From NCBI GenBank assembly GCA_008632985.1, contig QPGO01000165.1:62001-126000 (forward strand): DNA of 64,000 nucleotides. The letters are read 5' to 3'. Within the stretch, counting starts at the first letter, position 1; each line of letters opens with the position of its first letter. The notes beneath the pieces were generated by a model that saw only the letters and a list, made by a program, of their open reading frames with translations, did not search any database and was not told the DNA's origin. A program made the translations under genes and the position numbers. Below, piece by piece: positions 1 to 64,000 of the stretch. The stretch comes from Psammoneis japonica. Its lineage: Eukaryota.

Positions 1-3000
1 TGTTCTCAGCACATTTGGCGAGGACATCCTTGGCGTCGGCATCTGCAACTTGTTTGGTAGAGAACGTGATCGGAGACTCAGGAATGTCAAGACATTCAAC
101 AAATTTGAAGCCCGTTCGCGGCTTGTCGGAGCCAATTTCACCTTGCTCCTTGTCAGCAGATGCCACACCACCCAAGAGAGCACGTTCCATGTCCTTTTCT
201 GTCTCTGGAATGAAGGAATGGAAAATGGGCTCCTTGCCGTTGTTTTTGTCTCCTTCGTAGAATGAGCGCTCATCACAGCATCTGTCCGTCATGAAAACGA
301 TCGGGCCTTTAAAACCGTGCATTTGGTGCCGTCGGTTAAGGCCACACAGGCTGTCCTCCACTTCCAACAGGGTTGTCCCTGTGACAAGTCAGAACAGCAA
401 TGTCTGTCCAAACTCATTCATTGCCGAGCACAGACCAACGAAACCTCTTGCATTCTCAATCAGAACGACCTTTCCAATTTTGATAAAATGGTCCCCGGAC
501 AGGAACAGACCACCATTCATTTTCATTTTGTGGCGACAGCAAGGAATGTTGGATTCAATTTCTGATGTTGTTGCTTCCAACAGACAGGCCAGGGATGGCA
601 CTTGCATTTCCGCACGCTCGTCATCAAAGTCAAAATGTGAAGTTCGATTTTCGATGCGACTCTCTTTCCCAACCGAATTGCAAGCAAAATCAACATGTCC
701 TCGCCACATCTTTGCCTTCATGGCATGTGTTTGCTTGTGTCTCTTGGTCAGTGACTTCACAAACCCAAGCCCACTCATGCCGTGCGATGGCTCGGATCTC
801 ATCTTGTCAATGAGCGTCCATTTGATGGCGCCTTTAGATGCAATTTTGTGTCCATTTTGCCGCCACCAACCTTGAACATGCTTGGGTGATTGTGACAATG
901 CTGCAGAGTCACAGCCATAGAATGTGCAGCTCTCCCTGTCATGTGTGCCGTGATTCTCCTTCTGCATTTGCGTGCACATGTGCCGATGCCCGACAAGAGC
1001 TTCATTTTGATGCTCCCCGTGTGCACGCCTGGCACAATCTGAATGTCCAAGATGACTGACACATTCAGTTTCCCCAGGATGAAAAGGGCAGCAGGGCCTG
1101 CATTCTGGCCAACAAAGTGACCGCCAACAATCCTCTGGCCCAAAAAAATGACAGGCGGCACTGCAAACTCCTCGCGACAGAGCGGCGTGCCATGCTCTTC
1201 TTCCGCATTTTCATGCCCTGAACCAAAAGGAAAGTTGTTCACTGGATCAGAAGACAAATTGACCATTGAAGAGCCAAACATTTGAGGCCAGCTTCCACAT
1301 GGCTCGTGCTTGCCGTTCGGCTTGAACCCAACACACTTCTTGAGATGCTCCGACAACTTGTCGCATGCTTTTGAGGTGCATGAAGTGAAAGAGCCCTTCA
1401 AAGTGCCATCTTCCACAAGGTCATTCTTGTCTTGACGTGAAGCCTTTGATGCTCTGTTGGAAGTGCGAGTTTCTGCTGCCCTCTTTCCACGACGACTCCC
1501 AGCAGCAGCTGCAGTGTTAACCGTGCGATTCTTCTCCTGCTCGGCTGTTTTCTTTGCCGCATTCATCATTCTTGCCACTGCATTTTCTGCCAACCGTTTG
1601 TTCCTTCTCATGGCTTCATTTCTTGCAGAACATGGGTCAACCACTGTGGGATTAGAGCCTTGATTCATGATGCATGCGGCACACTACAAGCATGCGTTTG
1701 ATGTTGTCGCGTTAAAAAAAAAGCCGACACATCAAAAGTTCAGAATGTGGATGGAAAACAAATTCATTTGTGCATTCATTGCCTGCATTTGTCCAACGAC
1801 ATTCAAGCGCAAACTGACAGCAATTCTAATTCACTGTTGACATTTCTGTGTTGCTCTGAATTTGAAATCACACCCCTGTTCATTTGGCTTTTTTTGCGTC
1901 AAAGTGGAAATGACACTTGACGATTTACACCATTCATTTGGCTCACTTTGGCTCGAAGTTGAACAATGCTTTTGGGTCATGGGCTTGTCATTGTTCAGCC
2001 ACGATCATGAAGTCTTTGCCGATTTTTCGAATTTTTGCCGAACTGCATGCAGGAAGTCCGCGATCTTTTTTCTGTGCCGATTTTCCGCCACGTGTCACTC
2101 CCATCAACAAAGGCACCTGTGACAAGGTGATGCTCCAGACTTTGCTGACCTTGTGCAGAGTCAGTCACAGTTCTTCAACCCACAAGCATTGGTGGAGTGA
2201 GTGCCTGCAGTGTCCCCAAGCACGACACACACACATGGCTTTCTCGCAAAAAAGAAACCAGCTCAACGTGGGCCCGCCGCTGCGCGCCACTCTTGCCACC
2301 CTGCTGCAATGGCAAGCCCACATCAGCCATGGGACAGACTCACCTGTGCATTTGTGGGGGGAGAGGGGTGGAGCTGAGCCGACATGCACTGCTCCTCTCT
2401 TTTTGTTCTGCCAGATGTGAGCTTGGGCAAGACTCCTTGCCAAGCACACGCCCTTTGCCTCCAAGAGGCTGCATGGCACAACAGCACTTGCACTCTAATG
2501 GGAAGCAAGCACTGCTTTTTTGTGTGTGTGTGAGAGAGAGAGAGTTCATGGGGCCTCCTGGCGCGTGAGCTGGGGGGGCAAAGGCGGACATTCCTGAGAG
2601 ACAATGGGGGTTTTGAGCTGGGGACACAATTTCCATGTGACATGCGAGTGTGCACAAAATGCCATGCATTCATTGCAGCTCTTTGATTGGGGAGAGGACA
2701 AAGCTTCTTCTTTGTGGTTCGGAGCACTCTCTGTCTCTCCCTCTCTCTCTCCTTTTTCCAGAAACAGAGGCTTTTGCACATTTCCAGCAAAAGGGTGGGC
2801 CGCGCCACTTTCCTTTTTTAATTAACTCACAGGTCTCAAACAGGGAATCAATTGATCACCTGTTGTGTGTTGCAAGCTCAAAAAGAGGGGATGGGCGGAA
2901 CAGACATGCATGCATGTGGGGGGTGCTCACACAATGCAGGTGGGCGATGCATGCACCGCATTTGCTGTTCGGAACTTTCGTCTTTAGGTTGTCGTGCTTT

Positions 3001-3059
3001 CTTGAAATTTCTGTCTCACGGGTTCGCGCTCACGCGCCGCGTCGCGTTCTGCGTTGTGC

Positions 3060-3148
3060 TGTGAGCGGCATTCGCGCGGACTTTTGGGGTGGAACGCACA
3101 ACCACAAAAAATCTGCAGAAAAAGCAAAAACATCCTGTCTTGCTGAGC
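3060..3148 (+). repeat. Left TIR (TA-mutated copy)
   Basis: tgtgagcggcattcgcgcggac...; matches the reverse complement of the right TIR, with TA->TG/CA changes at the tip. Confidence 0.85.
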
Positions 3149-3240
3149 CTCCGCCCGACAGCGACGCCATGATGAAAACTCCACTCTGTGACCCATTCAT
3201 CTTGTTGCAGTTCCTGATTGGACCTCTTTCATTGTTCAAC

Positions 3241-5829
3241 ATGGGAGGGAAAAACTTGTCACCTTGCTTGAGACCTTCAAAAGAGTTCGCACACAGTCTC
3301 AAGAAGCTGCGAGAAAGCTTCTCCGAATCGCAGGCTGCAAATCCTGTTGCTGCAGTCGATGCATCCACGCGGGAAGTCAAGGCACTGAAAACAACAGATG
3401 CTGTTAACGAGTTTCACATGGAGCCTCCTGTTCCAGTTGAGAAGGTTCGTGAGTGCGTCATCGCCCTCATCCAAGCCTTCCTTGCAGCAAAGTTTCAGTT
3501 GATGTTTGCATTTGATGGCAACCGGCATCCAATGAAGGCAAACGAAAGAGCACGGAGACAGAAAAAACTCAATGAAGCCCAGGCAGATTTAGATGGGGTG
3601 CACAAAGGGGAGCTTGTGTTGGCGTGGAAAGAGATCCACAAGCTTTGGAAAGAACTGACGCATCCACGGGAGGACGCACATCACGTTGTGCTTCAAGTTG
3701 CCGAAGAGCACAAGATCCCAGTCGTCGGAGCCCCCTTTGAGGCAGATTAACAGCTGGTCTCCCTTGCAAGGCAAAAGGTTGTAGATTTTGTTGTCACAGA
3801 AGACAGTGACATCCCAACTTGTGGGGCGCTGTCTACGATTTCACGTTTGTCAAAAAATGGAAAGTGTTGTTTGGCGGACCTTCAGGAGACCTTGGAGCGC
3901 AGCCTTCCAAAGAAGTTGGGCATTCGTTCTCGCTCAACTTCAAGTGATCTCCAAGCAATGTCTTGCTTTGGAGGGAATGATTTCATTGACAGCAAGGATG
4001 GTGTCGGACCGAAGTCCGTTGAGAAGATGATGCGTGAATGGGTTAAACTCGATGACCTTGAGAAGCATGAGTTCCTTTGGGAGATCGCTGATGGTGACGA
4101 TGAATTCCATCACAGGTGGATGACGTCAATGACACTTCTGGGACATGGTCCAGCATCTCACATTGTCCCCGATGACAGTCAACGTGATCCACGTTCTGCT
4201 TTGCGGGAGCAAAAGCATTCTCTCAAACTTGCGTGTGTGAATTGCTCTGCTGTTGGTGCCAATTGTTGGGCATGGGGAAATGGCGACAAAGACTTGCCAT
4301 TCATCGGGTTTGACCCCAACGATCAGCTTCAGTCGGGATGGCACGAATCTGCACTTGCCAACAAAGATGCAGATGTCTTGTGCAAAGATCTTTTCATGAT
4401 GAAGAAATGGGCTCGTACGGGTTGCTCTGTGCGGGGCATCGAACGTAAAACAAATGATGAGGGATGCGAGCTGCTTCCTGGAAGCTGTGTCAATTTTCAA
4501 AAACTTCCTGCACACCTTGTTCCAACTGAAGCATTGATGTTTTGGCTCGCAGTGCGTGGAATAAAGAAGTCATGTGATGGCAGAAAAGATGTGGTGAAGG
4601 AGGTGCAGAAGGTGCTCTCGAGGCGGCCAGCACCTCCGCCGCTCCCTGCAATGCTGATGTGAGGTGGTGGAGGACATGTTGCATTCAAAGTTCTTGCTCC
4701 AAAGCGTGGTGCTGATGCCAGTTCTGTGCAATGGGAGACAGGCGATGATGCACTGAAGACCATTTGCAGCTGGATGGTTCCTCAGATTGATGACGCATGC
4801 CATTTGTCTGAGTTCGGCAAATGCAATTCCTCACGCATCCGAGCTCTGAACCATCTGAAAGGCGGCTCCTTGAATTTGTTGTCACTGAAGTGCACTCGAG
4901 AGCTTGGAGATAACCTTGGTCAAGAGAAGGAACTCCTTGTGATCCATGCGGTTTGCGCACCATCCGTTAAAACTTCGAAGAGCCAAAATCTCATGCACGC
5001 AGTCCGCCTTGTCATCACACTGGATGAGAAAAACAGAACTTCGAAATTGCTTCCATTTCCATGCAGCAATTGTGGCTGCCCCAATGGAGCGGGACCATGT
5101 GCCCACAGGGGCTGCTTCACACTCCTGCTGCATGTCATTCAAACCAAGTCGGCAGAGTGGGATTGTGACAAGATTAAGGACATGCTCCCAAGCCCGATTA
5201 AGTCAGTCCAAGATCTCCTGATTCCTGTCTCTTTTGCATGCCCAAGGAGAGCCAGTGTTGGTGCCGAGGTGGATCGCTCCGAGCGTGCCGAGCTGAAAAA
5301 CTACAAGGCAGAGAAGCGTCATGCAAGCGGCGAGAATCCACCAGAATCAGAAGAAGACGAGCTTGCAGTTCCAGTCAACAATTTTGACATGTCCACGAGT
5401 GATGCGGAAAGCAACGATGAAGGTCAAGAAGAATCAAAAGAGGAAGATGTGGAGGAGGAAGATTGGAAAAATGATGCACCACATGATGCACTCCCTGGCA
5501 GCGCACCAGATGCATCTTTGAAGCCACCAATTAAGGTTTGCGATGAAGTCGACATGTGGCCAGCAGAGCTTCAGCTTCATTTTGACAAAACCGGCTGTTC
5601 CACTCGACACAAAGAAAATCAAATCGTGGATGAAGCATCGAAACGAGCAAGACAAAATGATGACGAAGCATTTGAGAAACGTCAGCTGTTGCGTTTGCAA
5701 CGATTCCATGGCATCGTTAAGAAGGGTGAGTTTTGACCGAGCATGTTGAGTCTCTTCTGTAAGCTGCAGCTCCCTGAGATCGAGGCGAAACTTGAAGAGT
5801 TGGAAAATGCAGATGCTGGCAGTTTGTGA
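3241..5829 (+). pseudogene. XPG/FEN1/Exo1-family nuclease fused to SAP-like and SWIM zinc-finger domains (TE accessory ORF; stops and frameshifts)
   Basis: XPG-type motifs: MGGKNL start, AVDAS, FAFDG, APFEAD*QL and H3TH-like GGNDF..DGVGPKS. SAP-like LMFWLAVRGI..K (~4530-4620). SWIM-like CGCPNGAGPCAH (~5070-5106). Confidence 0.8.
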
Positions 5830-5903
5830 AAACGCAAATGACCAGAGCGGAGAGGCGAAAAACACGAGAAGAAGACAAAAAAATAGCAGCACTGTTCCAA
5901 CAT

Positions 5904-6690
5904 TTATTTGGACTTGAAGTCAAACTTAAAGCAGTCGCAGTGCTTTGCAGGCACCTGGAGAGGACGACACAGATTTGCGCGGCCATGACCCCATGCAACG
6001 AGGTCTTCAAAGCATGCAAACTTTTCATGCTTGATCAATCCGTACAGCATCCTGCGGGTTGTCACACGTGAGCACACAGTTTCACATGTGTGTCATAGCT
6101 GACATGCCTTTGCATTCCATTGAATCTGTTTGGGACTGAATTGAACACATCCACAGAGGAATGCAGGGGTCAACATTGTGTTGTGGTTCGGGCAGCTTCC
6201 TGAGGTCCCTGCAAATCCCTTGTCAGCCAAGATGAGCGTCTCAATTGGTGTGTTTCCTAGATGGTGTCTACCCCACAGTTCGACAAGGGCCTTCTCACTC
6301 CCTTTTGCTAAGAGTGGGCAGGTGCACTCAAAAACCAGCCCCATCGGTGTGCTCCATGTGATGACTCGAAATGCGGAGTGCTCAACCTTAGAGCTGCACC
6401 CTGCAGAGCTTGCAACCTTGTCCTTCCCATCTGTTTTGGTGGTAAAATCCTTGCCGTCAGCCACTGCAGCCACATTCTTGAGCCCCAGTCGTTTGTGCGA
6501 TGCTGGTTCTGTCTCGGATGAGAACTCCTCGCGCGCGCGAGCTCTTGGAACGCCTTCGTGAGCTCGGTGCACTCTTTTGAGCCGCAGATGCAGTTATACT
6601 GTTGCTTCTTTTTCCCAGGAGTAAATGGGAATCGTATGGAATACGATGGAAACGACATGGTGCCGTGACGGCATCTCTCGTTGCCGACAT
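5904..6690 (-). pseudogene. Harbinger/ISL2EU-type DDE transposase, internally deleted
   Basis: DGKDF...SSKVEHSAFRVITWSTPMGLVFE...SEKALV...ILADKGF...CQL*HTCETV.SRV...ANL.RPL. An N-terminal Cys segment (YNCICGSKEC) is joined directly to the DDE core at ~6530, implying a deletion. Confidence 0.75.
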
Positions 6691-6716
6691 GAGGGCGTCA
6701 TGGTTAGCGCAACGGA

Positions 6717-6805
6717 GCTCAGCAAAACAGATGTTTTTGCTTTGGCTGCAGATTTTCTTGCGGTTGCGCGTTCCACCCCAAAAGTCCGCGCGAATACCGC
6801 TTATA
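6717..6805 (-). repeat. Right TIR (unmutated copy), ending 41 bp upstream of the MRS2 ATG
   Basis: ...ccccaaaagtccgcgcgaataccgcttata retains its TA dinucleotides. Confidence 0.85.
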
Positions 6806-6846
6806 TTATTTTTTTGTTCTCATTCATTCTCAATTCGTTCTCGACC

Positions 6847-8430
6847 ATGGCGCTCCGACAAAGCGCCCGCCTCGGAACTAGGTTTCACAGTCGTCTATTA
6901 GCTACTTCCTTAGATTCATTGAGTCTCCCATACAGAGATTCAAGGAAAACACGAGAGAATCGGAAGAACTATCTGTTTTCCAGTAGCGACGGCACCTTTC
7001 GTACTTTTGCCTCGTTCGCCTTTCCTCGAAACGGTGCGAAACAAAACTCCAAAGAGAAGAAAAATGAGGATCCTTACAAGAACGAAATGTCTTGGTTTAA
7101 TGTTTCCAAAGTGACGGTCGACGGCGACGTCTCGTTCATGTGTTCTCGGGCTTCGGAACTTTTGCGTGAGGCTGGGTCGTCGATTTATGCACGTGACTTG
7201 TACTCGTTGGCATTGACGACGCGGCGACAAGACGGATTTTCTTCTTCGCGTGGCTCGTTTCGTCGCCGCCCTTTGTTTGCAATATTACCTCGAGGAAGTG
7301 AAATTCTAATCAGTTTTGGATACATTCGCGCAGTCATTGGAACAGAATCCGCCATGCTGTTTGATGCACAACACCACACGGTCAAGCAGTTTGTAACGGA
7401 CATTGCGCAAACGGTCGTTTCAACGCACAAGGAAGACGATGTCTCGGCAGTTGGATTGGATCTTTCAGAGGATTTTTCAGAGGAAGAAAAGCCCCCCTTT
7501 GAGCTGGTCTTTATTGAAGAAGTTCTTCGTGGGACCTGCGATGCGTACAACCGCCGGATACATCTCTATCAACCGATTGTCGATAGCATGCTGAATCGAG
7601 TTTCGAACGAGGTGTTCTCCGATGCAGGAGTTCATCAGCTTGTCCCAGTCAAAGATTCACTACAAAAGTTTGAAATGCAAGTCAAGCAGGGGTTGGACTG
7701 TTTGAGAGATTTGCTAGAAAGTGACGAAGACATGCTCAAGCTGCTGCTCCAAGAACAACAGGTGGCAAAGGAGAGGGGAGAGACTGTCAGACATGAACGC
7801 CATCAAGGAGTGGAGCTCATGTTGGAAGATTACCTAAGGCAACTCAGCAACATTCTATTTGAAATCCAGTATCTTTTGCAGCGACTACAGAGCAAGCAGG
7901 AGTTTGTCTCGCTTGCTCTGGATGGATATCGAAATCGGCTCATTCGGATGAATGCCTATCTGGGAATTTTCGGTCTCGGTATTGGCGTCGGCACAACCGT
8001 TGCGGGTTTCTTTGGAATGAACGTGATTTCTGGCTACGAACAGTCCACTACCGCTTTTAACAGTGTTGTCATGGGAACGAGCATTGTAGCTGTTGTCATC
8101 TTGATGGTTTGCTCTAATTACATTAGTGGAACAGGAATGAAGCAGCGTGCTGCGGAGCGGCTTGACAAGCTTGACACGATTAGTTCTGCACTGAGTGACA
8201 TGAGTGCTCTTGATTACGTGGTTAAGGAAATGATGGAACAACAGTCAGGTCTCACGAAGGAGGAATTTCGAGAGAAGCTTCAGGCGGTACGGTCTAGACC
8301 AGTGACGGACAAGGAGGTTGAACTGTTGTTTCATTCACTCGACGTCAGCGGGGATGGAGTCTTGTTCTCCGAAGACTTACAACCTTTCAAAAAGTTAATC
8401 AAGAGTCAGAGAGATGAGGCGGGATTTTGA
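6847..8430 (+). CDS. MRS2: MRS2/CorA-family magnesium transporter, probably mitochondrial, with C-terminal EF-hand-like loop
   Basis: Intact ORF with normal Tyr/TA content. MRS2 motifs: ARDL, PFELVFIE, VELMLEDY, LDGYRNRLI, and a GMN signature (FFGMNV) between two hydrophobic helices. Arg/Ser/Leu-rich N-terminus from ATG 6847; DVSGDGVLFSEDL near the C-terminus. Confidence 0.92.
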   Translation: MALRQSARLGTRFHSRLLATSLDSLSLPYRDSRKTRENRKNYLFSSSDGTFRTFASFAFPRNGAKQNSKEKKNEDPYKNEMSWFNVSKVTVDGDVSFMCSRASELLREAGSSIYARDLYSLALTTRRQDGFSSSRGSFRRRPLFAILPRGSEILISFGYIRAVIGTESAMLFDAQHHTVKQFVTDIAQTVVSTHKEDDVSAVGLDLSEDFSEEEKPPFELVFIEEVLRGTCDAYNRRIHLYQPIVDSMLNRVSNEVFSDAGVHQLVPVKDSLQKFEMQVKQGLDCLRDLLESDEDMLKLLLQEQQVAKERGETVRHERHQGVELMLEDYLRQLSNILFEIQYLLQRLQSKQEFVSLALDGYRNRLIRMNAYLGIFGLGIGVGTTVAGFFGMNVISGYEQSTTAFNSVVMGTSIVAVVILMVCSNYISGTGMKQRAAERLDKLDTISSALSDMSALDYVVKEMMEQQSGLTKEEFREKLQAVRSRPVTDKEVELLFHSLDVSGDGVLFSEDLQPFKKLIKSQRDEAGF

Positions 8431-8690
8431 TGTAGCTGCTGACCCTGTTTCGTCAAGCCGAGAAACTAATCCGTGACAAATTTCGGCGGAAAATGTTATT
8501 ATGCTATCTACCACCGAATACCGTACGGGGTGGGAATTTTCGTGTTCTGAATACATTGTTGATTTTTCAAGCTGCTTCCTAACTTGATTCTGGGCGAAAG
8601 CTCCACGGACAGTCAACGGGCATGGTCAAACATTTACAGTGCTCGGCGGTAAATTTTAATTGTCACCATTAGAAGGTTTAATACTCCGAG

Positions 8691-8975
8691 TAGTTTTTTC
8701 TTCAGAGTTGCAAGAATGCAGTGTAGAGTGAAATGGTCACTTACCCGTAGAAACGAACATTTGAACTTTTGGAAAGGAAACGACTCATAAGCTTCAACAG
8801 TTCGGCAAGGAGTGAAGTACAAAAAGGGGGTTAATAGTTTTTCAGCAGAGTTTCGAGAATGCAGTAGAGTGAAATGATCACTTACCCGTAGGAACGAACA
8901 TTTGAACTTTTGGAAAGGAAACTATTCATAAGCTTCAACAGTTCGGCAAGGAGTGAAGTGCAAAAAGGGGGGTTA
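8691..8975 (+). repeat. Tandem duplication, 2 x ~143 bp
   Basis: Two near-identical copies of ...gagtgaaatg.tcacttacccgtag.aacgaacatttgaacttttggaaaggaaa...gcttcaacagttcggcaaggagtgaagt.caaaaaggggg. Confidence 0.9.
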
Positions 8976-9639
8976 TTCCGCTCGCCCGCTGAGCTACAGG
9001 CTGCTTGGTTGGATGCGAACCAACGACTTGATCCTTCGATGGAGATATTGAATTGAATTTCAAATTGCTGTTTGTATGATTGTGATAATACTTCTAGCTA
9101 CTAGAGGCAGATTGGGAGAAGACTCCAGCCAGCTGTTGGCTGAAAAAAGTCTGCTCGTCAGTGCGTTTGGGGGTTTTGCCAGTAGAATTTTTCCGTTGAG
9201 ATTCTCTGTTTAAAAATTGTCAGTAGACGTAAAAAATGGCGTGAGTCAGCATGAGCCCGCCAGTTCATTTTCTCAAGACTAAGATTGTTCTCTACGTCAT
9301 GCTTAAGGATAAAATTTTACACACCATATTCAGCATGATGAAATTTAATTTACTCCATAGTAAAGAAATTTTGTCATCCAATGCTGCATGCTTTCTGTAC
9401 AGTAAAATGAGCGAGGAAAAATCATCATGTCTGAACTTGGTCCAGAACGTTATTTTTTCCGTTGAAATTCTCTATTTAAAAATTTTAAATAGACAAAAAA
9501 TGGCGGGATTTTGGCGGAGTGAACAGACCCAAACCCGTTCGCGCGCCTCATGTTTTTAGTAGACCATATAAAATGCATGTGTTGCTGGAGAAGTGATTCT
9601 CATTTCTATTATTGTCATTATCCTTCAGCCACTTTCATC

Positions 9640-10950
9640 ATGGCTCACCGTCGCTACAATGATGCCGCCAAGCAAGACGACTCGACGTTGGCCTTTGATT
9701 TGTTGGCGCATGCAAATAGCAGCCAAATGTCCGATGTCTTTCTCGTGTCGAGCGACGGGGATCAAGTTCCCGCGTCGCGCTTTGTGCTAGGGGCTCGATC
9801 GCCCGTGTTGCAGCAGCTCCTGTGTTCGAATCCGAAAATCAAACTGCCCTACAGCGGCTGTGTGGTGCGCGCCATGGTGGAATTCTGTGGAACCAACGAC
9901 ATTGTCGATTTTGTGCGTACAGCGACCCGCGATATGGATTCAGTACGGGAAGTAGTGCACTTGTACGATTGCGCACGTGCCTATTCGCTTAGAAAACTGC
10001 AAGAATTGGCCTGTGACATGGTCACAATGGTCCTTTGGGATGAGGGTAGCAACACGAAGCTTTGTTGGGCGTGTGCCATTTTGGATGAGGTTGTAGCGAA
10101 CGGCAAAGACGAAACCATGACTATGCGGCGCCTCGTATTGGATGCCATTCGATCGGATCCAGAATGTGCCTTGCTGCGTCAGACACAAGATTTTCAACCC
10201 CCGGGTGTATTGTGCCTGGACTCGACATCGCTAGAGCTCGTTGTGTCGGACAAGCTCATGAATTGCGAGGAAGTCACCTTGTTTAAAGCGATTCAAAGCT
10301 GGTCCAACCGTTCCCAGTCTTCGACTGGCCATCGATATGCTCCGAAAGACAAGAAGCGACAAGCCTCTGCCAAAGCTTTAATGGCAACGGCTATTGACTT
10401 GTCTCGTATCGCGCCGTCGGACCTTTGTGGGCTTGTAACTCAATCCGGCCTAGTCCCTCAAGCGGCAATCTGGGACGCACTCAAGGAAACAGCCCTTCGG
10501 ACGGAGCGCAATCAAGAAGTTCCCACCTCAAGGTTCCGCAACGACGACGCACCAGCAACGCGGGTCCTTCTGCTGGCGCACGAATCCAAACGACTTGAGG
10601 AAGAACTTACAGGAAAAGCATACAGCACACCTCAAAGACGCCCCCACAAGGGATCTAAACCAAGTCCTAGGGACGTTTTCAATCCGTTCGACGATTCCTC
10701 CATTGTGGCAACCGAAGTCACGCCTTCGCCTAGACGCCGCCGTCGCCACTCCAGCAAATCGCCAAAAACATCGACTGAAGAGGCGCCGAAGACGGATGAT
10801 GCCTTAATCGTTGAGGATGGCTCGCGCAGCAAGTCGGATAGCGCTGCTCAAGAATCGCCCGAAAAAGTAAAGGGCAAGCTCATCACCTTGGCGGAGCAAC
10901 TCGACGCCCTTTGTGTGTGTGGATCGGAGCCACACAGGATCGACCAGTGA
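9640..10950 (+). CDS. BTB/POZ + BACK domain protein
   Basis: BTB-like SDVFLVSSDGDQVPASRFVLGARSPVLQQLL, BACK-like EEVTLFKAIQSW and IDLSRIAPSDL, then a low-complexity tail. Intact, normal TA content. The start at 9640 is inferred. Confidence 0.85.
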   Translation: MAHRRYNDAAKQDDSTLAFDLLAHANSSQMSDVFLVSSDGDQVPASRFVLGARSPVLQQLLCSNPKIKLPYSGCVVRAMVEFCGTNDIVDFVRTATRDMDSVREVVHLYDCARAYSLRKLQELACDMVTMVLWDEGSNTKLCWACAILDEVVANGKDETMTMRRLVLDAIRSDPECALLRQTQDFQPPGVLCLDSTSLELVVSDKLMNCEEVTLFKAIQSWSNRSQSSTGHRYAPKDKKRQASAKALMATAIDLSRIAPSDLCGLVTQSGLVPQAAIWDALKETALRTERNQEVPTSRFRNDDAPATRVLLLAHESKRLEEELTGKAYSTPQRRPHKGSKPSPRDVFNPFDDSSIVATEVTPSPRRRRRHSSKSPKTSTEEAPKTDDALIVEDGSRSKSDSAAQESPEKVKGKLITLAEQLDALCVCGSEPHRIDQ

Positions 10951-11070
10951 AGACGCGCGAGTTCTACTTGTCGTTGGGCAGAGTGACTGTCGGTCTGGAT
11001 TTTCTTTGGTTTACAGTTCTTCTTGCACCGCATGTGCCAAGTCACTAACTTCTCGTGAGACGGTTGGGGT

Positions 11071-11094
11071 TCTCTCTCTCTCTCTCTCTCTCTC
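11071..11094. repeat. (TC)12 microsatellite
   Basis: Seen directly in the sequence. Confidence 0.9.
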
Positions 11095-14000
11095 GAGACA
11101 ATCATGCCGTACATCAACATAGATCTATTCATTTGTGTGTCTCCTTTTTACATGCGTTCAACACTCGCTGTTGTGCCACATTCAATGCTGGTTTAACAAT
11201 CTTGTGTAGAATTGGTCTCAGTGCAAACGCGGTCAAGCCCCATGTCTTTCCATTACGGCTCAGAAACAGGGTCCCACAGTGCTTGCCTCCCAATCGCTTT
11301 AGTGGCGAGAGATGAGGCAAGAGTGAATTTAGTGAAATGTGAGGCGATGCCACTCGACTGACAACCATCGTGGCTCGTCGTGGACGGTGCAGGCACAAGA
11401 CACAGTGCAGAACAATGCACCGGTTGCAACTGTGGTGCAACAAAGTGGCAGTTTGGTGATCACAGGAGGGACTCTCACATCATCATCGACAGAAGAACAA
11501 GATGACATCATGAGCAACGACGAAAGAAAAAGCGACACAATGAAAAAATGAACGACAGAGACAAGATTGTGGTGGAGAACTGCTGCAAGAACACGTTCAG
11601 ACAGTGCAAGTTTCTGAATGGCAAGGCACCAAATGACAGCAATGGAAGAGTGGCAGCAGACACAGTGCTGTCCAAGCTCAACGTGCCAAAGAAAAAGAGC
11701 ATGAGTTTGGGACATGTCAAAGGACAAGGCACAAAGGCAGATGACAAAAAAGAGGAACAGCACAAGTGGGGAAGTGAAGAAAGGCTTTTTTCAGCAAGTG
11801 GTGGAAGGAAACAGGGTGACATGGAGGTGGTGACACAATGGACTTCTGGCACACATTGCCTCATGTGTCGTGAATGCACAGGGACCTGGGTCATGAGAAG
11901 AAGAACCCGAAAGCAGAAGAAAGACAAAATGCATTTTCTGAAAGAAGTGCAAGAGGGCAGGGATTGCATGATGGCCCAGACCTGTTTCACCATCCACTTC
12001 CTGCTGAGCCACGTGGAAGCATTGACTCAAACCAAGACATTGCTTGAACAAGTTGGCATTGGAGAGTGATGAGGCTTTTGGGCTGCACATGCGCAGCAAG
12101 ACGAGAGAAGAGTTGAAGCTGGCCAAAAATGAGGGGCTCATTCCAAAGGTGAAACACAGCAATGGGAAGGGCTCAACAGCAAAAAGGAGTCACAGGTGGG
12201 ACAAATGCTGGCTTGCAAGGTGCAGGGAGTTGGGAAAACAGATGCAGGAGCAGAGACTGAGCAAGAACACAGAGGCATGCAATGAAGTTTGGTCTGAGGA
12301 GTTCTGGGAATGTGCAGACAGCAAGGAAGACAACGAAGAAGGAGAGGGCGATCAGATGCAGATGGAGGAAGATGGCAAGGAAGAAATCAAAAACCTGGAA
12401 TTGTGGTGCGTGGACACACTGCAATGGACAGCTGTTTCATTTGACATTTGGCGACAATTCAAGTGGAAACAGAAAAAACAGAAATGACCACAGACAGACC
12501 AGGGAGAGGGGGGGGGGAGCACAGCATTTCAGAGTGGCGCCAGCTTCGCAGAAATGAATTTTTTGCACCAGCGCAGAACTGCATGCATTTTTTCAGTGCT
12601 GCGCAGATTTCCTGACACATCAACTCCTGTCACGACACAGATGCAACAACAAAGCATCTGTCGTGCTGCTGTTCATGAAATGGAGAAGCCTCCACAAGTT
12701 GAAATGTTTGGCTGTGTTTGAGATCAAGGTCAGTGCAAACACAATGTGTTGAGTGGGATGTGGGCATGTGCGCCATTTCAGCCATCTCAAAAGGATTCTA
12801 AAAGCACTCTGCTCTGTTTCTTCTTCTTGTCACTTGGCATCACTGGCAACCAACCACCACGATGCTCTGTCCATTTCACATCTCAGTGGCTTTGATGAAG
12901 TTTTCACAATTTGCTGTTTCAGCAAGTGTGCTTCAACATGGCAAGATGAGAGAAGCAAGTGCATCAGACTTTGGCTGACTGCTTTCTCATGCTCTGCAAA
13001 TCAAGAACATGGTCGATGACCTCAACAGGAGAAAGCATTCTCTCTCATTTTTGGGTGCTGCAAATGACAGCTGCCAGTGCACACAAGGAGGATGAGTGTT
13101 TGTTGGCTGAGTGCACCACACAAACGGGAGTCTGCACTCTGCTGCAAAATGTTTGTCTGGTGGTGGACAAGCTCACATTTAGAGCAAATGGAAAATGCCA
13201 CACACACAAAAAAACATTCTTTAGAATTCCCTTTGATGTCACAACAGTTCAATCTCAGAGACAGAATGGAGTGCGCATGATGGTCAAAAGCAGCTCAGCA
13301 GCAAGATTTTTTCAGAACAGCCTCAATTTTTGAGTGCTGAGATCTGCCAGGTGAGTCAATTTTACAAAGAGAGCTGCTGCTTTTTAGACACAAAACAGCA
13401 CCACAACTCATGGGCAATTGATGGGCAGCAGAAGAGTTTAAAAACAGTCAGTTGAAAGGCATGAGACAGTCATTGTCAATCCAGTGGAGTTCACAAAGGA
13501 TTGTCATTTTCTTCAAGGAGTGTTCTTGACATGACGTCAAGTGCTGGAAAGTGCCTTGTGTTGCACACAGAAAACAGAACACCAGCTTGAAGCTGCTGCT
13601 TTGTGGTCAAAATGAGCTTGCCAATTGGAGCACATCTAAGAAATGGTCACTCAAACCAGTGAAGTGAAGGGTTGTGGAAGGTGCTCCAAATGCCACAGCA
13701 GTTTTGATGTTGTGACGACATCTTGAAACTTGCCGCTCTTTCTCATTGAACAGCAGGATTCCACAAGTTGTTGTTTCAAGTGTGGACACAAGGAATTTGA
13801 AAAACATTTGAGGTTGACTGAGCTCCAGAACAATTGTTCAGATTTTGGTCACACAAGTTGAAGCCAATGCCACTCGAGCATGGAACTGAAATGCCATGGA
13901 AGGAACAAACAACGGATCTGCAAACAGACGGGAAAAGAAAAATGAGTTGTCAATGCAATGGCAAAAATCAGGGCCAAGTCATTGTCCCACATTTAAATGA

Positions 14001-16714
14001 AGGACCTTCATTGCAAATGAACCAATGTGATTGAACCCAAAATGCATGAACCCAAAACCTGCGTGGAAAACAAGAGACGGGCCCATGTTTTAAATTGCCC
14101 CCCAATCAAATTGTCCCCCCCTCTGATGTTGTGGAAGCAAAAGGCTCTTGAGTGAGATCTCCCAGGTTTGGGGCAGGATGGATGTGTTCAACAATGGTGG
14201 ACAAATTTTCACTCTCTGTGTGTCTCTCCTGGTTTGCCCATGTGCACAAATTTGTTGTTGAGAAACACACCACTGGGCAAGTGCTTCAAGGACCCACAGT
14301 TGTCTCAGCTGCAGCACCTCAATGGCCCCAACTTTTTCAGAAATGTGGGTGCTGGCAGTCAGTGCTGTGCAGTTTGGATGTCCTGTGCATCCGAAGACAA
14401 TTTTCAAAGAATGCATGCTGTGCCATCTCCCAACCAGCATGATGCAAAGCAGGAGCACTCTACAGCCCTGCTGTTGTGTCAGAGGTTCTCTGAATTGGTG
14501 GTGCAAAGCCATCCCCCCAGTTGAGGACAGAGGAGTGATGAGAAGTTTCCACAGCAAGCAAGAGTGACAGCAATCAGTTGGCTCCTCTGAGCACCAAGTC
14601 CCTGCGTTTTCAACTGCGCCAGCTGCAACTCCAGAGGGAGACCCAAGAGCTGTGTCCAGGTCACTTCAAGTGCCATTGACTGCTGACAATGATGACCATT
14701 TTCCCAAAGCTCTAGACTTGATGAGTCCTGCTCAGACACAACACATTTTGGCAGAGCTGTGCACACACCAGCAGATTGCCATGGCCATGAAGGCAAGGGC
14801 CATCATTGCTGTGCTGGACACACACACCTTTGAAGGCATTGCTTTTTTTTGTGTTGAGCACATCATGTTGACTCAGTGCTGGCACTTTCAAGCAGCAGAA
14901 TGCACAAAGATTCACATGTGGCATTTGCTGATCTTGACTTGTCCATGCATTTGTTGCACTTTTTTTGAGCAAAAAGACTCACAACCCTGATGCTCCTTTG
15001 CATCATGAAGCAATGGCAAGACTGCATGCTGAAGAGTTCAAGAAAGCCATGTGCTCAGAGGTCAATGATTTGGCATGACTCACCTCATTTGCTCTGACAC
15101 TGCATGGGTTGAAGCCTTCAAATGCCAGTGTTTTGCCCAGCATTTTTGGGTGCTCAATGTCAAGAGATGTCCTGATGGGTGTGTTTTAACAAGTTCAAGG
15201 CATGGGCACTTCTGTGTGCAAGGCAACCAGTGCCAACAAGAGGGCGCACCTTTTCTTTGAGACATGGCTCTGTTGTTCTGTGTGGCTTGGCATCCTCTTG
15301 TCAAGTTTGTTGTGCACACTTGCTTTTGCTCAAGCAGATGTTGATGAAAATGTGCACATCAACTCACCCAACCTGTTTGCATTTAAAGAAGGAGACTGTG
15401 TTTTGAAGCCCAGCAAGAGCCCCCATGGATTGCTTCAACCTGGTGCAATGACTTCTTGGCTCCAACATTTGTCCAAAGGCACAGAAGAGCATGGGTTGTC
15501 CTCTGGCAAAAGAGGTCCTTGTTTTTTCATTGGCAAAGACATTGTTTGTCTTGTGTTGGCCACAAGAGAATCCAGAGGATGGGTTGCCATCGTTGTTGCA
15601 CCAAAGGGATGGTTGTACAGAGAAGCAACAACAAAAAACCAGAAATGCCATCCAAAATGTGAGAAGATCTTGCACCGAAGATCTGCCAAATGTTTGGTGA
15701 TTTTGCTGGCCGATGCACACAAAGCAGAACTCTGTGTCAAAGATCTTTTCTTGCCAACAGGTCATCAGCTTTGCACTTGCAACATCAAAGGAGATTGTGC
15801 AAGACACCTCGTCAGTTCCAAAGGTGGGATCATGTCTGTGTGTGATGGGGCAGGCAGTGGAGAAATGGTTGGAAGAGCTGCAAGTGAGCTCTGCAGCAGC
15901 ACTGCACATCATGTGAGAGGCTTTGTCAGAGGGGTCCAGCAGCATTGCATCACACACAGAAGAGGACAAGCACCAGTGCAAGCACAAAGACATTGCCAAT
16001 GGAGAGCACTCATTTTGCCAAGAAAGGCCCAGCAAGCTGCTGACCAGCCAAGCCCCACCAGAAAGAATGCCAGCACACATGTGTGCATGTGCACAATGTG
16101 AGGCACTGTCCAGCCAGCATGTGAAATCAAGTGGGGGCAGGAGCTGTGTGCTCAAAAGCAGGCAGGCAAGAGCCCAGCCCAAAAAGCCAGCACTTGCCTG
16201 CTGTTGACAACCTTTCAGGATCCAGCGAAGCAGCAGCAACCAACAATCTTGGAATCTTGTTGTCATGTTCTTCAGCACATGATCTGCAGAGTGTGGAGAG
16301 TGGTCTGGGCTTGGTGCTGATCTGCACTCCTTTCTCAAACTCAGCACCTTGCTGGTGCCTTGGCACGCACTGACTTCTTCTCCTTGCTTCTTTCAGCACT
16401 GCAGGCCCACAAATCACAGTTGTTTTTGGCATTTTGAAAGAGCAAAAAGAATTCCAGCTTTTTTGTTCCATCTCTTGAGTTCCAGAGAGTCAAGAAACTG
16501 GACTGCTTGCAGCAACAGCTGTTTGGTGGGCCTGACTGGGATGGCAGCAAGGTCATCAGCACAGTGTGCGTGTTCTCTGGTGCCTGTTTCTGGGTGCCGA
16601 CAGCTTGTCACACAGAAAAGGACAAACAATTGGAAGGACAACAGGTGCTCTAAAAAAATGGAAAGCTGTTGCAGCTGCAATCTCAGCATGGAATGATCAG
16701 ATGAGAGAGCCACA

Positions 16715-17315
16715 TCAAATTTGGGGTTGGGGAAGACCAAGATCGGCCAGATTTCCAAGTTGTTCATGGACCATGATTCCCAAGATGCCCATTTGTGCAG
16801 CACAACCATTGCTCAATTTGATGGCACGCTTGCAGTTTTTCCATTCAGTGGTTTGCTTGTCCCACCCAAAATGAGTGAATCCATTGTGGCAGTCACCCAC
16901 AAACTCTCTTCTGGAGTCTTGCATGAAAGCAGTCAAAAAGAAGAAGATGCACCCCAAAGCAAAGGGGATCATTCCACAAACCTCCGTGGGAAGGCCAGAC
17001 ATGTCCAGAGCCTTGAACTCAAATCCGACATCTTTTGCACCCGGCAAATGAGCACCAGAAGCAGTGGTCAACCATCCAATGACGGCAAGTGTGGCGCAAC
17101 ATCCACGGCAAAGCTCGACATCTCACAATTTGTCAAAATCTTCCTCGTTTTTGTTCTTGCAAAGGCCAAGGGGGTCAAAGACACCCAACAGAGTGGCAGC
17201 TCCAAGCTTGTCAGACAAGGTGTTGTTCAAGGCAACACCACCAGAAGAAGCCTTGCAAGCAGGGAAGAATGCAGCAGCACCCACAACAAGAGAAGCAAAG
17301 AGGACAGTTCTTCAT
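16715..17315 (-). pseudogene. LHCF: Fucoxanthin-chlorophyll a/c binding protein (Lhcf/FCP) pseudogene
   Basis: Presequence ..LFASLVVGAAAFFP, then LGVFDPLGL, FDKL*DVEL.RG..ATLAVIGWL and the helix-3 motif AIKLSNGCAAQMGILGIMVHEQLG (consensus ELNNGRAAQMGIL.LMVHE). Contains a frameshift and a stop. Confidence 0.92.
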
Positions 17316-17795
17316 GGTGATGGTCTGTGTCACAAGGAAACAAGTTGAGGACACCCTCAATGGCTGGTTGGTTGCACCAAAAACACCCAACAATGACAAT
17401 TTAAGGATTGGCTCCTGTCACCAGGACCACCAGCACTCCAGGTCATCCTCTGGGTTGCTTTCCTCAATGGCACTGTGGGACATGGGATGATGCAAAAAGA
17501 AATGGATAAAACCATTTAAATCTGCACCATCCGCATCAAAGCCTGCACATTTTTTATGTCACATTGAGGTTCCAAACAAACCTTCTAACTGGCCAACTCT
17601 CAGCACTCATGTGCATGTGCTCACATGTGACCCATTCTCGTGGCATCATGCTGGAGAATGACGTCAGGGTAGAATGACCTTGCAAGCATCAAAATGAAAA
17701 GTGAACAACACGAGACATCATCGTGGTTTTGACCATGGCGGCTCCGGACGACAATGCGGAAAATCCACACCCATGAGTGTTGACATTTTTGACAT

Positions 17796-18910
17796 GTGTT
17801 GTCGTTTGTAATGCACTTGTTTCATGTCCATTGGAATGTCAACACTCACCCACTTGTTTGCTGTGATTTTGCGGGGCTCTGGAAAAGCGACGATGATGCC
17901 AGCGATTGCACGGCACACCTGCAGCGTCGAGAACAAGGAGAGTCAGAGAAGCTCCTACAATGTTTGAACATGGTTCTTGCAACTGTTGAGACTCAATGTG
18001 TTCTCTGGTTGAATGACAAGTTTGCATGGCTGAGACAGTCCGTGTGTGCCGTGTCCCATCACCCTGAATGGCATCCACCATTGCGCCCCAGAGAAGCGGC
18101 GCAATTGCCATCCAACGCCAGATCAGAGACTTTTGCTTTGACCAAAGACATTGCAAAATGTCTGACAGCTCGAGAATCTTTACCTCCTGCCCCCATTGCT
18201 GTAAAAGTTCCCGTCAAGGACAAAAGAACCGAGCAACGACACAACAAGAAAGATTTTACAAAGGTGACACCCTGCGCTTTGGATGGCAACAATGATGTTG
18301 TGACAATCAAACTCATTGCTTTTCTCAATCCTTCTTCTTCCCTCATTCAGAGTGGTTCTGTGTTGAAGCTGCTAGATTTTGGTCCAATTTATTTCAGCTT
18401 TGGCAATCTCACCAATCGATGTGTCGGGTTGCTGGTTTCCAAATTTGAAGTTGTCGGATTGGAAGCAGTCAACAAGAAGCACATGTCTCGGCCAGAAGAC
18501 AGCTCAAGGCAGGGGAGAAAGCAAGCAATGGACAGCTGTGACAGTGAGAAGTCTCAATGTGGTGGTGATTCTGATGAAGAGGCTGGGCTCTAATCCAATC
18601 TGCACTTGCACCAGCTTTTTGGTTGGCAGTGGGTGCGAATTGGAGACGTGGGGTGTCGATTCTCTTGTTGTGAGAGAATTGGCTTTTGACCACCAACTGG
18701 CATGTAAACAACTGTTCTGCATGACTTTAGCTGAAAAGTGCTTCATTGCTTTGTTGCTTGCATGCAACAAATGTCTTTCATGTGAATGGACTGGCAACAA
18801 TTGAGCAAGGCTGTGCCAGGCTGCATCATCTCTGCCATCCTGAAACGATTCCCAGAACCAAGCGGTGTCTACAAAGGACACAAAGATGCCTGGAACGCAC
18901 ATCTAGCTAG
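17796..18910 (+). pseudogene. Decayed TE-associated ORF with OB-fold-like middle and KolX/P2X7-tail-like C-terminus
   Basis: ALDGNNDVVTIKL..LN..IQSGSVLKLLDF is RPA70N-like. PGCIISAILKRFPEPSGVYKGH resembles the P.CVV..IR..FP...G.Y.GF motif. Motif recall only. Confidence 0.35.
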
Positions 18911-20349
18911 CAGCAGGTGCAAAATCACGAAGCTTTTCAACTGTCTAATTTCATCAAACATTGCAACTGTGTCATCTTCTGTTCAATCGTCACCTTCCTC
19001 GGTGCCACTCGGGGATGGTCTGGCATTTTGATTCAGGACAGTCTCGTGCAAAGTGCTTTCAACCACATTGGACGCAAGAGCTCTTTGAAGTGTTCAGCAG
19101 CAGATTTAAAATTGACAAGCTTTTCAACTGTCCAATTGCCAAACATTGTTCCAACTGTGTTGTCCATCGCCAAACTTCTTTCAAGCCGAATGACAGATGG
19201 TTGCCAGCCACCAAGCTTGCATCATGAATCATGACCGCACTTTCAATTGTGATTGAACATGTTTTGTGTGCCAGACTTCTTGCAGCCGGTCATGTTGTCA
19301 AACAATGAGAGTCTGACGCGCAGCATGATTTTCTCTGTTGTCTGTGGTGGAACCGATTCTTCCACAGTCGTGAGGAGTTGCAGGAGAGCTGCCACCCTCA
19401 TCCATTTTGTGGGCACCCTCCTCCACATCATGGTTGAATCTAGAGCCATTGCCATTTGATGTGCTTGTCACACTTGTCTTGGACACAGCATCTCCCGTCT
19501 TTCCATTTCAATCCGGGGCACGAGCAGTGCAGCCGACATTCTCCAACACTTTGTGAGCAGAAAGAAACAGCGTCTTGTTCCAAACAAAGCAGGTTGGCAC
19601 TGTCTTTGGCATGGTGACAAACGCATCATGATGTTCTTCGTAACACTTGAAACCATTTTCTTGAAATCCAAACTTACAGTGAGTGTGATGAGCATCGTGG
19701 TTGTTGAATCGGACTCGTTCTAGCAAGGCTGCATCACGCTTTCTGCACATTGCATTAACCACATTGCTGAGGGGGGAGTCACTGGCAGCCACCACACTTC
19801 AGAATTGTGCGCGTCATTAAGTTGTCCATCTAACACCCCTCAATGTTGGGTGGAAGGTGAAGGAGCACTGTTGACACAGCGCTGCAAACACCGTTGTCAT
19901 TCACACTGATTCTGTGATTCTCATGATTTCTGAGAACCGTGGTGTGTTTGTGTGGCTTTCAATGAGTTTCCCTCCACATGGCATCAGCACATTTTTCAAC
20001 GGAGTGCATCCGGGTTGCAGGTCCCATCAGAACCTTGAGCAACTGCAAAGCTTGAACAACGGCAACATGGCACCATTGGCAACAAACAAGACCAATTTTT
20101 TATGTTTCACATGCAGAAACTAGAGATTGATGTGACAGTTGAATTTTTTGAAAAAATGAGCAGTCTGTGTTGTTCCTCATTTGTTGGCGATGAGCCGGAT
20201 CATGATGATGTGAATGTGCCGCATTTTTGCATGGTGTTGTCCAAGGCTCTCTCAAGCCTGTAGAGCCTTTTCTCACGGATGTAAGTGAGCGTGATGTCCC
20301 ACCAAATGCTCCTGATGAACGCACTGCATTGCATCATTTGCTCGTTTCA

Positions 20350-23300
20350 AGTCAGCTCACACCAATGGTCTCCCCTGTTGCTGACTTCTTTTTGATTGTG
20401 CCAACAAATCCAAGCCACAAACCATCCAGCATTGAATCCATTCGTGCCATGCATCCCTCCCTTTCTGAGTTTGTGTGGCTTCTCCAACAGCCTGGCAACA
20501 AAGTGCTCGCATTCAGGACACAGCACTTTGTCCTCTGCACTGATCCTTGTGATGACATTCTGTCCTGCCTCCAGGTTTTTAACAAAATCTTCAATGGCAG
20601 ATCCTCCTTGGGTTGCAGCTGCCACACTTGAAGAAGAAGACGGCAGCATGCGTGGCTTTTTGGCGGCTCCAAAAGTGGTTGTCAGGTTGCAACGACGGTG
20701 GTCGCATTGAAGGCAGTCATTGCAAGGGCAGGCATGCTTCCGATGCAACAACTCGGAGTCATCTGTGCCAGTCCCATGGCTTCCATAGAAAAAATCCCTG
20801 CTGGATCCAGCATGTCCCTTGTTGGTGCTTGCCAATTCTTTGTCGAACCCTCCTTCAGGATGCCAGAGACAGACTCACTTGTTTGGCAAGAATTTGCCCT
20901 CTCCGTTTCCCCTGTGGTGACGGGTCTTGCAGCTTCTGAGAGGCAATGAACAATTGGCAGCCAAGTGACGGACAAGGGCTTGCATTCCTGGGCCATGGTC
21001 ATCACCTGCAGAACGCTGAACATTTCCTTTTAGAACATGAGTTTGCCCATCGCAAACACATTTTCCATGGTTCTCGGGAAAACAAATGTCCCAGAATTCC
21101 ATTCCAGTGCAAGCCAGAAAGGTTTGGCAACCTCGAAATGCCCAGCATCCCTGGCATTGGGCAGCACATCCATCCCTTTGACGATGAAACGCATGAAGCA
21201 AAGGAAATGGTGGTTCTGCAGACCCCACCCAGTCCTGCAATCCATCTGGTGAGTCGCCACAGTCCGTTGCGTCACCTGGCATTCTTCTGCCATTCCAGAA
21301 TGCCTCAGCTTTGCTGTCATCATGAAGCTTTCCATGTTTCAGGAAAGATGCAATGTCTTGCATTGCAGCATGGTTGAATGCAGCACTGCCTTTTTCTTTG
21401 CCCATTGCGAAGAATGCAAAGCTTTTTGCATGCCACCACTTGGTCGATCTTGGCCTTTTCCAGCCGCTTTGCAGTCCATGGGTGCTCTTTTGCAACAGTT
21501 TCCCTGGAGACAGTTTTTGGGTTGAATGAAACATGCACAACATTTGCAATTGTGAGATTCTGGATGAGAGCATGTCAGATCATGTTTCTGTGTTGAGTGC
21601 ATCACCAAAGAGAAGTCACCTGACGTGTGTGCTGCATTCTTGTGTTCCGGAGGTGCGTCATCTAGAACGGCAGGAAGATGCAGACATGCTTGAATTTCCC
21701 TCAACTTTGCTTGCCTGTCCATCTTGACTTGCCAGAAATGCTCTGGCATTCCTCTGCCTTCTCTTTCAGAAAGAACACAAACTTTTTTGAGTGCCCCGAA
21801 CTGGAAGCCATTCTTCTTGCGTGCTGACGCCGTCATCCCCACAGGTTCCATCATCGGCATTTGCAGTCTCTGAACTTGCAGGGCATTTAACTTTAACCCA
21901 GTCTTTCCAGGTGAACATGTCATGGTCATTTCGTCAGGACATGCTCGCACAGTCTTGGTCATGACAATCCTGGTAACATGTCTGTTTCCGTCAGTGCGTG
22001 CTCCTCGCATCCCAAGAACACTGCGTCCCATCCACACTTTTGATGCACTGTTGCAGCTGCATTGGGTCAGTTGTTTCTTGTTTTGCTGCAAGCACCAAGA
22101 GTGCAGTCTCTGTTGAATGTCTTGAAGGGCTCCATCACGTGTTGTTGATTGGCATCAAGAGTGGCACTCCATTTTGATCAAGCTTGTAGAGGTCAAGCTG
22201 AGGCACGTGAGTTGGGGCACAGAGAATGGCGGCCAGCAATGCTTGAGATGACACAGAAAAAGTCCTGTGTGGTGTGCCTGTGCAACACGTTCCAGCACAC
22301 TCATTGCACTGGAAGTTTTCTCCGGCACCCGGCTCCAACCTGGCCACGAGTGAGTGATCATTTGGAAATGGTGCATTGTTGCCATTTCAACCTGCTCGAT
22401 CATGCAGGGCAAGATTCTCTGTCAGAATGGTGCATTTGGGACAGGAGCAGAAGTGCACTCCATCAGGATGCAAGCACTTGCACATGCATGCCTTGAGCAG
22501 CTTTGCTGAACCTTTTGTGCCATTGGGCCGCTTCTCTGTTTTCGTCTTCACGATTTCCTTCCAAATGGGTGACGGTTCCCTTGGATTTTCTGGAGAAGCG
22601 CGGTTCCTGCCAGTGAGTTGGTCAAGCAGCTCGGCGTTTGAAGCAAGGAGACATCTTGCAGGGTGCTTGTCACACATTTGCTGCCCATTGGCATGCAAAC
22701 CAACAGGAGTCAAGAACTCGTGCTTGTTGACGTTGTCAATTTGGGATGCTTCATTGCTGTGGAGCCATTCGGCTGTCATGCCACAAACCTCCATTGACGG
22801 TGGCAACAATGACATGTGAGACTGCTGCGGGTGCTAGAGACTGGTGCAGTTCAAACAGTCCCTGTGGATGCTGCAACATTGACTCACCTCCGTTGATTGC
22901 TGTGATGTGTTGATGAGGCTCCGCCCAAACCCAGCGCCTTGTCCATGTCTTCAGATCCACTCCAAGTGCAAATGCACATTGCAGGTGCCGACGAGTTACC
23001 CCGACAGCTCTTTCCAAAGCCCTGCCAAGCTTCAAATCTCTCATGTCATCGCTTGCGAGTGCAGCAAGTGCCGAGTCCACACAGCTCTTGTCTTCCAACG
23101 TTTTGGTCCTTTGTGTTGACAAAACATGTTGAAGAAATTCTTCAAAGCTGCTTGCAACTCTCTGTTGAGCTTGGTTTCCTTGTCTTCATGAGGAATGCCC
23201 ATTGTTCTGTCAACGGACATGGCTTCACCAGCTTGCCTGGCCTCTCAAACGGCAGGTCTTGACATGAAGCAATGCAGCATTGCTTGGTTCATCTTGCACC

Positions 23301-24506
23301 ACCTTGGCCAAACAGAGTGTCTTCCATTTCTCTTGCAGCATTTCTGGCTGCAATTGCTGCACTTGATGGCAGCATTCCATCATCATCAAAAACGCACTTT
23401 GCTGCAAGCTCGTTGGCTTTCTTGTTGCTGTGAGTCTTTTCCCTGCAGCTGGGCAAATCCCTCTTTGAGTTGGGCGCCTGCTTTCTTCAGCCTGCTGTTT
23501 GCCGCTTCTTTTCCCTGAGAAGAAAGGTTTGAGGAAAATTGTGCAAGACACCAGCGTTAGAGTCAACTTTGGTCAGAGAGAGAGTCGCACATGACATGCC
23601 CCAGTTCACAACATGCCATGTGCTCACCTTGCCTTTTTCAGAAAAGCCGCGTTGGGTCGTTTCTCCAGTGGCGCCGACTGAATGAACTGGTCAAAAGCAC
23701 CTGTGACTTCTTTTCCAGTTGCCCAAAGTTGGTTTCCTTTCATCAATTTTCCCATTGGCCATCAGGTGGTCGTCAATGGTCCACTCGGTCAGGTCAACAG
23801 TGTCATCCTCCAAGAATCTTTGGAGCATGTCTCTCAGAAAGCGGTTCACCAGTGGCACATTGTGGATCCCTTCTGGGTTGATTCAAGCCAAAACATCCAC
23901 CATGACCTCTGATCCATCCCCATCAAGAGCGTCATCCCATTCTTGCAAAATCTGCTCTTGTTCGATTGTGCCACAAACTGTGAAAGTCAACGCCGTCGTC
24001 AACTCTTGCACTTCTTCCAGTGGCAGCCTAAGTGCTGCAGCTCCAACAGCTTCTCCCATGGTCCAATGGAATGGAATCCTTGCAGCTGTTGCCACCTGCT
24101 CTTCACAATCAACTTCAAACTTTGCGGTCTCCCTGGTTGACTCAGAAAGCTTTTTCAACACATCTTGCCACTCAGAAATGACCTCTTGTGAGTCAGATCT
24201 CCTGCCAACTTCTTCCAACTCTTTCAAAACTTCCTTGAATTGCTTGAAAGATTCTTTTGAAAATGACAACGCAGTGTCATGCTGATCACGCTGCCACACT
24301 CCATGTTCTGGCTTTGATGATGTCAGGGGAACTGAGTTCCCTCTGAACTTGCTGCCCGTCACTGAAGCCATCAAAAGATCTGCTTCTGATCTTTTCTTTG
24401 TGGAGTGGTCACACTTGAGTTTCAGTCGCTTGCGCTTCTTGGTGTCAGGTTCAGCATCAAGTTTAGTGCAGCTGTTGCATTTGCCGCAGCATTTGCGGCC
24501 CCCCAT
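20350..24506 (-). pseudogene. Large Sola-like DDD transposase, decayed
   Basis: Motifs in order on the minus strand: GDFS (~21620), RDGCAAQCQG (DGC..QY), FPENHGKCVCDG (HGK..CDG) and RKHACPCNDC..C. N-terminal CGKCNSC...KLKC cluster. Boundaries and TIRs not resolved. Confidence 0.6.
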
Positions 24507-24643
24507 GGTTGATGCTGCATGGGGTCACCCATGAGATTGGCTCGTCAGTTGCCGCACGTAGAAACCATGCTGATGCAACGCAAGTGACATCACAATGATC
24601 TCACACTGTGACAAAAAAGGCCAACAAATGTCTCCATCACCAA

Positions 24644-24730
24644 AGGTGGTGCAAATCCATTTGAAAGTTCAGGTCAGGTCCACTCAGCGAGAGGATCTCA
24701 AATCCAGTCTCAAATGGATTTGCACCACCT
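24644..24730. repeat. Perfect 21-bp inverted repeat with 45-bp spacer
   Basis: aggtggtgcaaatccatttga (24644-24664) and tcaaatggatttgcaccacct (24710-24730). Confidence 0.85.
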
Positions 24731-25159
24731 CCGGTCATGAAGTTAAATGTGTGTGTGCACATCCCCAAAAATGTCACATTTGGTGCAATCAACTGGCCAA
24801 CCTGCCATGTGGGACATCTGCAGTGGCCACTCTTGCTGACAAACTTGAGTCTGCTGTTGTTGGCTTGTTGGGCACACCTTCAACAACCAGGCAGCCATGT
24901 GTTGCTTCTGCACAGATGTGCACGTTCTTGATCTTTGCACATCTCTTGACATCCATGTGCGGTGTGCCAAAACTTCCCTCCAATGTCTGTCCGATGTCAA
25001 ATGGGAGTGAGGAGGAGTTTTGCACCAAAAAATCTTGACGGAACACGGAACAAACACAGCGGCATGAAACACCATGGCCATCAACACTCAAACTTTTTGG
25101 GTGTCATTAAAGTGTCCAGAACACTTGCATCCATCAACTGGAAAGCAAATGCAGCCTTC

Positions 25160-25700
25160 ATGTTAAAACCAGGTGATGCAACAAAAGCTGTGGAAAAGTC
25201 CAGCTTGTCTCTGTTTCTTGATGTGGATGGCATCCTTGACACATCCCTCATGGCCGGCAGTGCCACGGTTCATCCCAAACTGATCAAACGGCTCACCTTG
25301 ATTGTGACAGAAACAAAATGCAGTTTGGTTGTGTCGTTGACATGGAGATTGGATGGAAAACACCTCAACATTCTTGCAAGCAAACTCGCAAAGGTTGGGC
25401 TTTGCAAAAAAAGCATTGTTGGCTCCGCTCCAACTGTGGAACCTGTCTGAAAGTTGTGACAAGACGGGCATCATTGTGCCATTCAAGAAGCTGTGGAATT
25501 GCAGTGATGTCAAGAAATCCTGGCATGGCTTCAAGGGCACTGCACAAAAGACCACCCATGGGTTGTCTTAGATGATTTAAACTTGTCAAAGGTTGAGGAC
25601 GTGACTGTGATTGAAAGACTGCAAGGTCACACAGTTAAAGTGCACCCGGAGGAGGATCAACTGAGAAGAGTGTGCAAGAGGCGGTTCAAACACTCAGAAA
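25160..25700 (+). pseudogene. HAD-superfamily (Swiss Army Knife, HAD_SAK_2-like) phosphatase pseudogene
   Basis: LFLDVDGIL...LIVTETKCSLVVSLTWRL...IVGSAP and, after a frameshift, WVVLDDLNL. Confidence 0.7.
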
Positions 25701-28700
25701 TGACACGTGTGCTTGCAAGGTTGCTGGATCAGCTGATGCATTGCAACAAGGATGGCGGATGAAAGTGGGAAAAACTGGTGGAAGAGCACACATCCACACT
25801 CAAACCATCACAAGATTCAGAAGTTCTTAAAACCATGTTGTCAAATGTTTTGTCAGCAACCAGGAAGCATTCAAACTGTGTGGATTTGGACACAGAGAAT
25901 GATTTGAATTTAGTGTGGTCAATGTGCAGCCGCATGCTTGATGTGCTTTGCACCTGTTCCAGAATCTGATGGATTCCATGTTTTGTTTTCTAACGGTGAT
26001 CTTTCATGTCCTTAAAATGGAGGATGAGTTGAAGCCAAGTTGGAAATGAGTCACCACTTGATTGACCAAGTTCTCCCACCAGGCAGCGTGGACCATTTCG
26101 CCAAATCACTTCCACCCGGGACTCCATCTTGACAGCCATTCTTGTTGTGACCATCAAGCAATGGCAGTGTCACTGAAGAGCTCCCATGCAGGAGTTGATC
26201 ATGGTCTTTAATTGCTGCAGAAGATGGCACCCAACACCCTTTGATTGTTTTGTCCACTTGTCCCTCCATTGCTTTCTTGCTCAAGGCAGAGGTGCACGAC
26301 CACTCACTCACTTCTCAAACACACCTCACAAGATGAGGGCAGCTGGGGCAGGGCATTTGCACTGTGTTGCTTTTGGCAGTGATCCATGCAAGAGCCAACA
26401 AGACACTTGACTTTGCAGGGTTTGAATTGTTGCTGGAAATTGCTCAACCAATTGACTCCATCAAGCTTGGTCTCAATTGTCCTGAGCACCTTGTTGATGG
26501 CAACGAGAACAAGATGAGCGTCAATCTGATTCACTGGACCATCAAACCAGTGTGCGCAGAAAAATCTGCAGTGGTTGGCTCTTCGCCAAGAGGTCCAGTG
26601 GATGTGGATGTGCAAAATGGCGTTTTACAATTTTGTTCCAACTTGGCATCTCTTGAGCATCATGAGTTGGGCATGGGAGTGTGGGCTCAGATGCCTTGCC
26701 ACAGCTCAGAAATGTTTGCGGTGCAGCAGGCACTTTGTTTGCAGGACAGGTCCCAGCCAGTTTCATCAATCTCCAAACTGTTGTGGTTGAATCCGACACA
26801 AGTCACCTGGTTGTTTCCATGAGCAAATTGCCAGCAAACATGGTGAATTTTGCAGACTGTGGAACATCGAACAATCTCTTCTTGGGGAACAATGTCAACA
26901 TCACCTTGGTGGGCAAGGACGCCTTCTTTGTGACTGATGGGACAATCACAACAGGAACTGCATTGGGGAGACACAACCTGCTGACTGTGTTGGAATCCAT
27001 CACTCAACTTGTTGTTGCTGGAGAAAAGAATTGCATCACAACAAGCCATCATCATGAGAGCAACCCATGCACAAACATTGATTTCTCGTCATGACAGATC
27101 AGCTCCTTTGAGATCACACCAGAAGGACTCAAAACAGCTCCAATCATGCACCCAATCTTGGGTGTCATTTCACATGATGAAATGAACCTGTCATCATCCT
27201 TGTGTCAAGCAAACAAGGACAACAAGGATGATGACTTGGCAAGTGCAGCAAATTGACACTTGAACAAGTTCTTTCTTCTCACCACGTCAAGTGTTGTGGT
27301 TTGTCTGATTGGAGTGCAATTGTTTCAGGGGAGCAACGAAATGCAGACTTCTTGTTTCTTTCTCTCTGTGTGTGGTGGGGCTGGGGTTGAAACAACTCCT
27401 TGGCCAAATGGGCCACCAGAAGCTTCATGCTTGCAGAATGGGAAACAAACATTCTATCCTGGCAGACATGAGTCCGACTTGTTGCACCAAAAGGGACAAT
27501 TGCACTGCAATCATGATGAAGAAACAAACACCCAGAAAGAACTTGGAGGGAGTTGTCTTGCATTGTGTCCCAACCAGCTGCACTGGCAAACACACCAAAG
27601 GCCCAGACCTGCTTCTGAAATGGCTGTTGTCAGCCTCCTTGTTTGCAGCCACTTTTCAACAATTTAGCACCAACAGATGCAGCAGAGTTGAAGATTTTTG
27701 CAGCTTTTTAATGGACTGATGGCCCAGCTGCTCGCATTTGGTTGCTCTTGCATCTTCTCATGAGAGGAGGCCAGGCACCCCTCTTCCAGCCTTGTGTCTT
27801 TTTTCTGAATCTTTGAAGCAACTCATCGTTGTCAAAAGCAAAAAAGGCAGTGCTCAGCATGTGTGCTGCTTGGCCCTTGCAATCCACTGTGCTGTGTGAA
27901 AGTTGTGGGTGCGCACCATTCACAACTGCTGACAATGCACTCAATCAAAACTTGCAGTGCCAAACCCTCCTTGCAAAATTTCAAACTGCTTGCCATCACT
28001 CAATTGGTGCTGCTGAAAATGCTGATGAGAAATGACACATGTGGAGCACAAGAATGGTGTCATTTCTGAGCATCGCAGTTGGAGCTGTTGCCACTGAAAA
28101 ATGACATCAAAGTGTGCAGCTGGGAAGAGAGATGCTGTTCACAAACTGGCATTTTAGAAAGTGAGGTGGTGCCAAAAAATGGCTAAAAAAGCATTTGTTG
28201 CCATGAAGAGTGGCACTTTGTGGGTTTTTGATGCCAGGCATGAAAACGTGACAGCCCAGCAGCATTTCAAAGTCCCACCCAGAGCTGGCGCAAGCTTGTT
28301 TGACAAGTGGGGGGCAGCCCAACCTTGCTCACCACACTTCAGTTGTTTGTCATTGCCAACAGAATGGAAACAGAGTGGGTGCACCACGCCATGTGCAGGT
28401 CTGCCCTGGGGGCTGACACTCCACTCTGAATTTTCCTTTTTCCATGCTTTTGCAATCTGTGGATGGACACAGTGGTGTGCTGGAGAGCACACATTGAGAA
28501 AAACTCTCCAGGAAAATGGTGCATGCACTGTGACATGAATTTCAGCACGTTCTCCTCCACATTCCCAGCTCCAAGGAGCTCCTGGGTGGCTGGTGCTGAA
28601 GTCAGTGCACACAGATTTGTCCAGCTGAGTGCCCTCAAAAGAGTGCAAGCTCCCTTGGTGCAGCTGTGCTCTCTCTTTGTCTTGCATCCAGTTGAAGCTG

Positions 28701-30959
28701 GTTGAATTTCCCAGGCTTTTTGCAATCTCTGCAGGGAGTTTGTGCTTTTCTGCTGGCCTCCCATGCTGCCTTCTTTTGGCCCAATTCTCTGGCTCCATGT
28801 CTTTTTTGCATTTGTCTCCTGTGCAGAACACTGCAGTGACCATTTTCTTGGGCAGCATGCTTTGAACTGCTCAATCTTCTCACTCCACTGGGCATCATGC
28901 TGCAGAGCCTGTGCATCACTTGCTGGATGGGCAACACTCATGCACAGCACCACTGCCACAGGTGTGGCCACTTCAAAAAGAGTCACATTGTAGGCTCAGC
29001 TCAGCATTCCCTCATGCCAACCTTTTGCTTGAGCACAACAATGCCAGACAACCAGCTGCAGTCAATTCCTGTGGCTGGCTGTCATCTTTCTCCACTGCAG
29101 GTTTTCTCAGCAAGGGCACTTGACCATGTTCATTGCTGTGCTGTGTTCATGCACATGCATGGTGGTGTCTTTCTGGGTTGCAGATGAGGACAAAAGAGAC
29201 AACAAGGGATTTTGTTGAATGCATGGCCAACGCGCATGACTTGAGGTGAGCCACATGATGCCAACAACGAGGTGATCTTTTTGGGAAAAACCAGACAAAA
29301 AGAAAACCATGAAAATCTTTTTGGCAAAGAACAACACAACAAGAGCAAAATGGAGAAGACCCTTGTTGACAAACACAAGAGAACAATCAAATTTGAAGGA
29401 GTTGTCAAAAGTGCTGAGCTGCACAGAAAATTGGCCTCTTGCATGATGGATTGCTCATACCTGGGGCTGGAACCAGGCAAATGTGACATTTTGATCCCAA
29501 ACACCACTGCTTTTTTCAATGCTCCCCAACTGTTTTTCCATTGACAGCAAAGCATGAAACAACACAAGGCACAGGAGCAGCACATGGATGACATGAGGGA
29601 GAGTGTCATCAGAGGCAGCATTTGAAGGCTTTGAATGTAAAAAAAATAAGATGTCACAGTCAGAGGCAAAACAAATTGCCATCACACATTTTTTATGCAC
29701 CAAGTGTGGCATTTTTCATGGCATCATGCAGAGTCAGCACCAGCTCTGCCACAGGTGGAAATGCAACAAATGGCATTGTGGCATTTGCATGGATGACTGC
29801 CCTGAAAGGAGCGACAAATGTCCAAACATGCTGCCACACCAAGAAGAAGTTTTCTGCTGCATCACAAGTGAGAGCATCGCTGGATGAAAAAAGTGTGAGT
29901 CCTGGAGTCATTGTGGCAAGACAAAAAAGATGGGCAGTCATGCAAAAGAAGGAACAAGCCACACAAGAGCTTCACAGTTTCTGCATCACATCTCTGGACA
30001 AACTGGTGGTGACTTCACAAAAAAGACAGAGTCATTGTCAGCATCATTTCTGTGTGACACGCAACAAGCCACAGACCGTGCTGCTGTGGCTGCCTGTCTT
30101 GAACAACAAAGCAGCACAGGCTTTGGTTTCTGCAAGCTCTTTTGAAATGGGTCAAGTGGCTGATCAAGCCACTGCAGCATTGTCTCACAAAATGCTCTAG
30201 CTCATGTGGGTGCCATGCACCACAACAATCCAGAAGCTCTCTTGATGCACTCAACTCATCTCATCTGCCATTGCATGAAAAGAAGTTCATGCAAACTCCT
30301 CTGGTGTGGCTGTGACTTGCACCACTCTTGAAACAAGGCACATCAACATGGTTTTGCAAGCATCATCAAAATTCAATGGACTCCAAGAAAAGAAGCAACA
30401 GAATGAAGCACCCAAGCTCTTGCATGCACAGTTGTCAAACACTTGTGGAAATGGGCAGAGTGATCAATGTCAAGGACTTTTGCCATGAACAACATGCACG
30501 CTGAATGTCATGGATGAGTTGGATGAAGAGGCTACAAAAACAAACTCTGGCCAAGTGTCAAGCACAGATTGACAACACCATCCTGAGGATGTTTGGGAAA
30601 GCTCAAGCAGTGAGAAAAGCAACATCCCCCAATGTCTCAGAAAATCCAACTGTTGTTGACAATGCTGTTCCTCAAGATGACTCAGAAATGTCAAGTCTTG
30701 AGAACCCTGTTCACTTCTTCAAGGTGCTTCAGAAAAGCCAAGCAGGGAGAGTGTCATTCCTCAAGACCTCATTGTGGAAAAGCCAAGCCTGACAGATCAT
30801 GTGGATGCCAACTGTCCATGGGTTTTGTTTTTGTTGGCAAGCGACTCTCTTGTCAAAGTCTTGCAGTCTTGTTGATTGTGGCTGTGTGGCAACATCCAAA
30901 ACTTTTGTTTTTTTGTTTTGTGTGTGCACCCACAGTGCCCACAGGCTGTTGCTCTTGCG

Positions 30960-31330
30960 CTGCACATGCAAGACAAAAAGGGTCCTTGTCATCAGCTTTC
31001 CAGTTGACACATTGTCTACCCAAGTCTGTGTGAGCAGCTCAATGTGGAGGAGCCACCAAGGACCAGCTGCTCTTTGCTGGTGAAGTGGGGGGCACTCATG
31101 AGCTTTGTGAAGAAACGGGCATCAATGTGAGACATGACTTGACTCAGTGGGAGCTGGCAGCATTGTGGTTGATGTTGCAAGCCAAGGATGCAAATCTTTT
31201 AACTTGCCAGTTGGGTTGCAAACTCTGCTTTCTGTTGAATGTGAAAGATGATGACCCCACCATTGGCAAGTGAAGTGATGTCATCACTGTTGGTCAGACC
31301 AAAGGCATCGATTTAAAGTTGCACCCATCC
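30960..31330 (+). pseudogene. Possible Nudix hydrolase remnant
   Basis: HELCEETGINV resembles the Nudix box RELxEETG; the rest is heavily decayed. Confidence 0.35.
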
Positions 31331-33277
31331 AAGGAGAACCCGGGTTTTGCCATTGCTCCTGACTCAGAGGTTGCTGTGTTCAAGTGATTCAAAAACACAG
31401 CAGTGGGTCCAGCTCAGAAGCGCTTGTGAAGTCCTCTGCAACCAACTGTTGTCAGCAGAGCAAATGAAGAAAGAGTCAAGAAAAAGAAAACCCAGTGCCA
31501 AAGCAGTGGTGGCTGAAAGCACAGCTGCTGACTGTGACAAAAAGAGTTGAGATTTGTGTGTGGCAGATATGCAGATGATCTGCTGCCTCCATCAAAAGAA
31601 AAGCTTGCTCCAATGTTGTTTTTGCAGGTGAGCCAATGTGGCATGACACTGCACATCCTGAGAGGCAATGCAAGATGCACCCAGCAAAGTGGACAAAAGA
31701 GAGTTTGTCCCCACTGTGCTTCTTGAGGTGGAGCACAGCAGCTGACTCACACCCCAGGCAAAAAAAAATTGACTGGGTCACTTGCTTTCCTGCCAGTCTT
31801 CTTTTAACCAAGCAGCTCCTGATTTTCACAAAGTGAGGAGCAAATGAGATGCCCAATCTGGACAAGTCCGTGCCTCCCCCACTTTAACTCTTTGTTCACC
31901 ATGGTGACACATGCATGCTTTTTTTTCTGTGCCACACAATGCACACTCAGTGGGAATCATTCAAAAATGTTGCAAGAAACACAATTGACATTTGCACAAG
32001 GAAAAATGTCAAATCGTGCAGAAATGCACACAGTGTCATGCTGGAGAGTGATTGGAGCTGCTGGCTTTGCGGGAACTCAATTGAAATGTCGCTGTGTCTG
32101 ATCAAAGGCATTTTGATTTACATGGTGAAGAGCAACACCTTTGATCAGATGACATTTCAATTGATTTCCCGAGGAGTTGACATTCATGCACAGACAGGCA
32201 GGTGGACTGACAACAATTGTTTCTGGTGCTTTTCTGCACAATTTTTTCTGTGCAATGACTCTGAGAGCCGAGTGACTCATGTTGCAACAAAAAGACAACC
32301 AACGTGGCACGTCACCACTCAGAGTCATTGTGATCAACAGCACCCTGATGCCATGTGGAGTGATTGCCAACATGGTGAGGTGTGCCATGATGGCTTGGAT
32401 TGGTTTGTTGTCATGTTGCTGTCCTGTCTTCACTTTTTGACTTGCCGGCTGTTGCATCGGCATTTTTTGCACTGTGACATGCCTGACCGACCAGCACCAA
32501 CAGAATCGGTGTTGTCATTTTTGTCATCTGCAGGACAGAGTCTGGTGGAATGTCAAACAAATGGGTGAGCACACATCACAACAGCACTGTTCTGTTGCAT
32601 CAGATTGTCCTTTTTTGCACCTCACATTCCCTCAGCTGACCCTTGCTTTTTGTGCTGCTGTTTTTTGCTTTTCAGCATGAAGCTGCGGTCATTTGTGGCG
32701 CGGGCATGATGGACATGGACGTTGGCAAGCACATCTCTGTGCTCACCTTCAGCTCCCTTGACACCACTGTGGAGGATGTTGGTGTGGAGTGCTGGGTGGC
32801 TCCTGCAGCCGCCAGCGTGCCTGCAGTGCTGTCAAAAATTTGTGGCTGTTTCACCCGTTGCTTCTTGCACTGGTCAGATCAAAGAAAATGAGACAAGGTC
32901 GCTTGCACCCACACTCAAGAGATGAGCCCTTTGCCAATCATCTGCTGAAAACTGTTTTCTCTCTTGTTCATTTGTGCAAGCTCACAGGAACCAGGCAACA
33001 ATCCTTTTGCTGCATCGCAATCATCTCAGGGTGCCTTGACAAGGAAGTTGCAGCAAGAGAGATGTCTGGCCAGGTGGGTGAGGCTTTCCCAGCCAACAAG
33101 AACAAAAGTGTCTGGCAAAACAAGACTGTCAATGCAACTCAAGGATGCTGCTGTCAACGCATCTAAATCACATGTTGAGTGCAACAAAGTGCAACAACCA
33201 CTGGTTTCACTGGTGATGTGCTTTTGTCTGTCATGCATCATGCATGCACGGCTGCTCTCTTCTCCAGCTTGGATTGA

Positions 33278-34650
33278 GACCCCGTCCAAACTGGATCGTA
33301 CTTGCGCACTTTCGTACTTGAGCATGGCCTAAAAAAGGCGCTTTGCGACTTTTTTAGTAAAAAAGGCGCTTTGCGACTTTTTTAGGGTTATGTGCCCTAT
33401 GATTCTACAATATTTAGGCCATACGATCTCGCGTCAGGAACAGAGACCACCGGCCCTGTCTGTTCCTTCGCGACATCATACTACGCGCAGAATAAACGGT
33501 TGTCAGAGGAATAAACAGTTGTCAGATGAAGCATGGACAGACCGTAAAGTAAGGGAACTTTCACGTAGATTCTACGAGACAAACGGGTGATAGACAGACA
33601 AATGCGACAGAAGAGTCGATTTCTGTCGTCCCCGTGCTGTGAGCCAAATGGTGTATCAGTTAAATTTATTACGTTTATATTGTTATGCATGTATGCCTCA
33701 AATTAGTGTGGATGTTGTTTTCATCCCCACATGGACGCCATTGTCGCTTCTCGTGTTGCGTCGCACTTTTGTGAGCATCTGTCGCATTTTTCGATTCAAC
33801 CTCATCTTTTTTTGAAATTTTACGAAATTGTTACATAATTATTTTACTATAAAAACGCTAGGAAAACTGGTGTCTGACACCTGTTTATTCCGTCCGTAGC
33901 ATACCCCTGACATCATACCCCCGCTCGCACGAAAAACAGCATCACGACGAATGAAGATGACGGCCCATAGCGGCATCAAAGTTTTACCTTATGATGATAA
34001 AAGTAACCCCATTAGAACCGCCATATTTTACTTAGTGTGTAGGTGTGGTTTCTTGTTTTGTTCAGTGAAATAACGTTAGACTTACGGGGTGATTTCAGAA
34101 ACTTTTCATTTGAAAGTTTCTGCACATTCTTCTCGGGCCATATCGACCCTTACTCTAAAGTCACACCACATACAAATAAACCCATTAAATCCTTCTTATC
34201 TAAATTAGTCGATAAGATTATTGTTGGGCCTAACAGATCTAGTTTAGCCACCTTATGCATTGACTTGGTATGATGCACAGACAGAAAAAATTCCTTTGAA
34301 TACAAAAGGTCTATTTCAGCAACAAGTGCACAATATTTTAACATTTTCTTGCCGTAACTTATCATATCCACTTCATATTATCGATTGGTGTTACTTATAA
34401 AGTGGTAAAATCGAAAGAAGCTGTCAAAAACAACCACACATCGCCATGGCGACTTGCATCGCATCCGCTCGTTACGCGCTTCAGTGATGTCAGAAATGAG
34501 TAACTCGACTAATTTTTTGGGTATGATAGTACCAATGTACGTAAGTACGATGCAGTTTGGACACGACTCCCTTTTATGGCTCGTGACGTCATGAAGCAGG
34601 CCATACTCAAGTACGATAGTGCGCAAGTACGATCCAGTTTGGACGGGGTC
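33278..34650. mobile_element. Young non-autonomous TIR DNA transposon (PIF/Harbinger-like), 1373 bp, 53-bp TIRs, 3-bp TSD TGA
   Basis: gaccccgtccaaactggatcgtacttgcgcact.tcgtacttgag.atggcct at both ends (2 mismatches). tga flanks both sides (33275-77, 34651-53). AT-rich interior with normal TA; no transposase ORF. Confidence 0.92.
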
Positions 34651-37400
34651 TGAATGGGAATGGTCTCATTTTGGAAGGCAGTGCCATGTCTGCTGCCATT
34701 CCCTCCAGCTTGCACTGCAAAAAATTCAGTGAGTGACAAATGACGATGATGCAACAGACAACAACACAACTCACTTTGATGCCAAAACAAAGCTTGGCAG
34801 CCTGGCTGCTGGCTGCATCTTTTTTGCCCCACACCCACAATCAAAGCCTCTCTCAAACACAGCGCCTGTTTCCAAGTGTTCTTTCTGAACAATGAAGAGC
34901 GATTTGTTGTCATTGCACATCCTCGCACTTCCCACAGCATCAGTGCTGGTGTTTGAATCAAAGCAACAAGCAATGCTGCAGCATGGCGACACCATCAGCG
35001 GCGCTGTCAATGAACTCTGATGAACAAATGAGCACAAAAACAGAAAATGATGGGCGACCATGCAACACCAAGTCTTTTTTGCTGCTTGCCTCCCACCCAT
35101 GATTTGACACTGGAGTTTTTCAAAAACAGCACCCAACTCAAAATGCTCTTTCCAAATGAAGAGCAATGTTTCATCAGCGTGCATGCTCTGTGACAACGGC
35201 AAAGACAATGCTGCAGCGGCTCTTGGTGTCACCAACCTGTGGTGTGTCGTGGCAAAAAAAATGTTGTGTGCGTTCAACCGCACAAAAAAAATCCACTCCA
35301 ATCCATTCCAGCAAACAAAGAGTCAACCAGTGCATGGGCTCAAAGCGCTGGATCAGATGTTGTGTCATTTGTCATTTTCTTCATGCACTCCGTCCATCTC
35401 TGTGGCCATCGGTCGGGCACGGGCTCCCCAGTTCATTTTGCCTGGAGCAGATGGGTCATGAGCCACCACCCACACATCAGCGCCATGCAGGGGTGCACAC
35501 AACACACTTCCACACTGCACAGTGCAGAGTTGGTGCAGCGCGCATTGAAGGGAGACACCATGGCAGAAGGTGCCAAGTGGAGTGTCAACAAGTGTTGGCT
35601 CAAAGCAAGTGGAGTGTTGGCTCAAAGCAGTTCAATGTGTTTTCAGTTGATTTGTTGGATCACTTTTTCCAAATGCTGGGCCCCCGCTCATTTTGTTGGG
35701 GCAATTCCCCATTTCATTGAAAATCCCCCCCCCCCCCCCCCAAACCTTCAAACCTGCCCGCATTGGCATCGGCGCCAATGTGGTGTGTTGTGAAAAAAAT
35801 GTGCGCCCGCATGACCGCGCAAAAAAATCTGCAGTGATCCATTGTGGCAAACAAAGAATCAAGAAACAGTCAACTTCAAACCAGTGAAATGGTTTCCAAA
35901 GACAATGCAGAACAGCAGTGGACAGAATTGCATCACCAAATGTGACAAAGAGCAAGCATGGCATCAAGGTCAACTTGAGTGCCGACTTGGAACAAGCATG
36001 TGACACATGGCTTGCCTTTGGGTTCCAGGCTAATTGTGCGCACAACCCTGCAATGCAAATGTGCTATGTCAATGAGTGCTTCTTTGCACTGACAACAAAG
36101 GAGTTGTTTTGATCTCATTGTGTCCAACAACCTTGTCAACTGCCTTTCTCACATCCGCTTGACATGATGTTGCAGATCTTTTGATGCTTTGCATCTTTTT
36201 TCGATTTTTCATGCACAGGGCTCCCCCCGTCTCCATTCAGAATCATTGCCACAATTGTGACACCATGGCGGCCAAGAACAAATTCATCAAGAATGCACCA
36301 TCGCCCTGTCCATTTGCTGTCATCCTCTTTCTGGTGCTGTGCTTTTGTGACATTCCCATTTCTGACAGAGTCTTTGCCGTCACTCATCACCTGCATGTCG
36401 TCCGGCAAAACAAGCCAACAAACCCAACAGAGGACTGCAATTTGAGCCCAATGAGGAAAGGGGACGGCACCAAGGATTCTTTTGACATTTGCATTGGTTG
36501 TTGTGCTGCAGTGGGGGTGCTGTGACCTTTGGGTCTTCTCATGTGTGCGGCCTGTCTGCAACACACGCAACAAGATCACAACTCAGCTGCAGCTGAAAAG
36601 GCAGCTGCTGCCACTGCAGCTCCGCATCTCTTTTTGTTGCTGTCTCAGATCACAATGGAACATGTTGTTGGATGTTTAGATTGTCGTGGGTGCATTCAGT
36701 GCTTGGTGCCGATTGGCTTTGGTGTGTGCCGGCAAGTGGCTTTGCTGCGATGGACGACAGTGGCCCACAAACAGTTTTTGAAACATCGAAATGCAAAGGT
36801 GGTTCAACTCAGGTTGGTTCTGGCAGTCCTCAATGCCATCCTGTGGACCTGCAAAACATTTGTCTTTCTGCTGCTTTGCATGATGCCAAACTGCCTGGAC
36901 CAGAAAAAGCATCAGGTCCCTTCTGCAGAATGGAAGAGAGAACTGTTTCCTCTTGCAAAGCCAGACAAAACAGACTGGAGAAACATTGCCATCTCCATCC
37001 CATTCATTGCATTCAAGTGGGCCCTGTGTGAGGCTTGGATCTGAGGCAAGCTCTTTCTTGAGATGACACAATTCACCCTTGGAAACTCGAGCCAAAGGTT
37101 GTTGCATTTGTCATCAACTTGGTGCTTCAAAAGAAGAGCTCATTTCCAGACAATGGAGAAGGGTGGACTTGCTTTTCACAGTCTCTTTTCTTTGCTCTGG
37201 CACAAAATTGCAAGCCAAAGAGCATCGCCTCCAATTGACTGTCCTCACTTTGGGCAATTGTTGTTGTGCAGCACGGCACAAGTCCATCACGTCCGTCTGT
37301 TGAGTGCAACCAACACACATCATCATGGGGAGCCAAGATGTCGTTCACACAAAAACCCGAAAACATCCCACAGCTCAAAGAACACATTGAGAACACTGCA

Positions 37401-38890
37401 ATGTTGATGAACAAGAAAAGAGAAAGGATGGAACTTGTCAAAATCCAGGAGGTCAAAGGCTTTGGGAATGCTGTTGTTGCCCAGACAGCTTTGATTTCAG
37501 GCACTTTAGGGCTGGAAGTCTTTCAAGAACAGGCTTTGATTGTCTTCCCTCCTCACGACTGCACAGTCTCACCACTGTGGGGACGATCAAGCAGAGTGCT
37601 GCATGAGTGAAGCTGGCCAGACTGTTTGCACTTTTTGGAGAAACCCGAGGATGTCCCAGAAAAGGTTTTGTCCTTTTGTGTTGACATGAAATGCACTGAC
37701 GCTTGTCGAGCACAAGAGCTTGCATCTGAGTGCGTTGAATCTCAGGAATGTGCCAAGCACTTCACTCATCTTTTCATGGTGATCAAATTCAATGCTGTGG
37801 CCGTTCAACCAGTCAATGCTGACGGCGGTGGGCCCAGATGCTGCAAGGGGCATGGTCTCTTTGAAGTCGCATGTTGAATGGCACACTCATGTGGCCCCAA
37901 CTGTGTCTGGTTTAGTTTGCAAGATGGTTGCTCTAAGACAGTCCGAGTGATTGCACCCATCCAGTCTGGAGAGATGCTTGCTGTTAACTGCCTTGAGCAG
38001 AAGCACTTGGAAAAGCCCATGTTCCTCCATTGAGCCAAGCTGAAACGCACTGAGAACTTTGACTGCAGATGTGACAGATGCGTGTCATTGACTGGAGACG
38101 ACTCCCAGTGCTTGCGCTGTCACAACAAGCATTGCAAAGTGCACCATCTGGTGCAACAAGTTGACATTGGTGATCCTCCAGATCTGACTGCTTGTGGTGT
38201 GTGTGGTGAAACAGCACCTGATGCTTTTCAAAAATGGGTGCTGGAAAATGAAGAAGAGGTGAGCCAAAAGATTGATTGTGTGGATCGGGTTGCTGACTTG
38301 GGCATGCCCACAGACGCCGCACATTCCATCCAATCACTCAAGCCTCCATGTGAACATCATGGGGTCACTCTCCCAACACACCAAGCACAGGTTGATCTCT
38401 GCTTGAAACTCAATCAACTTTCAAAGGCTGTCATGGCACAATGCAAGTGGAGCAACTGTCGTTTGCGCATTCACGGAGAAAATTGTCTTGACGAACAAAC
38501 TGGATTTGGGCACAAATGCATGGGTGACTTGCTGGTTTGAGATGGAGACCAGCAGGCTGCCCGGAACGCATGTCAAAAAGCAGTGCAGGCCCTTCAAGTT
38601 TCTTGGGGAGGATCCAATGAGCCACACACGCAATGTGCCATGAAAATCAGTGCAAAAGCATCGCATCACGTCTTCGCCAACAGAATTGTCAGCAAAGTGC
38701 AGTCTCTGTGGCATCTGAGCAACAAAGAAGTGCAGTCGTTGCGGAAACACAGTGTGTTGCAACAGGGACCACCAGCTGGTTCATTGGAAGGTGCACAAGA
38801 AGTTCTGCACCAAGACATCTTGATCGATCAAGCCTCTCCTCCCCAATTTCCCAGGTTTTGCGACATTTCTTCATTCTTTCCCAAATCGTA
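37401..38890 (+). pseudogene. SMYD-type SET-domain lysine methyltransferase pseudogene
   Basis: EVKGFGNAVVA; HGLFEVAC*MAHSCGPNCVW (R.NHSC.PN); VRVIAPIQSGEMLAVNC (GEEL..Y); post-SET FDCRCDRC. Confidence 0.8.
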
Positions 38891-39299
38891 AAAATTGTGC
38901 AAACGTTGCACAGGAGATTCAATCACCAGCCAGTTTGGTCTCAGTGCTGTTTTCAAAGTCTTTCTGGCACATCCGTGCTCGCTCCAGGTCCTTGAGCTGC
39001 ACAGCATTCTCCACAGATTGATGACACCAAGAAAACTGAGCTTTTGTTGCGCTGTCGCGACATTGCGGCTTTGATTGCATCATTCCCGTGATGTGTTCAT
39101 GCATGCCAAAGATGTTCCCCATGGACTGTCACAAGAATGCTTCCGAATGACAAGTCTCTCCCGCTAAAGGAACGACCTGCAACACAGTTGCTTTGCCCAC
39201 AGTTGCCCAATTGCAAAGGATCTTTGTCTGCCTGGTGCAAAGTTGTCCCAGTCACAGTGCACGGTCTCCTGTGGGACCATCAGCATTCTTCCACTGTGA

Positions 39300-40001
39300 T
39301 CTCATGAAGATTGCCATTGCTCTTCATTCCTTCTCTGCTGACCGCTTCACATGATCAACCCACCATTGGGTCTTTTCCAATGTTTCAGAATGGCTCAAGT
39401 GAGTTTCTGTCAGGAGCTGCATTGGAAGTGGCCGCAAACAACAACGACCCAGCCAAGAAGGCAAAATCTTCCACGTGATTTGTCTTGCCACAAATTCCAG
39501 TCAAAGCCACTTGGTCTGGGGCATGCCGCAGTCAGGCAGTTCCTTGATGGCATGAGTGCAAGGCAATTGTTCTGTGGCAAAGGTGGGCACTGCTTGACTC
39601 CAATCATTCTCAAACTGATCAAGACATCCAGCCAACATCTAGACATCCCACAATGCTGAACTGCATCCTTGTCCCAGACTGGCCAACAAGACATGAGCGG
39701 CATCACCAAGCAACACAACGGTTCCATCTTGGACCTGTGCGCAGCTGCATTTGACTGTTTGCAACATGGAAAGAGGACATGATTGGAGACTCTCTGCTTC
39801 TTTGTCCAGCACGAATCCTGCCAAGTGTGGTGACAGATCATTTGGACATTTCCTGGCAGCAGAAGCGTCGTCCATCGCAGCAAAAGGATTGTCCTCTTTG
39901 GGGAACACAATGACACCATTGAGATGCTCCTTGTTGTGTCCACCGGGAGCCATTGTCACAGTCTTTCTGCCGGGTGGCATCCAACTGTTGAGATGGTCTG
40001 A
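39300..40001 (-). pseudogene. FAD-dependent monooxygenase (kynurenine 3-monooxygenase-like), 3' part
   Basis: VVLLGDAAHVLLASLGQGCSSALWDV is the GD fingerprint. The gene is split by Copia-1. Confidence 0.8.
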
Positions 40002-40128
40002 TGTGACAAAAACACATGCATCGGTCATGTCAAACCTGCGTGACCCTGCAAATGTGCATTTCTTAGAAGATCTGAAGACAGAGCAAGAGTGCCAAACCAG
40101 CACATGAAGACCAGTGCAGAGTCTACGA
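40002..40128 (+). repeat. Copia-1 5' LTR (3'-truncated by a deletion into gag)
   Basis: Matches 45346-45473. Confidence 0.85.
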
Positions 40129-43100
40129 TGGCTGACTCACCATGGAGGATGTCAGGAATCATGTGCAAGCCTGCATGAATGGTCAAAACAGGCAAGCTCA
40201 AAATGCTGTGCAGATGGCGGAGTGCATCTCTCAGTCTCTCACTCCAGAAGCACGAGACAAGATCATTGCCAAACATGAGCAATGCACCATCAATGGCAAC
40301 TTTGTCAGAACATTGCTCTTCAAGCTGCTCACCCAACAGGCCATTGTTGACACTCATTCTGCTGCCAACTTCTTCCGTGAGAATCTGCCAAACATGGACA
40401 CCTGCATGGCTGGTGTGAACTCTGACGTCGAGAAGTTCAATGAGTGTGTCAAACTCAATTGTGAGGGACTGCGAGCTCTCAAGGTGAGAACTTCGATGAC
40501 CTCAACACATTCCTGTTCAAAGGACATGCAGCAGCAAGTGATGAGTTGTTCGTCAAGCACATGGCTCCCCACAAGGACAATTGTGACAATGGCAAAAACT
40601 GCTCACCTGAGAGGATCATGACACTTGCACTCAACAAGTGCACCAACCTCAAGTGACATGATCAATGGGGAGCACTGTCTCCTGCCAAAGAGGAGACAGT
40701 TGCACTCTCCACAGAGACAGCCACCATCAAGGACCACAATCTCAAGTTGACCAAGTCTTTTCTTAATCTGGCAAGTGCATGAGTCCCAAAAAGAAAGAAG
40801 ACAAGGACAAAGGCGGCAAAGAGATCAGAGACAAGAAGAAAGGAAAAGGGAAGAAGGGAGACTCTGACAACTCCTGGAAAAGAGTTCCGCCAAAGGACTC
40901 CAACCCTGCCAAACTCCAAAACTCATGGCAGTCGCAAGCACTGCCGGTGTCAATGCCACACCGCATGGGTCGTTCACCTGCCAGATGATGATGGACCCAA
41001 CAGTTGCAGGTTGAGAAAGTCACAAGAGTCAGGTGACAATTTGGATTCCTCAAAGAGAGTTTCATTTGCAGGTGCACTTGCTGCCATCCTTGATGACATC
41101 CAATCTGAGGAATGACTGTTCTTTGGAACCATCATGAGGGCTCTCTGCACATGGACATGCTGCGTGAAGATGGTGGCAACTCTGTTCCTTGGAGCCCTCA
41201 CCATGGCCTGGACAGCTGCAACAATGGCACCTCTGCTGGTGCCAATGATCCTGGTTGTCACATTTGGCCTTCCTCACAAAACATTCAAGAAAGTCATGAT
41301 GCCGACAATGACGTTGGGTGAGTGGATCATTTCACAAATCCCAGCTGATGCACGAGTGTTGCGCAAACACTTGCCATCAAACAAAAGCATGTGTTGTCCA
41401 AGGTGCATGACTGCAAAAAGAACAGGTCACTTGACAAACGTGGCTGAAAAACAAGCAACCTGCAAAGTGACCTTTGCACTGGCAGCCAACGCTTCTGCAG
41501 TCTCGTTCCAAGGCGTTTCAGCCAACCATCAAACCAACGCCGCTTGCGACTTGGATTCTTTCATGATTGGCATTGACAACCATGCCTCTTACACTGTGCC
41601 AAACAATTGCAAGCACTTCATTGGTGAACTCACACCAGTCAGGATGAAAGTGAGAGGCATTGGAGGTGAGCTCCTAAAGGTTGAATGGAGAGGAATGCTG
41701 AAATGGAAAATTGAGGATGACAATGGCAAGTCCATGCTTTCGCCATTTACAAAGCACTCTGTGTGCCCAACTTACCTGCATGTCTGTTCTGTCCTCAACA
41801 ATGGAGCTCACAGGCAAACAATCACAAGCCTGAACCCCATGGCACCATCTCTGTCAACCAAGAAGACAGGTGCCTGCTCATGTGGAATCAAAAGAAGTTT
41901 CAACACTTCATCCCACAGGATCCTGTGATGAACACAACCAGCTTCCATTCTGCGCCAGGTGCTTGCACTTGCCAAGTGTTTGCAGCTGCAGTGGAAGCCA
42001 AACAAAGGGTCAACAACATTGAGCAAGTCGCATGCCAGACTCACATGATCCCACCCGACAACAGTGACTCTGACAAAGACACTGATGCAGCACTGCAAGA
42101 CTCCTTCAAGGACTCTGCCAAGTCGTGACCTGATGAGTTGCAAGGAGCATGCAACAACGTTGACAGTGAGACAATTTTGTTTTGACCTGCAAATGAACAA
42201 GACAGGCACTCACCACACTCTGTTCCTGATGAGAATGAAGAGAACATGAAAGATCTCACTTCCAAAGAAGTCCAAACAAGACTCCGAGATCCAATCAACA
42301 TGATCCCTGACGAGGAGATCCTTGCTGCTGATGACAACCAAGGTGAATTGTTGCATTGGCATTGCTGGTTGGGCCACACATCATTCAAGATGACAAAGCT
42401 GCTGGGAGCACTTGGCATCCTTCCAAGACAACTGACTAAAGTTCAGAATCCAAAGTGTGCAGCATGCATCTGTGGAGCCATGACTGGGCGTCCATGGCGC
42501 ACCAAGTCCAAACAAGATAGAGGGCACATGCACATTGCTGCAAGACCAAGAGAAGTTGCACCCATCAACCAACTTGAAAGTCCAACTCCTGGATTTGTCC
42601 CTCAGCTCAAAGGGAGGCCTGCAAAACAAAGATGCAAGGCAGTGACAGTGTTTGTGGATCACCACAGTGGACTCAGCTGCATCCACTTGCAATGATCACT
42701 CACCTCTGAGGACACCCTGAAGGCTGAGAGAGCATTTGAAGCCTTCACTCACCAACATCACGTCCGAATCAAACACTGCTGTGCCAACAATGGAAGATTT
42801 GCTGACAATGCATTCATTCAAGACATTGAGAGAGAGGGACAGAAGATTTCCCACAGTGGAGCAAATGCTTGTTTTCAAAATGGCATCACTGAAAAATGGA
42901 TTTGCGACCTGCAAGAGCAAGCACACAAGCAATTGCTGCACGCAAAGGCAAGATGGCCATCAGCAATTGAATTGAACTCATGGCCAAGTGCCTTGCATTG
43001 CACAAATGAAATTAGGAACTCCTCACCTGATCATGCCAATGGTTCCTTGCTGATCAAGATGTTTGCTTCCATCAAGGCAGCACTGAAGATCAAGGCTCAC

Positions 43101-45345
43101 CACACTTTTGGATGTCCAGCCCATGCTCTGAACAATGGATTGCAAAGTGGAGGATGCATTGCAAAGTGGAGCTCAAGAGCAAGACTTGGAATCAATCTTG
43201 CTCCATCACCAAGACACGCTGGTTTGGTGTCACCAGCCCTGAATTTGGAAACAGGCCTGACGTTGCCTCAATTTCATCTGCAATGCGACAACTTTTTTGA
43301 AACAGTCAGACCATCTGCTGGAAATCCTCCAACATTTTCCCAATGGCAGACCACAGCAGGCTTCAAGACACAAGCTGAGCCAAGTCAATTCAACACATTT
43401 TGGCAATCAGAAGAGTCAATGGAGCCCACAGCAGCTCAAACACCAAGACTGGAACCAGAACCTGCAATTCTGCAACAACATGCTCCTGCACAAGAAAACA
43501 TGGGGCAGCCAAGTGTGAGCAGATGCGGCTGCAAATGACGACCAACAACACGCATGGCCGAAAGCCAGGAGCAACATGCCAAAGGTGTTGCATCATGTGC
43601 TGCTCACCACAAAGAGCACTGTGACGCAATGCATGAGGAGGACTGTTGTCTCCAAGATGACATGGACCAACCCCCATCATTTGTGACTTGATCCAACCAA
43701 GACACCATGCACTTTGACCAAGCTGTGCATGAACCTGACCAAGATGAATTTACAATGGCAGCAGTCAAAGAGGTCAATGACCACATCAAGCACAAACACT
43801 TGAGATTGATTCCCAGAGATCAAGTTCCAGAGGGAGTCAAGGTCTTGCCTTCAGTTTGGTCCATGAAATGCAAGTGAGACATCAAAACTCAAAAAGTGCA
43901 CAAGTGGAAAGCAAGATTGAATGCACACGGTGGAAAGCAGGAACATGCAATCAACTGCTTCAACACATGCAGCCCAGTTGTAAACTGGCACACTGCACGA
44001 TTGATCCTCATCCTGTCCATCCTCAACAGATGGCACACACGCCAAGTCAACTTTGTCCTTGCCTCTCTGCATGCTGACATTGAGTGTGACATGCACATGG
44101 AATTGCCCAAAGGAATTGAGACAAAGTGCGGCAATGGCAAGACTCATGTGTTGCAACTGCTGAAGAACCTGCATGGACAGAAGCAAGCAGGACGAGTTTG
44201 GGGAGAACATCTCAAAGAAGGATTGCTCAGAATTGGATTCAAACAATCCAGTGTTGACAAATGCCTTTGCCGCCGATGCAATGTGCCATTTGTGCACTGT
44301 GTTGATGATGGCATTTTCACTTCTCCAGACAAAGATGCCATGGACAAAGCAATTCTGGATGTCAAAAACAAAAACTTCGACATTGATGGTCAAGGGAGCA
44401 TTGAAGATCACCTCGGCATCAATGTTGAAATGCTTCCTGATGGTTGCACAAAACTTGTGCAACCACATCTCAGCCAGCAGATGCTGCAAATGGCGAACTT
44501 GTCAAAACAAGCAGCCAACAAATCCACTCCAGCTCCTTCTTCCATGATGCCACATCGAAACAAGAACAATTTGTCATTTGAAGGGAGCTTCCATTGTTGA
44601 GCTGTGATTGGTGAGCTCAACTTCCTCAAGAAGTGCACTCAACCTGGCATCGCTTGTGCGGCACATCAAGTTGCTTGGTTTTCTGAAGACCCAAAATGAG
44701 CGCACGGCGAAGCTGCACTGTGGCTTTGCAAGCACCTTTGCAACACTGCCCAAGAAGGAATCACACTTGATCCAATTGAGGACAAGTCATTGGAAGTTCA
44801 TGTGGATGCCGACTTTGCGGGCAATTGGAACAAGCTAACTGCAACTGTGACACAAGCACTGCCAAGTCAAGAACAGGTCATGTCATTGCATTTGCAGGAT
44901 GTCCAATTGCATGGTCATCCAAGTTGCAAACTCAAGTGGCATCAAGTGTGACTGCAGCTGAGTTCATCATGCTTTTGGAAAGTCTTCGAAGTGCCATCCC
45001 AATTGTGAACATTCTGAATGAGCTCAAGGGAAACAGTCATCCTGTTGTCTCAGACATGCCCAAGGTCCATTGCAAGGCATTTGAGGATGATTCCGGTGCT
45101 CTCAAGACAGCACGTTTGCCCAAGATGCGACCATGGACCAAACATTTCAACAACATGCTTCGTCATTTCAAGGATCATGTTCACCAGGGAATTGTTTCAA
45201 TCTGTCCTGTTGACACATGATGTCATCAGGGAGACATGTTCACAAAGCCTCTGCCACAGAATGACTTTCTCAGATACAGAAAGTTTCTTCTCTGCTGGTG
45301 GATTGTCAGATGCATCACTGTTCCACCCAACACTGTTGAAGGGAG

Positions 45346-45582
45346 TGTGACAAAAACACATGCATTGGTCATGTCAAACCTGCATGACCCTGTGTGTGTG
45401 CATTTCTTAGAAGATCTGAAGACAGAGCAAGAGTGCTGAACCCACACATGAAGACCAGCACAGAATCTGCAATGAGACATTTTGAAGAAACTCTGGACAT
45501 TTCAAAGAGACTCTTTTGATTGCAATTCAAAATGCTCACAAAGGATCACTTTCATTTTTACACCGGATTAGCTCACAATTTC
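45346..45582 (+). repeat. Copia-1 3' LTR
   Basis: Lies between the PPT and the TSD tctga. Confidence 0.8.
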
Positions 45583-46340
45583 TCTGATGCAGAAGTTGTC
45601 ATGCACCTTTGCCATTTCACAGCTGCTCCTTCCAAGAGTTCACATTTTGGTTGATTGTTGCTTTGCAGCTTTTAACCGCTGATTGGCTGGCAAAACCTTG
45701 CAAGATTTGGGTTCAATCAGACATCCAACAAGAGTGGATTGACACCTTTGTCGCAGCTTTTTCTCGCACAATGCAAAGACTTGTGATTGTTTGCAATTTC
45801 CTCAGTTTTGCACCACCCCAATTCCTCTTGTTCCAACACCCTTGGCAGCAACAAGATGATCAAATGATTCTTGTTGTGTGACCTTTTTGTTGCTGCCGTC
45901 CTTCACTGTGCGCACCGTCACAACCTTTTTGTCTAAATCCAGTTGTTCTGCAGTGCTGTCAAAGTGTGATTTTGCACAGAATTCTTTGGAGCATGTTTGA
46001 TCTGAGAAAGCTCCTCCAATGACATCAGCAGAATGCCATTCCTGTCGATGCTCAGAAACAAGGGTTGCGCAATTTTGATTGGCTTCTTTGGTTTGCCGTG
46101 CAATGCTGCACCAATGGCCCAAATGCCTTGCTTTTCCAATGCAGCCTCAAGGTTGTGAATTTGTTGAATGGCAGCCAGTCCTTGACACTGCTGCAAGGCA
46201 ATGGGACATGTCCGCACCTCTTCTGGAGAGAGCTCTTGGGGAGCAAGATGCTCCTCATGAACACACACCTTGCATCTGGGGCAACAGACCAAGCAATGCA
46301 CCAGCAACAATGACAATCTTTTTTGACGATGCAACGAGGG
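45583..46340 (-). pseudogene. FAD-dependent monooxygenase, 5' part
   Basis: KVCVHE...RTCPIAL..GLAAIQQIHNLEAALEKQG and FDHLVAA.G. Joins the 3' part across the TSD (..ASDHLNSWM). Confidence 0.7.
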
Positions 46341-46544
46341 ACACAGTTCTTCTTCTCGTTCTTGTCTTGCCAGATTTTTGAGCTTTTCTGCCAGTGTGAC
46401 TGTGCTGTTGCTGCAGCTGTGATCACAGAAATTTCTGCAGCACTCTGAAATCTGTGATTGTTAAAACCCCAGATTGCCATCCTGAGCTGGTGTTGCCTGG
46501 CCTCTTTTGGACAAAGAAATGCAGTGAATTGAGGCTGGAAGCAG

Positions 46545-48194
46545 TGATGCTGGGCCAGTGCAACAAAAAAATCTGCCCTCAGTTCTGCCCTGCAGAGAGC
46601 AGCAGTCATCCTGCGGGGAAGAAGACCCAGCTGCAGCAATCAGTGCTGAACCTGCATGCCAGCAATCAACCTGTGCAAACACACTTAAGGAGTTGGAAGC
46701 CAAAAGAAAAACCTTCCAAGAAGCACAAAAAATGCCACACCATCACCTGCACCATGGCTTTTGAGTGCCCATGGTTCCACTCAGTGACCATTGCAGCAAA
46801 GGCATGAACAACATTCTTGACTCATGTGATCATGAAAAAATGATGCTTGCACTGGATGTTTTGCCAACCCTTGGCTTTTTGGTGTTTGATCACTTTTTCT
46901 GCAAGGGAGGAAGCATGCTGCACCACTGCATTGGCAACAGCAGCTCTGACATTTCAACTCATTGATTGGAGGACAAAGGTGAGAATGCCATCACTTGCCA
47001 AAGGAAGCATTAAAAATCCAGTGATTGTGTTTGCACTCATTGCAAAGCCCGTCTTTTGGGCATTTGGTGCTTTTTTCTGTGATGGCAGAGTTTTTCTCTC
47101 ACTGTTGCTCTTGTTTTGTGGTCACTCACAGGTCTGCAAGGCACCCATTGCAGTGATGGCATGGACACCTTCATGGACTAACATGATCATGAAAAAAATG
47201 CTTGCAGTGGATTTCTTGCTGCTCCTCACCTCTTGGGTGTTTGGTGACTTTTGCTCTGAGAGAGGACACAAACAATGCTGCTGTGTCTCACACAGCAGCA
47301 CTCACAATGAAGCTGGGCACTCGGACTGCAAAGGTGAGAACAACAGAGTTTGACAACAAGAGTGTTGAAAATGTGATGGCCATGTTTGTTTGTTATGCAC
47401 ATGGCATCTTTTGGGTGTTTGGTGCTTTCCAAGTGTGGCACAGCATTTTCCTCACTGTCTCTCCTGTCTCACCATCACCCACAGGTCCACTTGGCACCCA
47501 TTGCATCCAAAGCACCAAGGTGATTGTGGACCCAATGGTTGTTAAAACACACATCTTAAGCCAAGGATGTGGAAAAGCACAGAGAAATCAGCGGTGAAAC
47601 CCTTGGTCATGCCTTCTGCACTGCGGAGCAGCTTGTTTTCTTGCCAAGCTGGTGGAAGTGCAGCAAGATGCTGGCTGTTCTTTGGGCCAATGAAGCTGTT
47701 TAGCAGCACTGTTTGAACATGAAACTCACAACAGGGATCTCAAACGGGTGCTTTGGAGCTTGTCAACATTGAAAGTGGTGCAAGTCGTCCACCTGCTTTC
47801 CCCAGCACAAGGAGAGCAAGTGTTTCTGCTGCACTCAGGACACCTGTGAGTGCTGCTTGCTGTGCCGCCAGATGTGCTGTTGGTGTTGGCTCATTTGCTG
47901 GGTTGCACGCAGTGATGCTCATGGTTGAGATGCCGCAGTGGAACTTTCAGCTTTTTTTTCATGTGCCATTGCACCCAACCTCGACAAGGACAGATGATTG
48001 CATCACACAAAAGGGGTGTGCAGGGTGGAATTTTTGGCTCCAGAAATTCCACCATGCCTTCTACCTGGGTGGAATGAACAGCAGATGCAGTGGAATTTTT
48101 GAGAAGATGCGACTGTGGCACTGACATTTTTGCATGTGCAAATTCCATTTTTCAGCAGAAAAATGCCACTTGGGTAGAATTTTGGAGGTGACGG
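46545..48194 (-). mobile_element. Internally deleted Crypton-like unit, in tandem with the next unit
   Basis: 46550-46810 matches 48195-48412, and 47810-48194 matches 51965-52345. It carries the same 177-bp array. Confidence 0.6.
46810..47480 (+). repeat. ~177-bp degenerate tandem array, 4 units
   Basis: Anchor tgggtgtttg.tgacttt.. at ~46880, 47057, 47234 and 47412. Confidence 0.75.
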
Positions 48195-48409
48195 GCCAAC
48201 ACAACCAAAAAATCTACCCTCAGTTCTGCCCTGCAGAGAGCAGCACTCATCCCATGGGGAAAAAGACCATGCTGCAGCAATCAGCACTGAACCTGTGCAA
48301 CAGTGGTCAACCTGCACAAACCATGCAAGAAGTTGAAGCCAAAAAAAATCAAAACTGGCCTTTGAATGCCTGCAGCTCCACTCAGTGCCCATTGCAGCAA
48401 AGGCACGAA

Positions 48410-49710
48410 TGCCATTGTGGACCATTGTGGCAGTGATGCAAATGATGTTTTTGTTGGATTTGTTGCTGACCCTTGCCTTTTGGGTGTTTGATGACTTTGA
48501 CAGGTGGGAGGAAGCACAAAGCACCGCCGCATCGGCAATGGTGGCGTTGATGTGTCCACCTGGCACTCGGGCAACAAATGTGAGAACTCCATTGTGGGCT
48601 GATGTGGCAGCAATGCAAACGATGTTTTTGTTTCATTTGTTGCCAAACCTCGTCTCTTGGGTGTTTGATGACTTTGACTGGGTGGAGGGAAGCACGAAGC
48701 ACCACCACATGGGCAACAGTGGGGTTCACAAGTCCACCCAGTGCTCGGACAGCAAAGGTGAGAATGCCATTGTTGACAAACGGGAGTGTGACAACAATGA
48801 TGCTTGTGTTGGAGCTTTTGACAAACCGTTTTTCTTGGGTGTTTGATGACTTTGACCAGGTGTGGGGAAGCATGAAGTGCCACCACGTTGCCAATGGTGG
48901 GGTTGACAAGTCCACCCAGCACTCGGACAGCAAGGTGAGAATGCCATCATGGACCAACAGGAATGTGACAACAATTGCAACGTACAGCTGCCAACAAGAG
49001 CCAATGCATCACGGCGACGTGTTGCAGTTTAAATGTCACAATGGGCGTGACAAAAATGACCTTTTGTCTGCATGCATGCTGCGTTGTGAATTCACAGCGG
49101 AGTGGTTCAATGCGTTGCCATTGGGCAGGAGGCCAGGGGTTCGAAACCCTGAGTGGGAGTTGTCTGCAGCAACGTTGATCACTGTCGAACGCGTAAAACT
49201 CTGTGCAGTTCTGTGTGTTCCTTCGTACGCACCCACACTGTTCCGCCAAAACCGTGCAGTGTTAGCACACGTTAGTTCTGCGCGTGACACATGGGGAGGA
49301 GTGCAATGCACAGCTGCCAATGAGAGTCAATGTATCACGGCGACGTGTTGCAGTTTAAATGTCACAATGGGCGTGACAAAAATGACCTTTTGTCTGCATG
49401 CATGCTGCACAATGATGCTTGTGTCAGATGTTTGCTGAACCTTTTCTCTTGGCTGTTTGATGACTTTGACAAGGAGACAGGCAGCCACAGCACCACCGTG
49501 TTGCCAACAGTGGGGTTGACAAGTCCACCCAGCACTCAGAGAGCAAAGGTGAGAATGCCATCAGGGGCCATTGGGGGTGTGACAACAATGGTGCTTGTGC
49601 CAGATTTTTGCTTGACCTTGTCTCTTGTGTGTTTGATGACTTTTGCCAGGAGACGGGAAGCGTGCAGTGCCGCCGCATTGTCAACAGCAGCATTGACAAG
49701 TCCACCCAGG
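48410..49710 (+). repeat. ~177-bp degenerate tandem array, 5 units, interrupted by a TRIM
   Basis: Anchor tgggtgtttgatgactttgac at ~48481, 48658, 48836, 49450 and 49627; caaaggtgagaatgcca also recurs. Confidence 0.85.
48976..49409 (+). mobile_element. TRIM-like miniature LTR element (434 bp) with an internal tRNA-like segment
   Basis: ~108-bp direct repeats at 48976-49083 and 49302-49409 (tgcaa...gctgca); PPT ggggaggag at 49293-49301; TSD caat (or acaat). Confidence 0.85.
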
Positions 49711-49823
49711 TGGCACCGTGCTGGCACTTGGAGCATGGGTGCCAAGGCCGCCACAGACTGTGAAGTCATAAAAAAAGGTGAGAACAAAATTTGCACTGTG
49801 AAGTTCATGTCACAATGGATTTG

Positions 49824-51929
49824 TCAAGTCCTCAACTCTGGGTGCCCACCATGTTGCTTGTCCTTTTGCATTGCTTGCAGGATGTTGGTTGTGGATTCAC
49901 CCTCACAATGCACAGAGCACACTTTGTCAATTGCAACCTCGGCAAGCATCCCTGATGCAACCACAGATTGAATCTGGTCCCAGAATGTTTTTCTCTTGGA
50001 AAATGTGTGCTTGACTTGACCTCGCTTGGCAGGAGCAAACAAACGCACAGCTTTCATTCCGCCAACACCAGCCATCCACTCATCCCACAGAATGTGGAGT
50101 GTCTTTGGGCCTCATGTCAATTGGGCATTGTTGTCCCTCTGTCCTCTTTCCTCAGCACCTTGGCCATCTTGAGCTTGCATCTGTTGTTGTCTTGGGCATG
50201 CAACGTGACCAGGCTGGCTGCTGATTCTGTTGAGGGACAAGCGCACTTTTGTTGGAAGCCCTGTTTTGTGTCCCTTTGCAGGGCAGTCAAGTCATTCTTC
50301 ATGGTGCACTGAGTCTGTTGCACTTCATTCAGCCCTGCAAGAAGTTGGGCTGCCATTTGTCCATCTCAGGCTCATCTGCCACTTGATGACTCAGTGCCGC
50401 AATTTGCCATGTCATCACCATTGGTGGCTGCCTCTGTTTCAGCTTCATCAACGTGCAAGGCGTCTTCCACATTGCACAGAATGAGCTGCACCTTTGATGC
50501 TGGATTTTCATTGTTGCCAAGCAATCCTTGAACATCATCAGCACGGGCATCCTTGATTCTCTGCATGACACCCACAGTGACACTGTCACACATTTCTTCA
50601 TCAAATGCTGCCCACAACACAGCTGTGCCAAGTGCTTCTGCCATGCTGGATGGAAAACGTGCAGATGTGTTTGGCGCCACATGCTGCAACATCCACTCCT
50701 TGGTCATGCAGCACCCCCACTTCAAACAATTGATTGGACCACTGATGCAGAGCAGCCCAGTGACCTTGGCATCAGGCCAAGGCAGGTCCACATTTGTGCA
50801 CTTGTCCTGCTGCTGCTTTGGCTGTTTCCACCTTGCACAACTGTCCATTTCATCCTTGTTTGCCCCTTTTGATTGAGCCAAAGCAGTTGAAAATTTCCTT
50901 GTAGAGTGAGTGCCAAGCAATCCCACAACCAACCATTCAAATTGATCTGAGTTCAGAATTCTCTTCAAAGCTGAGCAAGCTTTGCGGTTTGCTGCCTTGG
51001 GATTGTGGGTGCCAAAATTGAACATGAGCTCTCTGTTCCCACCAAGCCTTGCCATTGATGTCTCAAGGTGAAGCCCCAATCCAAGCAACACACAATGCAG
51101 CAGATGGTCTGCACCAAAAAGAACTTGGAATGGGTGCTGTTGTTCCTCCTGAGCATTCTTTGACCAATTCAGGCACATTCTAAGAGCAAAAGGGAATTGC
51201 TGGGTCACTGGTGGCCTTGCGTTCTGAGCTTTGCATGTGTCATCAAGTCATGCAATCAAGTTGTGAGTGACCTTCAAAAGACCAGGAATGACAAATTTAC
51301 ATCAAGGTCAGAAGAGCCATCCAACAAATGCAAGATTTGTTCATGCTCTTCCTTCTGAAAGTCACGCCTGGCTTGAGATGGCTTTCCCAAGCCTGCCACC
51401 TCCATTTTGGTTGTTGCATTTGTCAAGTCATTCACAACCACTGACTGTGTTGGGTTTCCCCATCCAACTTGATCATTCCACGCCATGTGCTTGTTTGGCA
51501 TGAAGCATGACATCGCCTTTTGTAAAACATCAATGAGTTTGCTTGTCCACTGAGCAGCTTGTCATTTGGCCCAGGATTGGGCTTTCCAACAGCCTTGACT
51601 CCAAACCACTCACCAATCTCCTTTGGTGCAGTTTTTGTCAACAAATTGTTTGGAAAGAGGTGCAGCAACTGGTGTGTGGTTTTGTCCCAATGTGACATAA
51701 ATTCTGCAAGGACGTCATGATGTTGTGGGATTGAGTCTGGGACGTTGATGCAAGGAGCCAGGCTTGTCAAGGCAAACTCAGGCCTGTCTTCTGGAGCTCC
51801 TTTTTCTTTTTGCCTTCTTTTGTTTTGTGTTGGTGATGGAGGCAGCAGCATTGGAGGTGGTGTCGGAGGTGGCAGCACTGGAGGCAGCAGCACATTGCAC
51901 ACACTCTTGTTCATTTTTAGCCCAGGCAA
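49824..51929 (-). pseudogene. Crypton tyrosine recombinase with GCR1_C-like C-terminal domain
   Basis: LGTHSTRK..ARW..QDKC..LPWPDAKV..LC.SGP (H-x-x-R, RW, catalytic Y now C). Tail GVGGMKAVRLF...RG.VKHTFSKRKTFW. Confidence 0.85.
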
Positions 51930-53915
51930 AGGATGAGGTGCAAGTCTGCCATCTGCTTTCTACAAGGAGCATGGATGTTTCAGTTGCACTCAGGACACCT
52001 GTGGGCACTGCTTGCCACACCACCAAACATGCAGTTGGCATTGGCACATCTGCCGGGATTGTTTGTGTCATTGATGCTGATGGTTGAGACAGCATCAGCA
52101 GAACTTTGAGAGTTCTTTTTGTTGACATGAGACATGAACTGAAGAGCAAGATCACGCAAAAACAAGCACGCAGGGTGGAAGTTTTGCTTCCAAAAATTCT
52201 GCCCTCCCTTCCACCTCAGCAGAAAAAACAAAGAATGTGTGGTGGAATTTTTGCAAAGAGTGGTGACTGCAAAGACAGTTTTGCATGTGTCAACTCCACT
52301 TTCCAGTTGAAAAATGCTGCTTGGGTAGAATTTCGGAGGTGACGGCAGAGTGTTTCAGTGTCATTGGTCAGCAGTTGCCAGGTTGAAGCTTCGCGCAAAT
52401 TTGTGCATGATTCAGGTGCATGTGCTCCACACCTTGATGTGGGCGTCATGCCATTTGGTTTGTCCATTCATTCGCATTCATTTGATGCAATTTGCGCATT
52501 TAGTTTTGCCAAGTTGGGCACTCTCTCTAGCCAGATTTAGTTCTCACAGACAGGAATCTTGTCCACAACATCTGCAATGCCTGCAACATTGACTCATGTG
52601 TTCGACAGGCCAGTGTTCTTGCACAACGCCATGTGCAGTTTTGCAAACAGACTTGGGGAAAGTGGCTGAGTTCTGCTCTCTGCATCAGAGACATTGTTCA
52701 TCAGCATCTTTTGACAGATCAGTTTCTACATCTGCTCATGTGGCTGTGCATGTTGTTGCTGTCTTCAATTGCAGAGGTGTGTTGGGATTGACAATGCAAG
52801 GTGCAGTGGGATGTCAAGAAACCATTCATTGTCATTCCCTTTCTTTTGCACCTGAGCTGTCAGAATGGGATGATCTTGCCAGCCTGGCATCACAAGTTTT
52901 GGAGCCTGTTGTGGTGCAAATGGTTGGATCTGATCTCATGCGCACCTTTTGCACCTGGCAGTTGCCTTCACTTGGTGGAAATGCCTGGCTTTGTGAGTGT
53001 CATGTGGCACGTTCAAGCATTTCTTAGACACTGGCAGACACTTCTGAACCACCAAACGCTTGAGACAAGTGGCAACCGAAGGTTGAACACCCGTTGTTGC
53101 AAATGTTGATCTCTTGAAATGTTCTTCCAACTGCAACCCTTTTCCTTCATGGACAGGACATTTGTGCTCATCATCAGCAAGAGCCACTTGAAGCCCAAAG
53201 AATGCAAGGAGCTGTTCATGCACAATGTTGTCAGTTTCAGGATTTGGCACCCATGGCATGGAGTCCAAGTGCTTGTTGCCTGTTGGGCAATTCACTCCTT
53301 GATCCAGTGTGAACCTGATGTGAGCCTTTTCTTCTTTTTTGGCTGAAGCTCTAGCTTGAGGATTTGTGTGAGTGGCATCTTCTGTTGCTGTGCCTGCCCA
53401 CAGCAGCAAACAACTTGAAACAAACAAGAGCTGCACCTTCATCTTCTCATCACTCAAGGGCACTGCGGCTGGCAAAGCAATCACATGTTGTGATCCAAGT
53501 TCAGCTGATCCCTTTTGTGTTGTGTTGACAATTGCTTCATTTGTTGTTGCCACATCTCCTTCAGTCGTGGGTGTCAAAGACAATGAAATTTTGAATTTTC
53601 CTGTCCAAAACAGGAATTTTGACAAATTTGATGTTTTTGAGATCTTTTTGAAAGATCGTTTCTTTGTCACAGACAGTCGGGGGGATCGAGTCATGCCTTG
53701 AGTCTCACCACTTCTTTTCACTTCATTGTCACAATGCAGCAACCCTCAAAAGGCAACTTTGCCTTTCACTCCTGCTTGGCAGGTTCCTTCTGTTCAATGG
53801 AATTCCCAACCATCACAAAGTGCAGTGGTCACTTGGAGAGAAACAGCCATCAGATCTTTTCATGGCATCTCACTGCCTGGCTGTCATAAAGAACATCTTA
53901 GCTGACCCCAACACC

Positions 53916-54540
53916 ATGAAGAACGTTGGAGCCTTTGTTGTTGCTGCTGCTCTGGCAGTCTTTTACACTGCCGCCATGTGGGACAATCCTCAGGGTGGTG
54001 TTGACAAAGCGTCCTTGTGCAATTTCTGCTCCAGCCAACAATGCCAAAGCCTGCAGCAGGACACTGATCATGAGGATGAGTGGGGACCTCTTGTTGGACA
54101 CTGGAAAGGCACTCTAGGTCGTGTGCCACCCAGTTTAGAGTTGCGCATCATCACTCATGTCTTGCTCATTTTCGGACAAGTCCTTGAGTGCAATCTTGAT
54201 CAGGGAGGTCAGTTCATCCCCACCATGGCAATGTGGTTCAATCCAGACACCAATGAGAATCATTTCTTTGTTGGCACCATCAATGGTGTGTGCACTGGAA
54301 AGCTTGATGATGCGACTGGAAATGTGATGACGGGAACATGGAAGAGACATGGCAGAAGCATGTCTCTAGATTGTGGTTGTTGCAATGTGCCCAACAAGGA
54401 GATGAGCATTCCTCACGAGGTTCAGTTTGCAGCAGAAAAAGCAGTGACAGGAGATCCAGACACAATTGTTGGAATGGAAGGCTGTTCCACCTGGATGATG
54501 ATGACTGCAACCAAGATGCACCATGTCCTCCACTGTTGGT
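53916..54540 (+). pseudogene. Decayed secreted/membrane-anchored protein, 5' part (continues at 61658-61906)
   Basis: Hydrophobic N-terminus; WKGTL...LDQGG..IP...TGKLD...MTGTW, repeated after the Copia as ...LPVPI...FQGTLDEKSMTGTV. Confidence 0.45.
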
Positions 54541-54816
54541 TGACAGGATTTGAACAGGATTTGGATGCGCGCGAAGCATCGCGCGCTGTTTGGTTTGCCG
54601 CACACAGTTTTGTGTGCTTTAGTTCCGCGCGTTCACGCGCGATGTAGTTTGCTTTCGAGCCACAAGGCTCACAAGAATGACAACAGCAGCCCGATTGTGC
54701 CGACTCACACGTCTTTCGGCTCCTGCAACGGTCTCTGAGCGGAGACTCATCTGCCATTTAGATAGCAGTAAGGAGTCATTGTTTGAATTCTTGCCATTTG
54801 CCTTCAATTTCTGTCA
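54541..54816 (+). repeat. Copia-2 5' LTR (276 bp)
   Basis: Matches 61371-61657. Confidence 0.95.
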
Positions 54817-55755
54817 GATTAACAGTCTTGCTCATTGTCAACCCATTGAGCAACCGCCATCGTCGTCGTTGATTTACCAACGACGCTATTTCAATTCTAC
54901 GTGGACCTCCGTATATGTTCTACATACATCGGCAAGTCTACGCGCATTCAACACCAGGGCATCGGCAGGAAGTTAACGTCACCGTCAAGTCTCCTTACCG
55001 CTGGATATCTGGATTGATTATACTACCTTTGATCGCTGAAGACATACATTCAACGGTCATGTCCAAGTCCATCCTTGATCCTCATCCCTTGACATGCCCA
55101 TTCATCGGTTAACGGTCAAGAACCCCACATGTTCAAGGATCTTCGTCGCTAAAGACACATGTGCACATGCATGTCTTCACGGCCAAGAACCTGTACCCAC
55201 TCTTCGGACTGCGGTTTTGCTGCCACTCCACAAGCACACCGAGTCCATTGCACCTGATCTGCCCCGGACTGCTGGTGCTCTGCAGTTCTGCCAGGTCCAC
55301 GAGGACGACTGTGAGAGCAAGCAGCCGTGATTGCAGCCTGCGTTGGGGCGAGGGTGCTTTCCCGCGTTTGTTCGTTCGTCCACAGCGCCTGACGCCTGCG
55401 TCAACTGGCCAGCCTGATCGGGAAATCCAACCGACACAAAATAAGAACGGTTCGGGGGTCTTGTCCACCTCCAGTCAGCTTGCCTGCAGGGGTTTACAAC
55501 CCGCCACTCCGCTCGCAAGCAACCCAAAGCACCACCAGCTGCGGGTTCGGACGTGCTGGCACAACTCTACGGTCCGGATGGGAAGTTTAGCACTTGACAA
55601 CGAACGGGATGACAAAGCCCGGCGACTTCTGATTTTAAGACAGTTCAAGATTTCAAGTCAAGTCCATTTCAAGTCAAGTCCATTCTCACCCAAGTTTCGA
55701 GTCTACCTTCGCTTCCCAACCAGAATTGATTGTCCTGACACCACTTTTGTCTACC

Positions 55756-58700
55756 GTGGTTCTCACTCGTCAGCAACAAACCGATGGTTTCGAGCACGTT
55801 GTTGGAACCGTGCTTGCCCAAGGTGCTGGGAGTCCTCTTCGTTTGGCTTTGGCCCAAGACGGCACGGACTCGCATCAGGAACTGTTCACGTTCACACCGC
55901 CCCAAATCGACTCGCTTGAGTGCGACAACGGCACCAATGCAATCCCTTTGCCCCGTGGTTATAAGAACATGTTAGCAGCACCAGTTGGCCTGCACATTGT
56001 CAAAGCACACAAAGGTCTTGACGTTGCCAACGACTCCTCTTTGTTCGCGCATGACGAGTTCCTTGCCTGCCGCCTCAGCCCGGACTGCATGTCCTCTCTG
56101 TCCATCGGCAGCTCACCCCTTGCACCTCCACATGTCACCAACCCGACCAAGGCACGCGACCCGGTGCGAGACTTCAAGCAAGGCATCAAGCGTGATCCCA
56201 CCGCTTTCATGGCTCTCAAATCCGACAAGCAGTGGCACACTTGGCACACCTCACTTGTGGCACAAGCCCGTGCCCAAGACGTCGAGTGCATTCTAGACTC
56301 GTCGTACAAACCGACCAGCCCCGAAGACAAACTGCTCTTTGCTGAACAGCAAAAGCACATGTTCGCCGTCTTCGAACGCATCCTTCTCACCGACAAGGGC
56401 AAGGCTCTCATTCGCGAAAATGTGGGGTCCTCTGACGCACAGACCGTCTGCCGCTCCTTGTCTGAACACGCGCTTGCCTCCACCCGTGCATCTGTCGAGT
56501 CATCCACCCTGCTCACGTGCCTCACCACCGCACGTCTTGGTGATGGCACTTGGAAAGGTCCGACCCACGGGTTCATCCTTCATTGGCAAGATCAGTTGCG
56601 CAAGTGCGAGGCACTCATCCCCGCCAGCGACCACTTCTCTGAAGGACAGAAGCGCGTCATGCTCGAGAATGCCGTGCACCCTGTCGAGGAACTCCGTGCT
56701 GTCAAGAACCAAGCTGATCAGCATCGCACGCAGAGTGGCAAGAGCCTCACATGCGATCAATGCTGTGGCTTGCTCCTCTCCGTGGCAGCTCAGTGCGACA
56801 GCACGTTTCAACCCAAGACGACACCTCGAGCTCCCCGACGCGCCATGTGCGCACACGACGTCCACTCCGAGGAACCGTCCGACGATGTGTTCTACGACAT
56901 TGACAGCGACGTTGACGTCCTTCAAGCCAATGCTGCCTGCACCCGTGGTCCCAGCCTCACCGGTGTCCAATGGAGACGTCTCCCTCCCGACCACCAACGG
57001 CTCTGGGATTCGTTGCCCGATTCCTCCAAGGCGATCATCCTTGAGCACTCTCGTCCGCCTCCCCGCAACCCGCGAGCCAGCAACTGCCATGAGTCTGTTG
57101 CGGCCAACCTTCACGACCAACACCTTGGGAGTGACGGTGATGTCAACTTGTCCAACACGACTCCTGCTGACTGTGGTGACTCCGCTGCACATGTGGACGC
57201 CATTTCGGACAATCCTGTCCTGGCGCACCTCACCAAGCGCAAGCCACTGCCACCCGGTGATCTGCAACGTCTGTTGTCTCCTAACCAAGCCCCAATGCCA
57301 GTCGACCGGGGCCATCCGCCGCTTCCTCTACCCCGCCAGCTTCTGCAGATGACACAGAACTTAACGGCCGCACTCACCGCCGCGTCAACAACCACAATGT
57401 CATTTGCTCTGCCTCTGCTCATCGCTCCACACGCACTGGCGCTCTAGTCAATCGTGGGGCCAACGGCGGCATTGCTGGCGACGACGTCCACGTCATCGCA
57501 CGCACCTCTCGCCAAGTCGACGTTCAGGGCATTGACGATCATCAATTGGTGGACATCCCCATTGTCACCGCTGGTGCCGTCATTGAGACCCAGCGTGGTC
57601 CCGTCATCGCCATCCTCCATCAGTGCGCATGCACGGGAAAGGGCAAGACCATCCATTCCTGCGGCCAGCTCGAATGGCACAAACAGGATGTCAACGATCG
57701 CTCTGTCAAGGTGCCCAACGGCTTGCAACGCATTGCCACTCCTGATGGCTGTGTCATCCCCATTGACATCAAGGCTGGCCTGCCTTGTGTTGCCATGCTT
57801 CCTTACACTGACGCCGAATGGGACACCCTGCCCCACGTCATCCTCACCGGTGATGACACATGGGACCCTTCCGTCCTCGATCACTCTGTCACTGACGATG
57901 ACCAGTGGTACGACGCGATCTCTGACCTGCAGGACGATCCCACTGCCAACCTGTTTGACGAATGCGGCAACTACCGTCACCGTGTCGTTGTCAACGAGAC
58001 CATCTTGTCCGCTTCCTTGTCTGCCGATCACGCGTCCGCCCTCGATGATCACCTCATTCCGAACGACGACGTGTTCTACGAGTGTCATCTGCATGCGATT
58101 GACCCCAAGGGCGATGACGTTCCACCTCCGGAGCGCACTGTACAGCCCAAGGACCCCCCCTTCGAGTCTCTTCGGCCTTGCTTTGGCTTCCTACCTGCCG
58201 ATGCGGTCCGTCGTACTTTTGACTGCACCACGCAGTGCGCCCGCATGCCCGCCGGTGCACACCTTCGCAAGGCCTTCAAATCACCCAACCCCGCCCTTAA
58301 TGTGCACCGTCGCAACGAGCCTGTCGCCACTGACACCGTTTGTGCCGACACCCCGGCCGTCGACTCTGGTTGCACCAGCGCCCAACTGTTTGTTGGCACC
58401 GAGTCTACCGTCACTGACGTCTGCGGCACTAGACGGACAAAGAGTTTGTCAACACACTCGAGGATCAGATCCGTGAACGTGGTGCCCCATCCAAACTCAT
58501 TAGCGACCGTGCTCAAGTTGAGATCAGCAACAAAGTGCTCGGGATCCTACGCGCCCTCTTCATCTCCAGCTGGCAAAGTGAGCCTCACCAGCAACACCAA
58601 AACTTTGCCGAGCGTCGACACCAGACTGTGAAGCGCATGGCGAACACTGTCATGGACCGTTTTGGTTCGCCCGCCCACACATGGCTGCTGGCGCTCATGT

Positions 58701-61297
58701 GCGTGTGCTTCACACTCAACCATGCAGCGTCCCCACGTCTCCACTGGCGCACGCCCCTCGAGACTCTCACTGGATCCACCCCGGACATCAGCCCATTGCT
58801 TCGCTTTCACTGGTGGGAACCAGTGCACTTCCACCTCGATGACTCCGATTGGCCGTCCGAATCTCGTGAGTTGCGTGGACGCTTCGTTGGCATTGCTGAG
58901 CACGTCGGCCACCAGATGACCTTCAAGATTCTATCTGACGAGACTCAGAAGATCCTCTGCCGGTCCAACGTTCGCTCCGCCACCCCCGATCCTGCCGTTC
59001 GAAACCTGCGTCTTGATCCTCCTGATGGGGAGCCACCTGAACCCATCATCAAATCTCGCCATGACGACAACCCCGTCGATTCTCCTGATGGGGAGATCAG
59101 GACACCCAAGATGCCAGTTTTCGATCCGCAAGACATCATTGGACGTACCTTCCTCATGCAGCCACAAGAGGACGGACAACGCCACAGAGCTCGTGTCGTC
59201 AAGGCCGTCGAAGACCACGAATGGAAAGTGAACGGCAATCCCGAGCTCACTAAGTTCGTCTGCTCTGTCAACAATGACGAATACGAGGAAGTCCTTGCCT
59301 GCAATGACATCATGAATCACATTGAGCAAGAAGACGAAGACACCACTGTTTGGAAATTTCGACGCATCGTGTCACACGAAGGCCCTCTGAAGCCTCACGA
59401 CCCAACCTGGAAAGGCTCAAGCTACAACATCATGCTTGAATGGGAAAGTGGGGAGATCACGTCCGAGCCTCTTGCCATCATCGCCAAGGACGACCCCGTC
59501 ACCTGTGCCATCTATGCACGAGAGAACGGACTCCTCGACACGGATGGATGGAAGCGGTTCCGCACCATCGCGAGGCGCCAAAAGAAGCCATTTCGCATGG
59601 CCAACCAAGCCAAGCTTCGCTCCTTCCGCACTGCACCTCGCTACAAGTACGGATACGAAGTTCCCCGGAACTACAAACACGCCATGTCACTGGACGAACG
59701 CAACGGCAACCGCAAGTGGGGAGACGCAACTAATCTCGAGATGGACCAACTCGACGAATACGAAGTCTTCCATGACTGCGGGCCCTTCAAGTCTTCCACT
59801 CCTCCTGCGGGACACAAGAAGATCCGAGTGCACCTGGTGTGCGACGTGAAACACGACGGTCGCCACAAGGCACGACTCGTAGCCGACGGGCACCTCACGG
59901 ACGTACCTGTCGACAGTGTCTACTCCGGAGCAGTCTCCCTTCGTGGCCTTCGGCTGATGATTTTCCTGGCCGAACTCAACGAGCTGGAGACATGGGCCAC
60001 CGACATTGGCAATGCCCACCTTGAAGCCACCACCAAGGAGAAGCTTTACATTGTAGCTGGACCCGAATTTGGCAAACTCGAAGGACACATCCTTGTCATC
60101 CACAAGGCACTGTATGGACTCCGCAGCTCCGGTCTCCGCTGGCACGAGCGCTTCGCCGACTGCCTGCGAGCTGAAGGCTTCTTCCCCTGCCGCGCCGAAC
60201 CCGACATTTGGATGCGCAGGAACGGCGACCACTATGAACACATTGCCGTTTATGTGGATGACCTCGCCATTGCCATGAAGGACCCTCAATCTTTCGTCGA
60301 CACTCTCACGGAAAAGTGCAAGTTCAAGCTCAAGGGTGCGGGACCCATTGAGTTCCATCTGGGTTGCGACTTTTCCCGGGACCCCGACGGAACCTTGTGC
60401 CTGTCTCCGCGCAAGTACATCGAGCGCATGGTCGACAGCTACGCCCGACTGTTTGGGGAGAAACCCACCACCAACGCCCTGTCACCTCTAGAGAAGGGTG
60501 ACCACCCCGAACTGGACACTTCCGAACTGCTGGGACCCGATGGCATTCACAAGTTCCAGTCTCTTGTTGGTTCACTCCAATGGGCAGTGTCCCTTGGTCG
60601 AATTGACATTACCACGGCCGTCATGTCACTCTCTAGCTTCCGAGCTGCGCCCCGTCAAGGCCACTTGGATCGTGCCAAACGCGTCTGTGGGTGCCTCTCC
60701 AAGATGCGACACGGTGCTCTCCGCGTTCGCACGGAAGAGCCCGACTGTTCGGATCTCCCTGCTCCGGCCTACGAATGGATGCATTCCGTGTATGGTGAAG
60801 CAGAAGAGATGATCCCGAAGGACGCTCCACCGCCCCTTGGCAAGTTCGTCACTACCACCCACTACGTCGATGCAAACTTGTACCATTGCATGCTCACCGG
60901 GCGCTCTGTCATGGGAATGCTCCACTTCCTCAACAAATTCCCGGCTGATTGGTTCTCCAAGAAACAAGCCACCGTGGAGACTGCAACCTACGGATCTGAA
61001 TTTGTTGCCGCAAGGAATTGTGTTGAGCAGATTATCGACCTGCGCATCACCCTGCGCTACCTTGGCGTCCCGATCCGTAATGTCAGTTACATGTTCGGTG
61101 ACAACAAGTCGGTTGTAGACAGTGCCACCATCCCGCACTCCAAGTTGCACAAGCGACACACTGCACTGTCGTTCCACCGTGTGCGTGAGGCAATTGCCTC
61201 TGGTTGCCTTGAGTTCCACTTCATCGAAGGCTCCCGCAACCCTGCTGACATTCTCAGCAAGCATTGGGGTTGCTCCCAAATCTGGGACCTTCTCTGA
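55756..61297 (+). pseudogene. Copia-2 gag-pol (frameshifts near 57.3 kb and 58.43 kb; late stop)
   Basis: Gag FKQGIKRD; protease NRGANGG (DRGANGG); integrase VATDTV..SEPHQQHQNFAERR; RT KHDGRHKARLVADG and IAVYVDD; RNase H YVDA..ETATYGSEF..GDN..NPADILSK. The start is probably ATG->GTG at 55756. Confidence 0.93.
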
Positions 61298-61370
61298 CCC
61301 CTCATGTTCTGGAACTTCATTCCATCCGAAGTCGAATCTGTTTCTGTGGCTCCTCAAGCAAACTGGGGAG

Positions 61371-61657
61371 TGACAGGATTTGAACAGGATTTGAACAGGA
61401 TTTGGATGCGCGCGAAGCATCGCGCGCTGTTCAGTTTACCGCGCACAGTTTTGTGTGCTTTAGTTCCGCGCGTTCACGCGCGACGCAGTTTGCTTTCGAG
61501 CCACAAGGCTCACAAGAATAACAACAGCAGCCCGATTGTGCCAACTTGCACGTCTTTCGGCTCCTGCAACGGTCTCTGAGCGGAGACTCATCTGCTGTTT
61601 AGACAGCAGCAAGGAGTTGTTGTTTGAATTCTTGCCATTTGCCTTCAATTTCTGTCA
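61371..61657 (+). repeat. Copia-2 3' LTR (287 bp; extra 11-bp tandem unit)
   Basis: Matches 54541-54816. Confidence 0.95.
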
Positions 61658-62797
61658 TTGGTTGTTGTTCAAATGGACAAGTCAGATGGCAATGTTGTGG
61701 AACCAAAGCTGTTTCTTCCTGATCTGAGTTGCCTGCCTGTGCCAATTCAGTCCTTTTTGATTGATGTTGGTGACAATGTCAAAATCATGCATGATGGCAG
61801 TGACTCAATTTTTCAAGGCACACTGGATGAAAAGTCAATGACTGGCACTGTCAACTGTGACAGCGCAGATGCAGCATTGGGCCTTGACCTTGTTGTGGAG
61901 CAATGATCATCCTAAACATGTGTTGGCAAAACAGTTTCCGAAGGAAATTGTCAACTTAGCAACAACAATCTTGTCACACTGTGCTGTGAACGGAGGTCAA
62001 TCTTGCCACTGCGTGGAATCACACTGCAAGTGGAGCTCACATCCTTGACTGGCAGATGTGTTTAGACCAATGGGCTTGACAAACTGAGAACAAAGTCAAG
62101 AAATGCTCAAAGGACTGTTGCTGATTGGCTGATGAAGAAGCTGACATGCTGGATGCCACACACAACCCTCACATCATTTTCTCATCTGAAAACCCGTGTG
62201 CACAAAGCCTCTTGTGCCAGCAAAGAAACACATGAGGATGCCCTTGCGGCTTGTGCACAACTTGAGGACACCTGGGAATGGAGACAAAAGGATTTTCTTG
62301 TGGTGGATGGATGCAGTTGAGCAAAAACAATTGGGGCCCTGGCAAGTGCAAAGATGACTCAAACAGAAGGTTTTCATGTGTGCTGGCAAATGTGTGGGAT
62401 GACAAACAAAACAGCACCAATTGGTGAGAGCAACAATGTCTGGCATGCATGTGAAGACAGACAACTCAAAGTTTGCTGTTTGTTTGAAACAAAGCCAAAG
62501 CAATGGTTTCACCCTCCTGGAACAAACCAATCATGTTGCTTTCTTTCTCTTCCGGCCAAAGAAAAATCCTGCAAAACCTGCAAACTTCAGGACAGGACAT
62601 TTTGACAAAAAACGTCAAGGGACACTCAATGACTTTTCTTGCATTTTTGATTCAAATTGACTGGCAAGTTTGGAATCATGTGGAACCCACATGTGAATTT
62701 GTGGTGTGTTCAATCCAACTGTGTGCCTCCTGAGCTGAAACCGACTGCATCACAAGATGCGCTAAAAACAACAAACACAAAAAATTAATTGCACACC

Positions 62798-63817
62798 ATG
62801 TCGTCTTCAAGTGATGGCAATGCCAATGGCACCAACCATGTGCCACCAACACAAGACAGTCATGCTGATTGCATGCCTTGTGATGAGGACATGGGGCTTG
62901 TGCCAACCCCTCACCTCCTCAATCAAAGGCTGTTCTTGTCCCTCCATGTTTGTGATTGCAAAGAACTGTTGACAGAAGAAAAGCTGCTTGTGGGTGCAAG
63001 CATCATGTCAACGAAGGTGTCCAGCCTCAGAGCTCTTTTCCAAAAGTGCAAGCATGTTTGCAATGACAACCCCACACCCAAAAACCTTTCCACCTCAGGC
63101 AATTCTGGTGACTTGAAGAAACATCTGATGATGTGGTTCTGCGTCTTCCGGCAGGAAGGAGCACGCATTGAAAAGTGCCCCTTCAGCACTTCCAAGAACT
63201 GGAGCCAGACAGAAGATTCACACATTGTTGAGACACTTGGTGACCCTTCCTTCCAAAAACCCCTCCAGCACCTTCACCAAAAGGCTCCACATGTTGTGCT
63301 GGAGGAGGGCAACCCACCCCTTGTGGCTGTGTGCCAACAGTTCACAGTGGTTCTGTGCAACAATTTTGACAAGTGCAAACCAACATGCAGGTTTCAAGAT
63401 GACCCACTGCTGAAGGTGTTTGATCCCAATGACAAGACAATTGCTTTCCATGCTCCAGATGTCATCAAATTGAGGGTTGGCCAGCTTGGAAGCAGACTGA
63501 CAGTGGTGCACAAGCTTGGCACAAAAAGTGGCTTGGACCCAGAAGGTTTTGAAAATGCACTTGATCTGACAGATCCGCTGGACCAATCAACTCTCTGTTG
63601 GTGGAAGTCAATTGACAGCCATGGTGATTCATCTGTTCTCAACAAGTTTGTGCGCCTTCTTCCAGCTGGGTCAGGTGTGGATGCCTCGGATCCCAGCACC
63701 ATCGAACACAGCCTGAAAGCTGCCAACTCCATCTTGCGCAGCATGTGCAAGGGTGACAGCTCCTCCAGCAAGCCCAAAGTGTGTCTGAAAAAGTCCTCAA
63801 GGTGGTCAATGAGTTGA
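62798..63817 (+). pseudogene. Decayed ORF of unknown function
   Basis: A 340-codon frame with protein-like composition but no Tyr and excess Cys/His; no family recognised. Confidence 0.4.
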
Positions 63818-64000
63818 AAAGTGACATGATGGACAAGGTCAACAAAGAGAACATGTTTTTCTTGCAGCAGAATCAAGACCATGCCCAGGACAAGGTGGAG
63901 TGACTGGGCAACAAGATTCCAGCCATGATGCATGAAAAGGTTGACAACTTCAAAAAGCACAAGAGAAAGATCAAGCAGTGCAAAAAAGCCTGCAGTGAGC

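Follow-up and report, generated by a model that had tools for sequence, protein, structure and literature searches.

In a 64-kb window of diatom DNA (the window being the whole stretch that was analysed), the dinucleotide TpA has been almost completely replaced by TpG and CpA. This is a genuine, polarised A:T to G:C transition, specific to TpA, that took place post-insertion; it hit both strands and is regionally confined, so that two genes and a recent insertion were spared. The reading that we favour, at a probability of about 0.8, is an in-place mutational process from TpA to TpG/CpA, near-complete in some 50 kb of silent DNA, with an adenine deaminase as the candidate agent. A second, slower process, the decay of CpG to TpG/CpA, is present as well.

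TpA Depletion in the Window

The whole window contains 569 TpA dinucleotides, an observed/expected ratio (o/e) of 0.14, and both TG (o/e 1.66) and CA (o/e 1.63) are enriched and balanced against each other. The TA o/e is below 0.25 in 106 of 128 bins of 500 bp, which bears out the original prediction that TA is nearly absent and TG/CA abundant. The 22 remaining bins belong to a gene island (10 bins), an element with terminal inverted repeats (TIR element, 4 bins) and a younger Copia element (8 bins). Outside these three islands the TA o/e by region is 0.03–0.11. CpG is strongly depleted too, across ~44 kb, a loss absent from the original prediction. The tract at 1–6500 (TA o/e 0.107) shows moderate CpG loss (CG o/e 0.63), and both dinucleotides are depleted at 11251–33272 (TA o/e 0.064, CG o/e 0.27), at 34656–54542 (0.051 and 0.27) and at 61658–64000 (0.03 and 0.16), none of these tracts being assigned to a strand. 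The last one adjoins the younger Copia element and has 5 TpA where 166 are expected.

The borders of TA depletion match element and gene borders to tens of bases. TA is absent from 11331–12798 and 34629–36030, each of which abuts TA-normal DNA. The edges are therefore sharp at these places, as had been claimed, but on its left side (about 5500–6600) the gene island has a more gradual border.

Read-derived Contigs

Contigs were available from one sample, possibly the assembly's own source. In a k-mer assembly of the reads 73% of sampled words were present, and every one of the 30 bins in window positions 1–20000 is covered by X1 contigs. These contigs match the TA-free sequence, and the differences are chiefly TG<>CA swaps. 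The 25 events among the differences listed for 1–6500 comprise 10 TG<>CA, 9 CG-type, 3 TA-type and 3 others; among the 40 differences listed, one is TG to TA and one TA to TG (contig versus window). At 3230–3234 CA..TG in the window corresponds to TG..CA in the contig, and this opposite resolution of adjacent sites excludes strand-specific misreading.

An artefact, in which a base-calling or assembly error or a misread modified base makes TA look like TG/CA, is extremely improbable. A single sample, which may be that of the assembly itself, is the source of all runs found, and the evidence takes the form of contigs. Against this, a separate k-mer assembly reproduces the sequence over all 30 bins, with the single TG to TA and TA to TG changes and the opposite resolution described above; the depletion keeps to element and gene borders, and the younger Copia element still has part of its TA. 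Within the reach of this check, TA does not come back in the read-derived contigs.

Spared Gene Island and TIR Element

The spared gene island (6501–11250, plus strand; TA o/e 0.50, CG o/e 1.09) contains an ORF for an MRS2-like Mg2+ transporter (6625–8430; Pfam PF22099, 1.1e-23) and a BTB-domain ORF (9550–10950; Pfam PF00651, 4e-7). X2 contigs fall on both. Every one of the closest named homologues of the MRS2-like gene comes from a diatom, with identities of up to 57%. Between the two ORFs lies a high-copy tandem repeat of two 141-bp units (8695–8971), which has an X1 word depth of 1031 compared with about 60 nearby. As a control, the copies of this repeat differ by four transversions, three other transitions and only two events of the TA/CG/TG<>CA class.

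The TIR element (33273–34655, no strand assigned; TA o/e 0.83, CG o/e 1.18) ends in 58-bp terminal inverted repeats that are identical at 55 of 58 positions, has a subterminal repeat of two 28-bp units and is flanked by TGA on both sides. Its TpA and CpG are normal despite the fully depleted DNA around it, where the nearest TAs are at 33164 and 36031. It is a recent, non-autonomous insertion. The young insertion predicted at 33278–34650 is thus a normal-TA island as proposed, with corrected limits and a TIR element in nature. TpA is also retained in about 330 bp of the younger Copia leader (54817–55150). The TIR element and the leader are an awkward fit for steady, domain-wide action; their retention of TpA calls for episodic action or for finer targeting.

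Remnants in the Depleted Tracts

The Pfam scan took in 30 + 149 ORFs of the window, and no viral genes were found among them. About 12.6 kb is recognisable as transposon, and by ORF and Pfam scans the other depleted DNA consists of gene remnants or is unannotated. The predicted targets, transposons and pseudogenes, are present as Copia elements and host-gene remnants, but the transposon share is limited to that length and much of the DNA is unannotated. Tract 1–6500 has a weak XPG_I remnant (3751–4659; Pfam) and is otherwise mostly unannotated. A 90-bp partial copy of the neighbouring gene at 3064–3153 differs from that gene by one TA to CA and two CG to CA changes.

In tract 11251–33272 there are a HAD_SAK_2 remnant (24950–25447; Pfam) and, on the minus strand, a pseudogene of a fucoxanthin-chlorophyll a/c protein (FCP; 16718–17122, Pfam 4.6e-9). 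The top matches of the latter are diatom FCPs in the PDB, down to 2.8e-21, and a conserved Arg reads Cys. Together with the MRS2-like homologues, these matches confirm the diatom host that had been proposed. Tract 34656–54542 holds a host-type DUF7733 pseudogene (about 36268–36975, plus strand), whose reading frame is broken by a TGA at 36523, an old Copia element (about 40002–45474) with Pfam matches to gag_pre-integrase (42186–42692) and RVT_2 (43878–44597), and a decayed tandem array of ~178 bp units (about 48.3–49.7 kb). Repeat pairs in this tract carry TG<>CA doubles. The in-frame stop at 36523 and the Arg to Cys change in the FCP remnant indicate that the affected sequences are dead. Conserved Tyr residues read Cys or His in 4 of 4 cases in the old Copia element, 5 of 5 in DUF7733 and 16 of 36 in the younger Copia element, in agreement with the substitution originally described.

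Direction of Change and Its Context in the Younger Copia

The younger Copia LTR retrotransposon (54543–61657, plus strand; TA o/e 0.27, CG o/e 0.95) has LTRs at 54543–54816 and 61384–61657 that are 94% identical, and polyprotein frames at about 55756–61333; in tblastn it matches 120 Copia polyproteins. All 12 difference events between the LTRs fall into three classes: TA<>TG/CA (five), CG<>TG/CA (three) and TG<>CA doubles (four). Other transitions and transversions are both zero over 274 aligned columns. The TA-type differences run both ways, with two TG and three CA against TA, and no fewer than 7 TpA were present in the ancestral LTR, compared with 4 or 5 in each present copy. The rate of TpA conversion is put at no less than about 100 times that of other substitutions and, in the LTR pair, at about 10 times that of CpG decay.

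Polarity and context were tested on the younger Copia element against 120 homologues. Of the 36 conserved Tyr columns 16 still read Tyr; 13 read Cys, 3 His, 3 Phe and 1 Trp, none reads Ser, and 39 of 641 other conserved columns are changed. Second-position A to G changes occur in 13 of 36 cases after T, 4 of 52 after A, 1 of 82 after G and 0 of 45 after C (Fisher p = 4.8e-8). At first positions, T to C is seen in 3 of 36 cases before A and 0 of 91 before T, G or C. The polarised spectrum, for which the original prediction had called, therefore has a strong TpA excess, 13/36 versus 5/179 in the other A contexts pooled. The family as a whole is not TA-poor: 79 related Copia loci have a TA o/e of 0.31–1.02, the window element at 0.27 being the lowest of all, and a TA o/e below 0.3 is found in 1 of 775 1-kb windows of these relatives. 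The younger Copia element is mid-process, with about three-quarters of its TpA lost and its CpG intact.

These comparisons leave almost no room for GC-biased gene conversion, for selection against TA or for an inherited composition. Most genomes have slightly less TpA than expected, as does the gene island at 0.50; however, the relatives keep the higher ratios given above and the LTR ancestor had more TpA than either present copy. The near absence of A to G changes after C and G rules out a general W to S bias, and selection against TA is at odds with affected sequences that are dead. RIP, 5mC deamination and GC-biased conversion were rejected as the cause, since none can yield TpA to TpG/CpA. 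The original prediction had dismissed all three as well, and a TpA-specific A:T to G:C change is what was found.

TpA Erasure and CpG Decay

Part of the TG/CA excess stems from the superimposed, ordinary CpG decay, which the original prediction had not told apart from TpA loss. TpA loss is uncoupled from CpG loss in 1–6500 and in the younger Copia element.

Epigenetic-mark decay would join the two losses, through deamination to TG/CA of symmetric marks on palindromic YR steps (5mC at CpG, N6-methyladenine at TpA). Among YR steps, only CpG and TpA are self-complementary; they are lost in the same tracts and both yield TG/CA, a parallel that is formal only. Known eukaryotic 6mA lies in ApT or VATB and not in TpA, and TpA loss in the LTR pair is about 10 times the CpG loss; we consider this explanation very improbable.

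Error-prone patch repair in methylated DNA, in which a Pol-eta-like polymerase is recruited by mismatch or base-excision repair and wrongly places G opposite T in WA motifs, has a parallel in phase II antibody hypermutation, and TpA is the strongest Pol-eta hotspot. The second commonest A to G context, after A (4/52), and the joint TpA loss and CpG decay over about 44 kb would suit it. Pol-eta spectra are, however, rich in A to T and A to C, whereas the 12 LTR events include no transversion and the younger Copia Tyr columns give 16 Cys/His, 3 Phe and 0 Ser. TpA loss is also far along where CpG is intact (younger Copia CG o/e 0.95), and transitions make up 230 of 231 mutations in Bigelowiella natans in the available text of a preprint (bioRxiv 10.64898/2026.01.13.699255). 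The Pol-eta alternative raised in the original prediction is a poor fit to changes that are nearly all transitions, and we regard it as very unlikely.

Likeness to Known Systems

No report of TpA hypermutation in diatoms was found in the literature searched. The signature has already been described in an unrelated alga, so that its presumed novelty does not hold: according to the available text of a 2026 preprint, Mettrop et al. (bioRxiv 10.64898/2026.01.13.699255) found TpA-only A:T to G:C hypermutation of integrated NCLDV/virophage DNA in B. natans. Of the 231 mutations that two viral regions gained in their mutation-accumulation lines, 230 were A to G or T to C, and every GC-biased mutation in the viral regions was on TpA, per the authors. 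The rate was about 6e-7 per site per generation, ~1000x background, in some lines only, and an ADAT2-like deaminase was proposed as the agent. Long-term traces were TpA-poor, CpA+TpG-rich 1-kb clusters that were enriched in reverse transcriptase/DDE, and the affected ORFs were mostly unannotated.

As far as that text goes, the two systems share A to G/T to C changes at TpA, giving TpG/CpA, and regional confinement. They differ in host, a diatom (stramenopile) here and a chlorarachniophyte (rhizarian) of another supergroup lineage there, and in target, LTR retrotransposons, host-gene pseudogenes and unannotated DNA here and integrated viruses there. Depletion is near saturation in the diatom (o/e 0.03–0.11 over tens of kb), in contrast to 0.45 in the B. 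natans NCLDV insert. CpG decay accompanies TpA loss here, whereas the term "CpG" has zero occurrences in the available text of the preprint (bioRxiv 10.64898/2026.01.13.699255). De novo events were recorded in B. natans, and the diatom process is known from standing sequence only.

RIP of ascomycete fungi likewise produces regional, dinucleotide-biased transitions, with missense and nonsense changes in transposons and copies that drift apart. Its direction is opposite: RIP changes C to T at CpA and creates TpA, whereas the diatom process changes A to G at TpA and destroys it. As for a dependence on duplication, the high-copy repeat in the diatom gene island is unmutated, and we know of no tie of the TpA process to the sexual cycle. 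Deamination of 5mC at CpG also gives TpG/CpA and is present in the same tracts, but it cannot remove TpA, and its pace here is about a tenth of that of the TpA process.

The natural targets of the adenosine deaminases TadA/ADAT2-ADAT3 and ADAR have U 5' of the edited A (tRNA U33-A34; 5'-U preference of ADAR), and A to I chemistry would read as A to G. These are RNA enzymes, with the exception of amphioxus ADAT2, for which DNA editing is reported in the available part of the source (PMC10354150). There is no TadA/ADAT/ADAR-type gene in the window, in line with the prediction that the effector is not encoded there.

Proposed Mechanism

Our best guess at the effector is a DNA adenine deaminase. 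The putative enzyme would deaminate A with a 5' T in DNA to inosine, which is read as G, and TpA in the chromosome itself would become TpG or CpA, equivalent to A to G on either strand. Directed to silent or foreign chromatin and working in episodes, it would hit Copia elements that are dead, pseudogenes of host genes and unannotated DNA and leave genes and the recent TIR element untouched. The TpA hypermutation measured in B. natans may be a system of this kind too. Repeats would be inactivated and diversified, which amounts to a RIP-like action of opposite chemistry. Such a process might, as the original prediction supposed, serve genome defence and target silenced chromatin.

A thymine lesion is unlikely. 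Here the T of TpA in silent DNA would be enzymatically oxidised or otherwise modified (TET/JBP-type 5hmU or 5fU) and mispair with G, leading to T to C. 5-Formyluracil pairs with G, and some protists have much 5hmU at TpA. The double-stranded outcome would be the same as for adenine deamination: only transitions, at a palindromic target, on both strands. No thymine hydroxylase was found among the 30 + 149 window ORFs scanned, however, and the B. natans authors prefer adenine deamination, as a proposal, in the available text of their preprint (bioRxiv 10.64898/2026.01.13.699255).

Pre-integration RNA editing, that is A-to-I editing of UA sites in retrotransposon transcripts by an ADAR- or ADAT-like enzyme, fixed via reverse transcription, is exceedingly unlikely and is already contradicted as the main cause. 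The LTR differences run in both directions, the host-type pseudogene and unannotated non-retroelement DNA are just as depleted, TG and CA are balanced window-wide, and contigs of the same sample show TG<>CA alternatives in non-retroelement DNA. What favours it is the sense-strand bias of the younger Copia element, where Tyr to Cys exceeds Tyr to His by 13 to 3 (two-sided binomial about 0.02). This excess is a hint of strand bias or of some pre-insertion editing.

TpA Depletion and Its Borders

The window contains 569 TpA steps against about 4,200 expected from its base composition, an observed/expected ratio (o/e) of 0.14, and the corresponding values for TG and CA are 1.66 and 1.63. The loss of TpA with an excess of TG and CA named in the original prediction is thus real and strong. 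A check for strand bias found TG and CA balanced along the window. TA o/e is below 0.25 in 106 of 128 bins of 500 bp, and the remaining 22 bins fall in a gene island (10 bins), a 1.38-kb TIR element (4 bins), and the younger of two Copia elements (8 bins). The gene island (6501–11250) has a TA o/e of 0.50, the TIR element (33273–34655) 0.83, and the younger Copia (54543–61657) 0.27. The depleted tracts between them have values of 0.107 (1–6500), 0.064 (11251–33272), 0.051 (34656–54542), and 0.03 (61658–64000). Their edges are as sharp as had been claimed: to the right of the gene island there is a TA at 11330 and then none until 12799, and to the right of the TIR element the last TA inside it, at 34628, is followed by none until 36031. 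The tracts end tens to hundreds of bases from active genes.

CpG is also lost, with a CG o/e of 0.16–0.27 across about 44 kb. This loss is weaker in 1–6500 (0.63) and absent from the younger Copia (0.95), so two separable processes feed the TG/CA excess. The original prediction had ascribed the excess to TpA hypermutation; that component holds, but the contribution of CpG loss had been overlooked.

In 41.9 kb, the stop codons number 72 TAA, 54 TAG, and 1066 TGA. With TAA and TAG lost to mutation, the two strands of the window together hold 178 stretches of 110 or more codons free of stops. Many of these overlap, and most cannot be genes. Such tracts are full of long false open reading frames, and gene finders would predict too many genes there.

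Genes, Remnants, and Mobile Elements

The gene island carries an ORF for an MRS2-like Mg2+ transporter (6625–8430; PF22099, 1.1e-23) and a BTB-domain ORF (9550–10950). The nearest named homologues of the transporter are all from diatoms, including Attheya, Ditylum, Odontella, Epithemia, and Cyclotella, with a best identity of 57%, indicating that the host is a diatom without a close relative in the database searched. Protein copies of both live genes were sought across the window and none were found. Contigs of X2, one of three sequencing runs (X1–X3) of a single sample, S1, are gap-free on both ORFs and span 7037–8680 and 9590–11052; no intron is therefore seen in these intervals, the type of run X2 not being on record. 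X2 contigs also lie on 18363–18401, and no evidential weight was given to the non-coverage by X2 elsewhere or to the near-absence of X3. Among the data sets matching 5001–15000, none was listed as RNA.

Between the two genes lies a 141-bp tandem repeat in two copies (8695–8971). Its word depth in run X1 is 1031 compared with about 60 around it, which identifies it as a high-copy element in the genome, and its TpA content is normal (11–16 per 250 bp). As a control, its two copies differ by four transversions, three other transitions, and just two events of the TA, CG, or TG/CA exchange classes.

The mutated DNA comprises both Copia elements, remnants of FCP (fucoxanthin-chlorophyll a/c protein), DUF7733, and HAD-type genes, and much unannotated DNA. 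The younger Copia is a full element with LTRs at 54543–54816 and 61384–61657 and a polyprotein at about 55756–61333. In the older one (about 40002–45474), gag_pre-integrase (42186–42692) and RVT_2 (43878–44597) domains are recognizable. The FCP light-harvesting remnant lies on the minus strand (16718–17122), and diatom FCPs (down to 2.8e-21) are what it resembles best in the Protein Data Bank. The DUF7733 remnant lies on the plus strand (about 36268–36975) and has an in-frame TGA at 36523. Both are host-type pseudogenes inside mutated tracts. A HAD_SAK_2 remnant and a weak XPG_I remnant also lie in depleted DNA, most of which gave no Pfam match when 30 and a further 149 ORFs were scanned.

A decayed tandem array of ~178-bp units, 70–94% alike, occupies 48300–49710; double differences in which TG in one unit is CA in the other are numerous (13 and 7 in two unit pairs), alongside ordinary changes. 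The young TIR element, which is spared, is non-autonomous, with 58-bp inverted ends identical at 55 of 58 positions and a perfect 28-bp subterminal repeat in two copies (33330–33385). One of the three mismatches between its ends is CA versus TA. It is flanked on each side by TGA, which may be a 3-bp target duplication created in DNA that was already TA-free.

Direction and Rate of the Mutation

The two LTRs of one element are identical at insertion. Those of the younger Copia now differ at 16 positions, which resolve into 12 events: five exchanges of TA with TG or CA, three of CG with TG or CA, and four double differences of TG against CA. The double differences are what would be expected if the same ancestral palindromic step had been hit independently twice, each time on a different strand. 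Among the 12 events there are no transversions and no other transitions. The LTRs share two TpA, five TpA are present on one side only, each LTR has about 20 CpG, and several hundred other positions are unchanged. From these counts we estimate a loss since insertion, per LTR copy, of about 55% of the TpA and about 7% of the CpG. With other positions unchanged, the mutation rate of TpA would exceed that of CpG roughly 10-fold and that of other sites by at least about 100-fold.

Direction and neighbor dependence were examined in the polyprotein of the younger Copia, aligned with 120 full-length metagenomic Copia polyproteins 60–73% identical to it; columns were kept when at least 60 homologues covered them with at least 80% agreement. 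At 36 conserved tyrosine columns the element retains Tyr in 16 and has Cys in 13, His in 3, Phe in 3, and Trp in 1, compared with changes in 39 of 641 conserved columns of other residues. Second-position A→G changes occurred at 13 of 36 sites after T, 4 of 52 after A, 1 of 82 after G, and 0 of 45 after C (Fisher p = 4.8e-8 for TA against all other contexts). First-position T→C changes were found at 3 of 36 sites before A and at none of 91 before T (29), G (28), or C (34). The excess at TA over other A:T→G:C changes, 13/36 against 5/179, disposes of one refuting condition named in the original prediction and is incompatible with GC-biased gene conversion, a neighbor-independent drift from weak to strong pairs that would not leave A after C untouched and A after G changed only once in 82.

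The replacement of conserved tyrosines by Cys or His, part of the original prediction, was seen in 16 of 36 columns here and extends beyond this element. Four conserved columns of the older Copia, whose homologues are distant and whose other columns are noisy, read Cys in two cases and His in two. In the DUF7733 remnant, which derives from a host-type gene rather than a transposon, five conserved columns read Cys in four cases and His in one; its homologues were taken from an exhaustive search, a word-index search among longer proteins having given a single match. The CpG component is visible in the same remnants: two conserved arginines of the FCP remnant, in its two helix motifs, read Cys, and conserved Arg reads Cys in the DUF7733 remnant too.

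The mutation turns A:T into G:C at TpA only, acts on either strand of DNA that is already chromosomal, and is confined to tracts. The TpA-directed hypermutation that had been predicted is correct. Editing of retroelement RNA would act on the sense strand, before integration, and on retroelements alone, but the LTRs differ in both directions, and DNA that is not derived from retroelements is equally depleted. Decay of methylated CpG leaves its CpG→TpG/CpA signature in three LTR events, in the Arg→Cys changes, and in the CG o/e of 0.16–0.27, but it does not account for the loss of TpA.

Within 55756–61333, Tyr→Cys changes, which are A→G on the coding strand, outnumber Tyr→His changes 13 to 3, and Cys replaces each of the first ten mutated tyrosines met along the element. 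The excess may reflect a strand bias or partial RNA editing before insertion; a comparison of strand bias with the relatives is confounded by the higher G+C of this Copia.

TpA Poverty Is Not a Trait of the Copia Family

Seventy-nine metagenomic Copia relatives have a TA o/e of 0.31–1.02, and the closest (73% protein identity) 0.84, compared with 0.27 for the younger Copia. A TA o/e below 0.3 was found in only one of 775 1-kb windows of these relatives. The TpA poverty of the younger Copia is not a family trait, and a check on whether its relatives are equally TA-poor thus came out in favor of mutation.

Variation among Sequenced Molecules

The evidence from reads comes from runs X1–X3 of sample S1, which may itself be the source of the assembly, in the form of Logan contigs that have no recorded library type and hide allele fractions. 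In X1, 73% of the 31-mers sampled from 5001–15000 are present, and across 1–20000 all 30 bins are covered at a word depth of mostly 50–80. The X1 contigs differ from the window at 193 letters in 1–20000, 154 of them transitions. Among the 40 differences listed out of 196 entries, 35 lie within 1–6500 and represent 25 events: 10 exchanges of TG with CA, 9 of CG with TG or CA, 3 of TA with TG or CA, and 3 others. The five listed in the gene island are three transversions, one CpG-type change, and one other transition. Variation within the sample is a matter of whether TG or CA occupies a site, and X1 contigs of this one sample do not restore TA.

At 3230–3234 the window has CA..TG and an X1 contig has TG..CA. 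Had a modified base been misread on one strand, the two versions would be TG..TG and CA..CA. With the two steps resolved in opposite ways, these are real, independently mutated molecules, either alleles or close copies. Alternatives of TG and CA between window and contigs are independent events and carry no rate.

Targeting and Context of Surviving TpA

Fungal RIP is triggered by duplicated sequence. Targeting here does not look purely repeat-driven, since the repeat of depth 1031 in the gene island keeps its TpA. The depleted tracts are at single-copy depth, which may itself be a result of mutation. Mutated repeats diverge beyond detection by repeat finders and k-mer depth.

The leader of the younger Copia (about 330 bp, 54817–55150) has normal TpA, with 14 in 54751–55000. 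In the next 3.5 kb each 250 bp has 0–4 TpA, and depletion is weaker in the 3' half of the element than in the 5' half. Tyrosine loss is likewise uneven: up to 58.7 kb it affects 10 of 12 columns, and beyond that point 10 of 24. Since this leader and the TIR element keep TpA amid depletion, a continuous, domain-wide action is too simple a description of targeting. Episodic action, or marking on a finer scale, would reconcile the spared sequences with their depleted surroundings.

The residual TpA fraction in the depleted tracts depends on context: 0.0016 for ATAT, 0.0023 for ATAC/GTAT, 0.048 for CTAA/TTAG, and 0.057 for TTAA, so that survival in the last two classes is 20–35 times that in the first two. 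In the islands the fraction is flat (0.19–0.31). A pyrimidine precedes 78% of surviving TpA in the depleted tracts compared with 42% in unmutated relatives. This excess could arise in old tracts from back-mutation, with C→T at YCA creating new TpA. In the younger Copia, which is half mutated, A precedes 13% of surviving TpA compared with 28% in relatives, a deficit that suggests that ATA/TAT is struck fastest and favors some preference in the forward reaction.

Comparison with Bigelowiella natans and Possible Mechanism

A similar process is described for the chlorarachniophyte B. natans in the April 2026 version of a bioRxiv preprint (10.64898/2026.01.13.699255). According to its main text, mutation-accumulation lines showed about 6e-7 mutations per site per generation in two integrated viral regions, 1000 times the background; A→G and T→C accounted for 230 of 231 changes, all of which lay on TpA, and mutation was episodic, occurring in only 11 of 15 lines. 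The same text reports 124 genomic clusters of 1-kb windows poor in TpA and rich in CpA and TpG, an enrichment of reverse-transcriptase and DDE-endonuclease domains in TpA-poor coding sequences, and, as a hypothesis, an ADAT2-like deaminase. The signature has therefore been described, and the view in the original prediction that it had not been is out of date. Full-text literature searches found this report and none of the TpA signature in a diatom, and the terms of the signature are absent from the text of a second phytoplankton mutation preprint (10.64898/2026.07.24.739820).

The window resembles B. natans in its near-exclusive A→G/T→C transitions, in the T before the mutated A and the A after the mutated T with other contexts spared, and in confinement to regions with sharp borders, at a rate estimated from the LTR pair as at least about 100 times that of other sites. 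It differs in its host lineage, a diatom, and in its targets. Depletion is also deeper, with an o/e of 0.03–0.11 compared with 0.45 in the B. natans NCLDV insert, and is accompanied by CpG decay; the words "CpG," "diatom," and "stramenopile" are absent from the preprint's main text (10.64898/2026.01.13.699255). The window, from a different major lineage, is a second, independent, and far more extreme case of the phenomenon first described in 2026. The effect is like that of fungal RIP, but the chemistry that defines RIP, C:G→T:A mostly at CpA, would raise TpA, and here TpA is removed by changes polarised as A→G.

Deamination of adenine in TpA DNA would produce inosine, which is read as G. The near-purity of transitions, with 16 Cys or His and 3 Phe among the replaced tyrosines of the younger Copia and no transversion among the 12 LTR events, is more in line with deamination than with errors of a polymerase. 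TadA/ADAT enzymes naturally act where a T (U in RNA) lies 5' of the target, and ADAR prefers the same 5' neighbor. We tentatively propose, with a probability of roughly three in ten, a DNA adenine deaminase system, specific for TpA and guided by silent chromatin, as an old genome defense common to stramenopiles and rhizarians, perhaps to all SAR, and saturated in this diatom. If so, one of the sixteen dinucleotides would have been erased from most non-genic DNA and repeats made into unique sequence, by a functional mirror image of RIP and a natural A-to-G editor of double-stranded DNA.

The near-saturated signature in a diatom suggests either a widespread, old protist means of disarming silent or selfish DNA or two origins. 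Some diatoms are transformable, so the enzyme behind the signature could become findable. A natural chromosomal A→G enzyme with a defined dinucleotide target would be of interest to base-editing research. Dating of insertions from LTRs in such tracts would be badly off.

One metagenome contig (L074, 2759 bases) has the lowest TpA among the 79 Copia relatives, with o/e values of 0.31 for TA, 1.42 for TG/CA, and 0.76 for CG, and may represent this process, in mild form, in a different organism.

Follow-up and report, generated by a model that had tools for sequence, protein, structure and literature searches.

The 64-kb stretch of DNA analyzed here (the window) carries, towards its left end, an element with terminal inverted repeats (TIR) that lies just upstream of a gene for an MRS2/CorA-type Mg2+ transporter (Table 1). 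Judging from its coding content and its ends, the element appears to be a single, non-autonomous copy that derives by deletion from a PIF/Harbinger-like DNA transposon. One contig of X1 reads, which represents the empty-site form, supports its outer limits: in this contig 3055 and 6810 are separated by TTA alone (depth 15.6; 30 letters on its shorter side). The left copy of the probable target-site duplication (TSD) was not recognizable at 3056-3059, which reads GTGC, even when TA->TG/CA changes were allowed. The ATG of the MRS2 gene lies 41 bp past the right TIR; TpA and CpG contents are normal in this gene, and its named homologues are all from diatoms, with identities of at most 57%. A diatom or a near relative is therefore the likely source of the window, for which an atlas comparison had indicated either Chlorophyta or diatoms. 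A search of the 64-kb window against Rfam returned no matches.

Table 1. Features of the element, its surroundings and a second TIR element in the window.
Feature	Position	Strand	Basis or remarks
TpA-depleted, partly CpG-depleted domain	1..6250	.	0-5 TA per 250 bp vs 11-22 expected
Whole TIR element	3060..6805	+	3746 bp; inverted repeats at both ends and empty-site contig
Left TIR arm	3060..3150	+	0 TA, 5 CG (92 aligned columns)
EXO1/XPG-like 5' nuclease ORF	3241..5736	+	Pfam XPG_I E=3.6e-10; XPG_N/XPG_I
DDE_Tnp_4-type (PIF/Harbinger-type) transposase remnant	5955..6530	-	tblastn with P0272, P0273, P0274
Right TIR arm	6715..6805	-	3 TA (sites 6804, 6802, 6796), 7 CG (92 aligned columns)
TTA, probable right copy of 3-bp TSD	6806..6808	.	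TTA also in empty-site contig
MRS2/CorA-type Mg2+ transporter gene with EF-hand	6846..8430	+	Pfam MRS2-like E=1.1e-23
TIR element, 1.4 kb	33273..34655		Normal TA content; flanks without TA

Coding content and classification of the element

The product of the nuclease ORF (P0001, 860 residues) contains a conserved CxCx6CxH finger, and the profile of its family matches PDB Exonuclease 1 (E=1e-41, profile positions 1-315). Full-length relatives include P0002 (37% identity over 96% of the query) and P0123 (34%); in a further relative, P0196, the nuclease is fused to a DDE_Tnp_4-like stretch. Two stops interrupt the ORF in frame: TAA (3748-3750) and TGA (4660-4662). A variant genetic code, considered on account of these stops, was rejected, as codon 4660-4662 reads CGA in another read copy and corresponds to Arg in P0002, and the neighboring genes are normal. 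The TAA at 3748-3750 reads TGG in another read copy, so that TA can also arise in the window copy.

The transposase remnant was identified via its relatives only: it shows 41-43% identity (E=5e-42 to 8e-36) to residues 150-339 of P0272, P0273 and P0274, relatives that bear PF13613 or PF13359 (HTH_Tnp_4 / DDE_Tnp_4), and the Pfam search of the minus-strand remnant itself gave no matches even at E<=10. About 190 C-terminal residues are left, the N-terminal ~150 are absent, and an in-frame stop is found at 6093-6095. Three contigs of other copies match from 6538 rightwards only and carry unlike sequence before this position, which suggests an internal deletion in the window copy.

With PIF/Harbinger the element shares its TIRs, the presence of two genes and a transposase that is predicted, from the relatives of the remnant, to be of the DDE_Tnp_4 type; the target duplication of that superfamily, TTA/TAA, compares with the TTA found to the right of the element and in the empty site and with GTGC at the left junction. 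It differs in its second gene, which in PIF/Harbinger encodes a Myb/SANT-like DNA-binding protein and here the EXO1/XPG-like nuclease with its finger, and no paper on a pairing of Harbinger with XPG was found in a literature search. AcademX, whose nuclease is reportedly of the XPG type, was suspected from the nuclease and not assigned, given that the transposase relatives are of the DDE_Tnp_4 type. This lineage of Academ encodes a nuclease and produces 3-4 bp target duplications (PMC10045372), and the nuclease in the element and its probable 3-bp TSD would be compatible with it. The difference would lie in the transposase remnant, a separate gene on the opposite strand with DDE_Tnp_4 relatives.

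The two TIR arms

The arms form inverted repeats of ~90 bp (3060-3150 and 6715-6805; 91 bp at 90% in BLAST), in which a repeat search paired 3064-3111 with 6754-6801 at 92% and 3108-3134 with 6730-6756 at 93%. A 26-nt core of the TIR occurs at two places only in the window, one in each arm, with none expected from 100 shuffles. From 3060 the left arm opens with TGTGAGCGGCATTCGCGCGG, and the reverse complement of the right arm, which ends at 6805, opens with TATAAGCGGTATTCGCGCGG. The initial annotation of this DNA had claimed that the first ~37 bp differ solely at three TA sites, and the alignment confirms it: the only differing columns are 2, 4 and 10 (3061/6804, 3063/6802 and 3069/6796), at which the right arm has TA three times and the left arm TG, TG and CA, its bases at 3061, 3063 and 3069 being G, G and C. 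By our own arithmetic, the chance that three random substitutions would all be of the TA->TG/CA type is about 1e-3. At columns 39 and 45 (3098 and 3104), CA in the left arm stands opposite CG in the right, so that the left arm has apparently lost two CpGs as well. Further differences beyond column 37 are two 1-nt indels (columns 49 and 76), adjacent transversions at columns 61-62 and a C/T at column 81. The left arm sits within a TA-free stretch from 2986 to 3404. The earlier description of the left arm as mutated and the right as pristine stands in so far as the right arm is the less changed of the two; "pristine" goes further than the evidence. TIR arms, unlike LTRs, are not necessarily identical at insertion.

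Further copies are present in the X1 reads, among which 163 contigs match positions 2500-9000 at 80% likeness or more; the element has no coverage in runs X2 and X3. At least 99% likeness to the window was found for 66 of the X1 contigs, and the sequence is reproduced by k-mer contigs whose word depths are 28-66. The differences between the other read copies and the window copy amount to 448 (337 transitions and 110 transversions). Among the 40 of these 448 that are listed by site, none lies within the outermost 20 nt of an arm; TA occurs in other copies where the window copy has CA or TG at 2 sites (3230 and 3234), the converse, TA in the window copy and not in others, at 4 sites, and CA/TG doubles at 6. 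A degenerate TIR pattern scanned in JGI metagenome contigs and in IMG/VR gave no matches in either, and a search for loci related to P0002 on metagenome contigs gave 103 pattern matches, none of which was confirmed.

Direction of the change

The TpA observed/expected (o/e) ratio is below 0.2 in 103 of the 128 500-bp bins of the window, and these TpA-poor bins contain 211 TA against 5681 CA and 5478 TG (11159 together). The window ratios are 0.16 for TpA/ApT and 1.75 for (CpA+TpG)/(ApC+GpT), at a GC content of 0.44-0.59. As the highest TpA o/e of any 500-bp bin is 0.80, nothing in the window seems to make TA, and the lack of any TA-enriched part renders a direction like that of repeat-induced point mutation (RIP) unlikely.

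The coding sequences of the element bear the same mark. P0001 has a single Tyr codon, compared with 13-36 in each of 29 relatives. At the 8 columns where at least 40% of the relatives have Tyr, P0001 has His four times, Phe four times and Tyr never, and both of the most conserved Tyr columns (86% and 90% Tyr) are among those with His. In leave-one-out controls on 12 relatives, Tyr was kept at 3-6 of 6-11 such columns and His appeared 0-2 times. When P0001 is compared with P0002, none of 18 aligned Tyr is kept, four being Cys and four His, and the transposase remnant reads L*HTCE where its relatives have LRYTCE.

A Copia element elsewhere in the window offers an LTR pair (54540-54816 and 61380-61657) with 16 substitutions, every one of them at a YpR dinucleotide (TA or CG) and none in the ~212 other columns. 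Its 12 variable sites comprise 5 of TA vs TG/CA, 3 of CG vs TG/CA and 4 CA-vs-TG doubles, which would imply a TA (or CG) ancestor and an independent change in each LTR. Two TA are still common to both LTRs, compared with 19 CG; of the TA-derived sites, 9 of 11 have changed in at least one LTR, as against none of the ~212 other columns, which gives an indirect rate ratio. The CA/TG doubles could in principle derive from CG ancestors. Together, the LTR pair and the TIR pair show a change that would occur after integration, in DNA.

The direction TA->TG/CA, as put forward in the initial annotation, is thus well supported for the element by four independent lines read from the window and from relatives, namely the composition of the window, the Tyr->His replacements, the LTR pair and the absence of a TA-enriched stretch. 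It also matches the de novo mutation spectrum of the chlorarachniophyte Bigelowiella natans, in whose mutation-accumulation lines 230 of 231 mutations in two integrated viral regions were A->G/T->C, all on TpA (10.64898/2026.01.13.699255).

A gradient inside the element

Along the element, the four segments that precede 6250 have TpA o/e values of 0.08, 0.10, 0.11 and 0.17, and the final 556 bp (6250-6805) have 0.47; the flanks have 0.07 on the left and 0.46 on the right, towards the gene (binomial p=7.3e-5 for the gradient). The right border of the depleted domain falls inside the element, at ~6250-6500. Other sharp domain borders in the window lie at 11001/11501, 32501/33001 and 34501/35001 (500-bp bins). 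The old repeats of the window have a CpG o/e of 0.03-0.5. The Copia element (54.5-61.6 kb) is patchy, with 500-bp bins of TpA o/e 0.05-0.51 between flanks of 0.09 and 0.11; CpG o/e in its bins is 0.75-1.15, so that the TpA and CpG processes can be told apart. In the case of the 1.4-kb TIR element, the TpA borders fall on the ends of the element exactly, to the base.

The claim that mutation depends on position is consequently only partly supported. The TpA gradient within the element mirrors its flanks and speaks for it; the patchy Copia element and the TA-normal element in depleted DNA caution against too simple a rule of position, and from them it follows that history and patchiness would count besides place, and place by itself apparently does not decide which sequence mutates. 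That chromatin might be the cause of the position effect is purely an inference.

Discussion

Taken as a whole, the locus is probably best explained by a PIF/Harbinger-like copy beside MRS2 whose left side was stripped of TA by a TA->TG/CA process that spared the last ~550 bp. On this explanation, the element would have inserted 41 bp upstream of MRS2, where a block of old, silenced repeats ends on its right side. Integrated mobile DNA in this genome would undergo a DNA-level change of TpA to TpG/CpA, that is, an A:T-to-G:C transition at the A of either strand. The process would far outpace ordinary mutation and would also outpace the accompanying decay of CpG to TpG/CpA; between 3060 and ~6250 some 90% of the TAs that base composition predicts would have been lost to it, including all three of the left arm, and the last ~550 bp, with the right arm, would still be as rich in TA as the neighboring gene. 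The natural tRNA substrate of ADAT2/TadA-like enzymes has a U33-A34 context, with which deamination by an enzyme of this kind would fit. The chemistry may be adenine deamination to inosine, as has been proposed for B. natans. The border within the element could mark where a silenced chromatin domain stops, kept in check by the adjacent active promoter.

Alternatively, the direction could be the same and the asymmetry of the arms owe nothing to chromatin or position, a patchy or tract-wise process having hit the last ~550 bp less by chance or selection on the MRS2 promoter having kept the TAs there. We regard this as unlikely, while giving it real weight. The Copia bins vary widely despite their depleted flanks, and hypermutation in B. 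natans is episodic, with 11 of 15 lines affected and 2-45 mutations per line (Mettrop et al., 10.64898/2026.01.13.699255); for promoter selection there is the short distance between the right TIR and the MRS2 ATG. The polarity of the gradient nevertheless fits both flanks, with the depleted side towards depleted DNA and the normal side towards the gene, and the window's remaining domain borders are just as sharp. It is more doubtful still that the arms were already unlike at insertion, through imperfect TIRs of the family or through a mutated source copy moved in trans, in which case the locus would be uninformative. That the copy is non-autonomous, its nuclease ORF carrying two stops and its transposase being truncated, is compatible with such a history, as are the many YpR sites at which the window copy and other copies differ and the persistence of the empty-site form in the reads, owing to which the insertion may be fairly recent. 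On the other hand, three changes in the outermost 10 nt of one arm would presumably make it harder for the transposase to recognize, and the match between gradient and flanks would be a coincidence. Moreover, mutations in two integrated viral regions of B. natans arise at ~6e-7 per site per generation (10.64898/2026.01.13.699255); at this rate a TA would be hit within a few million generations by our own arithmetic, which makes in-place saturation feasible on a still-polymorphic insertion.

Pairwise differences alone cannot be oriented, and the left arm could thus be the original one, the right having gained three TAs by C->T/G->A changes at CpA/TpG through RIP or a GC->AT bias. This would mean changes at 3 of the 5 CA/TG sites that the left arm has among its first 37 nt, and at least one TA in the element, in the TAA at 3748, does look derived. 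We consider it very improbable, given that the right arm keeps all 19 other G/C of its first 37 nt, that conserved Tyr codons of the same element became His, that no bin exceeds a TpA o/e of 0.80 and 103 of 128 are below 0.2, and that RIP raises TpA, which is almost absent here. Hardly credible, finally, is a read or assembly artefact, for instance G or C called in error for a modified base at TpA. Silenced repeats may plausibly carry dense base modification, and the X1 reads may be the very data behind the assembly of the window; yet the 66 of 163 contigs at 99% likeness or more and the word depths of 28-66 fit error-prone reads badly, the same site can be TA, TG or CA in different copies, and the borders at 33273 and 34655 coincide to the base with the ends of a transposable element.

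Beyond this locus, we see as a serious though tentative possibility that diatoms, and perhaps the wider SAR group to which B. natans also belongs, possess a DNA-editing defence that deaminates A at TpA, with a preference for TAY, across silenced chromatin, spreading along the DNA and stopping at active promoters. If so, a single element can be half edited, the target would be a domain and not a sequence recognized as a transposon, and TIR and LTR pairs would serve as built-in rulers of the reach and rate of editing. A TpA-targeted signature is already known from B. natans, for which it was described in 2026; for diatoms we found no report of TpA-depleted repeats in a literature search that included a term search of one diatom transposable-element preprint. 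If real, it would imply that TpA-specific A:T-to-G:C hypermutation of mobile DNA is no oddity of one chlorarachniophyte and reaches near saturation in a diatom-like stramenopile, and would point to a widespread genome defence in major marine algae, similar to RIP and chemically its opposite. A mutation border inside an element bears, moreover, on the choice of targets, which would go by domain or chromatin and not by sequence identity. There would also be practical consequences for such genomes: the erasure of TAA and TAG stops yields long false ORFs in repeats, Tyr codons become His or Cys codons and transposons become hard to recognize by similarity, all of which would mislead gene and repeat annotation.

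Comparison with known mutation systems

Fungal RIP produces C->T changes, mostly at CpA (G->A at TpG), with a gain of TpA and a loss of GC. The process described here resembles RIP in being a hypermutation by transitions, specific for a dinucleotide, that destroys integrated repeats in DNA, and one that can leak past repeat borders; it differs in that TpA is almost absent and GC is retained at 46-50%, and the dinucleotide ratios of the window are opposite to those of the RIP indices. In methylated transposons, deamination of 5-methylcytosine at CpG likewise yields TG/CA, and CpG decay is present here too; it cannot, however, remove TA.

B. natans provides the closest parallel. Its host is a chlorarachniophyte, whereas all named MRS2 relatives here are diatoms, and its changes were measured de novo, those reported here being derived from sequence comparisons. 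The depletion is near-saturated over ~80% of the 64-kb window, compared with a rho of 0.45 in the NCLDV region of B. natans, and it is accompanied here by CpG decay, affects ordinary transposons of three kinds and has a border inside one element. The two cases are alike in a TpA->TpG/CpA change that affects only certain regions of foreign or mobile DNA, and in a long-term depletion of TpA with enrichment of CpA+TpG that extends to coding sequences with DDE and reverse-transcriptase domains. The same type of spectrum is found here at 3 of 3 right-arm TAs, at 5 single TA sites and 4 doubles among the 12 of the LTR pair and in the Tyr->His replacements, and TpA depletion with CpA+TpG enrichment is likewise found in the window, in domains with sharp borders.

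Results and discussion

The two arms of one element differ at TA dinucleotides

The terminal inverted repeats (TIRs) of the element at 3060-6805 form an inverted repeat of ~90 bp with ~90% identity, as found by repeat search, BLAST and arm alignment, and its 26-nt core has no further occurrence in the window (0 expected, 100 shuffles). The first 37 columns of the arm alignment contain three differences and no more (columns 2, 4 and 10). Each of the right arm's three TA dinucleotides accounts for one of them, the left arm reading TG, TG and CA in their place; the initial annotation had described the arms correctly in these terms. It had omitted that two CpGs, too, have been lost from the left arm (columns 39 and 45, CG in the right arm vs CA in the left). 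Overall, the right arm holds 3 TA and 7 CG and the left 0 TA and 5 CG, and past column 37 the arms also show two single-base indels, two adjacent transversions and one C/T difference.

Coordinates of the features discussed (window positions)
Feature	Position	Strand	Description
TIR element	3060-6805		Left end TGTGAGCGGCATTCGCGCGG; right end, reverse complement, TATAAGCGGTATTCGCGCGG
Nuclease ORF	3241-5736	+	One frame from ATG; two in-frame stops, TAA (3748) and TGA (4660)
Transposase remnant	5955-6530	-	C-terminal ~190 of ~340 residues
Ordinary-composition islands	6501-11500; 33001-35000		Borders sharp
Genes in first island	6501-11500		MRS2 Mg2+ transporter gene, ATG 41 bp from right TIR; BTB gene
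TIR element	33273-34655		~1.4 kb, ~55-bp TIRs
Copia-type LTR retrotransposon	54540-61657		RVT_2, YVDD intact; two 278-bp LTRs

TA is the probable ancestral state

Four lines of evidence (composition, tyrosine codons, the Copia LTR pair and other copies in the reads) concur with the direction proposed at the outset, from TA to TG or CA, and all of them count against the reverse, RIP-like direction, which we regard as very improbable. The window is bimodal: the observed/expected ratio (o/e) of TpA is below 0.2 in 103 of 128 bins of 500 bp, many of them at 0.00-0.06, and these depleted bins hold 211 TA vs 5681 CA and 5478 TG. TA is almost absent from repeats, and the highest TpA o/e in any bin is 0.80; these values show a process that destroys TA, with no sign of one that creates it. 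CpG o/e is low in the depleted bins too (0.03-0.6), apart from those of the Copia element and one or two more. In the depleted domains (12000-32500, 35000-54500 and elsewhere), many ORFs of 250-340 codons without Pfam match lie on both strands; they reflect the near absence of TAA and TAG there and are probably false.

The nuclease frame has a single Tyr, where 29 relatives have 13-36 each. At the eight columns with Tyr in at least 40% of relatives it has His at four, Phe at four and Tyr at none, with His at both of the best-conserved ones (Tyr in 86% and 90% of relatives), whereas leave-one-out controls with 12 relatives retained Tyr at 3-6 of 6-11 columns. Against the relative P0002 alone, none of 18 aligned Tyr is kept and 8 of the 18 are His or Cys, each of which is twice as frequent in the element's nuclease as in P0002. 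A change of TAY to CAY is a T-to-C change at TpA.

Integration left the Copia element with two identical LTRs, between which 16 substitutions have since accumulated. All 16 lie at YpR dinucleotides (TA or CG) and none in the ~212 other columns; the variable sites comprise five of TA vs TG/CA, three of CG vs TG/CA and four CA-vs-TG doubles, and only 2 TA, vs 19 CG, are still common to both. Each double is most simply read as one TA changed independently in each LTR, once per strand; CG ancestors are less likely because the CpG o/e of the element is close to 1 (0.75-1.15 across its bins), with a TpA o/e of 0.05-0.51. The hypermutation thus acts on integrated DNA, is probably at least ~100 times faster than background, and outpaces CpG decay.

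Other read copies differ from the window copy of the 3060-6805 element by 337 transitions and 110 transversions. Among the 40 differences listed, which do not include the three TIR sites (columns 2, 4 and 10), TA elsewhere faces CA or TG here at two sites, the reverse holds at four and six are doubles; CG in another copy faces TG or CA at ~10 sites. One of these ~10 sites is the TGA stop in the nuclease frame, which is CGA in another copy and Arg in P0002; this stop therefore arose by CpG decay. The TAA stop, however, is TGG in another copy, so that some TAs are derived, which counts against the direction.

Position dependence and its rivals

Four segments of the element, ending at 6249, have TpA o/e values of 0.08, 0.10, 0.11 and 0.17, and the remaining stretch, 6250-6805, has 0.47 (binomial p 7.3e-5). 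The flanks stand at 0.07 on the left and 0.46 on the right; the border of the depleted domain therefore falls inside the element, with a polarity that agrees with the flanks. CpG o/e runs in parallel (0.55-0.70 vs 0.87). On the right lies an island whose MRS2 protein has only diatoms among its named relatives (Attheya, Ditylum, Odontella, Seminavis, Entomoneis, Epithemia, Cyclotella and Cylindrotheca; top identity 57%), from which the source is probably a diatom or closely related to the diatoms. Downstream of the MRS2 gene a 141-bp unit is tandemly duplicated at 8695-8971 (2 copies, 91% alike), and several contigs skip 71-187 bp within 7491-8977, which suggests length variants.

The initial annotation had attributed the arm asymmetry to position, that is, to chromatin. 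The internal border and its polarity agree with an effect of position, of which chromatin would be a putative cause, but two observations limit this reading. The Copia element has depleted DNA on both sides, yet its TpA o/e varies along its length over the range given, so that patchiness occurs without a border; patchy mutation without a chromatin cause is accordingly the main rival, although rather unlikely. The 1.4-kb element has 6-12 TA in most 100-bp bins between flanks with 0 TA per 100 bp, the switch falling exactly at its TIR ends, and of the two sites that distinguish its arms one is CA vs TA. This insertion within a fully depleted domain has to be young or untargeted, and location in such a domain is therefore insufficient for TA loss. 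Inheritance of the asymmetry from a source copy would suit the non-autonomous nature of the 3060-6805 element and the persistence of its empty site in the reads, but we consider it improbable. Miscalling of modified bases is unlikely, as good-depth k-mer contigs reproduce the sequence (at least 99% alike in 66 of the 163 contigs aligned) and copies differ site by site.

A PIF/Harbinger-like element with a nuclease gene

The nuclease ORF carries an XPG_I domain (Pfam) and shares 34-37% identity with relatives of 870-880 residues in end-to-end alignments; 69 relatives were found at E<=1e-30 (HMMER, 1.8 billion representatives). A profile of 27 of these 69 matched human Exonuclease 1 structures at E=1e-41 over profile positions 1-315, and the acidic residues and a CxCx6CxH finger motif are invariant or nearly so in the family. 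Relatives of the transposase remnant contain Pfam DDE_Tnp_4 or HTH_Tnp_4, and in the relative P0196 a nuclease-type protein is fused to a DDE_Tnp_4-like segment similar to the remnant (E=8e-8). The space between 6530 and the TIR is too small for the missing N-terminal ~150 residues, and in three contigs of other copies the match begins only at 6538 and runs rightwards, the sequence to its left being unlike; on both grounds the element appears to be an internal-deletion derivative. For another copy or allele, contig matches break off at 6247 and resume at 6251, and the unlike sequences past the two breakpoints are mutual reverse complements, the pattern that a nested insertion of some other TIR element would produce.

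One read contig runs from 3055 through TTA into 6810, and TTA also stands at 6806-6808, directly after the right arm, which would fit a PIF/Harbinger-type duplication of a 3-bp TTA target. The left junction (3056-3059) reads GTGC where TTA is expected and is not derivable from TTA by TA to TG/CA change alone. In the run of T that follows the right TTA, the empty-site contig has one base fewer than the window. On this evidence we call the element PIF/Harbinger-like, with an EXO1/XPG-like gene where the second gene is usually Myb-like. We found no report in the literature of Harbinger-type elements with an XPG-like gene; the AcademX lineage likewise couples a nuclease with short (3-4 bp) duplications (PMC10045372).

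Mechanism and the Bigelowiella natans precedent

We found no report in the literature of TpA-depleted repeats in diatoms, and TpA hypermutation appears in print solely as a 2026 chlorarachniophyte preprint, which describes mutation-accumulation lines of B. natans in which 230 of 231 mutations within two integrated viral regions were A-to-G or T-to-C changes, every one of them on TpA, at ~6e-7 per site per generation (10.64898/2026.01.13.699255). It further describes long-term TpA depletion in coding sequences with DDE and reverse-transcriptase domains, and its authors suggest that an ADAT2-like adenine deaminase is at work on the DNA (10.64898/2026.01.13.699255).

Adopting that proposal, we regard adenine deamination as the likeliest chemistry: on either strand of TpA, A would become inosine and be read as G. 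The natural tRNA substrate of TadA/ADAT presents A34 in a U33-A34 context, which fits the T-A requirement. Alternatively, a TET/JBP-type enzyme may oxidise T at TpA, which would give an identical, strand-symmetric result. Among the surviving TAs of depleted bins, 123 of 211 (58%) are YTAR (TTAA 50, TTAG 33, CTAA 24, CTAG 16), and NTAT and ATAN are nearly gone; this pattern points to a preference that extends to TAY on the edited strand, the alternative being that the survivors arose newly.

The finding is of clear interest because it would add a major lineage to that of B. natans, with the process far closer to saturation there, and TIR and LTR pairs could be used as its internal clocks and rulers. 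The signature of the window, as read from comparisons, is the same as that given for B. natans mutations in the preprint (10.64898/2026.01.13.699255).

What the first reader, a model, noticed from the sequence alone, without database searches (positions are those of the whole stretch)
24800..33277. Surviving TAs are mostly YTAR (TTAA/TTAG/CTAA/CTAG): the preferred target looks like 5'-TAY-3'
Seen: of roughly 30 residual TAs in this 8.5 kb (eye count), about two-thirds are pyrimidine-TA-purine (e.g. 25108, 25163, 25569, 25578, 25827, 25991, 28154, 30198, 31314), and RTAY is very rare. YTAR is the one class with no TAY on either strand. AA runs are not depleted. Known: TadA acts on UAC(G) and TadA-derived editors favour YAC/TA; Pol eta favours WA, including AA. 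Inference: an enzyme-like context preference closer to a TadA-type deaminase than to Pol eta.
Basis: partly seen in the sequence, partly recalled or inferred. Interest (0 to 1): 0.78.

Follow-up and report, generated by a model that had tools for sequence, protein, structure and literature searches.

The report
Flank-dependent TA erasure in diatom DNA
In dead transposon and pseudogene DNA of a diatom-like genome nearly every TA has been mutated to TG or CA, and the few TAs left sit mostly in pyrimidine-TA-purine contexts because TAs flanked the other way are erased faster, which gives a first sequence footprint for a barely known DNA-editing process.

Summary
Region 24800-33277 holds 31 TAs: 20 YTAR, 9 mixed, 2 RTAY. 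None of 1000 dinucleotide-preserving shuffles reached 20 YTAR. All TA-depleted DNA of the window shows the same bias: 128 YTAR and 9 RTAY of 215. Undepleted DNA does not: 86 and 83 of 349.

The cause is TA-specific transition hypermutation of chromosomal DNA. The two LTRs of a young copia element differ at 16 columns: 13 at TA-type sites, 3 at CpG, 0 elsewhere.

Sister-copy comparisons show that loss depends on the flanks. About 43% of YTAR copies are lost, 67% of mixed and 89% of RTAY (55 sites, Spearman p 2.6e-4). TAs kept in both copies are 6 YTAR, 3 mixed and 0 RTAY.

The order by 3' neighbour of A is T > C > G > A. An outer A (TANA) also marks survivors.

The TadA attribution is not supported: TAT is lost at least as much as TAC, and TACG is not under-represented. 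The data cannot separate a single-strand TAY reading from a duplex RTAY reading.

The closest precedent is TpA hypermutation in Bigelowiella natans (2026 preprint), which reports no flank data. Two earlier notes of this scan (e1-7622905, e1-7549747) already report TpA erasure in this genome. The flank rule is new.

The parts
24800..33272 (.). The finding's block of TA- and CG-depleted DNA. It has 31 TAs, TA observed/expected 0.05, CG 0.17. Residual TAs are 20 YTAR, 9 mixed, 2 RTAY.
24950..25447 (+). Frame-broken gene remnant (HAD_SAK_2 domain, E 2e-7) inside the depleted block.
1..6000 (.). Depleted block with milder CpG loss (TA o/e 0.10, CG 0.65). Residual TAs are 21 YTAR, 15 mixed, 1 RTAY. 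The in-frame ORFs 2641-5733 have 1 Tyr in 1029 residues.
11001..24799 (.). Depleted DNA (TA o/e 0.06-0.09) with residual TAs 42 YTAR, 29 mixed, 2 RTAY. It holds a chlorophyll a/b-binding remnant at 16718-17122 on the minus strand.
33273..34655 (.). Undepleted 1.38-kb element with 58-base terminal inverted repeats, inserted into depleted DNA (TA o/e 0.83, CG 1.18). It serves as an internal control and marks the end of the finding's block.
34656..40001 (.). Depleted DNA (TA o/e 0.03) with 10 TAs, of which 8 are YTAR and 0 RTAY. It holds a DUF7733 remnant at 36526-37041.
40002..45474 (+). Old Ty1/copia element, fully TA-erased (TA o/e 0.04, CG 0.24). Its LTRs at 40002-40130 and 45346-45474 are 88% identical. 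The RVT_2 region 43878-44597 has 0 Tyr in 240 residues.
45475..54542 (.). Depleted DNA with a degenerate tandem array (about 46.5-52.3 kb) and a pseudogene paralogue (53.6-54.5 kb). Residual TAs are 25 YTAR, 16 mixed, 3 RTAY.
54543..61657 (+). Young, very high-copy Ty1/copia element (TA o/e 0.27, CG 0.93), partly TA-erased. Residual TAs in the internal part are 18 YTAR, 45 mixed, 21 RTAY, against a baseline of 12% / 51% / 36% in intact relatives.
54543..54816 (+). 5' LTR of the young copia element.
61384..61657 (+). 3' LTR of the young copia element. Against the 5' LTR there are 5 sites of TA versus TG/CA, 4 sites of TG versus CA, 3 CpG-type differences and 0 others.
61658..64000 (.). Depleted DNA (TA o/e 0.03). 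All 5 residual TAs are YTAR.
6625..8430 (+). Intact MRS2-like Mg2+ transporter ORF (TA o/e 0.44, 16 Tyr). It is an undepleted host-gene control and places the window among diatoms.
9523..10950 (+). Intact BTB-domain ORF. This is undepleted control DNA, and the intergenic stretch 8431-9522 is also undepleted (TA o/e 0.61).

Best explanation
The window comes from a diatom-type nuclear genome. About three quarters of it is old repeat, transposon and pseudogene DNA that has undergone TA-specific transition hypermutation: TA becomes TG or CA, hitting the A of either strand, on chromosomal DNA after integration.

The residual TAs are mostly survivors. They are biased to Y-TA-R because the erasing activity works faster when a purine lies 5' of the T and a pyrimidine lies 3' of the A. 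Each favourable flank raises the rate about 2.5- to 3-fold. RTAY therefore disappears first and YTAR last. By 3' neighbour of the A the order of loss is T > C > G > A.

Shown: the TA specificity, the DNA-level timing after insertion, and the dependence of loss on flanks.

Inferred: that a sequence-reading enzyme does this. The simplest candidate is a DNA adenine deaminase (A to inosine, read as G) directed at silenced or repeated DNA. A thymine-directed route is equally compatible with the sequence data. Whether the flanks are read on one strand (TAY) or on the duplex (RTAY) remains open.
For: 1. TA specificity and timing.
- The young copia LTR pair (274 bases) differs at 16 columns: 5 sites of TA versus TG/CA, 4 sites of TG versus CA (8 columns), 3 CpG-type and 0 others.
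- The metagenome pair L034/L036 (1722 aligned bases) has TA/TA 5, TA versus TG/CA 25, TG versus CA 20, CpG-type 8 of 105 sites, and 26 other differences.
- Seven control pairs of related copia elements keep most of their TAs, for example 176 TA/TA against 17 changed and 0 TG-versus-CA in L019/L023.
- At 35 conserved Tyr-codon TA sites the window's copia has TA 19, TG 6, CA 7 and other 3. The 18 intact relatives keep TA at 22-32 of their 25-37 sites.
- Pseudogene remnants that are not transposons are erased too, and long ORFs there hold 0-1 Tyr.

2. Loss depends on the flanks.
- In L034/L036, counts of intact / single loss / double loss are 2/14/3 for YTAR, 3/9/10 for mixed and 0/2/7 for RTAY. 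Fisher p is 0.003-0.009, or 0.027 after discounting 4 possible gains.
- Over four pairs and 55 sites, the counts by number of protective inner flanks are 0/2/7 (none), 3/10/11 (one) and 6/13/3 (two). Spearman rho is -0.47, p 2.6e-4.
- TAs kept in both copies are 6 YTAR, 3 mixed and 0 RTAY of 9. Two of them are shared by old repeat copies, which new creation cannot explain.
- At Tyr sites in the window's copia, 4 of 17 YTAY sites are lost against 8 of 14 RTAY sites (p 0.075). Adding L014 gives 10 of 30 against 17 of 28 (p 0.064).
- The young copia's survivors (18/45/21) are shifted from the baseline of six intact relatives (161/672/476), p 0.018.
- The bias is already extreme in the younger depleted blocks (CG o/e 0.4 or more), where RTAY is 1 of 84. 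In older blocks it is 8 of 121.

3. Survivor classes scale multiplicatively: observed over expected is 1.86 for YTAR, 0.74 for mixed and 0.24 for RTAY. That is what independent hits from the two sides of a decaying site would give.

4. A de novo process with the same TpA to TpG/CpA signature was measured in mutation-accumulation lines of Bigelowiella natans (bioRxiv 10.64898/2026.01.13.699255; abstract, Results and Discussion read).
Against: - Numbers are small. The Tyr-site flank effect has p 0.06-0.075 and the young-copia shift p 0.008-0.018.
- The largest pair, L034/L036, comes from an unidentified metagenome organism, not from the window.
- Single differences (TA versus TG/CA) cannot be polarised from two copies, so a few may be gains.
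- The direction tests disagree:
  - LTR single losses fit the TAY model 4 to 1.
  - L034/L036 single losses fit it 5 to 4.
  - Tyr sites in YTAY context give TG 10 against CA 17, which goes against it.
  - The bulk product asymmetry is 1.40 in depleted DNA, but 1.34 in the host-gene stretch.
- The strong excess of A two bases 3' of the TA among survivors (230 against 140 expected, counting both strands) is not reproduced as a loss effect in the pairs (rho -0.13, not significant). Part of the survivor motif may therefore have another origin.
- No enzyme, no modified base and no de novo events were observed here.
Confidence: 0.7

Rival explanations
1. Creation bias at steady state. Erasure is blind to context, and the TAs seen today are mostly new ones made by ordinary C-to-T changes that prefer a 5' pyrimidine (YCA to YTA, and TGR to TAR on the other strand). 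A sunlight-type dipyrimidine bias would be one example.
For: - The depleted DNA holds about 9,550 TG+CA precursors in 43 kb against 172 TAs, so even a low back-mutation rate could supply many of them.
- The two-route logic predicts YTAR > mixed > RTAY.
- The excess of A at +2 among survivors is not explained by the loss data.
- The RTAY share rises from 1 of 84 to 8 of 121 with block age, which suggests that some re-creation does occur.
Against: - Loss itself is flank-dependent in sister copies.
- TAs shared by both copies of hypermutated pairs are 6 YTAR, 3 mixed and 0 RTAY. These cannot be independent new creations.
- An additive two-route creation model predicts a relative level of about 1.35 for the mixed classes. 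The observed level is 0.70 (my arithmetic).
- The bias is strongest in blocks with the least CpG decay.
- In L034/L036 only 14 background transitions were seen in 1722 bases. By my estimate that allows only about 3-4 of the 25 single differences to be gains.
Confidence: 0.12
2. The chemistry acts on thymine, not adenine. T of TpA is modified (for example oxidised to 5-hydroxymethyluracil or otherwise altered) and is then read as C. The flank rule would then be R-T-A on the modified strand.
For: TA is its own complement, so every count here fits T-to-C after a 5' purine exactly as well as A-to-G before a 3' pyrimidine. Nothing in the sequence favours adenine.
Against: No direct evidence either way. 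The only experimental precedent discusses an adenosine-deaminase candidate, without proof. That thymine-modifying enzymes exist in other protists is my recollection and comes from no call.
Confidence: 0.25
3. The flank effect reflects local DNA structure rather than base-specific recognition by an enzyme pocket. TA steps at the junction of a T-run and an A-run (TTTAAA-like) would be poor substrates for any base-flipping activity.
For: - Survivors are enriched for A at +1 (1.88x) and +2 (2.05x), with the mirror T enrichment upstream.
- The commonest survivor hexamers are GTTAAA, TTTACA, TTTAGA and TTTAAA.
- The two pair sites with both T at -2 and A at +2 are intact in both copies.
- TG and CA products are about equal, 32 to 31 at Tyr sites summed over four copies. 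That fits a duplex-level effect.
Against: - The outer-flank effect on loss is not significant in the 55 paired sites.
- All-AT contexts behave in opposite ways: ATAT was seen once against 8.1 expected, TTAA 38 times against 17.7. Simple duplex stability is therefore not the determinant.
Confidence: 0.2
4. Artefact. TA and CG are present in the DNA but carry modified bases that were miscalled as TG or CA during sequencing or assembly, with residual TAs where calling succeeded.
For: A random choice between TG and CA at a palindromic modified site would also produce TG-versus-CA differences between repeat copies.
Against: - k-mer contigs of run X1, at word depths of about 45-66 per contig, hold 76% of the sampled words of the finding region. 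They match unique depleted flanks with 0 to 8 differing letters, for example 463 bases with 0. X1 may be the source data, so this is not independent support.
- Two contigs from other metagenome assemblies show the same signature.
- ORFs in depleted DNA are frame-broken and free of Tyr, and CpG decay varies between blocks independently of TA loss. Real, aged sequence explains this more simply.
Confidence: 0.03
5. Selection keeps functional TAs such as TAA/TAG stop codons or A-rich signals, and this produces the TAR / YTA bias.
For: YTAR carries TAR on both strands, and TAAA-like survivors resemble A-rich signals.
Against: - There are 215 residual TAs, about one per 224 bases and spaced like a Poisson process. 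That is far too many for gene ends.
- The surrounding ORFs are dead: 0-1 Tyr and broken frames.
- The same bias appears in non-coding LTRs.
Confidence: 0.02

Closest known systems
TpA-specific hypermutation of integrated giant-virus and virophage DNA in the chlorarachniophyte Bigelowiella natans (Mettrop et al., bioRxiv 10.64898/2026.01.13.699255; abstract, Results and Discussion read)
   Same: - Almost exclusively A-to-G and T-to-C changes, all on TpA, giving TpG and CpA.
- Confined to particular foreign or repeat-type DNA while the rest of the genome is ordinary.
- Long-term trace of TpA depletion with CpA+TpG enrichment.
- An adenosine deaminase is proposed there but not proven.
   Different: - The host here is a stramenopile (diatom-like), not a rhizarian.
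- Depletion is far deeper: TA observed/expected is 0.01-0.12 over most of 64 kb, against 0.45 for the viral region there.
- The targets here are LTR retrotransposons, old repeats and pseudogenes.
- The main text of the preprint has no word on flanks, context or tri-/tetranucleotides.
Repeat-induced point mutation (RIP) of ascomycete fungi
   Same: Both are DNA-level transition hypermutation centred on a dinucleotide. Both disable transposons and duplicated sequences after integration and leave dinucleotide-skewed blocks beside normal genes.
   Different: - RIP runs in the opposite direction: C-to-T, mostly at CpA, which creates TpA. Here TpA is destroyed and CpA/TpG are created.
- Dependence on repeats and on a sexual stage is not shown here. 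I could show only that the affected DNA has paralogues.
TadA / ADAT2-type adenosine deaminases and TadA-derived adenine base editors
   Same: An A-to-I change would give the A-to-G outcome seen here.
   Different: - A preference for 3' C, or for UACG, is not seen: TAT is lost at least as much as TAC, and TACG is not under-represented.
- Amphioxus ADAT2 prefers GAA on DNA, and that paper describes evolved TadA editors as broad in context (PMC10354150, passages read).
- No deaminase gene could be sought because no genome is held.
ADAR editing of double-stranded RNA
   Same: A-to-G outcome with a preferred 5' U.
   Different: - ADAR acts on RNA and favours a 3' G (recalled). Here a 3' G is among the protected contexts.
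- Non-transposon DNA is affected and LTRs have diverged after integration.

Membership tests
TpA hypermutation of foreign/repeat DNA (Bigelowiella-type) | Changes are almost only A-to-G / T-to-C transitions. | tested here: met
   All 16 differing columns of the young LTR pair are transitions. In L034/L036, 53 of the 79 difference sites are TA- or CpG-type transition sites, against 14 other transitions and 12 transversions.
TpA hypermutation of foreign/repeat DNA (Bigelowiella-type) | The changes fall on TpA and yield TpG or CpA. | tested here: met
   In the young LTR pair, 13 of 16 differing columns are at TA-type sites. L034/L036 has 25 TA-versus-TG/CA sites and 20 TG-versus-CA sites, with only 5 TA/TA left. 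At conserved Tyr-codon TAs the window's copia has TG 6 and CA 7 of 35 sites.
TpA hypermutation of foreign/repeat DNA (Bigelowiella-type) | It is regionally confined, with neighbouring host genes normal. | tested here: met
   TA o/e is 0.01-0.12 in the depleted blocks. It is 0.44-0.61 in the MRS2-BTB gene stretch and 0.83 in the inserted TIR element.
TpA hypermutation of foreign/repeat DNA (Bigelowiella-type) | Long-term trace: TpA depletion coupled to CpA+TpG enrichment. | tested here: met
   TG/CA o/e is 1.7-1.9 where TA o/e is below 0.12.
TpA hypermutation of foreign/repeat DNA (Bigelowiella-type) | A de novo rate orders of magnitude above background, measured in real time. | not testable with these tools
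   Only a relative estimate from sister copies is possible. By my arithmetic, the TA loss rate in L034/L036 is about 27 times the CpG rate and about 120 times the rate at other sites.
TadA/ADAT-type deaminase footprint | Requirement for 5' U/T next to the target A. | tested here: met
   Only TA is lost. AA is not depleted and CA is enriched.
TadA/ADAT-type deaminase footprint | Preference for 3' C (UAC, best UACG). | tested here: not met
   Survivor observed/expected by 3' neighbour is A 1.88, G 1.19, C 0.67, T 0.24. TACG was seen 15 times against 5.8 expected, counting both strands. Caveat: TACG expectation is confounded by uneven CpG decay between blocks.
TadA/ADAT-type deaminase footprint | A deaminase of this family is encoded and expressed in the organism. 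| not testable with these tools
   No whole genome is held for this window.
Pol eta (WA-motif) mutagenesis | A mutated at both TA and AA, with transversions as well as transitions. | tested here: not met
   AA/TT o/e is 1.1-1.36 in depleted DNA. The young LTR pair has 0 transversions among its 16 differing columns.
Fungal RIP | C-to-T at CpA, which creates TpA. | tested here: not met
   The direction is the reverse: TpA is lost and CpA/TpG are gained.
ADAR-type RNA editing carried into DNA by retrotransposition | RNA-stage, single-strand A-to-G with 3' G favoured, limited to retroelements. | tested here: not met
   Both products, TG and CA, occur about equally: 32 to 31 at Tyr sites over four copies. 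LTRs differ from each other. Non-retroelement remnants are erased too. A 3' G is a protected context.

The most novel reading that the evidence does not exclude
Diatoms carry a 'reverse-RIP' genome defence. Its editing enzyme would read the duplex tetranucleotide R-T-A-Y, with protection by T-run/A-run junctions, and convert either A of TpA in silenced repeat DNA. The flank footprint measured here would be the first specificity signature of that enzyme. The same TpA chemistry occurs in a rhizarian alga, so the system would be either ancient among SAR eukaryotes or horizontally spread, and its catalyst would be a natural DNA adenine editor with a defined motif.
Probability: 0.3. Interest if true: 0.85.

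Novelty: new member of a known kind. Interest (0 to 1): 0.62.

Why it matters
TpA-directed hypermutation of foreign DNA has so far been reported from a single 2026 preprint on one unrelated alga, and its enzyme is unknown. The present data add three things.

- The same process has reshaped most of a 64-kb stretch of a diatom-type genome, so it is neither an oddity of one lineage nor limited to viral inserts.
- The process has a measurable flank rule: RTAY is lost fastest and YTAR slowest, with the order T > C > G > A by 3' neighbour. This gives a concrete fingerprint against which candidate deaminases or thymine-modifying enzymes can be tested in vitro.
- The rule lets other genomes be scanned for the same footprint.

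A natural enzyme that edits A:T to G:C in DNA at a defined motif would also interest base-editing work.

Tried and rejected
- **Whole genome:** none is held. Transposon copy-versus-consensus rates across the genome and a search for deaminase genes were therefore impossible.
- **Rfam:** no family matched the window.
- **Sequencing runs:** no RNA holder was listed.
- **Laying run contigs:** the young copia is very high copy, but the per-site table of other letters was cut (1109 rows not shown). Per-context loss among genomic copies could not be read. The run may also be the window's own source.
- **Protein search for same-genome copia copies:** the best of 1980 hits is only 70% identical, so none were found. 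Among the 120 hits listed, only 1 looked Tyr-poor.
- **Old versus young copia in the window:** no nucleotide similarity at the BLAST settings used, so they could not be aligned.
- **Direction test (which flank goes with TG and which with CA):** inconsistent between data sets and left open.
- **Strand-coordinated runs:** in L034 the series of 26 products has 14 runs against about 13.9 expected (my count), so no clustering. The 5' LTR shows TG TG TG CA CA CA, but with n = 6 this is not significant.
- **Outer-flank (+2/-2) effect on loss:** not significant in 55 paired sites.
- **Young copia apparently lacking the YTAR bias:** I first read this as evidence against a loss bias. I dropped that reading when intact relatives showed a baseline of only 12% YTAR.
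- **Pfam scan:** 147 of the 178 ORFs of 110 residues or more were scanned. The 31 left out lie in the undepleted gene stretch and the young copia. Only a few remnants were found.
- **Literature:** searches for a diatom report of TA erasure or for flank data found only the Bigelowiella preprint. A search for TadA context preference under 'YAC' returned only yeast-artificial-chromosome hits.
- **Earlier notes of this scan:** a look-up for flank context found none.


Full report
**What the window is.**
- The window carries an intact MRS2-like Mg2+ transporter ORF (6625-8430) and a BTB ORF (9523-10950).
- The transporter's best relatives are 57% identical. The named ones are diatoms, and one top hit carries the taxid of Asterionellopsis glacialis. 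I therefore treat the source as a diatom-type stramenopile.
- No whole genome is held and no Rfam family matches.

**Composition.**
- Per-kb dinucleotide ratios split the window into two kinds of DNA.
- The stretches 6-11 kb, 33.3-34.7 kb and 54.5-61.7 kb are ordinary or half-ordinary: TA observed/expected 0.3-0.8 and CG about 1.
- The rest has TA 0.01-0.12, CG 0.08-0.77 and TG/CA 1.6-1.9. AA/TT is unchanged at 1.1-1.36.
- The finding's region lies wholly in the depleted kind.

**The observation.**
- One search lists all 31 TAs of 24800-33277: YTAR 20 (TTAA alone 12), YTAY 6, RTAR 3, RTAY 2.
- The Markov expectation is 9.9 / 15.3 / 5.8, with p 4.8e-4.
- None of 1000 dinucleotide-preserving shuffles reached 20 YTAR. 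RTAY at 2 or fewer occurred in 60 of 1000 shuffles, so in this region alone the rarity of RTAY is not significant.
- Over all depleted DNA there are 215 TAs, with YTAR 128 (shuffle mean 67.7) and RTAY 9 (shuffle mean 41.2). No shuffle was as extreme in either direction.
- Less depleted DNA shows no bias: 86 / 180 / 83 of 349.
- Relative to that DNA, the density of RTAY contexts has fallen to about 2-5% and that of YTAR contexts to about 20-50% (my arithmetic).
- The residual TAs are independent of one another and spaced like a Poisson process.

**What erased the TAs.**
- A self-comparison found the LTRs of a Ty1/copia element (54543-61657; RVT_2).
- The two 274-base LTRs differ at 16 columns, all transitions: 5 sites with TA in one copy and TG or CA in the other, 4 sites with TG in one and CA in the other, 3 CpG-type differences and nothing else.
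- A TG-versus-CA site is most simply an ancestral TA hit on different strands in the two copies. By my estimate from the 3 CpG-type differences at 22 CpG sites, double hits at CpG are expected at well under 1 site.
- At least 13 of 22 TA copies were therefore lost, against 3 of 44 CpG copies. TA loss is much faster than CpG decay and acts on chromosomal DNA.
- At 35 TA sites conserved in 18 intact relatives (Tyr codons), this element has TA 19, TG 6, CA 7 and other 3. The relatives keep TA at 22-32 of their 25-37 sites.
- The erased DNA also holds an older copia (40002-45474, LTRs 88% identical, 0 Tyr in its RT) and remnants of ordinary genes: chlorophyll a/b-binding, HAD, DUF7733 and an XPG-like ORF set with 1 Tyr in 1029 residues.
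- Contigs of run X1 show that the depleted flanks have diverged paralogues and that the young copia is very high copy.
- A 1.38-kb element with terminal inverted repeats sits inside the depleted DNA with normal TA content. The intergenic DNA between the two host genes is also normal. The process is therefore targeted, not genome-wide.

**Survivors or newcomers?** The flank bias could come from biased loss or from biased re-creation of TA, for example C-to-T after a pyrimidine. Four lines favour biased loss.
- *An independent hypermutated pair.* A scan of metagenome contigs with the copia protein gave 49 related loci. Most have normal TA content. L034 and L036 are 94.5% identical copies with TA o/e 0.27 and 0.13 and CG about 0.8. 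They show TA/TA 5, TA versus TG/CA 25 and TG versus CA 20. Seven control pairs keep their TAs. By class, intact / single loss / double loss is 2/14/3 for YTAR, 3/9/10 for mixed and 0/2/7 for RTAY. Fisher p is 0.003-0.009, or 0.027 after discounting 4 possible gains.
- *All pairs pooled.* Pooling that pair with three pairs from the window gives 55 sites with identical flanks. Loss falls with the number of protective inner flanks (Spearman -0.47, p 2.6e-4). About 89%, 67% and 43% of copies are lost with none, one and two protective flanks (my arithmetic).
- *TAs kept in both copies.* These are 6 YTAR, 3 mixed and 0 RTAY. Two are shared by old repeat copies. They cannot be independent new creations.
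- *The young copia and block age.* The young element first seemed to lack the bias (18/45/21). Its intact relatives, however, start from 12% YTAR and 36% RTAY (161/672/476 in six relatives), so it is in fact shifted (p 0.018). At its Tyr sites, RTAY is lost at 8 of 14 and YTAY at 4 of 17 (p 0.075). The bias is also strongest in blocks with the least CpG decay, where RTAY is 1 of 84 against 8 of 121 in older blocks. That is the reverse of what a bias from slow re-creation would give.

Some re-creation surely occurs, and I give the pure creation model about 0.12.

**The finer rule.**
- Counting both strands, survivor observed/expected by the base 3' of the A is A 1.88, G 1.19, C 0.67 and T 0.24. 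Loss therefore ranks T > C > G > A.
- The class ratios 1.86 / 0.74 / 0.24 are multiplicative, as expected if each side contributes independently to decay. Each flank is worth about 2.5- to 3-fold.
- Survivors also show a strong excess of A two bases 3' of the TA, with the mirror T upstream. After second-order correction this is 230 against 140, counting both strands, p 5e-10. TACT was seen 0 times against 16.5 expected.
- The typical survivors are TTTAAA-like. This outer effect is not significant as a loss effect in the 55 paired sites, and I leave it unexplained.

**One strand or the duplex?**
- If the enzyme reads T-A-Y on one strand, a YTAY site should mostly become YTGY and an RTAR site RCAR.
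- LTR single losses fit this 4 to 1 and L034/L036 single losses 5 to 4.
- Tyr sites in YTAY context give TG 10 against CA 17. Summed over four copies, the products are TG 32 and CA 31.
- The bulk product ratio (YTGY+RCAR over YCAY+RTGR) is 1.40 in depleted DNA against 1.15 in less depleted DNA. It is already 1.34 in the host-gene stretch and is not raised in L034/L036.
- The question stays open. A duplex R-T-A-Y reading fits at least as well as TAY.
- I saw no strand-coordinated runs: 14 runs against 13.9 expected in L034 (my count).

**Comparison with what is known.**
- Literature searches found one close precedent. In mutation-accumulation lines of Bigelowiella natans, two integrated viral regions mutate about 1000-fold faster, almost only A-to-G and T-to-C, and always on TpA. 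An ADAT2-like candidate is discussed there (bioRxiv 10.64898/2026.01.13.699255; abstract, Results and Discussion read).
- Its main text does not mention flanks, context or tri-/tetranucleotides.
- I found no report for diatoms in those searches.
- The TadA attribution fails its one testable feature, a 3' C or UACG preference.
- Amphioxus ADAT2 prefers GAA on DNA, and that paper calls evolved TadA editors broad in context (PMC10354150, passages read).
- Pol eta is excluded by intact AA and the absence of transversions.
- RIP runs in the opposite direction.
- ADAR-type RNA editing cannot explain LTR divergence, erased non-retroelement DNA or the protection by 3' G.

**Artefact check.**
- Contigs of run X1 hold 76% of the sampled words of the finding region. 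They match unique depleted flanks almost exactly, at word depths of about 45-66.
- The run may be the window's own source, so this is weak support. The same signature in two contigs from other assemblies is independent.

**Earlier notes of this scan.** Notes e1-7622905 and e1-7549747 describe TpA erasure on other pieces of this genome and name the same preprint. I had reached that reading through before seeing them. Neither they nor any other note treats the flank context.

**Verdict.**
- The flank preference is real and mainly a property of loss.
- Its assignment to a TadA-type enzyme is not supported, and the strand logic is unresolved.
- The thing itself is a new member, in diatoms, of the TpA-hypermutation kind. 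The flank rule is a new and testable property.

Noticed in passing
window 33273-34655: A 1.38-kb element bounded by 58-base terminal inverted repeats (55 of 58 identical) sits inside erased DNA. Its TA (o/e 0.83) and CG (o/e 1.18) are normal. It is either a very recent insertion or a sequence the erasing process does not target.
   Followed up: partly
window 54535/61658: Contigs of runs X1 and X2 join 54535 directly to 61658, skipping 7122 bases with 7 shared letters. This is an empty-site form without the copia element. It is either the other allele or a paralogue of the flanking repeat.
   Followed up: no
window 53977-54535 and 61658-61854: A very high-depth contig of run X2 matches the copia's insertion flank at about 85-89% identity. 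Its loose ends have normal TA and CG content. At 6 sites it has TA where the window has TG or CA, and at 5 sites CG. The window copy therefore looks like the erased paralogue of an abundant, unerased sequence.
   Followed up: partly
window about 46500-52350: A degenerate tandem or dispersed repeat array lies inside erased DNA, with copies 66-79% identical and one pair (48976-49082 / 49302-49408) 94% identical.
   Followed up: partly
window, all depleted blocks: Survivor TAs carry a strong excess of A two bases downstream and T two bases upstream (TTTAAA-, TTTAGA- and TTTACA-like). TACT is absent, with 0 seen against 16.5 expected. The paired-copy loss data do not explain this.
   Followed up: partly
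L034 and L036 (metagenome contigs); also L014: Copia elements with the same TA-erasure signature (TA o/e 0.13-0.31, CG 0.74-0.80) occur in metagenome assemblies. Most of the other 46 related loci are normal. Only 1 of 120 related proteins in the large protein collection looked Tyr-poor. The process therefore seems confined to a few organisms.
   Followed up: partly
window 3064-3153 versus 6713-6801 (inverted): A 90-base stretch of the erased block is about 90-93% identical, in inverted orientation, to the 5' part of the intact MRS2-like ORF.
   Followed up: no
window 8695-8830 / 8838-8971: A tandem duplication of about 135 bases (92-93% identical) lies in the undepleted intergenic DNA. Its differences are ordinary: 4 transversions, 3 other transitions, 1 TA-type and 1 CpG-type.
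   Followed up: partly

Follow-up and report, generated by a model that had tools for sequence, protein, structure and literature searches.

Differences between the LTRs of a Ty1/copia retrotransposon point to in-place decay of TpA, and more slowly of CpG, in a diatom-like genome

The window analyzed in this work, a stretch of DNA of 64 kb, contains a Ty1/copia retrotransposon (element 1) on the forward strand. The sequences at 54541–54816 (5' LTR, 276 nt) and 61371–61657 (3' LTR, 287 nt) are the true pair of long terminal repeats (LTRs) of this element, because they have TG..CA ends and are bordered by the same 5 bp, TTGGT, at 54536–54540 on the left and at 61658–61662 on the right (target site duplication, TSD). 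The empty site was also found, as contigs from a public run join position 54535 to 61658, skipping the element. The 5' LTR starts with two copies of an 11-nt unit, of which the 3' LTR has three. The internal region (54817–61370; 57% GC, observed/expected ratio, O/E, of 0.27 for TA and 0.94 for CG) carries a gag-pol frame split over three frames; element 1 is frameshifted, other copies of the family being longer by a single base at 57289 and again near 58428–58430. The longest pol ORF (954 aa, 58433–61297) includes a reverse transcriptase (RT) domain, RVT_2 (Pfam PF07727; E = 1e-26, 94.5 bits vs. a cut-off of 31.6), at residues 458–669, about nt 59804–60439. This was the only domain recognized in element 1, rve and gag_pre-integrase giving no Pfam match even at E ≤ 1. 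A putative polypurine tract, GGGGAG (61365–61370), called by position only, adjoins the 3' LTR. When compared with 49 environmental copia loci, pol of element 1 was 57–73% identical to most of them and 40% identical to the most distant one, and relatives at 57–73% identity were numerous in aquatic metagenomes. The pol protein matched two uninformative loci in contigs of prokaryote genomes and had no match in viral contigs, and a degenerate LTR pattern retrieved 0 stretches from metagenome contigs.

A second, older copia element was located at 40002–45474, also on the forward strand, with LTRs of about 129 nt (40002–40130 and 45346–45474) that are 88–89% identical, and with a gag_pre-integrase match upstream of RVT_2. 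Its TA O/E was about 0.05 and its CG O/E 0.2–0.3. No Tyr was present among the 240 residues of its RT stretch, where the YVDD motif reads CVDD; the RT sequences of the two elements differ at 112 of 159 conserved positions and are too distant for a general tally, so that Tyr positions alone were used. A gene island of near-normal composition (6501–11000; TA O/E 0.3–0.66, CG about 1) contains host-type ORFs (an MRS2-like Mg transporter and BTB). Relatives of the MRS2-like ORF for which an organism name was given were diatoms, save one weak match to Symbiodinium. At the right edge of the island the composition drops over about 1 kb, TA O/E being 0.0 from 11501. A 1.4-kb TIR element located inside depleted DNA keeps normal TA, which would be explained only if it were very young or exempt. 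No Rfam family (0) was found in the window. A dinoflagellate host, with 5-hydroxymethyluracil at TpA, was considered and set aside on account of this result, of 0 matches to a spliced-leader motif and of the diatom relatives of the MRS2-like ORF. Bigelowiella natans was likewise discarded as the host, no near-identical protein having been found (best matches 57% and 68% identical).

TA fell below 0.2 of expectation in 52 of the 64 1-kb windows. The copia elements and the repeat DNA displayed TA O/E of 0.0–0.3, with CG O/E of 0.09–0.46 in old DNA, and the TpA O/E of the host DNA of the window was 0.13. Within these 64 kb the decay was confined to mobile and repeat DNA, and the genes were spared. 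Survival of TA varied with the tetranucleotide, from 0.00 in ATAT to 0.24 in TTAA, and TTAG also survives.

A global alignment of the two LTRs of element 1 gave 16 mismatched bases and one gap of 11 bp, the latter corresponding to the two vs. three copies of the 11-nt unit, i.e., to slippage of a repeat unit. The mismatches make up 12 dinucleotide sites scattered over LTR positions 50–236; all were transitions (16/16) and all lay within YpR dinucleotides (16/16), with CA vs. TG at four sites, TA vs. CA at three, TA vs. TG at two, CG vs. CA at two and CG vs. TG at one. Both the classes and their counts coincide with those of a first-pass annotation of this DNA, which described 12 sites plus an 11-bp indel and held that every substitution was at a YpR and none elsewhere; indeed, 0 of the 132 non-YpR positions differed. 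YpR steps cover 144 of the 276 aligned positions (52%), and the probability of 12 independent sites all falling there is 4e-4, a value that leaves the absence of transversions out of account. The single YpR rule of that annotation stands as a description of where the differences lie, but it really comprises two separable decays, one of TA and the other of CG.

Derived states occurred in both LTRs (eight hits in each, by our own reading) and on both strands, and therefore the changes postdate integration, having arisen in place as had been claimed. Of the ancestral TA sites inferred for the 5' LTR, three read TG and another three read CA; two CpG-derived states add to these. By our own count the visible hits over the pair were 6 TG and 7 CA, both outcomes being present in both LTRs. 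An origin before integration, through errors of RT, RNA editing or deaminase editing of cDNA, would draw on the fact that TA loss in the family could in part build up over replication cycles, the TA O/E of element 1 (0.27) being below that of its relatives. However, a single template gives rise to both LTRs, and pre-integration changes would therefore be shared, whereas the differences found here are unshared. Moreover, editing of cDNA would mark one strand, and the LTRs and the internal region give matching estimates of TA loss (0.69 and 0.63, respectively). We consider an origin of this kind extremely improbable, and the earlier dismissal of RT error and RNA editing was upheld.

Nine of the 12 sites were assigned to TA (five as single and four as double hits) and the remaining three to CpG. 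Hits amounted to 1.16 per TA per LTR copy vs. < 0.0113 at non-YpR positions (132 positions, no change), a ratio of at least 100, in agreement with the claim that these changes were far faster than background; within the LTR pair, TA decayed about 16 times faster than CpG. Naive LTR dating of element 1 is inflated at least 2.75-fold, thus giving a figure to the inflation that had been anticipated. A model of independent hits described the counts well (TA/TA 2, TA/x 5, and CA/TG 4 vs. 1.4, 6.2, and 3.4 expected; p = 0.69), and the rebuilt ancestral LTR had a TA count of 14.4, equivalent to an O/E of 0.87, the median of the relatives being 0.73.

The four CA/TG sites had been attributed to two independent hits on one ancestral TA or CG. 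The two hits held, whereas the ambiguity as to the ancestor settles on TA, as the counts fit an ancestral TA struck independently in each LTR and not a CG. According to the opposite explanation, decay of methylated CpG alone would be at work; the doubles would come from CpGs struck in each of the two LTRs, and the TA sites would be a product of chance. CpG decay does occur here, since three sites pair CG with TG or CA, one of them polarized with CG as ancestral, and CpG is depleted in old DNA. Nevertheless, a CG origin predicts 0.7 doubles, and CpG decay with 19 LTR CpGs unchanged and three hit once about 0.1 visible doubles, against the four observed, on the presumption of equal rates among CpGs and with the 19 conserved ones, mostly in GCGCGC runs, perhaps protected. 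A hot isolated CpG could account for some of the doubles. CpG decay gives no account of the five TA sites out of 12, of a TA O/E of 0.05 or of the Tyr losses described below, and two environmental relatives, L034 and L036, keep 97 CpGs intact yet show 20 doubles. As the sole process it is very unlikely.

The polarity of the changes was analyzed through conserved tyrosines (TAY codons). His or Cys was read at 6 of 24 conserved Tyr positions in element 1, and at 11 of 20, 14 of 16, and 12 of 15 in the TA-poor environmental relatives L014, L034, and L036, respectively. Among 44 TA-normal relatives, the number of such replacements was zero in 37, one in five and three in two. The reverse change, from His or Cys to Tyr, was found 0 times in element 1 and in the three TA-poor relatives, and was present in 5 of the 44 TA-normal controls. 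Direct polarization covers 2 of the 12 LTR sites: the first TG/CA site is TA in one other contig of the family, and position 61543, in the 3' LTR, is A whereas 95% of the family depth is G, this being a CpG to CpA change. In addition, TA O/E falls with age, from 0.27 in the young element to 0.05 in the old one and 0.02–0.14 around both. As read from these sequences, the direction is TA to TG or CA, the reverse of fungal RIP; the annotation had named ancestral TG/CA as the contrary outcome, and Tyr codons, the family copy and the age trend all gave the opposite. A RIP-like process, in which TG/CA would be ancestral and C-to-T change at CpA would create TA, as in Neurospora, might be read from the five LTR sites that pair TA with TG or CA if they were left unpolarized, and from the counter-case of position 55151, which is TA in element 1 and TG in 98% of the family depth. 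It is extremely unlikely, given that TA is depleted rather than enriched, increasingly so with the age of the DNA, that Tyr codons changed in one direction, and that TG-vs.-CA doubles cannot come from RIP.

The family of element 1 is very abundant: in run X1, 14,633 contigs map onto the element, and their depth within it exceeds the depth over the flanks by a factor of tens to hundreds. YpR transitions represented 33 of the 40 variable places listed for the family, out of 460 variable ones, 61543 being the one of the 12 LTR sites among those listed. Also among the listed places, 13 are TG or CA in element 1 vs. TA in 18–73% of the family depth, and four non-YpR transitions sit at shares of 0.97–1.0. 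The size of this family and the predominance of YpR transitions in its polymorphism lend some credit to the idea that the LTR differences were imported from other copies, whether by ectopic recombination, by gene conversion or through assembly or polishing across near-identical repeats. On the other side, the intact TSD indicates that both LTRs belong to one insertion, the differences are spread along the LTR instead of forming a single tract, and none of the non-YpR lineage variants of the family appears among the 16 differences. The fit of the counts to independent hits and the normal TA content of the rebuilt LTR also speak against import, which we regard as unlikely; the decay of TA and CG in the family would stand even if it had occurred.

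The same spectrum reappears among other copies and among some of the environmental relatives. For this organism, two LTR pairs, both within the window, were examined; in the pair of the older element, 8 YpR transitions, 3 other transitions and 2 transversions were found. Between L034 and L036 the counts were TA/TA 5, TA/x 26, CA/TG 20, CG/CG 97, and CG/x 8, the TA model expecting 4.6, 26.8, and 19.6 for the first three classes. In contrast, TA-normal sequences gave ordinary spectra: in the copy pair L019/L023, 61 transitions lay at YpR and 56 elsewhere, alongside 26 transversions and no CA/TG double (0), and the LTR pair of L001 presented 6, 13, and 1 (YpR transitions, other transitions, and transversions, respectively). 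Thus, the second LTR pair of the window and the TA-poor pair behaved as the first-pass annotation expected of other pairs. The TG-vs.-CA strand asymmetry was dropped as a signal, the TA-normal relatives already having TG ≥ CA on the sense strand.

Depletion of TA and of CG co-varied along the window (r = 0.75, 64 1-kb windows). This coincidence, together with the sparing of the gene island, would be expected from a passive regional bias, in which heterochromatic repeats escape repair, so that lesions at TA and at methylated CG persist while genes are repaired. The context of the edited strand is in keeping with such a bias, as 6 of the 11 informative events had A at −2 and no strand-level extended motif was found. 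However, TA was 0.27 and 0.13 of expectation in L034 and L036 but CG 0.80 and 0.74, and the converse was observed in L006, L025, and L045–L048; because other hosts lose TA without CG and CG without TA, the two decays are separable. The dependence of TA survival on the tetranucleotide is a further argument against passive bias, and we know of no spontaneous lesion that gives A:T to G:C changes specifically at TpA at 100 times background. Besides, in the chlorarachniophyte B. natans a comparable process operated in some lines but not in the rest (Mettrop et al., 2026, preprint, bioRxiv 10.64898/2026.01.13.699255). Passive bias is, on the whole, rather unlikely.

All these factors taken together favor, with a probability of roughly 0.7, a double decay in place following insertion of a copia element into a diatom-like genome, with a dominant loss of TpA and a slower loss of CpG, both ending in TG/CA. 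The Ty1/copia retrotransposon would have inserted into an old, repeat-derived part of the nuclear genome. In the dominant decay, TpA would become TpG or CpA, which amounts to an A:T to G:C change at the self-complementary TA on either strand, and the TG/CA sites would be ancestral TA struck once per LTR, on opposite strands. The slower decay would convert CpG into TpG or CpA, as is usual where the cytosines of silenced transposons are methylated. Long action of both may have brought TA to about 0.05 and CG to 0.1–0.4 of expectation over most of the window, with the gene island spared. We infer that the TA decay is enzyme-driven DNA editing targeted to chromatin or repeats. The leading, albeit tentative, candidate is an ADAT2/TadA-type deaminase that would deaminate adenine at 5'-TA, as put forward for B. 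natans, and a route through thymine modification appears doubtful. Because no strand-level extended motif was found, adenine deamination, thymine modification and passive repair bias were not told apart. The loss of ATAT and the survival of TTAA and TTAG provide a testable context fingerprint for the enzyme.

Rapid rewriting of TA to TG/CA in mobile DNA has so far been described in one unrelated alga only. If it holds in diatoms, TpA hypermutation would be no curiosity of one chlorarachniophyte but a candidate for a widespread eukaryotic defense opposite in direction to RIP. It is conceivable, although we would not count on it, that TpA-directed chromosomal editing is a genome defense shared by distant SAR algae (diatoms and chlorarachniophytes), and that in the present diatom-like host it is fast enough for a retrotransposon to lose some two thirds of its TAs before one background LTR substitution, and has rewritten >80% of the 64-kb region, making LTR clocks and ORF statistics unreliable. 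On this view, the existence of TA-poor copies in environmental samples of unrelated origin would suggest that TpA editing is widespread in nature. LTR pairs constitute a natural, internally controlled gauge of this hypermutation, at the same time as their insertion dates become inflated by the factor given above. TAA and TAG almost vanish (176 and 143 in the window vs. 1506 TGA), and therefore long spurious ORFs abound; decayed transposons also lose tyrosines and become harder to find by homology.

Among known systems, RIP of ascomycete fungi converts CpA/TpG into TpA and raises the AT content of repeated DNA. The process described here resembles it in being a transition-only, dinucleotide-specific decay of repeated and mobile DNA, in place and on both strands, that ruins coding capacity and confounds dating, but it runs in the opposite direction, TpA being destroyed while TG and CA accumulate, and in a non-fungal host. 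The decay of methylated CpG of vertebrates and plants is paralleled by the three CpG sites of the LTR pair and by a CpG O/E of 0.1–0.4 in old repeats, compared with values near 1 for the young element and the gene island; it explains, however, a minor part of the LTR differences and leaves TpA untouched. Methylation of transposons occurs in diatoms. The Ty1/copia 'CoDi' lineages of diatoms were reportedly described by Maumus et al. in 2009, and element 1 is like diatom Ty1/copia elements in its TG..CA LTR pair, 5-bp TSD and RVT_2 domain. APOBEC3, which deaminates C to U on cDNA, and ADAR, which deaminates A to I on dsRNA with a 5' U preference, act on animal retroelements; a deaminase-type, context-specific transition hypermutation against retroelements is common to both and to our case, but they act before integration, on a single cDNA strand or on RNA, whereas the changes found here are post-integration and affect both chromosomal strands. 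Our literature search, with most subscription journals outside its coverage, retrieved nothing on diatoms in which TpA was depleted or hypermutated, and for DNA adenine deamination as genome defense it gave base-editing papers only.

The closest system is that of B. natans, in which mutation-accumulation lines showed A:T to G:C hypermutation exclusively at TpA in integrated NCLDV and virophage DNA, at a rate that exceeded the one of the remaining genome by orders of magnitude, and active in some lines only, the genes low in TpA being enriched in reverse-transcriptase and DDE domains (Mettrop et al., 2026, preprint, bioRxiv 10.64898/2026.01.13.699255). Differences between both cases are apparent. 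The host is here a diatom-like stramenopile instead of a chlorarachniophyte, and the targets are LTR retrotransposons and most of the 64-kb region, with TA of 0.02–0.1 vs. the 0.45 reported for the NCLDV region (10.64898/2026.01.13.699255). CpG decay runs in parallel here, the text of the preprint containing no mention of CpG, LTR, retrotransposon or diatom (10.64898/2026.01.13.699255), and our evidence is comparative (LTR pairs, copies, and codons) whereas theirs consists of de novo mutations. The two cases have in common a TpA-confined A:T to G:C change that gives TpG or CpA depending on the strand, a high rate, the targeting of foreign or mobile DNA, and a long-term depletion of TpA with a gain of CpA and TpG.

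Global alignment confirmed the direct repeat between 54541-54816 (5' LTR) and 61371-61657 (3' LTR), with 16 mismatches and one 11-bp gap, the latter corresponding to a slipped 11-nt unit present in two copies in the 5' LTR and three in the 3' LTR. Both LTRs start with TG and end with CA, TTGGT is found immediately outside them (54536-54540 and 61658-61662), and a 954-aa ORF in the interior of 6.55 kb encodes a reverse transcriptase of copia type (PF07727, E = 1e-26); thus, the element is a Ty1/copia LTR retrotransposon with a target-site duplication. Its pol, whose closest match in the protein database is 68% identical, is split over three frames because one base present in other family copies is missing at 57289 and another near 58428-58430. 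The family is highly abundant in the public sequencing run X1, where 14,633 contigs matched the element and depth was tens to hundreds of times higher within it than in the flanks. Contigs of this run also connect 54535 straight to 61658, with the element absent; since one listed left-flank contig mismatches the flank in the window at 38 of about 236 letters, we infer that these joining contigs would represent an older paralogue of this repeat in which the element had not inserted.

All 16 LTR mismatches are transitions and all 16 lie in pyrimidine-purine (YpR) dinucleotides, the confinement that the first-pass annotation had observed; the classes and counts that it gave were identical to our alignment tally of 12 dinucleotide sites (four CA/TG, three TA/CA, two TA/TG, two CG/CA, and one CG/TG). 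YpR steps cover 144 of the 276 aligned LTR positions (52%) and no differences occurred at the other 132; given this share, the probability that 12 independent sites would all fall in YpR is 4e-4. Hits per site per LTR copy amounted to 1.16 for TA, 0.073 for CG, and <0.0113 for other positions (95% bound), the TA rate being 16 times that of CG and at least 100 times background. The K2P distance of the pair was 0.062 vs. at most 0.022 permitted by non-YpR positions, so that naive LTR dating is inflated at least 2.75-fold, in agreement with the inflation anticipated at first pass.

For the polarity of these changes, 49 environmental loci encoding relatives of pol were retrieved (mostly 57-73% identical, a few down to 40%). 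TA observed/expected frequency (O/E) was 0.52-1.02 in 45 of them (median 0.73), and 0.31, 0.27, and 0.13 in L014, L034, and L036, respectively. Conserved columns were those with at least 80% agreement among TA-normal loci, the consensus excluding these three loci and L043, likewise set aside (TA O/E 0.53). His or Cys had taken the place of conserved Tyr at 6 of 24 columns in the element, 11 of 20 in L014, 14 of 16 in L034, and 12 of 15 in L036; among the TA-normal controls 37 of 44 presented no such replacement, five presented one, and L045 and L046, a near-identical and distant pair, presented 3 of 22. The opposite replacement, of conserved His or Cys by Tyr, was absent from the element and from L014, L034, and L036; five of the 44 controls showed it, each a single time. 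Tyr is encoded by TAY, His by CAY, and Cys by TGY; therefore, the replacements indicate a change from TA to CA or TG at the DNA level, the reverse of RIP, and the excess of Tyr losses with no reverse changes contradicts the classical RIP direction that had been raised as a competing possibility. TA falls with age inside the window, with O/E values of 0.3-0.66 in a gene island, 0.27 in this young element, and 0.05 in an older one. The TA-poor loci, 3 of the 49 and all on metagenome contigs, have lost most of their conserved Tyr to His or Cys, showing that decay of this same kind affects organisms sampled elsewhere.

The sites with TG in one LTR and CA in the other had been attributed to an ancestral TA or CG. 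Alignment columns comprised TA/TA 2, TA/x 5, CA/TG 4, CG/CG 19, and CG/x 3. A model in which each ancestral TA mutates in one LTR independently of the other, TG or CA being equally likely, fitted best at p = 0.69, with 1.4, 6.2, and 3.4 columns expected as unchanged, single, and visible double, respectively. An origin from CG predicts 0.7 doubles at best fit and around 0.1 at the single-hit rate vs. the four seen, and the TA half of that attribution was thus retained and the CG half abandoned; a caveat is that the model takes CpG rates to be uniform, although the conserved CpGs sit mainly in GCGCGC runs. The 14.4 ancestral LTR TAs implied give an O/E of 0.87, inside the range of the relatives, and the implied loss of 0.69 matches that of the interior (1 - 0.27/0.73 = 0.63). 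Direct polarisation covers 2 of the 12 LTR sites: the first double site (TG in the 5' LTR, CA in the 3' LTR) is TA in one family contig, and at 61543, where 95% of family depth has G, the 3' LTR has mutated from CpG to CpA and carries A. Each LTR would then carry eight derived changes, with both TG and CA outcomes present in each.

The same pattern appeared in L034 and L036, TA-poor copies of another family that are 94.5% identical over 1723 nt, with 74 of their 93 differences being YpR transitions. Their columns (TA/TA 5, TA/x 26, CA/TG 20, CG/CG 97, CG/x 8) compare with 4.6/26.8/19.6 predicted by the TA model, and the doubles there must derive from TA because CpG is nearly intact. TA-normal pairs displayed ordinary spectra (YpR transitions/other transitions/transversions): 61/56/26 without CA/TG doubles for L019 and L023, 63/75/25 for L017 and L023, 6/13/1 for the LTR pair of L001 (537 nt), and 0/2/2 for that of L010. 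Within the window, 11 further repeat pairs (72-94% identical) gave 158/72/135 with 53 CA/TG columns. An older copia element (about 40002-45474; LTRs 88-89% identical, TA O/E around 0.05) gave 8/3/2 between its LTRs; its reverse transcriptase stretch at 43878-44597 holds no Tyr in 240 residues, the catalytic YVDD having become CVDD. In a cluster of diverged repeats (families D1-D14; 46500-49750 and 51960-52350, period about 177-178 bp, duplicates 4.15 kb apart) the CA/TG double was the most frequent difference, as expected under saturated TA and CG decay.

Variation across the family in run X1 consisted of transitions at 385 of 450 variable places. Among 40 listed of 460 variable places, 33 were YpR transitions; 13 were TG or CA in the element and TA in 18-73% of depth, fitting recurrent independent decay, and six adjacent TG/CA pairs occurred, one showing all three states. 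Four of the 40 were non-YpR transitions, whose shares of 0.97-1.0 are those expected of lineage-fixed differences, and one ran in the opposite direction (TA in the element, TG in 98% elsewhere).

TA was lost without CG loss in L034 and L036, and CG without TA loss in L006, L025, L033, and L045-L048. Since each loss occurs alone in other hosts, TA decay and CG decay are separate processes; the confinement to YpR noted at first pass holds, and the single YpR rule built on it does not. In 46.9 kb of TA-depleted DNA 202 TAs are left, with tetranucleotide survival lowest for ATAT (0.00), ATAC/GTAT (0.01), and GTAC and ATAG/CTAT (0.02) and highest for TTAA (0.24) and CTAA/TTAG (0.14); the two TAs retained in both LTRs are each TTAG. 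Strand-specific motif counts at TA hits were 6 vs. 5.

Outside the element, O/E values in the window were 0.13 for TA, 0.40 for CG, 1.67 for TG, and 1.69 for CA; TA O/E was <0.2 in 52 of 64 1-kb windows, and TA and CG depletion correlated along the sequence (r = 0.75). An island of normal composition (about 6501-11000; TA O/E 0.3-0.66, CG around 1), declining at its right edge over about 1 kb to a TA O/E of 0.0 from 11501, contains a BTB-domain ORF (9523-10950) and an ORF (6625-8430) for an MRS2-like Mg transporter whose C-terminus bears an EF-hand. We would call the host diatom-like, since the named relatives of the latter protein are six diatoms (Attheya, Ditylum, Odontella, Epithemia, Cyclotella, and Skeletonema, 42-51% identity); two further relatives are probably also diatoms, one weak match was to Symbiodinium (29%), and the best matches overall reached 57%. 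The 68% identity of the closest pol match indicates that this host is absent from the protein database. A dinoflagellate host, considered first, gained no support, with zero matches to a spliced-leader motif and zero Rfam families. A 91-nt inverted match (90%) links depleted DNA at 3064-3153 with the island start at 6713-6801, and at its three YpR differences the depleted copy has CA and the island copy TA (one) or CG (two). A 1.4-kb element at 33277-34651, bounded by terminal inverted repeats of 53 nt (33277-33329 and 34599-34651) that differ at two positions, one of them CA vs. TA, is near-normal in composition (TA O/E 0.47-0.8, CG 0.7-1.25) vs. a TA O/E of 0.0 around it. No Pfam domains were found in its ORFs. 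Either it inserted very recently, as a DNA transposon or MITE-like element, or its class escapes the decay. Strongly TA-depleted DNA also holds a HAD_SAK_2 ORF (24950-25447, E = 2e-7) and a DUF7733 ORF (36526-37041, E = 2e-15), which may be genes in decay or may belong to mobile elements. With TA almost gone from the window, TAA (176) and TAG (143) occur around ten times less often than TGA (1506). Of its 78 stop-to-stop ORFs of at least 150 aa, most match no family and are probably spurious.

All these results support and sharpen the initial interpretation, giving the polarity (TA to TG or CA), the derivation of doubles from TA, and two processes. A targeted deaminase may be the agent of TA decay; a thymine-modification route is less likely, and a passive gap in repair would be an unlikely source. 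The literature searched, with thin coverage of subscription journals, yielded no report of TpA depletion or hypermutation in diatoms, and for DNA adenine deamination as genome defence it returned only base-editing papers. A process of this kind was described very recently in a 2026 preprint on Bigelowiella natans, the sole description found there (10.64898/2026.01.13.699255). In mutation-accumulation lines of that organism, two integrated viral regions accounted for 231 of the 302 nuclear mutations; these were A:T to G:C bar one and those all at TpA, and arose at about 1000 times the baseline rate in some lines only, an ADAT2-type DNA adenosine deaminase being suggested by the authors. The terms "diatom", "LTR", "retrotransposon", and "CpG" are absent from its text (10.64898/2026.01.13.699255). 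In our reading, the window documents this kind of process in another host, independent of the first. Fungal RIP runs in the opposite direction to the decay described here, and as compared with B. natans, where the targets are integrated viral regions, those in the window are LTR retrotransposons, with ordinary CpG decay alongside.
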